Positions 1 to 64,000 of a DNA stretch of 64,000 nt are shown in pieces. The position numbers were made by a program, and so were the translations under genes. The stretch lies in the NCBI GenBank assembly GCA_964016885.1, contig OZ024743.1, forward strand, positions 321,284,001 through 321,348,000. The letters are read 5' to 3'. A model generated the notes under the pieces. It was given only the letters and a program-made list of their open reading frames with translations, was not told where the DNA came from and made no database searches. The DNA is from Eledone cirrhosa. Lineage: Eukaryota. The stretch's first letter is position 1. Each line of letters begins with the position of its first letter.

Positions 1-600
1 AGTCTTTACCAAAGATTCATGACCATAGGTAATGATTGGCACAAATAGCGAAATGAAGATAGCGAGTTTGGCTTTTACACCTACATCCCTTCTTATGATG
101 ACCAGATGCTGAAGCTGGAGCATTACTGCACCAGTTCCCACAATTCTTGCATTTAATTCAGCCCCCTGCCTTCTATCACTAGTAAACATAGCCGTCAAGA
201 TACTTGAACTTCTCCACCTGCTTCAGTTAAACTCCATTCACATGTAGAGAGCACTGTGCAGGATTCCTTGAGAGGATGAGTGTCTCAGTTTTTGCAGCAA
301 TGATTTTCATTCCAGCCATGCAACACTCAGCATCAAACCTATCAACTGCCAGTTGGAGATCACCATCTCTCGAGTTAAGTGACACCATGTCATCTGCATA
401 TTCCAACTGACTGATTTTACACGTGCCACTTGTGATACCACTTCCAACAAAGTTGTGCATGTTACCTGTTCATGAAAATAATTCATTATAACCCCTGCCT
501 GTGTTATGAGTGTCAAAACGATCCTAAATGAAGTTGTATTAGTTTCAACGTATGGTTCAGGCATCTTGGAAACAAATTCATATATAGATTATCTGCCCCC
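1..600 (-). mobile_element. Degenerate RTE-clade LINE fragment (RT core and thumb)
   Basis: Minus-strand translation gives LEYADDMV...GMKIIAAKTETL, then across stops and frameshifts KQVEKFKYL...LNARI...KAKLAIF...PIITYGHES; the fragment runs off the window start. Confidence 0.8.
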
Positions 601-603
601 AAT

Positions 604-900
604 TCATCTTTGGACATCCACTTTGCCACTTTCCATGGGGGTACTAATACAGGACCTGATTAGCATATCCCTCACTTGGGAGTCATGTAACCTGTCCCAA
701 CAAGCCAAGTCAATGCTTGCACATGGTGTTAGAGAAACATTGTTGGTGTACTTCTTTATTGGTGATGAAGTCATGCACCTGATGCCAATGACTTTGCATA
801 GGATTTTGGTGTCAAAAACATGTAATTGGTTCTCTTGGCTGGTCTTCACTCTCCATATTTCACACCGATGCAGGAGTGTTGAAAGCACAATATACATAGA
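604..900 (-). mobile_element. Separate RTE-like LINE C-terminal fragment
   Basis: The ORF reads VLSTLLHRCEIW...QLHVFDTKILCKVIGI, resembling the RTE motif LLYGCETW...L..F...LR.I. It is out of order relative to the 1-600 fragment. Confidence 0.6.
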
Positions 901-989
901 TTAGGAAGAATATTGGATTATAATAATGAAATAACAGTACCTGGCCTATCCTGGTGCAGAGTTATTCTCTGTAAAGCTATAACTAGGTC

Positions 990-1870
990 CATCCAGCTTG
1001 ACATTGTAGACTTTTACCTCCTATGATGAAGACTACATTCAGGCTTTATATTTTACACAGGCTTGTCATCATTATTAATCATGATATATATGATATATAT
1101 CTAATTATTTATTTTTACAATAGCCCATTTTTTCTTAGCAGCTGAAGTAGAAGAGTTATTTGATATCTTGGTGTGGTCATAGAAGTGTTGATGTGTGTGG
1201 ACTGGCTAACATATATAGTCAGGAATTACTAAGTTTCCTATCCAAAATGTTGGTCTCTATTTGAATGTTGGTTTGGCTTTCTTCCTACATGTTGATAGCT
1301 ACATATTAGCCTCCTCTATAAAAAAGCTAATATCTTCATTCCTTACCAAGGTCTTAAGATAACATTAGAAACTAAGCTTGCCAAAGCAGGTTTCCTAAAT
1401 GCTACATTTTACTTAATAACCTGTACTCCCAAGATTTCTACAAACCAAATGGAAAACTTAAATGTATAAATAAAAAGTCCTGCCTCCCTATTAATCTTTT
1501 AGAACCTTATTTCCAATATTAGCCCAAGTTTTGCTAATCTATCTTCCTCTAAAGTCATATTTGGTAAGGTGGCCCCATACTACAATAGAGCTCTATTAGA
1601 TAGTGGTTTTAAAGACAAGATTCACTACACCACCTCCTGCCCTGACCCAAAATATTCAGGAACAGTCCCAGAAAACTCATCTGGTTTGTACTTCCTTTCT
1701 TGTTAAACATGAAGACTAACATAGGTAAGAGATTATTGGTTCTGTTAGAGAAGCATTCTCCTCCTCAACACTAGCAAAATCTTCAGCAAACATTCCAATA
1801 AAATTAACTACTACTAAGCACATAACATGATATCCTTTAACTATCTAAAAATTCACTCATCAAACAGATA
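990..1870 (+). mobile_element. Decayed Penelope-like element, RT region
   Basis: Manual translation across frameshifts gives DIVDFY, FLNATFYL, FYKPNGKLKCINKKS, NISPSFANLSSSKVIFGKVAPYYNRALLDSGF and RKLIWFVLPFLLNMKTNIGKRLL..LEKH, all matching typical PLE RT and linker motifs. Confidence 0.75.
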
Positions 1871-2103
1871 CTCTATCCCACAAGAGGTAACAAATTCATG
1901 ACTTTGTTGTAGTCATCACTTCACAACCTTAATCTCATATGTATGTCATTTCATGTATATACTTCTTGAATTGTAAGTTTGTCTTCTGTTGTAAATTTGT
2001 CTTCTGCCTTCATAATGTTTATTTTGCTCCAATTTTAGAAGAACATTTTGGTAATTCTGATACCCTGCTTTGTCTCCAACAAATGAACTGTCATTATTAT
2101 GGA

Positions 2104-2420
2104 AAGGGTGGATTGGCAGTATCGGTAAAGAGTCGGATGCCATGCTTTGACGCATAGAGTTATGGCCCTTGCCATTCTGAGTTCAAATCCCGTCGAGGTT
2201 AACTTTGCCTTTCATCCTTACGGGATCGATAAAATAAAGTACCAGTAATGCACTGGGTAGTTGCTGGCCTTGTGCCATAGAGTTACGGCTCTTTATGATC
2301 TGAGTTCAAATCACGCTGAGGTTAGCTTTGCCATTCATCCTTACAGAGTCAACAAAATAAAGTACCAGTAATGCACTGGAGTAATTGCTGGCCTTGTGCC
2401 AAAAGTAGAAACAATTGTTA
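2104..2420 (+). mobile_element. tRNA-derived SINE with internal tandem duplication of its 3' part
   Basis: A-box-like TGGCAGTATCGG and B-box GAGTTCAAATCC are present. The body (aactttgcctttcatcc...aaataaagtaccag...gctggccttgtgcc) occurs twice. Related copies lie at 3619 and 10381. Confidence 0.8.
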
Positions 2421-2655
2421 GTGGAAAGAAAGACTAGCAGAGTACCAAACTAAATGTTTTAAACTGTTCAGTTTCATCTTTTTAGGATATGAAACTGAAA
2501 AATAACCACTGGATCTGTAAGTTTCTTGTAATTCATATGATTAGTTTAATTTTTAATTGTATTCTCCACTGATCCTTTTATTGGGCACTATTCTAACAAT
2601 TACATCTTTCATATATCAACAGTAATATATTTTTTTGATTTTCTTGATTTTACAG

Positions 2656-3000
2656 ATTCTCAGTCTTACTTATATACTTATTCAAGAACATATACTGAAG
2701 ATATGAAATTCCAATTGATATCTCCTCAAGCATTTGTGAAACAAAATTCAAGTATCACCTTCAAATACCAATTGAGAGGATATATGAAAGAGTTTGCTGT
2801 ATTTAATTATAACATTTCTCAAAAGAACAAAATTTGGTCCTCAAATCACAATGATACTATAGAATTCACCACTGCTTGTATAGATTTTCCATTTTCAAAG
2901 AATATGAATCTGATCTTTCAGGTGACATCAGATGTAAGATCATACAATAAAGCATTTGCATATCTGGATGACATTGCCATCAGTAATGAAACATGTAAAT
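2656..3000 (+). CDS. Exon (phase 1-1) of a tandem MAM-domain protein gene; C-terminal part of a MAM domain
   Basis: Polypyrimidine tract plus tacag acceptor, and a gtaaga donor. The 345-nt open frame reads SQSYLYTYS...FQLISP...FKYQLRG...WS...LIFQV...AYLDDIAISNETCK, matching MAM motifs (LxSP, IAxDDI...C). Confidence 0.85.
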
Positions 3001-3618
3001 GTAAGAATCACGATATTCACACTTTCTTTTTAATTTATATTTTTCTTTTACAGATATTTTCTATTCATTTTTATATGACTACTTTGGTATGATAGTTTGT
3101 TGCAGCAATAATTTTTACATAACTAGAATCCCTATAAAATGCTAACCACTTAATTATGAAAACTCTGTATTATCTGTTGGGGGTTTGAGACAAGTAGTGC
3201 TATATGACATGGACAGAGGCACAACACAATGGTAGAATTAAGATTTGCAGTTATAATCATACAATAGTCAAATAATGTAATGAAAGCATGTGGCTTAGTG
3301 GTTAGGGAATTAGGTCGGATTATTATGTCCTTAAGCAAGACAATTTATTTCACTTTGCTCTTTCTACCAGGAGATGCAATTGGTAGATAGTATCGGAAAG
3401 ACCAATGGAAATATTGTTTCCATGGTCTGATCTGATGAGTTCCACCCCACTCAAGTGAGGTTTGGAGTACTGATGTTTGATTCCTAGGATATCAAAACCT
3501 AGAACAATATAACAGCTTATTTAATTCATAATATAATCCATTTTATACATATTATTATGAAAAGGTAGAGAGAGAGAAAAGAATTGAATCTAGTACTGGA
3601 CTGGTATTTTTTTTATCA

Positions 3619-3810
3619 AGGGCGGTGGATTGGCAGTATATGGTAGAGGGTCGGACGCCATGCTTTCCAGCATAGTTACGTCCCTTTACGATCTGAGTTC
3701 AAATCCCGCCAAGGTTGACTTTGTCTTTCATCCTTACGGAGTCGATAAAATAAAGTACCAGTAATGCACTGGTTAATTGCTAGCCTTGTGCCTAACGTAG
3801 AAACAATTAT
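3619..3810 (+). mobile_element. tRNA-derived SINE, full copy
   Basis: Same family as the 2104 copy, with B-box GAGTTCAAATCC and the conserved body and tail. Confidence 0.8.
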
Positions 3811-4145
3811 TTTGAAGAGATAAATAATATGAGCTTCCAGCTATTATTGTTTGTGTTTGCAACATATTGGTATAAATATGAACTAGCAGAGTGTTGCAAT
3901 AGAATTAGAAATGTATAAATTAAAAGCAATTCCAGCCAGAGCCCATGAATTGGATACTATCATTAGATAATTTAAATCTCAAATGGTCTAGAAAAAGCTT
4001 TCATAGGAATATGTTTGTATGTATGGATCTATAATTCCTGCTGGAGTCATAGGGGTGCTGTAATGACATAAGACATGTTTTGATCATTTTAAACCTGATG
4101 AGTGCATCCTTTCCCCAGGTCTGAGCATAACCAATTTCTTCCAGA

Positions 4146-4310
4146 AAAGGTAGAGAGAGAGAGAGAAAAGAATTGAATCTAGTACTGGACTGGTATTTTT
4201 TTTTATCAACTTCAAAATGATGAAAGGCAAAGTTGACCTCAGTGGGATTTAAACTGAGATACCTGGAATGGATGCCACAAAGCATTCTATCTGACACTCT
4301 AATCACTGAG
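4146..4310 (-). mobile_element. Diverged SINE copy
   Basis: Reverse complement of the SINE body (gatgaaaggcaaagttgacctc...ggatttaaact). Confidence 0.65.
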
Positions 4311-4858
4311 AATTTGCCACACTCATAGGAATATATTCAGTCTAATACTACATACTTATACTTAACCGTTTATATTAGTTACTAAATACTTACTAAACCT
4401 TGAAATGACTAAATACTACTGAAAACATGAAACTAAAACCTTACATATTATGTGAGATATATTTTGAATTACCAAAAAATTATTAGTAGTAAAGGAGACT
4501 AATTAAAGATCTCACAATTATGAAGAATATGGAACATTAAGGTATCCAATATTTCAGGTTTAGTAAGTTCTAATCGTAAAGTAATTTTTTTAAATGAAAT
4601 GTTAAATGTAAACTATTCCAACACTATTGTGATACGTACATAAGTATAAAACTCTTGGGTGAGCTTGACAGCAGAAGGTCTTCAGTGAAGAAGCCCCCCC
4701 CCCCTCCTCTTTCAAGTTCAATACTATAGTGATATGTACATAAATATAAAACATAGTAAGATGGGAATGGTAATCCAATAAATTGTTGAAACAATCCTAA
4801 CTCAGATTTAAAGGTTTAGTTGAGGTAAATTTCTTTTTTTAATGTGCCAGTTTATGCT

Positions 4859-5298
4859 AGTTATATTAAGGGTCATAACAAACTGTAATGTAAGTTATAT
4901 TAAGGTCCATAACAAACTGTAATGTAAGTTATATTAAGGGTCATAACAAACAGTAATGTAAGTTATATTAAGGGTCATAACAAACTGTAATGTAAGTTAT
5001 ATTAAGGGTCATAACAAACTGTCCTGTAAGTTATAGTAAGGGTCATAAAAACTGTAATGTAAGTTATATTGTCATAACAAATTGTAATGTAAGTTATATT
5101 AAGGGTCATAACAAACTGTATTGTAAGTTATATTAAGGGTCATAACAAACTTAATATAAGTTATATTAAGTGTCATAACAAACTGTAGTGTAAGTTATAT
5201 TAAAGGTCATAACAAATTGAAATGTAAATTATATTAACGGTCATAACAAACTGTAATGTAAGTTATATTAAGGGTCATAACAAACTGTAGTGTAAGTT
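4859..5298. repeat. 34-bp minisatellite, about 13 copies
   Basis: Unit AGTTATATTAAGGGTCATAACAAACTGTAATGTA; successive starts at 4861 and 4895 give a 34-bp period. Confidence 0.95.
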
Positions 5299-5457
5299 AA
5301 TATTACTGTTAATGCTTTCAATAGAAATCTAATGTTAATTTAACATTTTTCGCTTCACAATTAAAATTAAAATATATTCCAAATAACCAATAAGAATTAA
5401 CATTTTGTGTTATTTCTGGTTAAAATAACAAGTGATTCTGATCATGTCTTTTAACAG

Positions 5458-5613
5458 TTGGCATTACTTATCATTTCTGCAAATTCAAAGAAGTACATTT
5501 CTGCAATTATGAAGTTGAATGTCCGAAAAATACTGACTATGAATGGCGTCGAACATCCTTCTCATATTTCTATGAAGTTCCAAGGCCTGACAATTATTTC
5601 CATAAAAATACTG
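5458..5613 (+). CDS. Exon (phase 1-1): N-terminal part of the next MAM domain
   Basis: ttttaacag acceptor and gtaagt donor. The 156 nt read GITYHFCKFKEVHFCNYEVECPKNTDYEWRRTS...PRPDNY, matching the MAM CxF...C.(W/Y)...W.R...P..D pattern, in phase with the previous exon. Confidence 0.85.
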
Positions 5614-5638
5614 GTAAGTTAGATACTACAATCTATCA

Positions 5639-6186
5639 TCTATCTATATATATATATATATAAAGCTGTGGTTGTCTGTCTGTCTATCGATTTTTGGCAC
5701 ACATCTCCTCTTAGAATCTCTGACGGAATTGCACCGAAATTGCTATACTTGTACATTGAGCCCTAGCGAAGACATCGGAAAAAAAATATTTCAAATTGAC
5801 CCACCCTATGTGACGAAATCGAATCTAATGTATCGATTTTTGAGCGTAAGTGACGAGTTATTTCCCTTTGTTCTGTTTACATTGAGCGTCTTACGTTCTT
5901 TCGAACACTAAGCTTCCGTTTTGCTTCATTTCCATTTAAAAGCCTTTTAAAACAATATTTTTACTTGAAAACAAGTCTATTTAAAGACTACGTAAAACAA
6001 GCAAATATTTCGTAAAAAAAAAGCAAAAATTATATAAGTTTATTTAAAATATATGTATCTGTAAATTTCGTTAGGCGTGCAGACAGACAGTCGTGCAGAC
6101 AGACTTTAAGCCAAAAAAGAAACTTAACATTGTAACTTTAACACAGCTACTGAGCGACCCCGAGCAACGCCGGGCTTTACTGCTAG
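5639..6186 (+). mobile_element. Non-autonomous Helitron-like element
   Basis: 5' TC start (TCTATCTATATA...TAAAGCTG), subterminal hairpin CCCG-agcaacgc-CGGG (6159-6174), 3' CTAG, and insertion between A and T. Confidence 0.75.
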
Positions 6187-6577
6187 TATATTCTACAATC
6201 TATTACATAAATATTCAATGGTAAAATTAAGATTCATTTGTCTATATCAAAATGAAACCAACAAACAGAAGAAAGTAAGATTGATCCCTTAATCAACTAG
6301 ATTGATGGGACCCAGCTGAAAATTGTTCTTCTTAAGGTGAAAACTTCTTCTTTGAGCTAAAAAGCTTGGCATGATGACAGTTTAATTGTATTAGGTTAAG
6401 GGTATAGATCCTGGTGAAATTAATAAGAAATGCCAGTTATATTCTAGTGTTGAGTGAATATCTCTAAACTCTATGAAAATTGGTCTTTTGTCAATATCAT
6501 AATTCTAAACTGAGTAATTCATAAAACTGCTTATCCTTAACTCTGTGAAATATGTTAATATACTGTATATATATATA

Positions 6578-6668
6578 TACAGTATATATTCGAATATAAG
6601 CCAAACCGTTATTTTATCATTGATCTTTTGTCACATATTTCTCGGCTAATATTCGAGTATAAAGGGTA
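6578..6668. mobile_element. Short MITE-like element (Tc1/mariner or pogo type)
   Basis: About 25-bp imperfect terminal inverted repeats (tacagtatatattcgaatataagcc ... ggctaatattcgagtataaagggta), bounded by TA. Confidence 0.55.
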
Positions 6669-6894
6669 ATTATAAATTTATTTGTTTCAAAATCTGTAAC
6701 ACAAAAAAAACAATCATTGTAAAGGATTGGATTACAAATTACAATCATGGCTGTCTATAGATTTTAGTTTAATATTATAATCAAGTTGAATCACTGCTGA
6801 TTGGATCATTAGATGAGCAGCCATTTAATGACAACAGTGATCAATATTTATATAGAAAGTGTGAATTCTAGAAATATATATCTTTATATGTTTT

Positions 6895-7580
6895 ATATTT
6901 TGGCTTGGTTTTTCTGGTTGGATGTTTTTCCTAACACCAACCACTTGCTGAAGTGTACTGGGTATAGTTTAACATGGCACAGCAATATCCCTTTGTAAAG
7001 TTGTATAGATTGAATTTTGCGGTGGCACAGGACTTGAAAAGTTGTCATATACTTTGCAAGACAGAATAGTCCTATATTGCCACTATTTGACAGTCAACTA
7101 TTATACAGAGTTTACTTGATGCATCAATACTAGAAATGTTGTCAAGTCCTCAAGTATTCTCTTTCCCCTACTTTGCCTTAGTTCATTTGACAACCACTTT
7201 ACAGGAGGCACTGAGTGAATTCCATTATGACATCAGCAATAGAGATATTTTCTGATCCACGCCAGGCTAAAGAACCTTTCAACTCCATGTAGTCTATGAC
7301 CTCTCACTACATTTATTTTCAGAATCACAGTGCTTGTACTTAACAGTATCTCTTATTTTAGCATGATGAGTTACCTCTCAAGATGAGATTCAGTTTCTTG
7401 ATGTCATTCTTCTCAATTTTGTCCATCTCTTCCAATGTCTCCCTCTTCCATGGGTTTTGGCTACTTCAAGTGCTCAACACTACAGTCACACACTCAAGGA
7501 AGGCCCATTTATATGGGTCATTCTTGCCTCTCTCACCCACCTTTAAACAAACTGTCTAGAAAGCAGCACTTCCTTCTCCA
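6895..7580 (-). mobile_element. Old, decayed RTE-type 3' tail
   Basis: Contains ggatgtttttcctaacaccaaccac, the reverse of the tail motif seen at 20-22 kb. The rest is too decayed to align by eye. Confidence 0.4.
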
Positions 7581-7599
7581 CCATGATTTTCTATTTCAA

Positions 7600-9530
7600 G
7601 TAAAACCTGAAAAAGTTAATGAGAGCATTGCAGAAGAGGAAAGTGCCCATCTTCAAACCTTAATAATAATATGAAAGCTGAGTTACCCAGTATAAACAAA
7701 ATTGCATATTTGACAACAGCCAGAAGATGTTATTTGAACAGCTAGAATGGAGAGAGAGAGGAAAAGATGCTATTTCTCAAGCTGAACAAACCAACACATC
7801 TTGGAGAAGGATTTTGAAGTAGGATGCTAAACATAATAGTCAGGCAGAGTGGATTGAGACTGTTAAAAAGTAGATTAATGAACAAGCACACCAACAAGCT
7901 GACTTGAGTATCTCAGTTGAACCCCTTTATGAACAGGACAATAAATTAACCAACTGGAAATCAACAGGTCCAGATGGTGGACTAAGTATATAACATCTCT
8001 CCACCCCAAACTGGCAACCATATTTAGTGGTTGTTTGGTGTTGGATGAAGTACCACAGTAGTTGACAAAAGGTGCCATGGTTCTAATAAGGAAAGACCAA
8101 GACAAGCCAAAGGAAATGACGTTAGTAATTATAGACCTATCACATGTCTGTCCATAATGTGGAAATTGCAAACAAGCATTCTGTCTGAGGAAATCTACCA
8201 CCACATCAACACAAACAACTTATTGTCAGAGGAGCAGAACAGATGCTGAAAGAAGTCCCGTGGTACAAAAGACCAGTTACTTATTGACAAGATGATAATC
8301 ATGAACTGCAAAAGGAAGCATACAGGTCTTGCCATGGGATGGATAGATTACATGAAGACATTTTACATAGTTCCTCATTCTGGAATAGCCAAGTGCCTAG
8401 AAATCTTCAAGGTTGTGGACTGCTATTAAGTAATAGCTTGAAGACAGGTAATATCGGGGGAGAATCCTTGGAAAAGGGGTATCTTCCAAGGAGATAGTCG
8501 ATCTCCTTTATTGTTTATCCTTACCCTCATACCCTTGTCCCTCATATTGTGAAGGGTGAAGGCAGGATACAAATTGGGAAGAGGAGAGCTTACCATCAAC
8601 TACCTCCTCTTCACGGATGACCTAAAACTCTTCTGAAAGAATCAGATGTACTTGTTAACACTGTTCATATTTTCAGCAATGATATATGTATGGCATTTAA
8701 TGTTAATAAGTGTGGAGCCATAGTGATGAGGAGATGTAAATTGAAGAGAAGCAAAAGAATCAAGATACTAAGGAGTGAGGTGTAAAAGGAGATCAACACC
8801 AAAGAAGGATATAGGTATTTGAGTGTTGTGGAAGCAGATAATACCAAAGACAATAATATGAAGGTGATGATGAGATCTGAATACATAAGGAGAGTAAGGA
8901 ACATACTAAAATACAACTGAATAGTAGGAATGCCATAAGTGCAATGAATTCCTGAGCTGTGTTTATAATTCAGTAGAGTGCCAGGAATTTTTAAATGTAA
9001 TGTAATGGGCAAAAAGAATTAGATAGATAGAAAGACAATGAAATTAATGACTACCTACAGTACGTTTCATAAGAAGGGTGGTTTTGATAGACTGTACTTA
9101 AAGAGATCTCAAGGCGGGAAAGGTATTATCAGCATGGGGAACTATGTTCAGATGGAGAAGAGCTGTTTACATAAATACGTCGCTGAGAGTAACAATCGAA
9201 TGCTTAAGGCTGTATTGAAGGAGGCGTTAATAGACATGGAGATATCCAAGAAAGAAGTAATGAGAAAGAGGAAGAACAACCTGAATGTAAAAGTCTTTCA
9301 TAGTATCTTCTTGAAGGAAACAGAATTCAGAAATCTGCAGACATGTGGCTGGGTAAAGAAAGGGTCCCTTAGAAAGCTACAAAGGGAATGCTACTGGCTG
9401 CACAGGAGCAAGCTCTTAGAACAGAGTAGATGAAACATCATATTGACAAGGAGGAAGCTAGCCCACTCTGTAGAATCTGTGGAGAGAGAGGAAACTATGG
9501 CTCACATCATATATAAGTGTAACTTGTCCC
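7600..9530 (+). mobile_element. Degenerate R4/Dong-clade non-LTR retrotransposon (RT and Zn-knuckle)
   Basis: Motifs read across frameshifts: [74 protein letters not shown], and CRICG...H....C. Confidence 0.85.
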
Positions 9531-9905
9531 TTTGACATAAGAAAAGGAGAAAGAAAATATTAACCAGTACTAGGATCTAAATTGGGAACTGAAAAGTATT
9601 TGGGACTGTCATGAGATCAAGGTCATTCCCATCAGAAGATTGTCCAAGGCTGGCTAAAACTTAGCCCAGCCCCTGCTTTTGGAATGTCAGACATGTTTTG
9701 TGGCATATCGTACCAGCATTTATAGTTCCAGCATATATTGATATAGATGGGAGAAGGAGGATTGAGAACAATATTGTAATTTGTTTTCACAATGAACCCC
9801 TTCTTTATTTTTTGTCTTTGTGACAATGACAAAACTAGTATGGAAGAAACATTTTGATGGTGTCTTTGTATTTTATTCATAATATTCTCCTTTTTCTTTT
9901 TTCAG

Positions 9906-10042
9906 AATATTTTATGTTCGCAAATTCTGAAAATGGCAGAACTAGTGATAAGACACATCTCATATTTAGAAATGTTTTACCTCCTGCAGGACATAGTTTC
10001 TACTTTTCTTATTTTATTCATGAAAATGGTGGTAAACTGCAG
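9906..10042 (+). CDS. Exon (phase 1-0): middle of the MAM domain
   Basis: Long polypyrimidine tract plus ttcag acceptor, and a CAG|gtatag donor. Reads YFMFANSENGRTSDKTHL...FYFSYFIHENGGKLQ, matching the MAM YMY...A.L...F.Y...G.L pattern. Confidence 0.85.
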
Positions 10043-10380
10043 GTATAGTTAAATACTTTTCATTTTATGAACATATTTACATTCAAACTGATTTGTGAGG
10101 GTATGATTGGATGATAAAGCCCAAAACCAGCCATGATATCAATAGTACATGTGTTATCATTGGCAATGTCTTCTGGGTGCAAGCAAGATAATTAACGCTC
10201 ACGTTATTGAGTTTAATGAATTTGAAGATCTTATTGAATAAGTTCTGACATATTTGTCTCCAAGCAGTATGTCTATGGCAAATCATTCCAATTGAACACA
10301 TTTTTACTGCATCACTCTATTATGTGTTCCAGCAAACAGACTGAGACTATGCTGGGGCACAACCATTATTATATTTAACT

Positions 10381-10570
10381 AAGGGCAGTGAATTGGCAGT
10401 ATTGGTAGAGGGTCGAACACCATGCTTTCCAGCATAGTTACGTCCCTTTACGGTCTGAGTTCAAATCCCGTCGAGGTTAACTTTGCCTTTCATCCTTACA
10501 GGGTCGATAAAATAAGTACCAGTAACGTACTGAGTAATTGCTGGCCTTGTGCCAAAAGTAGAAACAATTA
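10381..10570 (+). mobile_element. tRNA-derived SINE, full copy
   Basis: Same family as the 2104 and 3619 copies. Confidence 0.8.
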
Positions 10571-11089
10571 TTATTTTTAACTTTAATTAAAAATAGGTTT
10601 TACATTGCTATGGTCTAAATTTAAGAACTTCAACTCAGGCCTACAAACTGGCAAAACTTACATCAATTTTATAGTGTTATGGCTGATTATATGTGTGAGC
10701 TGTTTGTTCCTGTTTTATCTGTCAATTTACAGGAGAATTAAACCATTTTAGAATTAAATAATTTTGTCACTTGGCACTGATATTATGGAAGGGATGTAAA
10801 GTATGTACTGGAATATATTTGGCAATCAGTGTATGTGAAATACAATAAAATACACCACAGGACATTTCCATGTAAGAGAGAATTTTCATTCTTGTTCTAT
10901 ATCAATTTTGGGGAATGTAATATGTTAGGTGTATTGTTTTACTTAGAAACTAATTGTCAAATCTGCTCTATTATATGAATTATTGTGGACATAGAAAAAA
11001 AAATGGGTTTAAAGAACAATATTTTTAAAGTTGAAAAATGTCCAACTTGTTTTAGACTAAAACTAAATGCAATCATATAGATAATTCAG

Positions 11090-11280
11090 ACATACATGCA
11101 CATATACATACATACATAAATGCATACATACATACATACATGATGGCTGCCCCCTCGTTATCGAGTATGGCCATTGCACGAGGAGAAAAAAAAAATTAAT
11201 AAATAAATAAAAAATAAAATAAAAATAAAAAAAAGAAATATATATATATATACATATACATATACACATACATATACATA

Positions 11281-11330
<50 letters not shown>

Positions 11331-11462
11331 TTAATAACAATAATATTAATAATAATAATAACAACAATAATAATAACGACAACAACAATAATAATATACA
11401 TATACATATATATATACACATACACGCACACACACAAGCATATCTATACACACACACACACG
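11090..11462. repeat. Compound microsatellites: (CATA)n, A-rich, (TA)n, (CA)n, (AAT/AAC)n
   Basis: Directly visible. They surround a short unique RTE 3'-end segment at about 11140-11185. Confidence 0.9.
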
Positions 11463-12102
11463 ATAGCAACTAACAACGCTGCGATAGAATGTGGCTTTTT
11501 AGCCCAGCCAATGATCTAAAATGTCTTGCACAGAGTGGGCAACCAAAACATTCATTGGGAATAGTCGGCTGTGGTTGGAGTTCGTGTACTTTTGCATGTC
11601 GTTTGAGCCCTCCTGCTGATTTACATTCTCTACCACATGTTTGGCAAGCATGATGAGTAGCATCTCCAACAGCAGCCTGGTAGTCAACCACTGGTCTTAC
11701 TTTATGACTGCGAAGATGACTTTCGAGTCCAGCTTTGCTTAGCCAGAGTCTCGCACAGACGCTGCATGTCAGCACCATAGGAGGACCCTCGTCGTCTGGA
11801 AGTGCAACAGCAATGCCCTTCCTAACATCCCGCTTTACTTTCTCGTATGCATTCGAGATGCCTCAAAGGCAACTTTGCCCTCATATACAGTCTTTCTCCA
11901 TTTATTACGATCAGCAGCAATATTTTCCCATGTATCAGCAGAGATGTTAGCGTCTTTCGGAGAGGCTTTCAAGGAATCCTTATACCTCTTTTTTGGTTTA
12001 TGTGGCGGTCGTTTTCTTTTAACCAACTCTCCATAAAAGAGTTGTTTTGGTATTCTAGAATCCTTCATCCTGGCAAGGTGACCACTCTAACGGAGTCGTT
12101 GC
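11140..12102 (-). mobile_element. 3' part of an RTE LINE: RT C-terminus, three C2H2-like fingers and 3' tail
   Basis: Reads MKDSRIPKQLFYGELVKRKRPPHKPKKRYKDSLK, then CSVC..HLRSH, CQTC..HAKVH and CPLC..H. An RTE-like terminus (atggccatactcgataacgagggggcagccatcat) runs into (TATG)n. Confidence 0.85.
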
Positions 12103-12120
12103 TTTTTTTTTTTTTTTTTT

Positions 12121-15047
12121 CCAATTCAATGAACAATATAAAAGAGATAATTGGCAATTTAGGTTCTGGAACAAAAAAGATAATTGGCAATAAGGGCAGC
12201 GGCCCCAGGTTAACACAGCCTGGGCCCGCTCGTCATCGTGCCATTGTAATAGAGCCAAACAAGGCATTTAGTCTTGGCTGCTGGAACGTACGGACGCTGC
12301 TTGACAGGGATTCCTTGGAGCGTCTTGAACGAAGGACCGCTCTTGTTGCAAAGGAGCTTCGACGTTACGATCTTGACATCATGGCTTTATCTGAGACGAG
12401 GTTAGCTGGAGATGGTCATCTTACAGAGTTTTATGGAGAATATACATTCTTCTGGAAAGGAAGAGATGAAGGAACCAGAAGAGACGCTGGGGTAGGATTT
12501 GCTGTTAAGACTGTTCTTGTGAATAAATTAGAAGAATTCCCAGTAGGGATTAGTGAGCGTCTTATGTCCATGAGAGTTCCGCTGGACAAAGGAAGATATG
12601 TTACCCTGGTGAGTGCGTATGCTCCAACTATGAATTCTGTCGATGAAGAAAAAGTGTCCTTTTACCATGCCTTGAAAGGTGTTTTAAGAAATATCCCTCA
12701 GGCAGACAAAGTCATCGTGCTTGGTGACTTTAATGCTAGAGTGGGTAGGGATTTTAACACATGGAATGTAATCGGAAGGCATGGGGTGGGAAAGTGTAAC
12801 AACAATGGTATGCTCCTGCTGCAGATGTGTGAGGAGCTGGATCTGTGTGTTACCAACATCATGTTCCAACAAAAGAACAAATTCAAGACCACATGGATGC
12901 ATCCTGCATCTAAGGAATGGCATCTTTTGGACTACGTCCTAGTCAGGATGCGTGACAGACAGGATGTACAGTGTGTTCGTGCTCTTCGTGGAGCTGAGTG
13001 CTGGACGGACCACCGCCTGGTACACGCAAAAGTGAAACTAATCACGAAATGTAAAATCCGGGCTGCTGGTGTTGCCCTGCCCAAAAGATTGAATGCTGCT
13101 CGTCTTAAGGATAAAAATGTGAAGAGGACATTGGAAGAAGAGATACAGGCTGCAGATCTTGGTGAGGATTGGCCGACCCTTAAAAAGTCGGTTTATGATG
13201 TAGGCAGGCGTGTTCTGGGATTGGTGCAGAGAAAACATCAGGACTGGTTTAATGAGAATGATGTACATATAGAAGACTTGTTGGCTGATAAGAGGCGTGC
13301 TCTGTCACGCTACTTGACGGCAAAACCACAGGAGAGGAATACGTTGCATGAGGAACTCAGGGATGTAAAATCACGTGTTAGGCCGAGTCTTTCTCAGATG
13401 AAGGATCAGTGGTGGAGTGAGAAGGCTGGTGAGATACAAACTGCGTCAGATTCCAATAACACAAAGCTGTTGTACAGTCTCTTGCGTGAGGTTTATGGAC
13501 CGTCTTCTTCTCTGGTGACACCGCTTCGCAGCAAGGATGGCAAATAACGTCTTCGTGACTCACAAGGAATTCTACAAAGGTGGCGAGAGCACTTTGATGA
13601 TCTTTTGAATCAGCCGTCTGTTGTCAGTGAAGATTTCCTCAATCTGATTCCAGAAAGTCCTGTGAAAGTAGCTCTCGCAGAACCTCCGACGCTTGTGGAG
13701 GTTGCAGTGGCTATTTCGAAGCTGAACAGTGGAAGATCTCCAGGTATGGATGGAATACATGCTGAGCTCTTTGTTTGGCAGGATATTGGCTAATGAATCC
13801 GTACCTGAGAACTGGAGAGATGCAGTAATGGTGGTCTTGTACAAGGGAAAGGGTAACAGGAATGATTGTGGGAACTACAGAGGTATATCATTGCTTTCTG
13901 TCGTAGGGAAAGTTTTATGTAGGGTGCTTCTGGACCGTCTGCTGACACACATTGCAGATTGTGTTCTTCCTGAAAGTCAATCTGGTTTTCGTGCTGGACG
14001 CGGCACTACTGATATGATCTTCTCAGCTAGACAGCTCCAGGAGAAGTGCATGGAACAAGGCTTGGATCTGTATCAGGTTTTTGTCGATCTGAAAAAAGCT
14101 TTTGATACTGTTAACAGAGATGCATTATGGAAGGTTCTCCAGAAACATGGTTGCCCTGATAAGTTCTTTGCTTTAGTTAGGTCTTTCCATGACGATATGA
14201 AGGCTTGGGTTAATGTCGGAGGTAACATGTCGGAGCCTATCTCAGTAAAAAATGGAGTGAAACAGGGGGATATTCCAGCACCGACCCTGTTTGCCATATA
14301 CTTTGCAATGGTTTTCTGTATTGCATTCAGGAATTGCGAGCATGGTGTTTACATCTGATATCGAACCTCAGGTAGCATATTTAACATCAGGCGCTTTGCT
14401 GCGAAGACAAAAGTATTTACATCAATCATAAGAGACCTCTTGTATGCAGATGATTGCGATCTTGTAGCGCACACAGAGAGTGATATGCAGCACATTTTGA
14501 ATGCATTTTCTGACGCTTGCACTGCCCTAGGATTGACTGTCAGTCTCAAGAAAACCGTCGTCATGTACCAACCTGCCCCTGGTAAGCAGTACACTGAACC
14601 AAACATCTATGTGTATGGCAAACGACTTGGAGTGGTTGATCAGTTTGTCTACCTGGGAAGCACTGTCAATCGATACAGCAACCTTGACAGTGAAATCTCA
14701 CTTAGGATTGGGAAAGCAAGTGATGCTTTCGGAAAGCTAGAAAGGCGACTCTGGGGTCGGCGAGACATATGCAGGAGGACAAAGGTAAAGGTGTACAGGG
14801 CATGTGTGCTCTCTTGTCTTCTTTATGCTTGCGAGACCTGGGTCACATATCGACACCACCTTAAGCAATTGGAGCGTTTCCATCAGATGTGTCTCAGACG
14901 GATCCATGGCGTTCACTGGAGGGACCACATCAGTGATGTCGAGATTTTGGAAAGCTCTATGTGTGACAGTATAGAATCTCTTGTGCTTAAGCAACGACTC
15001 CGTTGGAGTGGTCACCTTGCCAGGATGAAGGATTCTAGAATACCAAA
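12121..15047 (+). mobile_element. 5' and central part of an RTE (BovB-like) LINE: APE endonuclease and RT, pseudogenised
   Basis: EN motifs WNVRTL, ALSETR, SAYAPT, LGDFNARVG, HLLDYVL and WTDH. RT motifs NYRGISLLS, QSGFRAGRGT, FVDLKKAFD, GVKQGD and YADD. In-frame stops at 13545 and 14356, and a deletion/frameshift near 13770. Confidence 0.95.
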
Positions 15048-15077
15048 CATACATACATACATACATACATACATACA

Positions 15078-15108
<31 letters not shown>
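15048..15108. repeat. (CATA)n microsatellite
   Basis: Directly visible; abuts the LINE breakpoint. Confidence 0.95.
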
Positions 15109-15110
<2 letters not shown>

Positions 15111-15602
15111 GTATAAACAAATTAAATTGAAAATAGAGTTTTGAGATGCGAGTATATTAGGATTCTCAGGAAAATGGGAAAACTCGGCATATGGAAGCTG
15201 TTAGAACAGCAAAGTACTGTTGAAGCAGCGTTGGGTAAAATATTACCTCGAAGGACAGAGATCAGCAACTAGATGTGAGTTGACTCGAAGGAAAGAAGAA
15301 AAAGAATGGATGAAAGCAAACAGATCACAAACATAATATGCTCTTCAGGTCTCAACCTTTTACAGTTTCGACAAATTAATGAGATTACAGCAGGGAATAG
15401 GAGGCTCGTAATGGAGAAACAAATATCTTCATTCATATGTTGTTTGTGTTGGGACAGGTTAGAGAGAAAGAGAGAAAGATGAAGTGCATCTGATCAACCT
15501 CAAGTCGTTGCGAGAACGGAAGAATATTGGCGTCTGTAGAGCTGGTCTGTAGAAGGGAGAGAGGGGAAGGAAGAAAGTAACAGTGGGAGAGAGGGGGAAC
15601 TA

Positions 15603-16420
15603 TATAATATTTGTAAATCGAACTTTAGCTGCATTACAGCAAGTACTGTTCGATTTCTTTAAGGTAATCACAAAGCACTGAATGGATCAAAAGTTAAAAA
15701 CAACATTAAGTCCAGAGTTAACACCGTAGTTATAAAATGTGACACCAAGAAAATCACCTGAAAACACAAACTATACATACAACAAAATAACGATAGATAC
15801 AAAAAGGTTTTTCATGTCTGGACCATCTCTGATTGATTAAAATCGATATAAACAATAAAATCTCAGATAGGTTTCTGGAACCCCTGGAAGTTATATAACA
15901 AGTTATATAATGCACAAGTAATACAGATAATATATATGTACTGGAATTCCTTCATCTGCAGGTTTTGTCCTTTTTAAAATTTCATCAAGACTACAGATTT
16001 CATGCTACATGTAGCAGTAATTCAGTCTGTAGTCATGTGACCTTACTCAAAGGAAGAAGTCAACTAGTCATAACTTTTGGTGGTTAATTTTGGATATGAG
16101 AACAAAAGAATTTTCACAGCCTCAAAAAACGAAGCTCTCCACTAGAATTTGTAAATGAAAGATAACTAAATATAACTAGATCATCTTCGATTGAATACAT
16201 GGGTCTAGGTGAATAGATTATAATAGTTGTAAATCAAACTTAAGCTGCAGTGCAGCAAATGCTATTCGATTTGTTTGAGGCAATCACAAAGAACTCAATG
16301 GATCAAAAGTTAAAAACAAACCTTAAGTCCAGAGTTAACACCATAGTTATAAAATGTGACACCAAGAAAACTGACCGAGTGCACAAACTATACATACAAA
16401 AAATTACGACAGATACAAAA
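15603..16420. repeat. Pair of ~200-bp diverged direct repeats (15603-15804 and 16219-16420)
   Basis: Both read tataata..tgtaaatc.aact.tagctgca...aatggatcaaaagttaaaaacaa...aagtccagagttaacacc.tagttataaaatgtgacaccaagaaaa...agatacaaaa. Confidence 0.85.
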
Positions 16421-16446
16421 TATATATGTATATATATATATATATA

Positions 16447-16543
16447 AAGTTGTTAGTATCATCAGGACTCTATATTCAAATATGAATGCTAGGCTTACTA
16501 TAGATGGTGAATTGTCGAACCCTATCAACTACAATAGTGGGGT
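16447..16543 (+). mobile_element. Short RTE RT fragment
   Basis: Reads KVVSIIRTLYSNMNARLTIDGELSNPINYNSGV, the segment just before the GVKQG motif. Confidence 0.55.
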
Positions 16544-16586
16544 ATTGAGATAAGGAAAGTAGAGATATGTATGTTTATTTGTGTGC

Positions 16587-16648
<62 letters not shown>

Positions 16649-18342
16649 GAAGATGATTCTATTAGTAGAAATGGGGGAGGGAGTTGTGTGTGTGTGTATG
16701 GGTGTTATGTGTGTGTGTGTGTGTATGTGTGTGTGGGAGTATGGTTGGTATGTTAAGATGGAGGGAATATATATATTTTGTGTGTGTGTGTGTTATGTGT
16801 GTGTATATGTGTGTGGGGGGGGGTATGGTTAGCATGTTAAGATAGAGAGAATATATATTTTTTGTGTGTGTGCGTGTGTGTAGGAAAGTGATTCTATTAG
16901 TAGAAATGGGCGAGGGAGTTGTGTGTGTGTGGGTGTTATGTGTGTGTGTATGGGTGTTATGTGCGTGTGTGTGTATGTGAGTGTGGGAGTATGGTTAGCA
17001 TGTTAAGATGGAGAGAATATATATATTTTTGTGTGTGTGTGTGTAGCAAAATGATTCCTTTAGTAGAAATGGGGGAGAGAGTTATGTGTGTGTGGGGTGT
17101 GTGGTTAGCATGTTAAGGTGTTAGAGTATTAACGTATGTTAAGGTTCATTTAGTTCTGGTTTTTATTTTCTAAAGTAGATGGTGTTATGTATGTGTGTAT
17201 GTATGTGTCTGTTTGGATGGTTAGCATGTTATGGTGTTGACATAATGTATATTAAACTATATTTAATGCTGGTCTATATTTGTGAATACACATATTTTCT
17301 TTATTTATTCGTATTTGTTCTGTTGTATTGTCAGCGCAAAAACAAAAGACAACCGAAATCACTAAAAACATTACTCACCAATGCCAAATTACCTACCACA
17401 AACCCACAACCAACTGTCAAAAAATGTGGTCGCTCTAATTGTGGAACCTTCACTCTCCTCATTGAAGGCACCATGTATACATTTCAATCAAGAGAAAATT
17501 TTGCTGTAAAAAATCATTTCACTTGCTCATCAAAAAATCTAATTTATGCCATTAAATGTAAAGGATGCAATGAAGATTATATAGGACAAACTAATCTCAC
17601 ACTCAGAAACAAAATGACAGTTCATCGCCAACAATTACGAGATCCAACCACGAGACAGATACCACTATAAGTGCACATCTAGACATATGCGCAAGTAATA
17701 AGACACCCAAATTCCAAGTCTTCCCATTTTACCTTTGTGCTGACAATACAACAGAACAAATACGAATAAATAAGGAAAATATGTTTATTCAAAAATATAG
17801 ACGAGCATTAAATATAGTTTAATATACATTATGTCAACACCATAACATGCTAACCATCCAAACAGACACATACACACACACATAACACCTTCTACTTTAG
17901 AAAATAAAAACCAGAGCTAAATAAACCTTAACATCCGTTAATACTCTAACATCTTAACATGCTAACCACACACCCCTCACACACATAACTCTCTCCCCCA
18001 TTTCTCTTAAAGGAATCATTTTCCTACACACACACACACACACACAAAATATATATATTCTCTCTATCTTAACATGCTAACCATACACCCGCACACACAT
18101 AACACCCATACGCACACACATAACACCCACACACACAACTCCCTCCCCCATTTCTACTATTAGAATCACTTTCCTACACACACACACAAAATATATATAT
18201 TCTCTCCATCTTAACATGCTAACCATACTCCCGCACACACACACACAACTCCCTCCCCCATTTCTACTAATAGAATCATCTTCCTACACACACACACAAG
18301 CACACAAATAAACATACATATCTCTACTTTCCTTATCTCAAT
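16543..18342 (+). mobile_element. Penelope-like element 3' end (GIY-YIG endonuclease) with an inverted copy of its tail upstream
   Basis: 17335-17820 encodes RQPKSLKTLL...KCGRSNC...FTCSSKNLIYAIKCKGCNEDYIGQT..LRNKMTVH. The segment 16543-17340 is the reverse complement of about 17733-18342. Confidence 0.85.
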
Positions 18343-18422
18343 AGAAAGTCTGAATTTTGACACCCCAGCGAACCAGCCATATTCACTGAACCAGAACAAT
18401 TCCCCCATCCCATTTCTCTTGA

Positions 18423-19109
18423 CCATTATCTTTTGTTTGGCACAAAATTCTCTAAAAGGCTACAAAATAAATTCCCAAATATGGGCGCAAAATTTAATGA
18501 ACTTGTTCACGTGACAGTCATAATTTCATTTATAACCAATCAAATTACATTTATAAAAAAAAGCCTTCGTGAGCCACTTTTTTTTATGTAAAAAGTAATT
18601 GAAACAAACTGGCGCGAAAGCTGATGTGCTTATTCACGTGACTGCATCAACCAACCAAACTTCACTCCACTCATATATGAAAAGACAGCCTGAGCCCCCC
18701 CCCCCACTTTGTTTGAAGAACTTTGTAACGCGAACTGGCGCGAAATTTATTATACTTGGTGTTAGGAAGGGCATCCATTATCTTTTGTTTGGCACAAAAT
18801 TCTCTAAAAGGCTACAAAATAAATTCCCAAATATGGGCGCAAAATTTAATGAACTTGTTCACGTGACAGTCATAATTTCATTTATAACCAATCAAATTAC
18901 ATTTATAAAAAAAAGCCTTCGTGAGCCACTTTTTTTTATGTAAAAAGTAATTGAAACAAACTGGCGCGAAAGCTGATGTGCTTATTCACGTGACTGCATC
19001 AACCAACCAAACTTCACTCCACTCATATATGAAAAGACAGCCTGAGCCCCCCCCCCCACTTTGTTTGAAGAACTTTGTAACGCGAACTGGCGCGAAATTT
19101 ATTATACTT
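18423..19109. repeat. Near-perfect tandem duplication, period 352 bp
   Basis: ccattatcttttgtttggcac... starts at 18423 and 18775, and both units end ...cgaaatttattatactt. Confidence 0.95.
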
Positions 19110-19162
19110 ATTCAACAACCAATCAAATTACTTCTCTAAAAACCTGGCATTTAGAGCCACTC

Positions 19163-19692
19163 TATGTGTAGAAAACAAGTAACATTCAAAAACCAACCAG
19201 ATGTTAGAAAAACCACAGACCCTCCATGTCAACTCTACTTTTGAAAAGCAGAAGAACTGCGAAACCAGTAAAGGAACCAAATAAATATATATATATTTTA
19301 AAAAAAAAAGACTCCAGTTGCATTTTCGATTTCATTGTTTTTCCTTATACTTTCACTCGTGTAGGACACCTCGGTTATTTTTCATTTTGTAAAAAAAAAC
19401 CTCACTTTCTAATAATATATATATATATATATATATTTTTATATCTGTTTTTTTTTATTTTTTTATTTATTTTTATTTTTCCCTTCTTTTCGTGTTCTTT
19501 ACTTGTTAACTTCCCTCCTTACTTCCTCTTGGAGTTCATCTCAACTTCCCTGGTGAAGGACTTTTCAACTATATATAGTTCAAAACATCGAAACCTCCTT
19601 TACTCCCACCAAACGTGAACCTAATACAACTATGTACAATTGACTCCTGTGTTTATTTGATCTTTTCAACTATATATATGTGTGTGTGCGTG

Positions 19693-19729
<37 letters not shown>

Positions 19730-19902
19730 GCGAAATCGAAAATGCAACTGGAGTCTTTTTTTTTTTAAATATATATATATTTATTTGGTTCCTTTACTGG
19801 TTTCGCAGTTCTTCTGCTTTTCAAAAGTAGAGTTGACATGGAGGGTCTGTGGTTTTTCTCACATCTGGTTGGTTTTTGAATGTTACTTGTTTTCTACACA
19901 TA
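19163..19902. repeat. About 170-bp near-perfect inverted repeat (19163-19333 / 19732-19902)
   Basis: Arm 1 is tatgtgtagaaaacaag...gttgcattttcgatttc; its reverse complement is gaaatcgaaaatgcaac...cttgttttctacacata. Confidence 0.9.
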
Positions 19903-20049
19903 TATTAAATACAAAGTAAAAACCTACTACAGTCAGTAGGCATCTCTATCAAAACACCCCCCCCCCCCGTCCCACCACCTCCACCCCATCCACACCGCCC
20001 CTTTCAATGTACAGTTATGTTGGTCCCACAACATCCAGGCCGAAACAAA

Positions 20050-20419
20050 TGAGATCGTGTAGGTGTCACGACAAAAAAACACACAGTCCACGCTGTAAAT
20101 GTGGCCGTGTAGGCAACACGGTAAAAACCTCCCAGCCCCACACTGTAAATGTGGTTGGTGTTAGGAAGGGCATCCAGCTGTAGAAAACCCGCCAGACAGT
20201 CCACGCTGTAATGTGGCCGTGTAGGCAACATGGTAAAAACCTCCCAGCCCCACACTGTAAATGTGGTTGGTGTTAGGAAGGGCATCCAACTGTAGAAAAC
20301 CCGCCAGACAGTCCTATGCGAGCAAGACAACCACTCTTGCCTCAAGTGGGAAAACCCCCGTCCAAACCCATGCAAGCGTGGAACACGGACGCTAAACCTG
20401 ATGATGATGATGATGATGA

Positions 20420-20422
<3 letters not shown>
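20050..20422 (+). mobile_element. RTE-type 3' tail / RTE-mobilised SINE with a 113-bp internal tandem repeat and (GAT)n end
   Basis: ggttggtgttaggaagggcatcca.ctgtagaaaacc occurs twice (units at 20084 and 20197), followed by ccatgcaagcgtggaa..cggacg..aaac(gat)n. Confidence 0.7.
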
Positions 20423-20461
<39 letters not shown>

Positions 20462-20465
<4 letters not shown>

Positions 20466-20710
20466 TCTTCATCATCATCGATTGATGTCTATTTTCCACG
20501 TTAGCATGGGTTAGACAGGTTTGTCCCATTTAGAAGCAAGTTAGGTCGAGTGACCATGTCTTTCTCATATATGAGCGTTTCTGGATGGTTTTCTAGGGTT
20601 GGATGGCCTTCCTTATGCCAACCACATTGACGGTGTGTGCTGGGTTTTCTTGTTGTGACACCTACACGATCACTTTACAGTGTGGGCTGGATGATTTGTG
20701 GTACCAGCAT
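20462..20710 (-). mobile_element. Inverted copy of the same RTE-type tail family
   Basis: Reads (cat)n...ttccacgttagcatgggttagac...ggatggccttccttatgccaaccac. Confidence 0.6.
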
Positions 20711-21001
20711 AATTTATATATATATATATATATATATATACATACATGCACCTATCATGATAATGATATACACATATATATATTTGCGTGCATATACATA
20801 TCCCATATATATGTAATATACATACACACTTCGTATATATACACATATAAATATATATATATATCATCAACCTCGTCGTTTAACATCCATCATTCATGGG
20901 TAGGATGGATTGACCCTTAGGGAAAAAACAGGTCAAAGGACCATGTTTAACTCACCCAGGGCAGATTTTGACTTGGTTTCTACATATAAATATATGTATA
21001 G

Positions 21002-21016
<15 letters not shown>

Positions 21017-21090
<74 letters not shown>
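21017..21090. repeat. (TA)n microsatellite
   Basis: Long pure TA run. Confidence 0.95.
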
Positions 21091-21096
<6 letters not shown>

Positions 21097-21167
21097 TATA
21101 TGTATAACCATGCTAGCGTGGAAGATGGACGTTAAACGAATATGATGATTTATATACATATATATAC

Positions 21168-21882
21168 AAACAGCAATGTTACTTTGGTAGTGAGACCTGG
21201 GCGCTGTGTGTAGAAAACTTATGTAGATTAGAAAGAAACGTAGCTTGCATCCTCCAATGGATGTGTAATGGTAATATACACGAACGGCAAAGCATAAACA
21301 AATTGAAAGAGAGACTAAGCATAAGAGAAATCAAATGCTGTGTGCAGGAGAGGAGGTTGCATTGATATGAACATGTTATGTGTATGAAGTATGACAGCTG
21401 CATAAAAAGGTGCAGAGCACTAAAAGTCAATGAAAACATTGGAGTTGGGGAGACCCAAGAAAATCTGGGATGAGATAATAAAACTGACCTTGATAATTGA
21501 ACCTCTCAAAAGCGATGAGACAGGACCGAGACCTCTGGCATTATGCAGTAATACAGGAAATCCAACACCCACGGGTACAAGCTGAAGAATATAGACAGTA
21601 TGCCCCCAACACCTATCCCACTGTAAATTGGTCGTGCAGGTGTCACAACAAAAATCACCCAGTCCACACTGTAAAGTGGTTGTGTAGGTACCACGGTAAA
21701 AAAGCACCTAGTACTCACTGTAAATGAGGTTGGTGTTAGGAAGGGCATCTAGCTGTAGAAATCAAGCCAAAATCAGTTCCGTATGAGCAAGACATGGCCA
21801 CCTGACCTGGCATTGCCAACAATAGGACAACGTGTCTAACCAATGGAAGAATGGATGTAAAACGTTGATGATGATGATGATA
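21168..21882 (+). mobile_element. 5'-truncated RTE-clade LINE, decayed 3' end with tail
   Basis: Reads GSETWALCVENLCRLERN...CCVQERRLH*YEHV...GRPKKIWDEII, then tail motif ggttggtgttaggaagggcatc and (GAT)n. Confidence 0.75.
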
Positions 21883-22091
21883 TATATATATATAACGAAG
21901 GAAGTGTGGTAAGGAATCAGGTGGACCATAACGCACCAGAGTACTTTTGTTCTCCATCTCAATCTTTTCGCAAACAGGTCGATTTTTTGCGTGAGCATCC
22001 GTAGGTAATGTTTTCTCGGTCCAGAAATAGCCGTCGAAACGGCTTGAGCTCTGCCGTCAGGGTCCTGAACATTTTCCTATATATATATATA

Positions 22092-22370
22092 TCATCATCG
22101 TCATCATCCCCGTTTTACGTCTGTTCTTCCACGCTAGCATGGGTTAGACAGGTTGTCCTGTTGTGAGCAGTTGCTGGTCGGCTGACCTTGTCTTGCTCAT
22201 ATGGGAACTGATTGTGGCTTGATTTCTACAGCTGGATGCCCTTCCTAACACCAACCTCATTTACACTGAGTGCTGGGTGCTTATTTCCGTGGTGCCTACA
22301 CGTCCACTTTACAGTGTGGGTTGAGTGCTTTTTTGCCGTGACACCTCCACGACCACTTTGCAGTGGAAAG
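22092..22370 (-). mobile_element. RTE-type tail copy, reverse orientation
   Basis: Contains tttctacagctggatgcccttcctaacaccaacc and has a (CAT)n end. Confidence 0.7.
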
Positions 22371-22399
22371 ATAGGGACCACAGTCCTATCATCACATTT

Positions 22400-22530
22400 C
22401 TACTGCTGAGTAAACTTGAGTAATGTGAAATAAAGTGTCTTGTTCAAGGAAAAAACACATCCCCCAGTCCGAGAATCAAACTCACAACCTTTCGATTGCA
22501 AGCCCAAAGCTCTAACCACTAAGCCATGTA
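22400..22530 (-). mobile_element. Second tRNA-derived SINE family fragment (related fragment at ~3285-3360, + strand)
   Basis: Reverse complement reads catggcttagtggttagag...tgagtttgattc...ccttgaacaagacactttatttcac. Confidence 0.6.
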
Positions 22531-22769
22531 ATAGAGACAATGGAAAGGGTAAATTTGAAGGTTATATTGAGAAAATTATGGACATTAATAAGTACTTTCT
22601 TGTCCATGAGTGACAGGCATAGATTTTGTGAGTAGAGGATCCATGTAGAAAAGATGTTAATTATCACAGACACAATTATTTTCTTAATTAAGAAAGGATG
22701 TGTATATGTGAATGTGTGTGAGTGTGTATATGTTTAAATAGTAATTATGTTGCAATATTGTATTTTCAG

Positions 22770-22965
22770 CTTCACACTGAAAATGTGAATGGAAAAACAC
22801 TTCTTTTTGACGAAATTGGAATCTCGAGTAGAAGATGGAACACTGTTTGTTTCAATGTAACAGCAAACATGAACACTAGCTTCATATTTACTGCCACAAA
22901 AGGTTATGAATATAACAAACATATTGCTCTGATGGATGTTGGTTTCAAAGAAGGAAATTGTGAAG
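22770..22965 (+). CDS. Exon (phase 0-1): C-terminal part of the MAM domain
   Basis: tattttcag acceptor and AAG|gtgaga donor. The 196 nt read LHTENV...RRWNTVCF...FIFTATKG...HIALMDVGFKEGNCE, matching the MAM W...FE..G...IA.DD....G.C pattern. Joins the exon ending at 10042 in frame. Confidence 0.85.
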
Positions 22966-23020
22966 GTGAGATAGCTTACACCTCTCTTTTTCTCATTCTC
23001 TCACTACCTCTCCTGCTTTG

Positions 23021-23073
<53 letters not shown>

Positions 23074-23559
23074 GACTATGAACACATTATCATACAGTGG
23101 TTTATCTTATTTCTTGTATTTTTTATACACATCACTGCTCCCTTGACGTGCCTGTTCCAACTATATCACCTAGGCAGTCATCCTCATCCTCATCAACATC
23201 CTCATCATCATTTAATGTCTAGTCAGGGTTGGACAGATCTTCAAAGATTGAGTCAGTACCTAAGTGGGGACACTGACCTCCAAGACAGGCCTAGAATTCG
23301 CATCATGCTTGCATATGGCTCCATGTTCTATCAAGTGCATTTATCGTGGAACCAACATTAGAAAATGACCTCTTTGATTCTTAAGTTGCACACATTACTT
23401 TCCGTCACCTCTATGGTGACCTCAATGTTTGGGCTGCACCATCTGTCAAGTTGATTTTTAACAGAAGAAGCTCTTGTCATTATGTGCTCCTTGTCCTGTG
23501 TATGCTAGATCTACATGGTATTTATGATGTACGAGGAGCTACAATTTTTACATTTTGTC

Positions 23560-26500
23560 ATAATACAGCAGTCTAGTCCTAGTATCAGCTCTGTGACAGA
23601 GATGACACAGGACTGAGCTGATGGGGTGATATGTTATAATACAGAAGTCCAGTCCACTAGTACCAGCTCTGTGACAGAGATGACACAGGACTGAGCTGAC
23701 TGGTGATATGTTATAATACAGAAGTCCAGTCCACTAGTACCAGCTCTGTGACAGAGATGACACAGGACTGAGCTGACTGGTGATATGTTATAATACAGAA
23801 GTCCAGTACATTAGTACCAGCTCTGTGACAGAGATGACACAGGACTGAGCAGACTGGTGATATGTCACAATACAGAAGTCCAGTCCACTAGTACCAGCTC
23901 TGTGACAGAGATGACACAGGACTGAGCTGACTGGTGATATGTCACAATACAGAAGTCCAGTCCACTAGTACCAGCTCTGTGACGGAGATGACACAGGACT
24001 GAGCTGACTGGTGATATGTCACAATACAGAAGCCCAGTCCACTAGTACCAGCTCTGTGACAGAGATGACACAGGACTGAGCTGACTGGTCATATGTTATA
24101 ATACAGAAGTCCAGTCCACTAGTACCAGCTCTGTGAAAGAGATGACACAGGACTGAGCTGACTGGTCATATGTTATAATACAGAAGCCCAGTCCACTAGT
24201 ACCAGCTCTGTGACAGAGATGACACAGGACTGAGCTGACTGGTGATATGTCACAATACAGAAGTCCAGTACACTAGTACCAGCTCTGTGACAGAGATGAC
24301 ACAGAACTGAGTTGACTGGTGATATGTCACAATACAGAAGTCCAGTCCACTAGTACCAGCTCTGTGACAGAAATGACAAAGGACTGAGCTGACTGGTGAT
24401 ATGTGACAATACAGAAGTCCAGTACACTAGTACCAGCTCTGTGACAGAGATGACACAGGACTGAGCTGACGGGTGGTATGTCACAATACAGAAGTCCAGT
24501 CCACTAGTACCAGCTCTGTGACAGAGATGACACAGGACTGAGCTGACTGGTCATATGTTATAATACAGAAGTCCAGTCCACTAGTACCAGCTCTGTGACA
24601 GAGATGACACAGGACTGAGCTGACTGGTCATATGTTATAATACAGAAGTCCAGTCCACTAGTACCAGCTCTGTGACAGAGATGACACAGGACTGAGCTGA
24701 CTGGTGATATGTTATAATACAGAAGTCCAGTCCACTAGTACCAGCTCTGTAAAAGAGATGACACAGAACTGAGCTGACTGGTGATATGTCACAATACAGA
24801 AGTCCAGTCCACTAGTACCAGCTCTGTGACAGAGATGACACAGGACTGAGCTGACTGGTGATATGTTATAATACAGAAGTCCAGTCCACTAGTACCAGCT
24901 CTGTGACAGAGATGACACAGGACTGAGCTGACTGGTGATATGTTATAATACAGAAGTCCAGTCCACTAGTACCAGCTCTGTGTCATAATATATGACACAG
25001 GACTGAGATGAGTAGTGATATGTTATAATACAGAAGCCCAGTCCACTAGTACCAGCTCTGTGACAGAGATGACACAGGACTGAGCTGACTGGTGATATGT
25101 CACAATACAGAAGTCCAGTCCACTAGTACCAGCTCTGTGACAGAGATGACACAGGACTGAGCTGATTGGTCTTATGTTATAATACAGAAGTCCAGTCCAC
25201 TAGTACCAGCTCTGAGACAGAGATGACACAGGACTGAGCTGACTGGTGATATCTTATAATACAGAAGCCCAGGCAATTAGTACCAGCTCTGTGACATAAT
25301 ATATGACACAGGACTGTGATGAGTAGTGATATGTTATAATACAGAAGTCCAGTACACTAGTACCAGCTCTGTGACAGAGATGACACAGGACTGAGCTGAC
25401 TGGTGATATGTCACAATACAGAAGTCCAGTCCACTAGTACCAGCTCTGTGACAGAGATGACACGGGACTGAGCTGACTGGTCATATGTTATAATACAGAA
25501 GCCCAGTCCACTAGTACCAGCTCTGTGACAGAGATGACACAGGACTGAGCTGACTGGTGATATGTCACAATACAGAAGTCCAGTCCACTAGTACCAGCTC
25601 TGTGACAGAGATGACACAGGACTGATCTGACTGGTGATATGTCACAATACAGAAGTCCAGTCCACTAGTACCAGCTCTGTGACAGAGATGACACAGGACT
25701 GAGCTGACTGGTAATATGTCACAATACAGAAGCCCAGTCCACTAGTACCAGTTCTGTGACAGAGATGACACAGGACTGAGCTGACTGGTCATATGTTATA
25801 ATACAGAAGTCCAGTCCACTAGTACCAGCTCTGTGACAGAGATGACACAGGACTGAGCTGACTGGTGATATGTCACAATACAGAAGTCCAGTCCACTAGT
25901 ACCAGCTCTGTGACAGAGATGACACAGGACTGAGCTGACTGGTCACATGTTATAATACAGAAGCCCAGTCCACTAGTACCAGCTCTGTGACAGAGATGAC
26001 ACAGGACTGAGCTGACTGGTGATATGTCACAATACAGAAGTCCAGTCCACTAGTACCAGCTCTGTGACAGAGATGACACAGGACTGATCTGACTGGTGAT
26101 ATGTCACAATACAGAAGTCCAGTCCACTAGTACCAGCTCTGTGACAGAGATGACACAGGACTGAGCTGACTGGTGATATGTCACAATACAGAAGCCCAGT
26201 CCACTAGTACCAGTTCTGTGACAGAGATGACACAGGACTGAGCTGACTGGTCATATGTTATAATACAGAAGTCCAGTCCACTAGTACCAGCTCTGTGACA
26301 GAGATGACACAGGACTGAGCTGACTGGTGATATGTCACAATACAGAAGTCCAGTACACTAGTACCAGCTCTGTGACCGAAATGACAAAGGAGTGAGCTGA
26401 CTGGTGATATGTCACAATACAGAAGTCCAGTACACTAGTACCAGCTCTGTGACAGAGATGACACAGGACTGAGCTGACGGGTGATATGTCACAATACAGA

Positions 26501-29500
26501 AGTCCAGTCCACTAGTACCAGCTCTGTGACAGAGATGACACAGGACTGAGCTGACTGGTCATATGTTATAATACAGAAGTCCAGTCCACTAGTACCAGCT
26601 CTGTGACAGAGATGACACAGGACTGAGCTGACTGGTGATATGTTATAATACAGAAGTCCAGTCCACTAGTACCAGCTCTGTAACAGAGATGACACAGGAC
26701 TGAGCTGACTGGTGATATGTTATAATACAGAAGTCCAGTCCACTAGTACCAGCTCTGTGACAGAGATGACACAGGACTGAGCTGACTGGTGATATGTTAT
26801 AATACAGAAGTCCAGTCCACTAGTACCAGATCTGTGTCATAATATATGACACAGGACTGAGATGAGTAGTGATATGTTATAATACAGAAGCCCAGTCCAC
26901 TAGTACCAGCTCTGTGACAGAGATGACACAGGACTGAGCTGACTGGTGATATGTCACAATACAGAAGTCCAGTCCACTAGTACCAGCTCTATGACAGAGA
27001 TGACACAGGACTGAGCTGACTGGTCTTATGTTATAATACAGAAGTCCAGTCCACTAGTACCAGCTCTGTGACAGAGATGACACAGGACTGAGCTGACTGG
27101 TGATATGTTATAATACAGAAGCCCAGGCAATTAGTACCAGCTCTGTGACATAATATATGACACAGGACTGAGATGAGTAGTGATATGTTATAATACAGAA
27201 GTCCAGTCCACTAGTACCAGCTCTGTGACAGAGATGACACAGGACTGAGCTGACTGGTGATATGTTATAATACAGAAGTCCAGTCCACTAGTACCAGCTC
27301 TGTGTCATAATATATGACACAGGACTGAGATGAGTAGTGATATGTTATAATACAGAAGCCCAGTCCACTAGTACCAGCTCTGTGACAGAGATGACACAGG
27401 ACTGAGCTGACTGGTGATATGTCACAATACAGAAGTCCAGTCCACTAGTACCAGCTCTGTGACAGAGATGACACAGGACTGATCTGACTGGTGATATGTC
27501 ACAATACAGAAGTCCAGTCCACTAGTACCAGCTCTGTGACAGAGATGACACAGGACTGAGCTGACTGGTGATATGTCACAATACAGAAGCCCAGTCCACT
27601 AGTACCAGTTCTGTGACAGAGATGACACAGGACTGAGCTGACTGGTGATATGTCACAATACAGAAGTCCAGTCCACTAGTACCAGCTCTGTGACAGAGAT
27701 GACACAGGACTGAGCTGACTGGTGATATGTCACAATACAGAAGTCCAGTCCACTAGTACCAGCTCTGTGACAGAGATGACACAGGACTGAGCTGACTGGT
27801 GATATGTCACAATACAGAAGTCCAGTACACTAGTACCAGCTCTGTGACAGAAATGACAAAGGACTGAGCTGACTGGTGATATGCCACAATACAGAAGTCC
27901 AGTCCACTAGTACCAGCTCTGTGACAGAGATGACACAGGACTGAGCTGACTGGTAATATGTCACAATACAGAAGCCCAGTCCACTAGTACCAGTTCTGTG
28001 ACAGAGATGACACAGGACTGAGCTGACTGGTCATATGTTATAATACAGAAGTCCAGTCCACTAGTACCAGCTCTGTGACAGAGATGACACAGGACTGAGC
28101 TGACTGGTGATATGTCACAATACAGAAGTCCAGTCCACTAGTACCAGCTCTGTGACAGAGATGACACAGGACTGAGCTGACTGGTCACATGTTATAATAC
28201 AGAAGCCCAGTCCACTAGTACCAGCTCTGTGACAGAGATGACACAGGACTGAGCTGACTGGTGATATGTCACAATACAGAAGTCCAGTCCACTAGTACCA
28301 GCTCTGTGACAGAGATGACACAGGACTGATCTGACTGGTGATATGTCACAATACAGAAGTCCAGTCCACTAGTACCAGCTCTGTGACAGAGATGACACAG
28401 GACTGAGCTGACTGGTGATATGTCACAATACAGAAGCCCAGTCCACTAGTACCAGTTCTGTGACAGAGATGACACAGGACTGAGCTGACTGGTCATATGT
28501 TATAATACAGAAGTCCAGTCCACTAGTACCAGCTCTGTGACAGAGATGACACAGGACTGAGCTGACTGGTGATATGTCACAATACAGAAGTCCAGTACAC
28601 TAGTACCAGCTCTGTGACCGAAATGACAAAGGAGTGAGCTGACTGGTGATATGTCACAATACAGAAGTCCAGTACACTAGTACCAGCTCTGTGACAGAGA
28701 TGACACAGGACTGAGCTGACGGGTGATATGTCACAATACAGAAGTCCAGTCCACTAGTACCAGCTCTGTGACAGAGATGACACAGGACTGAGCTGACTGG
28801 TCATATGTTATAATACAGAAGTCCAGTCCACTAGTACCAGCTCTGTGACAGAGATGACACAGGACTGAGCTGACTGGTGATATGTTATAATACAGAAGTC
28901 CAGTCCACTAGTACCAGCTCTGTAACAGAGATGACACAGGACTGAGCTGACTGGTGATATGTTATAATACAGAAGTCCAGTCCACTAGTACCAGCTCTGT
29001 GACAGAGATGACACAGGACTGAGCTGACTGGTGATATGTTATAATACAGAAGTCCAGTCCACTAGTACCAGATCTGTGTCATAATATATGACACAGGACT
29101 GAGATGAGTAGTGATATGTTATAATACAGAAGCCCAGTCCACTAGTACCAGCTCTGTGACAGAGATGACACAGGACTGAGCTGACTGGTGATATGTCACA
29201 ATACAGAAGTCCAGTCCACTAGTACCAGCTCTATGACAGAGATGACACAGGACTGAGCTGACTGGTCTTATGTTATAATACAGAAGTCCAGTCCACTAGT
29301 ACCAGCTCTGTGACAGAGATGACACAGGACTGAGCTGACTGGTGATATGTTATAATACAGAAGCCCAGGCAATTAGTACCAGCTCTGTGACATAATATAT
29401 GACACATGACTGAGATGAGTAGTGATATGTTATAATACAGAAGTCCAGTCCACTAGTACCAGCTCTGTGACAGAGATGACACAGGACTGAGCTGACTGGT

Positions 29501-32500
29501 GATATGTTATAATACAGAAGTCCAGTCCACTAGTACCAGCTCTGTGTCATAATATATGACACAGGACTGAGATGAGTAGTGATATGTTATAATACAGAAG
29601 CCCAGTCCACTAGTACCAGCTCTGTGACAGAGATGACACAGGACTGAGCTGACTGGTGATATGTCACAATACAGAAGTCCAGTCCACTAGTACCAGCTCT
29701 GTGACAGAGATGACACAGGACTGATCTGACTGGTGATATGTCACAATACAGAAGTCCAGTCCACTAGTACCAGCTCTGTGACAGAGATGACACAGGACTG
29801 AGCTGACTGGTGATATGTCACAATACAGAAGCCCAGTCCACTAGTACCAGTTCTGTGACAGAGATGACACAGGACTGAGCTGACTGGTGATATGTCACAA
29901 TACAGAAGTCCAGTCCACTAGTACCAGCTCTGTGACAGAGATGACACAGGACTGAGCTGACTGGTGATATGTCACAATACAGAAGTCCAGTCCACTAGTA
30001 CCAGCTCTGTGACAGAGATGACACAGGACTGAGCTGACTGGTGATATGTCACAATACAGAAGTCCAGTACACTAGTACCAGCTCTGTGACAGAAATGACA
30101 AAGGACTGAGCTGACTGGTGATATGCCACAATACAGAAGTCCAGTACACTAGTACCAGCTATGTGACAGAGATGACACAGGACTGAGCTGACGGGTGATA
30201 TGTCACAATACAGAAGTCCAGTCCACTAGTACCAGCTCTGTGACAGAGATGACACAGGACTGAGTTGACTGGTTATATGTTATAATACAGAAGTCCAGTC
30301 CACTAGTACCAGCTCTGTGACAGAGATGACACAGGACTGAGCTGACTGGTCATATGTTATAATACAGAAGTCCAGTCCACTAGTACCAGCTCTGTAACAG
30401 AGATGACACAGGACTGAGCTGACTGGTGATATGTTATAATACAGAAGTCCAGTCCACTAGTACCAGCTCTGTGACAGAGATGACACAGGACTGAGCTGAC
30501 TGGTGATATGTTATAATACAGAAGTCCAGTCCACTAGTACCAGATCTGTGTCATAATATATGACACAGGACTGAGATGAGTAGTGATATGTTATAATACA
30601 GAAGCCCAGTCCACTAGTACCAGCTCTGTGACAGAGATGACACAGGACTGACCTGACTGGTGATATGTCACAATACAGAAGTCCAGTCCACTAGTACCAG
30701 CTCTATGACAGAGATGACACAGGACTGAGCTGACTGGTCTTATGTTATAATACAGAAGTCCAGTCCACTAGTACCAGCTCTGTGACAGAGATGACACAGG
30801 ACTGAGCTGACTGGTGATATGTTATAATACAGAAGCCCAGGCAATTAGTACCAGCTCTGTGACATAATATATGACACAGGACTGAGATGAGTAGTGATAT
30901 GTTATAATACAGAAGTCCAGTCCACTAGTACCAGCTCTGTGACAGAGATGACACAGGACTGAGCTGACTGGTGATATGTCACAATACAGAAGTCCAGTCC
31001 ACTAGTACCAGCTCTGTGACAGAGATGACACAGGACTGAGCTGACTGGTGATATGTTATAATACAGAAGTCCAGTCCACTAGTACCAGCTCTGTAACAGA
31101 GATGACACAGGACTGAGCTGACTGGTGATATGTTATAATACAGAAGTCCAGTCCACTAGTACCAGCTCTGTGACAGAGATGACACAGGACTGAGCTGACT
31201 GGTGATATGTTATAATACAGAAGTCCAGTCCACTAGTACCAGATCTGTGTCATAATATATGACACAGGACTGAGATGAGTAGTGATATGTTATAATACAG
31301 AATTCCAGTACACTAGTACCAGCTCTGTGACAGAGATGACACAGGACTGAGCTGACTGGTGATATGTCACAATACCGAAGTCCAGTCCACTAGTACCAGC
31401 TCTGTGACAGAGATGACACAGGACTGAGCTGACTGGTCATATGTTATAATACAGAAGCCCAGTCCACTAGTACCAGCTCTATGACAGACATGACACAGGA
31501 CTGAGCTGACTGGTCTTATGTTATAATACAGAAGTCCAGTCCACTAGTACCAGCTCTGTGACAGAGATGACACAGGACTGAGCTGACTGGTGATATGTTA
31601 TAATACAGAAGCCCAGGCAATTAGTACCAGCTCTGTGACATAATATATGACACAGGGCTGAGAGGAGTAGTGATATGTTATAATACAGAATTCCAGTACA
31701 CTAGTACCAGCTCTGTGACAGAGATGACACAGGACTGAGCTGACTGGTGATATGTCACAATACCGAAGTCCAGTCCACTAGTACCAGCTCTGTGACAGAG
31801 ATGACACAGGACTGAGCTGACTGGTCATATGTTATAATACAGAAGCCCAGTCCACTAGTACCAGCTCTGTGACAGAGATGACACAGGACTGAGCTGACTG
31901 GTGATATGTCACAATACAGAAGTCCAGTCCACTGGTACCAGCTCTGTGACAGAGATGACACAGGACTGAGCTGACTGGTGATATGTCACAATACAGAAGT
32001 CCAGTCCACTAGTACCAGCTCTGTGACAGAGATCACACAGAACTGAGCTGACTGGTGATATGTCACAATACAGAAGCCCAGTCCACTAGTACCAGCTCTG
32101 TGACAGAGATGACACAGGACTGAGCTGACTGGTCATATGTTATAATACAGAAGTCCAGTCCACTGGTACCAGCTCTGTGACAGAGATGACACAGGACTGA
32201 GCTGACTGGTGATATGTCACAATACAGAAGTCCAGTCAACTAGTACCAGCTCTGTGACAGAGATGACACAGAACTGAGCTGACTGGTCATATGTTATAAT
32301 ACAGAAGTCCAGTCCACTAGTACCAGCTCTGTAACAGAGATGACACAGGACTGAGCTGACTGGTGATATGTCACAATACAGAAGTCCAGTACACTAGTAC
32401 CAGCTCTGTGACAGAGATGACACAGGACTGAGCTGACGGGTGATATGTCACAATACAGAAGTCCAGTCCACTAGTACCAGCTCTGTGACAGAGATGACAC

Positions 32501-35500
32501 AGGACTGAGCTGACTGGTCATATGTTATAATACAGAAGTCCAGTCCACTAGTACCAGCTCTGTGACAGAGATGACACAGGACTGAGCTGACTGGTGATAT
32601 GTTATAATACAGAAGTCCAGTCCACTAGTACCAGCTCTGTAACAGAGATGACACAGGACTGAGCTGACTGGTGATATGTTATAATACAGAAGTCCAGTCC
32701 ACTAGTACCAGCTCTGTGACAGAGATGACACAGGACTGAGCTGACTGGTGATATGTTATAATACAGAAGTCCAGTCCACTAGTACCAGATCTGTGTCATA
32801 ATATATGACACAGGACTGAGATGAGTAGTGATATGTTATAATACAGAAGCCCAGTCCACTAGTACCAGCTCTGTGACAGAGATGACACAGGACTGAGCTG
32901 ACTGGTGATATGTCACAATACAGAAGTCCAGTCCACTAGTACCAGCTCTATGACAGAGATGACACAGGACTGAGCTGACTGGTCTTATGTTATAATACAG
33001 AAGTCCAGTCCACTAGTACCAGCTCTGTGACAGAGATGACACAGGACTGAGCTGACTGGTGATATGTTATAATACAGAAGCCCAGGCAATTACTACCAGC
33101 TCTGTGACATAATATATGACACAGGACTGAGATGAGTAGTGATATGTTATAATACAGAAGTCCAGTCCACTAGTACCAGCTCTGTGACAGAGATGACACA
33201 GGACTGAGCTGACTGGTGATATGTTATAATACAGAAGTCCAGTCCACTAGTACCAGCTCTGTGTCATAATATATGACACAGGACTGAGATGAGTAGTGAT
33301 ATGTTATAATACAGAAGCCCAGTCCACTAGTACCAGCTCTGTGACAGAGATGACACAGGACTGAGCTGACTGGTGATATGTCACAATACAGAAGTCCAGT
33401 CCACTAGTACCAGCTCTGTGACAGAGATGACACAGGACTGATCTGACTGGTGATATGTCACAATACAGAAGTCCAGTCCACTAGTACCAGCTCTGTGACA
33501 GAGATGACACAGGACTGAGCTGACTGGTGATATGTCACAATACAGAAGCCCAGTCCACTAGTACCAGTTCTGTGACAGAGATGACACAGGACTGAGCTGA
33601 CTGGTCATATGTTATAATACAGAAGTCCAGTCCACTAGTACCAGCTCTGTGACAGAGATGACACAGGACTGAGCTGACTGGTGATATGTCACAATACAGA
33701 AGTCCAGTCCACTAGTACCAGCTCTGTGACAGAGATGACACAGGACTGAGCTGACTGGTGATATGTCACAATACAGAAGTCCAGTCCACTAGTACCAGCT
33801 CTGTGACAGAGATGACACAGGACTGAGCTGACTGGTGATATGTCACAATACAGAAGTCCAGTCCACTAGTACCAGCTCTGTGACAGAGATGACACAGGAC
33901 TGAGCTGACTGGTGATATGTCACAATACAGAAGTCCAGTACACTAGTACCAGCTCTGTGACAGAAATGACAAAGGACTGAGCTGACTGGTGATATGCCAC
34001 AATACAGAAGTCCAGTACACTAGTACCAGCTCTGTGACAGAGATGACACAGGACTGAGCTGACGGGTGATATGTCACAATACAGAAGTCCAGTCCACTAG
34101 TACCAGCTCTGTGACAGAGATGACACAGGACTGAGTTGACTGGTTATATGTTATAATACAGAAGTCCAGTCCACTAGTACCAGCTCTGTGACAGAGATGA
34201 CACAGGACTGAGCTGACTGGTCATATGTTATAATACAGAAGTCCAGTCCACTAGTAACAGCTCTGTGACAGATATGACACAGGACTGAGCTGACTGGTGA
34301 TATGTTATAATACAGAAGTCCAGTCCACTAGTACCAGCTCTGTGACAGAGATGACACAGGACTGAGCTGACTGGTGATATGTTATAATACAGAAGTCCAG
34401 TCCACTAGTACCAGATCTGTGTCATAATATATGACACAGGACTGAGATGAGTAGTGATATGTTATAATACAGAAGCCCAGTCCACTAGTACCAGCTCTGT
34501 GACAGAGATGACACAGGACTGAGCTGACTGGTGATATGTCACAATACAGAAGTCCAGTCCACTAGTACCAGCTCTATGACAGACATGACACAGGACTGAG
34601 CTGACTGGTCTTATCTTATAATACAGAAGTCCAGTCCACTAGTACCAGCTCTGTGACAGAGATGACACAGGACTGAGCTGACTGGTGATATGTTATAATA
34701 CAGAAGCCCAGGCAATTAGTACCAGCTCTGTGACATAATATATGACACAGGGCTGAGAGGAGTAGTGATATGTTATAATACAGAATTCCAGTACACTAGT
34801 ACCAGCTCTGTGACAGAGATGACACAGGACTGAGCTGACTGGTGATATGTCACAATACAGAAGTCCAGTCCACTAGTACCAGCTCTGTGACAGAGATGAC
34901 ACAGGACTGAGCTGACTGGTCATATGTTATAATACAGAAGCCCAGTCCACTAGTACCAGCTCTGTGACAGAGATGACACAGGACTGAGCTGACTGGTGAT
35001 ATGTCACAATACAGAAGTCCAGTCCACTGGTACCAGCTCTGTGACAGAGATGACACAGGACTGAGCTGACTGGTGATATGTCACAATACAGAAGTCCAGT
35101 CCACTAGTACCAGCTCTGTGACAGAGATCACACAGAACTGAGCTGACTGGTGATATGTCACAATACAGAAGCCCAGTCCACTAGTACCAGCTCTGTGACA
35201 GAGATGACACAGGACTGAGCTGACTGGTCATATGTTATAATACAGAAGTCCAGTCCACTGGTACCAGCTCTGTGACAGAGATGACACAGGACTGAGCTGA
35301 CTGGGGATATGTCACAATACAGAAGTCCAGTCAACTAGTACCAGCTCTGTGACAGAGATGACACAGAACTGAGCTGACTGGTCATATGTTATAATACAGA
35401 AGTCCAGTCCACTAGTACCAGCTCTGTAACAGAGATGACACAGGACTGAGCTGACTGGTGATATGTCACAATACAGAGGTCCAGTCCACTAGTACCAGCT

Positions 35501-38500
35501 CTGTGACAGAGATGACACAGAACTGAGCTCACTGGTGATATGTCACAATACAGAAGTCCAGTCCACTAGTACCAGCTCTGTGACAGAGATGACACAGAAC
35601 TGAGCTGACTGGTGATATGTTATAATACAGAAGCCCAGTACACTAGTACCAGCTCTGTGACAGAGATGACACAGGACTGAGCTGACTGGTGATATGTTAT
35701 AATACAGAAGTCCAGTACACTAGTACCAGCTCTGTGACAGAGATGACACAGGACTGAGCTGACTGGTCATATGTTATAATACAGAAGTCCAGTACACTAG
35801 TACCAGCTCTGTGACAGAGATGACACATGACTGAGCTGACTGGTGATATGTTATAATACAGAAGTCCAGTACACTAGTACCAGCTCTGTGACAGAGATGA
35901 CACAGGACTGAGCTGACTCGTGATATGTCACAATACAGAAGTCCAGTCCACTAGTACCAGCTCTGTGACAGAGATGACACAGGACTGAGCTGACTGGTGA
36001 TATGTTATAATACAGAAGTCCAGTCCACTAGTACCAGCTCTGTGACAGAGATGACACAGGACTGAGCTGACTGGTGATATGTCACAATACAGAAGTCCAG
36101 TCCACTAGTACCAGCTCTGTGACAGAGATGACACAGGACTGAGCTGACTGGTCATATGTTATAATACAGAAGTCCAGTCCATTAGTACCAGCTCTGTGAC
36201 AGGGATGACACAGGACTGAGCTGACTGGTGATATGTTATAATACAGAAGCCCAGTCCACTAGTACCAGCTCTGTGACAGAGATGACACAGGACTGAGCAG
36301 ACTGGTGATATGTCACAATACAGAAGTCCAGTCCACTAGTACCAGCTCTGTGTCGTAATATATGACACAGGACTGAGATGAGTAGTGATATGTTATAATA
36401 CAGAAGCCCAGTCCACTAGTACCAGCTCTGTAACAGAGATGAGACAGGACTGAGCTGACTGGTGATATGTCACAATACAGAAGTCCAGTACACTAGTACC
36501 AGCTCTGTGACAGAGATGACACAGGACTGAGCTGACTGGTGATATGTTATAATACAGAAGTCCAGTACACTAGTACCAGCTCTGTGACAGAGATGACACA
36601 GGACTGAGCTGACTGGTGATATGTTATAATACAGAAGTCCAGTACACTAGTACCAGCTCTGTGACAGAGATGACACAGGACTGAGCTGACTGGTGATATG
36701 TTATAATACAGAAGTCCAGTCCACTAGTACCAGCTCTGTGACAGAGATGACACAGGACTGAGCTGACTGGTGATATGCCACAATACAGAAGTCCAGTCCA
36801 CTAGTACCAGCTCTGTGACAGAGATGACACAGGACTGAGCTGACTGGTCATATGTTATAATACAGAAGCCCAGTCCACTAGTACCAGCTCTGTGACAGAG
36901 ATGACACAGGACTGAGCTGACTGGTGATATGTCACAATACAGAAGTCCAGTCCACTAGTACCAGCTCTGTGACAGAGATGACACAGGACTGATCTGACTG
37001 GTGATATGTCACAATACAGAAGTCCAGTCCACTATTACCAGCTCTGTGACAGAGATGACACAGGACTGAGCTGACTGGTGATATGTCACAATACAGAAGT
37101 CCAGTCCACTAGTACCAGTTCTGTGACAGAGATGACACAGGACTGAGCTGACTGGTCATATGTTATAATACAGAAGTCCAGTCCACTAGTACCAGCTCTG
37201 TGACAGAGATGACACAGGACTGAGCTGACTGGTGATATGTCACAATACAGAAGTCCAGTCCACTAGTACCAGCTCTGTGACAGAGATGACACAGGACTGA
37301 GCTGACTGGTGATATGTCACAATACAGAAGTCCAGTCCACTAGTACCAGCTCTGTGACAGAGATGACACAGGACTGAGCTGACTGGTGATATGTCACAAT
37401 ACAGAAGTCCAGTCCACTAGTACCAGCTCTGTGACAGAGATGACACAGGACTGAGCTGACTGGTGATATGTCACAATACAGAAGTCCAGTACACTAGTAC
37501 CAGCTCTGTGACAGAAATGACAAAGGACTGAGCTGACTGGTGATATGTCACAATACAGAAGTCCAGTACACTAGTACCAGCTCTGTGACAGAGATGACAC
37601 AGGACTGAGCTGACGGGTGATATGTCACAATACAGAAGTCCAGTCCACTAGTACCAACTCTGTGACAGAGATGACACAGGACTGAGCTGACTGGTTATAT
37701 GTTATAATACAGAAGTCCAGTCCACTAGTACCAGCTCTGTGACAGAGATGACACAGGACTGAGCTGACTGGTCATATGTTATAATACAGAAGTCCAGTCC
37801 ACTAGTACCAGCTCTGTGACAGAGATGACACAGGACTGAGCTGACTGGTGATATGTTATAATACAGAAGTCCAGTCCACTAGTACCAGCTCTGTAACAGA
37901 GATGACACAGGACTGAGCTGACTGGTGATATGTTATAATACAGAAGTCCAGTCCACTAGTACCAGCTCTGTGACAGAGATGACACAGGACTGAGCTCACT
38001 GGTGATATGTTATAATACAGAAGTCCAGTCCACTAGTACCAGATCTGTGTCATAATATATGACACAGGACTGAGATGAGTAGTGATATGTTATAATACAG
38101 AAGCCCAGTCCACTAGTACCAGCTCTGTGACAGAGATGACACAGGACTGAGCTGACTGGTGATATGTCACAATACAGAAGTCCAGTCCACTAGTACCAGC
38201 TCTATGACAGAGATGACACAGGACTGAGCTGACTGGTCTTATGTTATAATACAGAAGTCCAGTCCACTAGTACCAGCTCTGTGACAGAGATGACACAGGA
38301 CTGAGCTGACTGGTGATATGTTATAATACAGAAGCCCAGTCCACTAGTACCAGCTCTGTGACAGAGATGACACAGGACTGAGCTGACTGGTGATATGTCA
38401 CAATACAGAAGTCCAGTCCACTAGTACCAGCTCTGTGACAGAGATGTCACAGGACTGATCTGACTGGTGATATGTCACAATACAGAAGTCCAGTCCACTA

Positions 38501-41500
38501 GTACCAGCTCTCTGACAGAGATGACACAGGACTGAGCTGACTGGTGATATGTCACAATACAGAAGCCCAGTCCACTAGTACCAGCTCTGTGACAGAGATG
38601 ACACAGGACTGAGCTGACTGGTGATATGTCACAATACAGAAGTCCAGTCCACTAGTACCAGCTCTGTGACAGAGATGACACAGGACTGAGCTGACTGGTG
38701 ATATGTCACAATACAGAAGTCCAGTACACTAGTACCAGCTCTGTGACAGAAATGACAAAGGACTGAGCTGACTGGTGATATGTCACAATACAGAAGTCCA
38801 GTACACTAGTACCAGCTCTGTGACAGAGATGACACAGGACTGAGTTGACGGGTGATATGTCACAATACAGAAGTCCAGTCCACTAGTACCAGCTCTGTGA
38901 CAGAGATGACACAGGACTGAGCTGACTGGTTATATGTTATAATACAGAAGTCCAGGCAATTAGTACCAGCTCTGTGACATAATATATGACACAGGACTGA
39001 GAGGAGTAGTGATATGTTATAATACAGAATTCCAGTACACTAGTACCAGCTCTGTGACATAGATGACACAGGACTGAGCTGACTGGTGATATGTCACAAT
39101 ACAGAAGTCCAGTCCACTAGTACCAGCTCTGTGACAGAGATGACACAGGACTGAGCTGACTGGTCATATGTTATAATACAGAAGCCCAGTCCACTAGTAC
39201 CAGCTCTGTGACAGAGATGACACAGGACTGAGCTGACTGGTGATATGTCACAATACAGAAGTCCAGTCCACTAGTACCAGCTCTGTGACAGAGATGACAC
39301 AGAACTGAGCTGACTGGTGATATGTCACAATACAGAAGCCCAGTCCACTAGTACCAGCTCTGTGACAGAGATGACACAGGACTGAGCTGACTGGTCATAT
39401 GTTATAATACAGAAGTCCAGTCCACTGGTACCAGCTCTGTGACATAGATGACACAGGACTGAGCTGACTGGTGATATGTCACAATACAGAAGTCCAGTCA
39501 ACTAGTACCAGCTCTGTGACAGAGATGACACAGAACTGAGCTGACTGGTCATATGTTATAATACAGAAGTCCAGTCCACTAGTACCAGCTCTGTAACAGA
39601 GATGACACAGGACTGAGCTGACTGGTGATATGTCACAATAGAGAAGTCCAGTCCACTAGTACCAGCTCTGTGACAGAGATGACACAGAACAGAGCTGACT
39701 GGTGATATGTCACAATACAGAAGTCCAGTCCACTAGTACCAGCTCTGTGACAGAGATGACACAGAACTGAGCTGACTGGTCATATGTTATAATACAGAAG
39801 TCCAGTACACTAGTACCAGCTCTGTGACAGAGATGACACAGGACTGAGCTGACTGGTCATATGTTATAATACAGAAGTCCAGTACACTAGTACCAGCTCT
39901 GTGACAGAGATGACACATGACTGAGCTGACTGGTGATATGTTATAATACAGAAGTCCAGTACACTAGTACCAGCTCTGTGACAGAGATGACACAGGACTC
40001 AGCTGACTCGTGATATGTCACAATACAGAAGTCCAGTCCACTAGTACCAGCTCTGTGACAGAGATGACACAGGACTGAGCTGACTGGTGATATGTTATAA
40101 TACAGAAGTCCAGTCCACTAGTACCAGCTCTGTAACAGAGATGACACAGGACTGAGCTGACTGGTGATATGTCACAATACAGAAGTCCAGTACACTAGTA
40201 CCAGCTCTGTGACAGAGATGACACAGGACTGAGCTGACTGGTCATATGTTATAATACAGAAGTCCAGTCCACTAGTACCAGCTCTGTGACAGAGATGACA
40301 CAGGACTGAGCTGACTGGTGATATGTTATAATACAGAAGCCCAGTCCACTAGTACCAGCTCTGTGACAGAGATGACACAGGACTGAGCAGACTGGTGATA
40401 TGTCACAATACAGAAGTCCAGTCCACTAGTACCAGCTCTGTGTCATAATATATGACACAGGACTGAGATGAGTAGTGATATGTTATAATACAGAAGCCCA
40501 GTCCACTAGTACCAGCTCTGTAACAGAAATGACACAGGACTGAGCTGACTGGTCATATGTTATAATACAGAAGTCCAGTCCACTAGTACCAGCTCTGTGA
40601 CAGGGATGACACAGGACTGAGCTGACTGGTGATATGTTATAATACAGAAGCCCAGTCCACTAGTACCAGCTCTGTGACAGAGATGACACAGGACTGAGCA
40701 GACTGGTGATATGTCACAATACAGAAGTCCAGTCCACTAGTACCAGCTCTGTGTCGTAATATATGACACAGGACTGAGATGAGTAGTGATATGTTATAAT
40801 ACAGAAGCCCAGTCCACTAGTACCAGCTCTGTAACAGAGATGAGACAGGACTGAGCTGACTGGTGATATGTCACAATACAGAAGTCCAGTACACTAGTAC
40901 CAGCTCTGTGACAGAGATGACACAGGACTGAGCTGACTGGTGATATGTTATAATACAGAAGTCCAGTACACTAGTACCAGCTCTGTGACAGAGATGACAC
41001 AGGACTGAGCTGACTGGTGATATGTTATAATACAGAAGTCCAGTACACTAGTACCAGCTCTGTGACAGAGATGACACAGGACTGAGCTGACTGGTGATAT
41101 GTTATAATACAGAAGTCCAGTCCACTAGTACCAGCTCTGTGACAGAGATGACACAGGACTGAGCTGACTGGTGATATGCCACAATACAGAAGTCCAGTCC
41201 ACTAGTACCAGCTCTGTGACAGAGATGACACAGGACTGAGCTGACTGGTCATATGTTATAATACAGAAGCCCAGTCCACTAGTACCAGCTCTGTGACAGA
41301 GATGACACAGGACTGAGCTGACTGGTGATATGTCACAATACAGAAGTCCAGTCCACTAGTACCAGCTCTGTGACAGAGATGACACAGGACTGATCTGACT
41401 GGTGATATGTCACAATACAGAAGTCCAGTCCACTATTACCAGCTCTGTGACAGAGATGACACAGGACTGAGCTGACTGGTGATATGTCACAATACAGAAG

Positions 41501-44500
41501 TCCAGTCCACTAGTACCAGTTCTGTGACAGAGATGACACAGGACTGAGCTGACTGGTCATATGTTATAATACAGAAGTCCAGTCCACTAGTACCAGCTCT
41601 GTGACAGAGATGACACAGGACTGAGCTGACTGGTGATATGTCACAATACAGAAGTCCAGTCCACTAGTACCAGCTCTGTGACAGAGATGACACAGGACTG
41701 AGCTGACTGGTGATATGTCACAATACAGAAGTCCAGTCCACTAGTACCAGCTCTGTGACAGAGATGACACAGGACTGAGCTGACTGGTGATATGTCACAA
41801 TACAGAAGTCCAGTCCACTAGTACCAGCTCTGTGACAGAGATGACACAGGACTGAGCTGACTGGTGATATGTCACAATACAGAAGTCCAGTACACTAGTA
41901 CCAGCTCTGTGACAGAAATGACAAAGGACTGAGCTGACTGGTGATATGTCACAATACAGAAGTCCAGTACACTAGTACCAGCTCTGTGACAGAGATGACA
42001 CAGGACTGAGCTGACGGGTGATATGTCACAATACAGAAGTCCAGTCCACTAGTACCAACTCTGTGACAGAGATGACACAGGACTGAGCTGACTGGTTATA
42101 TGTTATAATACAGAAGTCCAGTCCACTAGTACCAGCTCTGTGACAGAGATGACACAGGACTGAGCTGACTGGTCATATGTTATAATACAGAAGTCCAGTC
42201 CACTAGTACCAGCTCTGTGACAGAGATGACACAGGACTGAGCTGACTGGTGATATGTTATAATACAGAAGTCCAGTCCACTAGTACCAGCTCTGTAACAG
42301 AGATGACACAGGACTGAGCTGACTGGTGATATGTTATAATACAGAAGTCCAGTCCACTAGTACCAGCTCTGTGACAGAGATGACACAGGACTGAGCTCAC
42401 TGGTGATATGTTATAATACAGAAGTCCAGTCCACTAGTACCAGATCTGTGTCATAATATATGACACAGGACTGAGATGAGTAGTGATATGTTATAATACA
42501 GAAGCCCAGTCCACTAGTACCAGCTCTGTGACAGAGATGACACAGGACTGAGCTGACTGGTGATATGTCACAATACAGAAGTCCAGTCCACTAGTACCAG
42601 CTCTATAACAGAGATGACACAGGACTGAGCTGACTGGTCTTATGTTATAATACAGAAGTCCAGTCCACTAGTACCAGCTCTGTGACAGAGATGACACAGG
42701 ACTGAGCTGACTGGTGATATGTTATAATACAGAAGCCCAGTCCACTAGTACCAGCTCTGTGACAGAGATGACACAGGACTGAGCTGACTGGTGATATGTC
42801 ACAATACAGAAGTCCAGTCCACTAGTACCAGCTCTGTGACAGAGATGTCACAGGACTGATCTGACTGGTGATATGTCACAATACAGAAGTCCAGTCCACT
42901 AGTACCAGCTCTCTGACAGAGATGACACAGGACTGAGCTGACTGGTGATATGTCACATTACAGAAGCCCAGTCCACTAGTACCAGCTCTGTGACAGAGAT
43001 GACACAGGACTGAGCTGACTGGTGATATGTCACAATACAGAAGTCCAGTCCACTAGTACCAGCTCTGTGACAGAGATGACACAGGACTGAGCTGACTGGT
43101 GATATGTCACAATACAGAAGTCCAGTACACTAGTACCAGCTCTGTGACAGAAATGACAAAGGACTGAGCTGACTGGTGATATGTCACAATACAGAAGTCC
43201 AGTACACTAGTACCAGCTCTGTGACAGAGATGACACAGGACTGAGCTGACGGGTGATATGTCACAATACAGAAGTCCAGTCCACTAGTACCAGCTCTGTG
43301 ACAGAGATGACACAGGACTGAGCTGACTGGTTATATGTTATAATACAGAAGTCCAGTCCACTAGTACCAGCTCTGTGACAGAGATGACACAGGACTGAGC
43401 TGACTGGTCATATGTTATAATACAGAAGTCCAGTCCACTAGTACCAGCTCTGTGACAGAGATAACACAGGACTGATCTGACTGGTGATATGTCACAATAC
43501 AGAAGTCCAGTCCACTAGTACCAGCTCTATGACAGACATGACACAGGACTGAGCTGACTGGTCTTATGTTATAATACAGAAGTCCAGTCCACTAGTACCA
43601 GCTCTGTGACAGAGATGACACAGGACTGAGCTGACTGGTGATATGTTATAATACAGAAGCCCAGGCAATTAGTACCAGCTCTGTGACATAATATATGACA
43701 CAGGACTGAGAGGAGTAGTGATATGTTATAATACAGAATTCCAGTACACTAGTACCAGCTCTGTGACATAGATGACACAGGACTGAGCTGACTGGTGATA
43801 TGTCACAATACAGAAGTCCAGTCCACTAGTACCAGCTCTGTGACAGAGATGACACAGGACTGAGCTGACTGGTCATATGTTATAATACAGAAGCCCAGTC
43901 CACTAGTACCAGCTCTGTGACAGAGATGACACAGGACTGAGCTGACTGGTGATATGTCACAATACAGAAGTCCAGTCCACTAGTACCAGCTCTGTGACAG
44001 AGATGACACAGAACTGAGCTGACTGGTGATATGTCACAATACAGAAGCCCAGTCCACTAGTACCAGCTCTGTGACAGAGATGACACAGGACTGAGCTGAC
44101 TGGTCATATGTTATAATACAGAAGTCCAGTCCACTGGTACCAGCTCTGTGACATAGATGACACAGGACTGAGCTGACTGGTGATATGTCACAATACAGAA
44201 GTCCAGTCAACTAGTACCAGCTCTGTGACAGAGATGACACAGAACTGAGCTGACTGGTCATATGTTATAATACAGAAGTCCAGTCCACTAGTACCAGCTC
44301 TGTAACAGAGATGACACAGGACTGAGCTGACTGGTGATATGTCACAATACAGAAGTCCAGTCCACTAGTACCAGCTCTGTGACAGAGATGACACAGAACA
44401 GAGCTGACTGGTGATATGTCACAATACAGAAGTCCAGTCCACTAGTACCAGCTCTGTGACAGAGATGACACAGAACTGAGCTGACTGGTCATATGTTATA

Positions 44501-47500
44501 ATACAGAAGTCCAGTACACTAGTACCAGCTCTGTGACAGAGATGACACAGGACTGAGCTGACTGGTCATATGTTATAATACAGAAGTCCAGTACACTAGT
44601 ACCAGCTCTGTGACAGAGATGACACATGACTGAGCTGACTGGTGATATGTTATAATACAGAAGTCCAGTACACTAGTACCAGCTCTGTGACAGAGATGAC
44701 ACAGGACTCAGCTGACTCGTGATATGTCACAATACAGAAGTCCAGTCCACTAGTACCAGCTCTGTGACAGAGATGACACAGGACTGAGCTGACTGGTGAT
44801 ATGTTATAATACAGAAGTCCAGTCCACTAGTACCAGCTCTGTGACAGAGATGACACAGGACTGAGCTGACTGGTGATATGTCACAATACAGAAGTCCAGT
44901 ACACTAGTACCAGCTCTGTGACAGAGATGACACAGGACTGAGCTGACTGGTCATATGTTATAATACAGAAGTCCAGTCCACTAGTACCAGCTCTGTGACA
45001 GAGATGACACAGGACTGAGCTGACTGGTGATATGTTATAATACAGAAGCCCAGTCCACTAGTACCAGCTCTGTGACAGAGATGACACAGGACTGAGCAGA
45101 CTGGTGATATGTCACAATACAGAAGTCCAGTCCACTAGTACCAGCTCTGTGTCATAATATATGACACAGGACTGAGATGAGTAGTGATATGTTATAATAC
45201 AGAAGCCCAGTCCACTAGTACCAGCTCTGTAACAGAGATGAGACAGGACTGAGCTGACTGGTGATATGTCACAATACAGAAGTCCAGTACACTAGTACCA
45301 GCTCTGTGACAGAGATGACACAGGACTGAGCTGACTGGTCATATGTTATAATACAGAAGCCCAGTCCACTAGTACCAGATCTGTGACAGAGATGACACAG
45401 GACTGAGCTGACTGGTGATATGTCACAATACAGAAGTCCAGTCCACTAGTACCAGCTCTGTGACAGAGATGACACAGGACTGATCTGACTGGTGATATGT
45501 CACAATACAGAAGTCCAGTCCACTAGTACCAGCTCTGTGACAGAGATGACACAGGAATGAGCTGACTGGTGATATGTCACAATACAGAAGCCCAGTCCAC
45601 TAGTACCAGTTCTGTGACAGAGATGACACAGGACTGAGCTGACTGGTCATATGTTATAATACAGAAGTCCAGTCCACTAGTACCAGCTCTGTGACAGAGA
45701 TGACACAGGACTGAGCTGACTGGTGATATGTCACAATACAGAAGTCCAGTCCACTAGTACCAGCTCTGTGACAGAGATGACACAGGACTGAGCTGACTGG
45801 TGATATGTCACAATACAGAAGTCCAGTCCACTAGTACCAGCTCTGTGACAGAGATGACACAGGACTGAGCTGACTGGTGATATGTCACAATACAGAAGTC
45901 CAGTCCACTAGTACCAGCTCTGTGACAGAGATGACACAGGACTGAGCTGACTGGTGATATGTCACAATACAGAAGTCCAGTACACTAGTACCAGCTCTGT
46001 GACAGAAATGACAAAGGACTGAGCTGACTGGTGATATGTCACAATACAGAAGTCCAGTACACTAGTACCAGCTCTGTGACAGAGATGACACGGGACTGAG
46101 CTGACGGGTGATATGTCACAATACAGAAGTCCAGTCCACTAGTACCAACTCTGTGACAGAGATGACACAGGACTGAGCTGACTGGTTATATGTTATAATA
46201 CAGAAGTCCAGTCCACTAGTACCAGCTCTGTGACAGAGATGACACAGGACTGAGCTGACTGGTCATATGTTATAATACAGAAGTCCAGTCCACTAGTACC
46301 AGCTCTGTGACAGAGATGCCACAGGACTGAGCTGACTGGTGATATGTTATAATACAGAAGTCCAGTCCACTAGTACCAGCTCTGTAACAGAGATGACACA
46401 GGACTGAGCTGACTGGTGATATGTTATAATACAGAAGTCCAGTCCACTAGTACCAGCTCTGTGACAGAGATGACACAGGACTGAGCTCACTGGTGATATG
46501 TTATAATACAGAAGTCCAGTCCACTAGTACCAGATCTGTGTCATAATATATGACACAGGACTGAGATGAGTAGTGATATGTTATAATACAGAAGCCCAGT
46601 CCACTAGTACCAGCTCTGTGACAGAGATGACACAGGACTGAGCTGACTGGTGATATGTCACAATACAGAAGTCCAGTCCACTAGTACCAGCTCTGTGACA
46701 GAGATGACACAGGACTGATCTGACTGGTGATATGTCACAATACAGAAGTCCAGTCCACTAGTACCAGCTCTGTGACAGAGATGACACAGGACTGAGCTGA
46801 CTGGTGATATGTCACAATACAGAAGCCCAGTCCACTAGTACCAGTTCTGTGACAGAGATGACACAGGACTGAGCTGACTGGTCATATGTCACAATACAGA
46901 AGTCCAGTCCACTAGTACCAGCTCTGTGACAGAGATGACACAGGACTGAGCTGACTGGTGATATGTCATAATACAGAAGTCCAGTCCACTAGTACCAGCT
47001 CTGTGACAGAGATGACACAGGACTGAGCTGACTGGTGATATGTCACAATACAGAAGTCCAGTCCACTAGTACCAGCTCTGTGACAGAGATGACACAGGAC
47101 TGAGCTGACTGGTGATATGTCACAATACAGAAGTCCAGTCCACTAGTACCAGCTCTGTGACAGAGATGACACAGGACTGAGCTGACTGGTGATATGTCAC
47201 AATACAGAAGTCCAGTACACTAGTACCAGCTCTGTGACAGAAATGACAAAGGACTGAGCTGACTGGTGATATGTCACAATACAGAAGTCCAGTACACTAG
47301 TACCAGCTCTGTGACAGAGATGACACAGGACTGAGCTGACGGGTGATATGTCACAATACAGAAGTCCAGTCCACTAGTACCAGCTCTGTCACAGAGATGA
47401 CACAGGACTGAGCTGACTGGTTATATGTTATAATACAGAAGTCCAGTCCACTAGTACCAGCTCTGTGACAGAGATGACACAGGACTGAGCTGACTGGTCA

Positions 47501-50500
47501 TATGTTATAATACAGAAGTCCAGTCCACTAGTACCAGCTCTGAGACAGAGATGACACAGGACTGAGCTGACTGGTGATATGTTATAATACAGAAGTCCAG
47601 TCCACTATTACCAGCTCTGTAACACAGATGACACAGGACTGAGCTGACTGGTGATATGTTATAATACAGAAGTCCAGTCCACTAGTACCAGCTCTGTGAC
47701 AGAGATGACACAGGACTGAGCTGACTGGTGATATGTCACAATACAGAAGTCCAGTCCACTAGTACCAGCTCTATGACAGAGATGACACAGGACTGAGCTG
47801 AGTGGTCTTATGTTATAATACAGAAGTCCAGTCCACTAGTACCAGCTCTGTGACAGAGATGACACAGGACTGAGCTGACTGGTCATATGTTATAATACAG
47901 AAGCCCAGTCCACTAGTACCAGCTCTGTGACAGAGATGACACAGGACTGAGCTGACTGGTGATATGTCACAATACAGAAGTCCAGTCCACTAGTACCAGC
48001 TCTATGACAGAGATGACACAGGACTGAGCTGACTGGTGATATGTCACAATACAGAAGTCCAGTCCACTAGTACCAGCTCTGTGACAGAGATGACACAGGA
48101 CTGAGCTGACTGGTGATATGTCACAATACAGAAGTCCAGTCCACTAGTACCAGCTCTGTGACAGAGATGACACAGGACTGAGCTGACTGGTGATATGTCA
48201 CAATACAGAAGTCCAGTCCACTAGTACCAGCTCTGTGACAGAGATGACACAGGACTGAGCTGACTGGTGATATGTCACAATACAGAAGTCCAGTACACTA
48301 GTACCAACTCTGTGACAGAAATGACAAAGGACTGAGCTGACTGGTGATATGTCACAATACAGAAGTCCAGTACACTAGTACCAGCTCTGTGACAGAGATG
48401 ACACAGGACTGAGCTGACGGGTGATATGTCACAATACAGAAGTCCAGTCCACTAGTACCAACTCTGTGACAGAGATGAGACAGGACTGAGCTGACTGGTT
48501 ATATGTTATAATACAGAAGTCCAGTCCACTAGTACCAGCTCTGTGACAGAGATGACACAGGACTGAGCTGACTGGTCATATGTTATAATACAGAAGTCCA
48601 GTCCACTAGTACCAGCTCTGTGACAGAGATGCCACAGGACTGAGCTGACTGGTGATATGTTATAATACAGAAGTCCAGTCCACTAGTACCAGCTCTGTAA
48701 CAGAGATGACACAGGACTGAGCTGACTGGTGATATGTTATAATACAGAAGTCCAGTCCACTAGTACCAGCTCTGTGACAGAGATGACACAGGACTGAGCT
48801 CACTGGTGATATGTTATAATACAGAAGTCCAGTCCACTAGTACCAGATCTGTGTCATAATATATGACACAGGACTGAGATGAGTAGTGATATGTTATAAT
48901 ACAGAAGCCCAGTCCACTAGTACCAGCTCTGTGACAGAGATGACACAGGACTGAGCTGACTGGTGATATGTCACAATACAGAAGTCCAGTCCACTAGTAC
49001 CAGCTCTGTGACAGAGATGACACAGGACTGATCTGACTGGTGATATGTCACAATACAGAAGTCCAGTCCACTAGTACCAGCTCTGTGACAGAGATGACAC
49101 AGGACTGAGCTGACTGGTGATATGTCACAATACAGAAGCCCAGTCCACTAGTACCAGTTCTGTGACAGAGATGACACAGGACTGAGCTGACTGGTCATAT
49201 GTCACAATACAGAAGTCCAGTCCACTAGTACCAGCTCTGTGACAGAGATGACACAGGACTGAGCTGACTGGTGATATGTCATAATACAGAAGTCCAGTCC
49301 ACTAGTACCAGCTCTGTGACAGAGATGACACAGGACTGAGCTGACTGGTGATATGTCACAATACAGAAGTCCAGTCCACTAGTACCAGCTCTGTGACAGA
49401 GATGACACAGGACTGAGCTGACTGGTGATATGTCACAATACAGAAGTCCAGTCCACTAGTACCAGCTCTGTGACAGAGATGACACAGGACTGAGCTGACT
49501 GGTGATATGTCACAATACAGAAGTCCAGTACACTAGTACCAGCTCTGTGACAGAAATGACAAAGGACTGAGCTGACTGGTGATATGTCACAATACAGAAG
49601 TCCAGTACACTAGTACCAGCTCTGTGACAGAGATGACACAGGACTGAGCTGACGGGTGATATGTCACAATACAGAAGTCCAGTCCACTAGTACCAGCTCT
49701 GTCACAGAGATGACACAGGACTGAGCTGACTGGTTATATGTTATAATACAGAAGTCCAGTCCACTAGTACCAGCTCTGTGACAGAGATGACACAGGACTG
49801 AGCTGACTGGTCATATGTTATAATACAGAAGTCCAGTCCACTAGTACCAGCTCTGTGACAGAGATGACACAGGACTGAGCTGACTGGTGATATGTCACAA
49901 TACAGAAGTCCAGTCCACTAGTACCAGCTCTATGACAGAGATGACACAGGACTGAGCTGACTGGTCTTATGTTATAATACAGAAGTCCAGTCCACTAGTA
50001 CCAGCTCTGTGACAGAGATGACACAGGACTGAGCTGACTGGTCATATGTTATAATACAGAAGCCCAGTCCACTAGTACCAGCTCTGTGACAGAGATGACA
50101 CAGGACTGAGCTGACTGGTGATATGTCACAATACAGAAGTTCAGTCCACTAGTACCAGCTCTATGACAGAGATGACACAGGACTGAGCTGACTGGTCTTA
50201 TGTTATAATACAGAAGTCCAGTCCACTAGTACCAGCTCTGTGACAGAGATGACACAGGACTGAGCTGACTGGTGATATGTTATAATACAGAAGCCCAGGC
50301 AATTAGTACCAGCTCTGTGACATAATATATGACACAGGACTGAGATGAGTAGTGATATGTTATAATACAGAATTCCAGTACACTAGTACCAGCTCTGTGA
50401 CAGAGATGACACAGGACTGAGCTGATTGGTCTTATGTTATAATACAGAAGTCCAGTCCACTAGTACCAGCTCTGAGACAGAGATGACACAGGACTGAGCT

Positions 50501-53500
50501 GACTGGTGATATGTTATAATACAGAAGCCCAGGCAATTAGTACCAGCTCTGTGACATAATATATGACACAGGACTGAGATGAGTAGTGATATGTTATAAT
50601 ACAGAAGTCCAGTACACTAGTACCAGCTCTGTGACAGAAATGACACAGGACTGAGCTGACTGGTGATATGTCACAATACAGAAGTCCAGTCCACTAGTAC
50701 CAGCTCTGTGACAGAGATGACACGGGACTGAGCTGACTGGTCATATGTTATAATACAGAAGCCCAGTCCACTAGTACCAGCTCTGTGACAGAGATGACAC
50801 AGGACTGAGCTGACTGGTGATATGTCACAATACAGAAGTCCAGTCCACTAGTACCAGCTCTGTGACAGAGATGACACAGGACTGATCTGACTGGTGATAT
50901 GTCACAATACAGAAGTCCAGTCCACTAGTACCAGCTCTGTGACAGAGATGACACAGGACTGAGCTGACTGGTGATATGTCACAATACAGAAGCCCAGTCC
51001 ACTAGTACCAGTTCTGTGACAGAGATGACACAGGACTGAGCTGACTGGTCATATGTTATAATACAGAAGTCCAGTCCACTAGTACCAGCTCTGTGACAGA
51101 GATGACACAGGACTGAGCTGACTGGTGATATGTCACAATACAGAAGTCCAGTCCACTAGTACCAGCTCTGTGACAGAGATGACACAGGACTGAGCTGACT
51201 GGTCATATGTTATAATACAGAAGCCCAGTCCACTAGTACCAGCTCTGTGACAGAGATGACACAGGACTGAGCTGACTGGTGATATGTTATAATACAGAAG
51301 TCCAGTCCACTAGTACCAGCTCTGTGACAGAGATGACACAGGACTGAGCTGACTGGAGATATGTCACAATACAGAAGTCCAGTCCACTAGTACCAGCTCT
51401 GTGACAGAGATGACACAGGACTGAGCTGACTGGTCATATGTTATAATACAGAAGTCCAGTCCACTAGTACCAGCTCTGTGACAGAGATGACACAGGACTG
51501 ATCTGACTGGTGATATGTTATAATACAGAAGCCCAGTCCACTAGTACCAGCTCTGTGACAGAGATGAGACAGGACTGAGCTGACTGGTGATATGTTATAA
51601 TACAGAAGTCCAGTACACTAGTACCAGCTCTGTGTCATAATATATGACACAGGACTGAGATGAGTAGTGATATGTTATAATACAGAACCCAGTCCACTAG
51701 TACCAGCTCTGTAACAGAGATGAGACAGGACTGAGCTGACTGGTGATATGTCACAATACAGAAGTCCAGTACACTAGTACCAGCTCTGTGACAGAGATGA
51801 CACAGGACTGAGCTGACTGGTGATATGTTATAATACAGAAGTCCAGTACACTAGTACCAGCTCTGTGACAGAGATGACACAGGACTGAACTGACTGGTGA
51901 TATGTCACAATACAGAAGTCCAGTACACTAGTACCAGCTCTGTGACAGAGATGACACAGGACTGAACTGACTGGTGATATGTCACAATACAGAAGTCCAG
52001 TACACTAGTACCAGCTCTGTGACAGAGATGACACAGGACTGAACTGACTGGTGATATGTCACAATACAGAAGTCCAGTACACTAGTACCAGCTCTGTGAC
52101 AGAGATGACACAGGACTGAACTGACTGGTGATATGTCACAATACAGGAGTCCAGTCCACTAGTACCAGCTCTGTGACAGAGATGACACAGGAATGAGCTG
52201 ACTGGTGATATGTTATAATACAGAAGTCCAGTACACTAGTACCAGCTCTGTGACAGAGATGAGACAGGACTGAGCTGACTGGTGATATGTCACAATACAG
52301 AAGCCCAGTACACTAGTACCAGCTCTGTGACAGAGATGACACAGGACTGAGCTGACTGGTGATATGTTATAATACAGAAGTCCAGTACACTAGTACCAGC
52401 TCTGTGACAGAGATGACACAGGACTGAGCTGACTGGAGATATGTCACAATACAGAAGTCCAGTCCACTAGTACCAGCTCTGTGACAGAGATGACACAGGA
52501 CTGAGATGAGTAGTGATATGTTATAATACAGAAGCCCAGTCCACTAGTACCAGCTCTGTAACAGAGATGAGACAGGACTGAGCTGACTGGTGATATGTCA
52601 CAATACAGAAGCCCAGTACACTAGTACCAGCTCTGTGACAGAGATGACACAGGACTGAGCTGACTGGTGATATGTTATAATACAGAAGTCCAGTACACTA
52701 GTACCAGCTCTGTGACAGAGATGACACAGGACTGAGCTGACTGGTGATATGTTATAATACAGAAGTCCAGTACACTAGTACCAGCTCTGTGTCAGAGATG
52801 ACACAGGACTGAGCTGACTGGTGATATGTCACAATACAGAAGTCCAGTCCACTAGTACCAGCTCTGTGACAGAGATGACACAGGACTGAGCTGACTGGTG
52901 ATATGTCACAATACAGAAGTCCAGTCCACTAGTACCAGCTCTGTGACAGAGATGACACAGGACTGATCTGACTGGTGATATGTCACAATACAGAAGTCCA
53001 GTCCACTAGTACCAGCTCTGTGACAGAGATGACACAGGACTGAGCTGACTGGTGATATGTCACAATACAGAAGTCCAGTACACTAGTACCAGCTCTGTGA
53101 CAGAAATGACAAAGGACTGAGCTGACTGGTGATATGTCACAATACAGAAGTCCAGTACACTAGTACCAGCTCTGTGACAGAGATGACACAGGACTGAGCT
53201 GACGGGTGATATGTCACAATACAGAAGTCCAGTCCACTAGTACCAGCACTGTGACAGAGATGACACAGGACTGAGCTGACTGGTTATATGTTATAATACA
53301 GAAGTCCAGTCCACTAGTACCAGATCTGTGACAGAGATGACACAGGACTGAGCTGACTGGTCATGTGTTATAATACAGAAGTCCAGTCCACTAGTACCAG
53401 CTCTGTGACAGAGATGACACAGGACTGAGCTGACTGGTGATATGTTATAATACAGAAGTCCAGTCCACTAGTACCAGCTCTGTAACAGAGATGACACAGG

Positions 53501-56500
53501 ACTGAGCTGACTGGTGATATGTTATAATACAGAAGTCCAGTCCACTAGTTCCAGCTCTGTGACAGAGATGACACAGGACTGAGCTGACTGGTGATATGTT
53601 ATAATACAGAAGTCCAGTCCACTAGTACCAGATCTGTGTCATAATATATGACACAGGACTGAGATGAGTAGTGATATGTTATAATACAGAAGCCCAGTCC
53701 ACTAGTACCAGCTCTGTGACAGAGATGACACAGGACTGAGCTGACTGGTGATATGTCACAATACAGAAGTCCAGTCCACTAGTACCAGCTCTATGACAGA
53801 GATGACACAGGACTGAGCTGACTGGTCTTATGTTATAATACAGAAGTCCAGTCCACTAGTACCAGCTCTGTGACAGAGATGACACAGGACTGAGCTGACT
53901 GGTGATATGTTATAATACAGAAGCCCAGTCCACTAGTACCAGCTCTGTGACAGAGATGACACAGGACTGAGCTGACTGGTGATATGTCACAATACAGAAG
54001 TCCAGTCCACTAGTACCAGATCTGTGTCATAATATATGACACAGGACTGAGATGAGTAGTGATATGTTATAATACAGAAGCCCAGTCCACTAGTACCAGC
54101 TCTGTGACAGAGATGACACAGGACTGAGCTGACTGGTGATATGTCACAATACAGAAGTCCAGTCCACTAGTACCAGCTCTATGACAGAGATGACACAGGA
54201 CTGAGCTGACTGGTCTTATGTTATAATACAGAAGTCCAGTCCACTAGTACCAGCTCTGTGACAGAGATGACACAGGACTGAGCTGACTGGTGATATGTTA
54301 TAATACAGAAGCCCAGTCCACTAGTACCAGCTCTGTGACAGAGATGACACCGGACTGAGCTGACTGGTGATATTTCACAATACAGAAGTCCAGTCCACTA
54401 GTACCAGCTCTGTGACAGAGATGACACAGGACTGATCTGACTGGTGATATGTCACAATACAGAAGTCCAGTCCACTAGTACCAGCTCTGTGACAGAGATG
54501 ACACAGGACTGAGCTGACTGGTGATATGTCACAATACAGAAGCCCAGTCCACTAGTACCAGTTCTGTGACAGAGATGACACAGGACTGAGCTGACTGGTC
54601 ATATGTCACAATACAGAAGTCCAGTCCACTAGTACCAGCTCTGTGACAGAGATGACACAGGACTGAGCTGACTGGTGATATGTCACAATACAGAAGTCCA
54701 GTCCACTAGTACCAGCTCTGTGACAGAGATGACCCAGGACTGAGCTGACTGGTGATATGTCACAATACAGAAGTCCAGTCCACTAGTACCAGCTCTGTGA
54801 CAGAGATGACACAGGACTGAGCTGACTGGTGATATGTCACAATACAGAAGTCCAGTCCACTAGTACCAGCTCTGTGACAGAGATGACACAGGACTGAGCT
54901 GACTGGTGATATGTCCCAATACAGAAGTCCAGTACACTAGTACCAGCTCTGTGACAGAAATGACAAAGGACTGAGCTGACTGGTGATATGTCACAATACA
55001 GAAGTCCAGTACACTAGTACCAGCTCTGTGACAGAGATGACACAGGACTGAGCTGACGGGTGATATGTCACAATACAGAAGTCCAGTCCACTAGTACCAG
55101 CTCTGTGACAGAGATGACACAGGACTGAGCTGACTGGTTATATGTTATAATACAGAAGTCCAGTCCACTAGTACCAGCTCTGTGACAGAGATGACACAGG
55201 ACTGAGCTGACTGGTCATATGTTATAATACAGAAGTCCAGTCCACTAGTACCAGCTCTGTGACAGAGATGACACAGGACTGAGCTGACTGGTGATATGTT
55301 ATAATACAGAAGTCCCGTCCACTAGTACCAGCTCTGTAACAGAGATGACACAGGACTGAGCTGACTGGTGATATGTTATAATACAGAAGTCCAGTCCACT
55401 AGTACCAGCTCTGTGACAGAGATGACACAGGACTGAGCTGACTGGTGATATGTCACAATACAGAAGTCCAGTCCACTAGTACCAGCTCTATGACAGAGAT
55501 GACACAGGACTGAGCTGACTGGTCTTATGTTATAATACAGAAGTCCAGTCCACTAGTACCAGCTCTGTGACAGAGATGACACAGGACTGAGCTGACTGGT
55601 GATATGTTATAATACAGAAGCCCAGGCAATTAGTACCAGCTCTGTGACATAATATATGACACAGGACTGAGATGAGTAGTGATATGTTATAATACAGAAT
55701 TTCCAGTACACTAGTACCAGCTCTGTGACAGAGATGACACAGGACTGAGCTGATTGGTCTTATGTTATAATACAGAAGTCCAGTCCACTAGTACCAGCTC
55801 TGAGACAGAGATGACACAGGACTGAGCTGACTGGTGATATGTTATAATACAGAAGCCCACGCAATTAGTACCAGCTCTGTGACATAATATATGACACAGG
55901 ACTGAGATGAGTAGTGATATGTTATAATACAGAAGTCCAGTACACTAGTACCAGCTCTGTGACAGAGATGACACAGGACTGAGCTGACTGGTGATATGTC
56001 ACAATACAGAAGTCCAGTCCACTAGTACCAGCTCTGTGACAGAGATGACACGGGACTGAGCTGACTGGTCATATGTTATAATACAGAAGCCCAGTCCACT
56101 AGTACCAGCTCTGTGACAGAGATGACACAGGACTGAGCTGACTGGTGATATGTCACAATACAGAAGTCCAGTCCACTAGTACCAGCTCTGTGACAGAGAT
56201 GACACAGGACTGATCTGACTGGTGATATGTCACAATACAGAAGTCCAGTCCACTAGTACCAGCTCTGTGACAGAGATGACACAGGACTGAGCTGACTGGT
56301 GATATGTTATAATACAGAAGCCCACGCAATTAGTACCAGCTCTGTGACATAATATATGACACAGGACTGAGATGAGTAGTGATATGTTATAATACAGAAG
56401 TCCAGTACACTAGTACCAGCTCTGTGACAGAGATGACACAGGACTGAGCTGACTGGTGATATGTCACAATACAGAAGTCCAGTCCACTAGTACCAGCTCT

Positions 56501-59500
56501 GTGACAGAGATGACACGGGACTGAGCTGACTGGTCATATGTTATAATACAGAAGCCCAGTCCACTAGTACCAGCTCTGTGACAGAGATGACACAGGACTG
56601 AGCTGACTGGTGATATGTCACAATACAGAAGTCCAGTCCACTAGTACCAGATCTGTGTCATAATATATGACACAGGACTGAGATGAGTAGTGATATGTTA
56701 TAATACAGAAGCCCAGTCCACTAGTACCAGCTCTGTGACAGAGATGACACAGGACTGAGCTGACTGGTGATATGTCACAATACAGAAGTCCAGTCCACTA
56801 GTACCAGCTCTATGACAGAGATGACACAGGACTGAGCTGACTGGTCTTATGTTATAATACAGAAGTCCAGTCCACTAGTACCAGCTCTGTGACAGAGATG
56901 ACACAGGACTGAGCTGACTGGTGATATGTTATAATACAGAAGCCCAGTCCACTAGTACCAGCTCTGTGACAGAGATGACACAGGACTGAGCTGACTGGTG
57001 ATATGTCACAATACAGAAGTCCAGTCCACTAGTACCAGGTCTGTGACAGAGATGACACAGGACTGATCTGACTGGTGATATGTCACAATACAGAAGTCCA
57101 GTCCACTAGTACCAGCTCTGTGACAGAGATGACACAGGACTGAGCTGACTGGTGATATGTCACAATACAGAAGCCCAGTCCACTAGTACCAGTTCTGTGA
57201 CAGAGATGACACAGGACTGAGCTGACTGGTCATATGTCACAATACAGAAGTCCAGTCCACTAGTACCAGCTCTGTGACAGAGATGACACAGGACTGAGCT
57301 GACTGGTGATATGTCACAATACAGAAGTCCAGTCCACTAGTACCAGCTCTGTGACAGAGATGACACAGGACTGAGCTGACTGGTGATATGTCACAATACA
57401 GAAGTCCAGTCCACTAGTACCAGCTCTGTGACAGAGATGACACAGGACTGAGCTGACTGGTGATATGTCACAATACAGAAGTCCAGTCCACTAGTACCAG
57501 CTCTGTGACAGAGATGACACAGGACTGAGCTGACTGGTGATATGTCACAATACAGAAGTCCAGTACACTAGTACCAGCTCTGTGACAGAAATGACAAAGG
57601 ACTGAGCTGACTGGTGATATGTCACAATACAGAAGTCCAGTACACTAGTACCAGCTCTGTGACAGAGATGACACAGGACTGAGCTGACGGGTGATATGTC
57701 ACAATACAGAAGTCCAGTCCACTAGTACCAGCTCTGTGACAGAGATGACACAGGACTGAGCTGACTGGTTATATGTTATAATACAGAAGTCCAGTCCACT
57801 AGTACCAGCTCTGTGACAGAGATGACACAGGACTGAGCTGACTGGTCATATGTTATAATACAGAAGTCCAGTCCACTAGTACCAGCTCTGTGACAGAGAT
57901 GACACAGGACTGAGCTGACTGGTGATATGTTATAATACAGAAGTCCAGTCCACTAGTACCAGCTCTGTAACAGAGATGACACAGGACTGAGCTGACTGGT
58001 GATATGTTATAATACAGAAGTCCAGTCCACTAGTACCAGCTCTGTGACAGAGATGACACAGGACTGAGCTGACTGGTGATATGTCACAATACAGAAGTCC
58101 AGTCCACTAGTACCAGCTCTATGACAGAGATGACACAGGACTGAGCTGACTGGTCTTATGTTATAATACAGAAGTCCAGTCCACTAGTACCAGCTCTGTG
58201 ACAGAGATGACACAGGACTGAGCTGACTGGTGATATGTTATAATACAGAAGCCCAGGCAATTAGTACCAGCTCTGTGACATAATATATGACACAGGACTG
58301 AGATGAGTAGTGATATGTTATAATACAGAATTTCCAGTACACTAGTACCAGCTCTGTGACAGAGATGACACAGGACTGAGCTGATTGGTCTTATGTTATA
58401 ATACAGAAGTCCAGTCCACTAGTACCAGCTCTGAGACAGAAATGACACAGGACTGAGCTGACTGGTGATATGTTATAATACAGAAGCCCACGCAATTAGT
58501 ACCAGCTCTGTGACATAATATATGACACAGGACTGAGATGAGTAGTGATATGTTATAATACAGAAGTCCAGTACACTAGTACCAGCTCTGTGACAGAGAT
58601 GACACAGGACTGAGCTGACTGGTGATATGTCACAATACAGAAGTCCAGTCCACTAGTACCAGCTCTGTGACAGAGATGACATGGGACTGAGCTGACTGGT
58701 CATATGTTATAATACAGAAGCCCAGTCCACTAGTACCAGCTCTGTGACAGAGATGACACAGGACTGAGCTGACTGGTGATATGTCACAATACAGAAGTCC
58801 AGTCCACTAGTACCAGCTCTGTGACAGAGATGACACAGGACTGATCTGACTGGTGATATGTCACAATACAGAAGTCCAGTCCACTAGTACCAGCTCTGTG
58901 ACAGAGATGACACAGGACTGAGCTGACTGGTGATATGTCACAATACAGAAGCCCAGTCCACTAGTACCAGTTCTGTGACAGAGATGACACAGGACTGAGC
59001 TGACTGGTCATATGTTATAATACAGAAGTCCAGTCCACTAGTACCAGCTCTGTGACAGAGATGACACAGGACTGAGCTGACTGGTGATATGTCACAATAC
59101 AGAAGTCCAGTCCACTAGTACCAGCTCTGTGACAGAGATGACACAGGACTGAGCTGACTGGTCATATGTTATAATACAGAAGCCCAGTCCACTAGTACCA
59201 GCTCTGTGACAGAGATGACACAGGACTGAGCTGACTGGTGATATGTTATAATACAGAAGTCCAGTCCACTAGTACCAGCTCTGTGACAGAGATGACACAG
59301 GACTGAGCTGACTGGAGATATGTCACAATACAGAAGTCCAGTCCACTAGTACCAGCTCTGTGACAGAGATGACACAGGACTGAGCTGACTGGTCATATGT
59401 TATAATACAGAAGTCCAGTCCACTAGTACCAGCTCTGTGACAGAGATGACACAGGACTGATCTGACTGGTGATATGTTATAATACAGAAGCCCAGTCCAC

Positions 59501-62500
59501 TAGTACCAGCTCTGTGACAGAGATGACACAGGACTGAGCAGACTGGTGATATGTTATAATACAGAAGTCCAGTCCACTAGTACCAGCTCTGTGACAGAGA
59601 TGACACAGGACTGAGCTGACTGGTGATATGTCACAATACAGAAGTCCAGTCCACTAGTACCAGCTCTGTGTCATAATATATGACACAGGACTGAGATGAG
59701 TTGTGATATGTTATAATACAGAAGCCCAGTCCACTAGTACCAGCTCTGTAACAGAGATGAGACAGGACTGAGCTGACTGGTGATATGTCACAATACAGAA
59801 GTCCAGTACACTAGTACCAGCTCTGTGACAGAGATGACACAGGACTGAGCTGACTGGTGATATGTTATAATACAGAAGTCCAGTACACTAGTACCAGCTC
59901 TGTGACAGAGATGACACAGGACTGAGCTGACTGGTCATATGTTATAATACAGAAGTCCAGTACACTAGTACCAGCTCTGTGACAGAGATGACACAGGACT
60001 GAGCTGACTGGTGATATGTTATAATACAGAAGTCCAGTCCACTAGTACCAGCTCTGTGACAGAGATGACACAGGACTGAGCTGACTGGTGATATGTCACA
60101 ATACAGGAGTCCAGTCCACTAGTACCAGCTCTGTGACAGAGATGACACAGGACTGAGCTGACTGGTCATATGTTATAATACAGAAGCCCAGTCCACTAGT
60201 ACCAGCTCTGTGACAGAGATGACACAGGACTGAGCTGACTGGTGATATGTCACAATACAGAAGTCCAGTCCACTAGTACCAGCTCTGTGACAGAGATGAC
60301 ACAGGACTGATCTGACTGGTGATATGTCACAATACAGAAGTCCAGTCCACTAGTACCAGCTCTGTGACAGAGATGACACAGGACTGAGCTAACTGGTGAT
60401 ATGTCACAATACAGAAGTCCAGTACACTAGTACCAGCTCTGTGACAGAAATGACAAAGGACTGAGCTGACTGGTGATATGTCACAATACAGAAGTCCAGT
60501 ACACTAGTACCAGCTCTGTGACAGAGATGACACAGGACTGAGCTGACGGTTGATATGTCACAATATAGAAGTCCAGTCCACTAGTACCAGCTCTGTGACA
60601 GAGATGACACAGGACTGAGCTGACTGGTTATATGTTATAATACAGAAGCCCAGGCAATTAGTACCAGCTCTGTGACATAATATATGACACAGGACTGAGA
60701 TGAGTAGTGATATGTTATAATACAGAAGTCCAGTACACTAGTACCAGCTCTGTGACAGAGATGACACAGGACTGAGCTGACTGGTGATATGTCACAATAC
60801 AGAAGTCCAGTCCACTAGTACCAGCTCTGTGACAGAGATGACACGGGACTGAGCTGACTGGTCATATGTTATAATACAGAAGCCCAGTCCACTAGTACCA
60901 GCTCTGTGACAGAGATGACACAGGACTGAGCTGACTGGTGATATGTCACAATACAGAAGTCCAGTCCACTAGTACCAGCTCTGTGACAGAGATGACACAG
61001 GACTGATCTGACTGGTGATATGTCACAATACAGAAGTCCAGTCCACTAGTACCAGCTCTGTGACAGAGATGACACAGGACTGAGCTGACTGGTGATATGT
61101 CACAATACAGAAGCCCAGTCCACTAGTACCAGTTCTGTGACAGAGATGACACAGGACTGAGCTGACTGGTCATATGTTATAATACAGAAGTCCAGTCCAC
61201 TAGTACCAGCTCTGTGACAGAGATGACACAGGACTGAGCTGACTGGTGATATGTCACAATACAGAAGTCCAGTCCACTAGTACCAGTTCTGTGACAGAGA
61301 TGAGACAGGACTGAGCTGACTGGTCATATGTTATAATACAGAAGTCCAGTCCACTAGTACCAGCTCTGTGACAGAGATGACACAGGACTGAGCTGACTGG
61401 TGATATGTCACAATACAGAAGTCCAGTACACTAGTACCAGCTCTGTGACAGAGATGACACAGGACTGAGCTGACTGGTGATATGTCACAATACAGAAGCC
61501 CAGTCCACTAGTACCAGTTCTGTGACAGAGATGACACAGGACTGAGCTGACTGGTCATATGTTATAATACAGAAGTCCAGTCCACTAGTACCAGCTCTGT
61601 GACAGAGATGACACAGGACTGAGCTGACTGGTGATATGTCACAATACAGAAGTCCAGTCCACTAGTACCAGCTCTGTGACAGAGATGACACAGGACTGAG
61701 CTGACTGGTCATATGTTATAATACAGAAGCCCAGTCCACTAGTACCAGCTCTGTGACAGAGATGACACAGGACTGAGCTGACTGGTGATATGTTATAATA
61801 CAGAAGTCCAGTCCACTAGTACCAGCTCTGTGACAGAGATGACACAGGACTGAGCTGACTGGTGATATGTTATAATACAGAAGCCCAGTCCACTAGTACC
61901 AGCTCTGTGACAGAGATGACACAGGACTGAGCTGACTGGAGATATGTCACAATACAGAAGTCCAGTCCACTAGTACCAGCTCTGTGACAGAGATGACACA
62001 GGACTGAGCTGACTGGTGATATGTTATAATACAGAAGTCCAGTCCACTAGTACCAGCTCTGTGACAGAGATGACACAGGACTGAGCTGACTGGTGATATG
62101 TTATAATACAGAAGTCCAGTCCACTAGTACCAGCTCTGTGACAGAGATGACACAGGACTGAGCTGACTGGAGATATGTCACAATACAGAAGTCCAGTCCA
62201 CTAGTACCAGCTCTGTGACAGAGATGACACAGGACTGAGATGAGTAGTGATATGTTATAATACAGAAGCCCAGTCCACTAGTACCAGCTCTGTGACAGAG
62301 ATGACACAGGACTGAGCTGACTGGTCATATGTTATAATACAGAAGCCCAGTCCACTAGTACCAGCTCTGTAACAGAGATGACACAGGACTGAGCTGACTG
62401 GTGATATGTTATAATACAGAAGTCCAGTACACTAGTACCAGCTCTGTGACAGAGATGACACAGGACTGACCTGACTGGTGATATGTCACAATACAGAAGT

Positions 62501-64000
62501 CCAGTCCACTAGTACCAGCTCTGTGACAGAGATGACACAGGACTGAGCTGACTGGTGATATGTCACAATACAGAAGTCCAGTACACTAGTACCAGCTCTG
62601 TGACAGAGATGACACAGGACTGAGCTGACTGGTGATATGTCACAATACAGAAGTCCAGTCCACTAGTACCAGCTCTGTGACAGAGATGACACAGGACTGA
62701 TCTGACTGGTGATATGTCACAATACAGAAGTCCAGTCCACTAGTACCAGCTCTGTGACAGAGATGACACAGGACTGAGCTGACTGGTGATATGTTATAAT
62801 ACAGAAGTCCAGTCCACTAGTACCAGATCTGTGACAGAGATGACACAGGACTGAGCTGACTGGTCATGTGTTATAATACAGAAGTCCAGTCCACTAGTAC
62901 CAGCTCTGTGACAGAGATGACACAGGACTGAGCTGACTGGTGATATGTTATAATACAGAAGTCCAGTCCACTAGTACCAGCTCTGTGACAGAGATGACAC
63001 AGGACTGAGCTGACTGGTGATATGTCACAATACAGAAGTCCAGTCCACTAGTACCAGCTCTGTGACAGAGATGACACAGGACTGAGCTGACTGGTCTTAT
63101 GTTATAATACAGAAGTCCAGTCCACTAGTACCAGCTCTGTGACAGAGATGACACAGGACTGAGCTGACTGGTGATATGTCACAATACAGAAGTCCAGTCC
63201 ACTAGTACCAGCTCTGTGACAGAGATGACACAGGACTGAGCTGACTGGTCTTATGTTATAATACAGAAGTCCAGTCCACTAGTACCAGCTCTGTGACAGA
63301 GATGACACAGGACTGAGCTGACTGGTGATATGTTATAATACAGAAGCCCAGTCCACTAGTACCAGCTCTGTGACAGAGATGACACAGGACTGAGCTGACT
63401 GGTGATATGTCACAATACAGAAGTCCAGTCCACTAGTACCAGCTCTGTGACAGAGATGACACAGGACTGATCTGACTGGTGATATGTCACAATACAGAAG
63501 TCCAGTCCACTAGTACCAGCTCTGTGACAGAGATGAAACAGCACTGAGCTGACTGGTGATATGTCACAATACAGAAGCCCAGTCCACTAGTACCAGTTCT
63601 GTGACAGAGATGACACAGGTCTGAGCTGACTGGTCATATGTTATAATACAGAAGTCCAGTCCACTAGTACCAGCTCTGTGACAGAGATGACACAGGACTG
63701 AGCTGACTGGTGATATGTCACAATACAGAAGTCCAGTCCACTAGTACCAGCTCTGTGACAGAGATGACACAGGACTGAGCTGACTGGTGATATGTCACAA
63801 TACAGAAGTCCAGTCCACTAGTACCAGCTCTGTGACAGAGATGACACAGGACTGAGCTGACTGGTGATATGTCATAATACAGAAGTCCAGTCCACTAGTA
63901 CCAGCTCTGTGACAGAGATGACACAGGACTGAGCTGACTGGTGATATGTCACAATACAGAAGTCCAGTACACTAGTACCAGCTCTGTGACAGAAATGACA
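23560..64000. repeat. 77-bp satellite array, >40 kb, about 525 monomers, continuing past the window end
   Basis: Consensus AGAAGTCCAGTCCACTAGTACCAGCTCTGTGACAGAGATGACACAGGACTGAGCTGACTGGTGATATGT(CAC/TAT)AATAC; period 77 (23641 to 23718). All monomers seen are head-to-tail. Confidence 0.98.

What the first reader, a model, noticed from the sequence alone, without database searches (positions are those of the whole stretch)
22966..64000. >40-kb satellite array apparently inside an intron of a protein-coding gene
Seen: the last exon ends in an open frame at a phase-1 donor (AAG|gtgaga). The satellite begins ~600 bp later, and no convincing terminal exon lies between them. Inference: the gene must be transcribed through at least 40 kb of tandem repeat, a satellite-filled giant intron reminiscent of Drosophila Y-loop fertility genes. 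This would yield abundant structured intronic RNA and could tie expression to array length or chromatin state.
Basis: partly seen in the sequence, partly recalled or inferred. Interest (0 to 1): 0.75.

Follow-up and report, generated by a model that had tools for sequence, protein, structure and literature searches.

The report
LINE-born repeat swells protease-gene intron
A 57,000-base run of a 77-base repeat fills one intron of an intact protease-like gene in what is likely an octopus; the same spot holds only 6-8 repeats in three sister copies of the gene, two of which have inflated a different intron instead, so this is likely tolerated local overgrowth of a jumping-gene remnant rather than a control device.

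Summary
Confirmed, but ordinary for this genome. The array has 735 units of 77 bp (56.8 kb, no gap) and ends 16 kb beyond the window. It fills 97% of intron 15 (58,688 nt) of a 35-exon, stop-free gene for a predicted secreted SRCR-MAM-LDLa-trypsin protein. The next exon lies about 1.2-1.3 kb after the array, in frame. The unit is the last ~25 codons of a LINE ORF2. Three close paralogs carry 6-8 units here, still joined to the LINE body. Two of them have their own >50-kb array in another intron; the third has none over 4 kb. This copy has two more arrays (50 and 12 kb), borders a satellite block of at least 337 kb if continuous, and has lost the catalytic His. About 1 in 8 sampled 4-kb stretches of the genome is long array. 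Y-loop features fail: the intron is not megabase-sized, not simple-repeat and not size-conserved. Splicing across the array is not shown: the one spliced contig seen is paralog-type. Earlier notes of this scan report many such introns elsewhere in this genome. Closest known: avian intron 'stuttering' and the human CACNA1C VNTR.

The parts
2656..3000 (+). Exon 12 of 35 (second part of a MAM domain), phase 1-1
4859..5305 (.). 34-bp minisatellite (13 units) in intron 12; the homologous array is 56.8 kb (1,695 units) in paralog P1
5458..5613 (+). Exon 13 (MAM start), phase 1-1
9906..10042 (+). Exon 14 (MAM middle), phase 1-0
   Evidence: its 3' end matches the upstream loose end of the X4 contig
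21424..21800 (+). Decayed LINE tail in intron 14. It holds a single-copy homolog of the 77-bp unit (21514-21583) followed by a 48-bp tandem (21619-21732) homologous to the intron-26 array unit
   Evidence: alignment scores 46 and 78 against shuffle maxima 33 and 37
22770..22965 (+). Exon 15 (MAM end), phase 0-1, last exon before the array
22966..23555 (+). 5' spacer of intron 15. Shared with the paralogs, no polyA signal. About 1 kb of LINE ORF2 body that precedes the units in paralogs P2 and P3 is missing at 23555/23556
23556..64000 (+). 77-bp tandem array (with 80-bp variants), all units in one orientation. It continues to window-equivalent ~80,400 (56.8 kb, 735 units); intron 15 ends at window-equivalent 81,653

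Best explanation
The array is a 77-bp piece of a LINE retrotransposon's coding end that stands in 6-8 copies in this intron of three sister genes and in 735 copies here; it likely grew in place, recently and without a function, by repeated duplication of multi-unit blocks, and would be transcribed through and spliced out if this copy is expressed. Steps: (1) A LINE inserted in sense into intron 15 of the ancestral gene and its ORF2 end was duplicated a few times. Shown: the LINE body runs into unit 1 in all three paralogs. Inferred: the order of events. (2) The gene duplicated into four close copies. Shown: dS 0.05-0.06 from this copy to the other three. (3) This copy lacks about 1 kb of the LINE body and has about 100-fold more units. 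Shown. (4) Growth went by block duplications of 2-8 kb. Shown as repeat lags; unequal exchange or template switching as the cause is inferred. (5) Other resident minisatellites did the same in other introns and in other copies, so which intron swells looks like chance. The pattern is shown; neutrality is inferred. (6) The array is compatible with read-through, having no polyA hexamer, strong donor or pyrimidine tract on the sense strand. Shown. Read-through itself is untested.
For: Full model: 35 exons, 5,889 nt, no internal stop, all introns GT-AG. Same architecture as Argonauta GAB1606841. Intron 15 is 58,688 nt against 6,663, 3,790 and 3,318 nt, with 735 against 8, 6 and 7 units. Copy-specific giants: the intron-7 38-mer is 50.2 kb here against 2.0, 1.0 and 0.55 kb; the intron-12 34-mer is 56.8 kb in P1 against 0.45-0.57 kb; the intron-26 48-mer is 52.4 kb in P3 against 12.1, 13.0 and 3.9 kb; the intron-4 46-mer is 22.4 kb in P3 against 2.6 kb in P2. 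LINE origin: tblastx of the P2 intron to a LINE (Pfam Exo_endo_phos and RVT_1) reads through into unit 1, E 1.6e-29. The unit is single-copy at the ORF2 end in 9 of 9 non-paralog loci fetched (of 47 matches). Recent growth: 45 singleton changes in 673 units (0.09%), 56% of the array in repeated exact 400-mers, lags 2.2-8.0 kb, against 2.4-7.8% intron divergence to the paralogs. Common in the genome: 3 of 32 4-kb samples are wholly array and a fourth is 87% array; a 30-bp array covers two samples 30 kb apart inside an unrelated MAM gene on C1. Size is plausible: word depth in X1 and X3 gives 300-389 copies against 454 expected from the assembly.
Against: No read or contig shows this copy spliced across the array: the one spliced contig (X4, inferred RNA) has the paralog-type start of exon 16. 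The intact frame reflects the whole time since duplication, while the array is far younger, so it cannot prove present read-through. This copy differs from its sisters in ways neutrality does not predict: three large arrays, a position 16 Mb away beside a satellite block, a lost catalytic His and a faster-evolving protease domain (41 of 180 against 150 of 1,473 residues changed). The genome sample is small (32) and was placed by hand at round coordinates. X1 and X3 may be the assembly's own sample.
Confidence: 0.72

Rival explanations
1. This copy is now silent or strongly damped. It lies at the edge of a satellite (likely heterochromatic) domain, and its arrays grew because it is little transcribed, or they damped it. 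It would be a very young pseudogene or a low-dose copy, and nothing need be transcribed through the array.
For: The 29-bp array starts 7 kb after the stop and is found in every sample to 321.80 Mb, followed by 27- and 49-bp arrays at 322.0 and 322.3 Mb. His57 motif TAAHC reads TSGYC here but is kept in P1, P2 and the distant paralog. dN/dS to the paralogs is 0.88-1.03. The spliced X4 contig is paralog-type and carries one P2-only letter (22828), and P2 is the copy with no array over 4 kb.
Against: 0 of 94 Cys changed against 240 of 1,960 residues overall (p 6e-6). No stop or frameshift, where 150-190 neutral changes would give 6-8 stops (P of none at most 0.0025). dN/dS among the paralogs is also at least 1 (1.35-1.65), so about 1 does not mark decay here. 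The X4 contig lacks another P2-only letter (22921) and is probably a mosaic path. P1 and P3 carry >50-kb intronic arrays and keep open frames over the exons read.
Confidence: 0.17
2. Y-loop-like device: the long repeat intron is used as a transcription timer or an RNA scaffold and is kept by selection.
For: The gene is intact and 98% intron (307,100-nt span, 5,889 nt coding). A long intronic VNTR allele can be associated with lower expression (CACNA1C TRACT, PMC13131567 abstract).
Against: The intron is not megabase-sized; in flies, genes with 50-100-kb introns behaved like ordinary genes under splicing knockdown (PMC11207136 passages). Intron size is not conserved among four close copies, and different introns swell in each. 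The RNA folds little better than shuffles. Arrays like this are common in the genome.
Confidence: 0.05
3. Assembly artefact: a misjoin at ~23.5 kb, or an array inflated or collapsed by the assembler.
For: No long reads were laid. Four giant intronic arrays in these copies all measure 50-57 kb, which is an odd coincidence. Depth gives 0.66-0.86 of the assembled copy number.
Against: No N in the region. Both flanks are collinear with three paralogs, including the same degenerate last units. DNA contigs match this copy's own flanks with 0 differences over 68, 386, 230 and 112 nt. The longest exact repeat in the array is about 2 kb, shorter than usual long reads (recalled). Depth excludes a short array and a much larger collapsed one.
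Confidence: 0.05

Closest known systems
Avian intron 'sequence stuttering' on dot chromosomes (Hron et al. 2026, PMC12954441; abstract, outline and 12 passages read)
   Same: Strictly local tandem expansion of a resident sequence inside introns, with different clusters in homologous introns, recent and large length change.
   Different: Here the arrays are tens of kb (the paper's worked example is 1.6-2.9 kb), the DNA is AT-rich, the seed is a LINE coding end rather than exon sequence, and variation is seen between paralogs; between individuals it is untested.
Human CACNA1C TRACT intronic VNTR (PMC13131567; abstract and outline read)
   Same: One intronic array of a short non-simple unit reaching tens of kb in an intact gene, grown through perfect repeat tracts.
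   Different: 30-bp unit, 3-30+ kb, with measured association of long alleles with lower expression. Here 77 bp, 57 kb, LINE-derived, no expression data.
Drosophila Y-loop genes kl-3 and kl-5, intron gigantism (PMC6508621 abstract and outline; PMC11207136 passages)
   Same: A repeat-filled intron in a protein-coding gene that would have to be transcribed through.
   Different: Those introns are megabases of simple satellite, with conserved intron size and dedicated RNA-binding proteins in spermatocytes. This one is 58.7 kb, has a complex unit and is 3-7 kb in sister copies.
Satellites born from retrotransposon segments (general class; recalled, and named in earlier scan notes; no paper on an RTE ORF2-derived unit seen in the listing)
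   Same: The unit is homologous to a retroelement segment, and the junction with the parent element is preserved in the paralogs.
   Different: The unit comes from the last coding codons, not from a UTR tandem, and is single-copy in 9 of 9 other LINE copies checked. The giant array stays at one locus.
Argonauta hians GAB1606841.1, 'MAM and LDL-receptor class A domain-containing protein 2-like' (P0002)
   Same: About 1,990 aa, same order of SRCR-like, MAM, LDLa and trypsin domains (Pfam: 7 MAM stretches, 5 LDLa, Trypsin).
   Different: It keeps the TAAHC His motif, which this copy has lost. Function is unknown for both; the search listed no paper on this family.

Membership tests
Y-loop-type intron gigantism | Megabase-scale introns | tested here: not met
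   58,688 nt; gene span 307 kb
Y-loop-type intron gigantism | Simple-sequence satellite filling | tested here: not met
   77-bp unit derived from a LINE ORF2
Y-loop-type intron gigantism | Intron size conserved while sequence turns over | tested here: not met
   3.3-6.7 kb in three paralogs at dS 0.05-0.06
Y-loop-type intron gigantism | Satellite intron is transcribed | tested here: inconclusive
   Only contigs were available; the spliced one is paralog-type
Y-loop-type intron gigantism | Germline-specific programme with dedicated RNA-binding proteins | not testable with these tools
   No tissue data
Intron sequence stuttering (PMC12954441) | Repetitive intron from strictly local expansion | tested here: met
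   Among scored hits, 99% matches occur only in this array, paralog seeds 86-96%, other loci 70-90% and short (lower bounds)
Intron sequence stuttering (PMC12954441) | Extensive length variation among individuals | not testable with these tools
   Only between-paralog variation seen
Intron sequence stuttering (PMC12954441) | Occasional exon fragments in the unit; GC-rich dot-chromosome setting | tested here: not met
   The unit is LINE-derived; flanks are 29-47% GC per kb and the array 46%
Retrotransposon-derived satellite | Unit homologous to a segment of a retroelement | tested here: met
Retrotransposon-derived satellite | Array contiguous with the parent element | tested here: met
   In 3 of 3 paralogs; the LINE body is missing in this copy
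Retrotransposon-derived satellite | Parent belongs to the RTE clade | not tested
   Endonuclease and RT shown by Pfam; the clade label is recalled from the C-terminal motif, no tree built
Active S1 (trypsin-like) serine protease | Catalytic His (TAAHC motif) | tested here: not met
   TSGYC in this copy; TAAHC in P1, P2 and the distant paralog
Active S1 (trypsin-like) serine protease | Catalytic Asp and Ser (GDSGGP) | tested here: met
   Asp kept at the position of the paralogs' DIA motif, GDSGGP intact; Pfam Trypsin on 3 of 3 exons scanned
Active S1 (trypsin-like) serine protease | Arg/Lys before the IVGG-type activation site | tested here: not met
   N-IQGG in this copy, P1 and P2

The most novel reading that the evidence does not exclude
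Intronic array load acts as a dosage dial among young gene duplicates. The copy that moved next to a satellite domain piled up 119 kb of intronic arrays, was damped, and was thereby freed to lose its catalytic His and become a non-catalytic decoy, while the array-free copy P2 carries most of the expression. The four copies would be a natural experiment linking repeat growth to the fate of duplicates.
Probability: 0.1. Interest if true: 0.6.

Novelty: new member of a known kind. Interest (0 to 1): 0.3.

Why it matters
As a single array it is one of many in this genome. Its value is as a clean case: the seed, its LINE parent and the unexpanded state are all preserved in three sister genes, and different introns have swollen in different copies. 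Copy-specific RNA reads could therefore test directly whether a 50-60-kb intronic array costs expression, and whether repeat growth follows or precedes the relaxation of a duplicate. It also shows coding ends of LINEs, not only UTR tandems, seeding large arrays.

Tried and rejected
Terminal exon or polyA site in 22966-23555: none. Host gene as a GRL101-like receptor (my first guess from LDLa repeats): rejected, since no LRR or 7TM exons were found and trypsin exons follow. Word-index homolog search with exon 12 among longer proteins: none of 28 candidates passed; the HMMER search gave 7 hits, of which P0005 and P0007 are unrelated by Pfam. Sequencing runs: no RNA holder listed; X4 is RNA only by inference from its exon-joined contig. 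Laying X4 on the post-array exons at 96% likeness showed no piece with this copy's own exon-16 start or exon-17 5' part; one low piece in bin L031:8662-8747 (depth about 10) cannot be assigned. Contigs drop rare variants, so this blank is no evidence on expression. RAD-seq run X8 covered almost nothing here. Positive selection on the MAM exons, suggested by three exons, did not hold over exons 6-28 (dN/dS 0.88-1.65, p at least 0.098; only P1-P2 on exons 6-17 reached p 0.016, one of 20 tests). A 50-57-kb ceiling on intronic arrays: dropped, because unchecked earlier notes report 68-421 kb in this genome. Self-megablast of the array returned no rows at the filter used. Whether the dispersed short 77-bp arrays on C1, C5 and elsewhere are each joined to a LINE body was not tested, as their loci were not returned. 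Literature searches for octopus intronic satellites or minisatellites and for this protease family listed nothing on point; only open-licence papers are searched. PMC7754599 (one passage) was not useful. No supplements were read.
Full report
Observation. The window is G000:C4:321,284,001-321,348,000 of a 3.0-Gb assembly. The organism is inferred to be an octopod from the best full-length homolog, an Argonauta hians protein. Exon 22770-22965 is open and ends at a phase-1 GT donor. The 77-bp array starts at 23556. Fetching onward, it ends near C4:321,364,400: 56,800 bp, 735 units, no N. The spacer before it has no polyA hexamer.

Host gene. Comparison with a distant paralog at 370.4-370.6 Mb and with P0002 gave 35 exons from 321,149,870 to 321,456,969: 5,889 nt, 1,962 aa, no internal stop, all introns GT-AG. 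Exon 1 is inferred from a hydrophobic leader. The protein has a signal-like start, an SRCR-like domain, eight MAM-type repeats interleaved with LDLa repeats, a further SRCR-like domain and a trypsin domain. The array lies in intron 15 (58,688 nt). Exon 16 follows about 1.2-1.3 kb after it, in frame. Pfam did not score exons 16 and 17 as MAM; they align to the MAM region of P0002.

Paralogs. Three close copies lie at 304.8-305.5 Mb of the same contig. P2 was read whole and is intact. P1 (exons 6-34 found) and P3 (exons 5-28 translated; exons 1-4 located) are open over what was read; a 200-N gap lies upstream of P1 exon 6. Their intron 15 is 6,663, 3,790 and 3,318 nt with 8, 6 and 7 units. The copies share a set of short intronic minisatellites, and different ones have run away in different copies. 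The 38-mer of intron 7 is 50.2 kb here and 0.55-2.0 kb elsewhere. The 34-mer of intron 12 is 56.8 kb in P1 and about 0.5 kb elsewhere. The 48-mer of intron 26 is 52.4 kb in P3, 12-13 kb here and in P1, and 3.9 kb in P2. The 46-mer of intron 4 is 22.4 kb in P3 and 2.6 kb in P2, and was not found here. P2 has no array over 4 kb.

Origin of the unit. In the paralogs a decayed LINE ORF2 reads straight into unit 1 (tblastx E 1.6e-29 against a LINE with Pfam endonuclease and RT domains). In 9 of 9 other loci fetched from a 47-match search, the unit is single-copy at the ORF2 end. One such tail lies in the window at 21514-21583, followed by the 48-bp tandem that matches the intron-26 unit. The 38-, 34- and 29-mers do not match that tail. 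In this copy about 1 kb of LINE body is missing at the array's 5' edge relative to P2 and P3. Related short arrays at 70-90% identity occur on other contigs (lower bounds). The RTE label is recalled, not tested.

Growth. Of 732 units cut, 673 are 77 bp and 55 are 80 bp. Mean pairwise difference is 4.4%, but singleton changes are only 0.09%. 56% of the array lies in repeated exact 400-mers, with lags of 2.2-8.0 kb among the commonest, and the longest exact repeat is about 2 kb. Intron divergence to the paralogs is 2.4-7.8%. So the burst is much younger than the duplication and went by block duplication. The molecular route (unequal exchange, conversion or template switching) is inferred from general knowledge.

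Is the size real? A 41-nt unit contig has word depth 2,927 (X1) and 3,527 (X3). Divided by per-copy depth this gives 300-389 copies against 454 in the assembly. Contigs with no difference match both flanks. X1 and X3 are one sample and may be the assembly's own, so this checks collapse, not independence.

Expression. X4 (kind not on record) has a 753-nt contig covering exactly exon 15, with exon 14 before it and exon 16 behind it, which confirms these splice sites for the gene family. The exon-16 part is the paralog type, so splicing of this copy across the array is not shown. The coding sequence has been under structural constraint: 0 of 94 Cys changed against 240 of 1,960 residues, and no stop where neutral change predicts 6-8. 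But that covers the whole time since duplication, not only the short time since the burst. The protease domain is accelerated (41 of 180 against 150 of 1,473, p 5e-6; P1-P2 12 of 180 against 80 of 1,473, p 0.49) and has lost its His, while P1, P2 and the distant paralog keep it. The protein is likely a non-catalytic protease homolog. The array has no AATAAA, ATTAAA, GTAAG or 10-nt pyrimidine run on the sense strand, and only 3 GTGAG. This is compatible with read-through but is expected for a 77-mer by chance. Folding is unremarkable.

How common? Of 32 hand-spaced 4-kb samples, 3 are wholly array, a fourth is 87% array, and 19% of bases are in tandem repeats of period 10 or more. In 20 samples across an unrelated MAM gene on C1, one is wholly and one partly the same 30-bp array, 30 kb apart; the stretch between was not read. 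Downstream of this gene a 29-bp array is present in all samples from 321.46 to 321.80 Mb, then other arrays at 322.0 and 322.3 Mb. Earlier unchecked notes of this scan describe many satellite-filled introns in this genome, several larger.

Comparison. It works like avian intron stuttering (PMC12954441; abstract and passages) and like the CACNA1C VNTR (PMC13131567; abstract), and it is a retrotransposon-derived satellite by test. It is not a Y-loop-type intron: size, unit type and size conservation all fail, and in flies 50-100-kb introns behaved as ordinary ones (PMC11207136, passages). Searches for a description in octopods listed nothing on point.

Verdict. Most likely neutral local overgrowth (0.72). 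Rivals: recent silencing or damping of this copy (0.17), a regulatory device (0.05), an artefact (0.05). New member of a known kind; interest 0.3, mainly for the four-copy comparison.

Noticed in passing
G000:C4:321,192,829-321,243,016 and 321,413,072-321,425,190: Two more large arrays in the same gene: a 38-mer x1,335 (50.2 kb, intron 7) and a 48-mer x252 (12.1 kb, intron 26). The 48-mer matches the tandem in a LINE tail.
   Followed up: yes
G000:C4:304,817,384 (P1 intron 12), 305,143,827 (P3 intron 26), 305,291,462 (P3 intron 4): Paralog-specific giant arrays of 56.8, 52.4 and 22.4 kb. Four giants in this family all measure 50-57 kb, which is unexplained.
   Followed up: partly
G000:C4:321,464,302 to at least 321,802,000: A 29-bp array begins 7 kb after the stop codon and is present in every sample over 337 kb, followed by 27- and 49-bp arrays at 322.0 and 322.3 Mb: likely a megabase-scale satellite domain.
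   Followed up: partly
L038:9194-9362 (exon 32, C4:321,437,194-362): Three adjacent residues of the catalytic His motif are changed in this copy only, and its protease domain evolves faster than the rest.
   Followed up: yes
paralog cluster C4:304.75-305.50 Mb; 305,938,083; 370.35-370.63 Mb: Three near-identical copies (P2 and P3 head to head) with dN/dS 1.35-1.65 among them, an isolated MAM exon at 305.94 Mb that may belong to P1's missing 5' part or to another copy, and a distant paralog at about 50% identity.
   Followed up: partly
L020:445-1920 (P2 intron 15): A 36-bp array (41 units in P2, 25 in P3) sits where this copy has about one unit, a small-scale version of the same process in the same intron.
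   Followed up: partly
window 11826-15045: A near full-length LINE on the + strand in intron 14, with endonuclease- and RT-like frames broken by a few stops or shifts (read; not scanned with Pfam).
   Followed up: no
window 18423-19109: An exact two-copy tandem duplication of 352 bp (100% matches).
   Followed up: no
window 16560-18330: An imperfect inverted arrangement of (TG)n-rich blocks around a fragment at 17179-17819 that looks like a GIY-YIG or Penelope-type ORF (by eye).
   Followed up: no
G000:C1:363.47-364.08 Mb: A very large multi-MAM gene (about 80 Pfam MAM matches) with a 30-bp array in samples at 363.572 and 363.600 Mb.
   Followed up: partly
G000:C4:324,902,234-324,906,105: A related array of at least 3.8 kb with hits spaced at multiples of 40 bp and 72-78% identity to the 77-mer, possibly an independent birth from a similar LINE end.
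   Followed up: no
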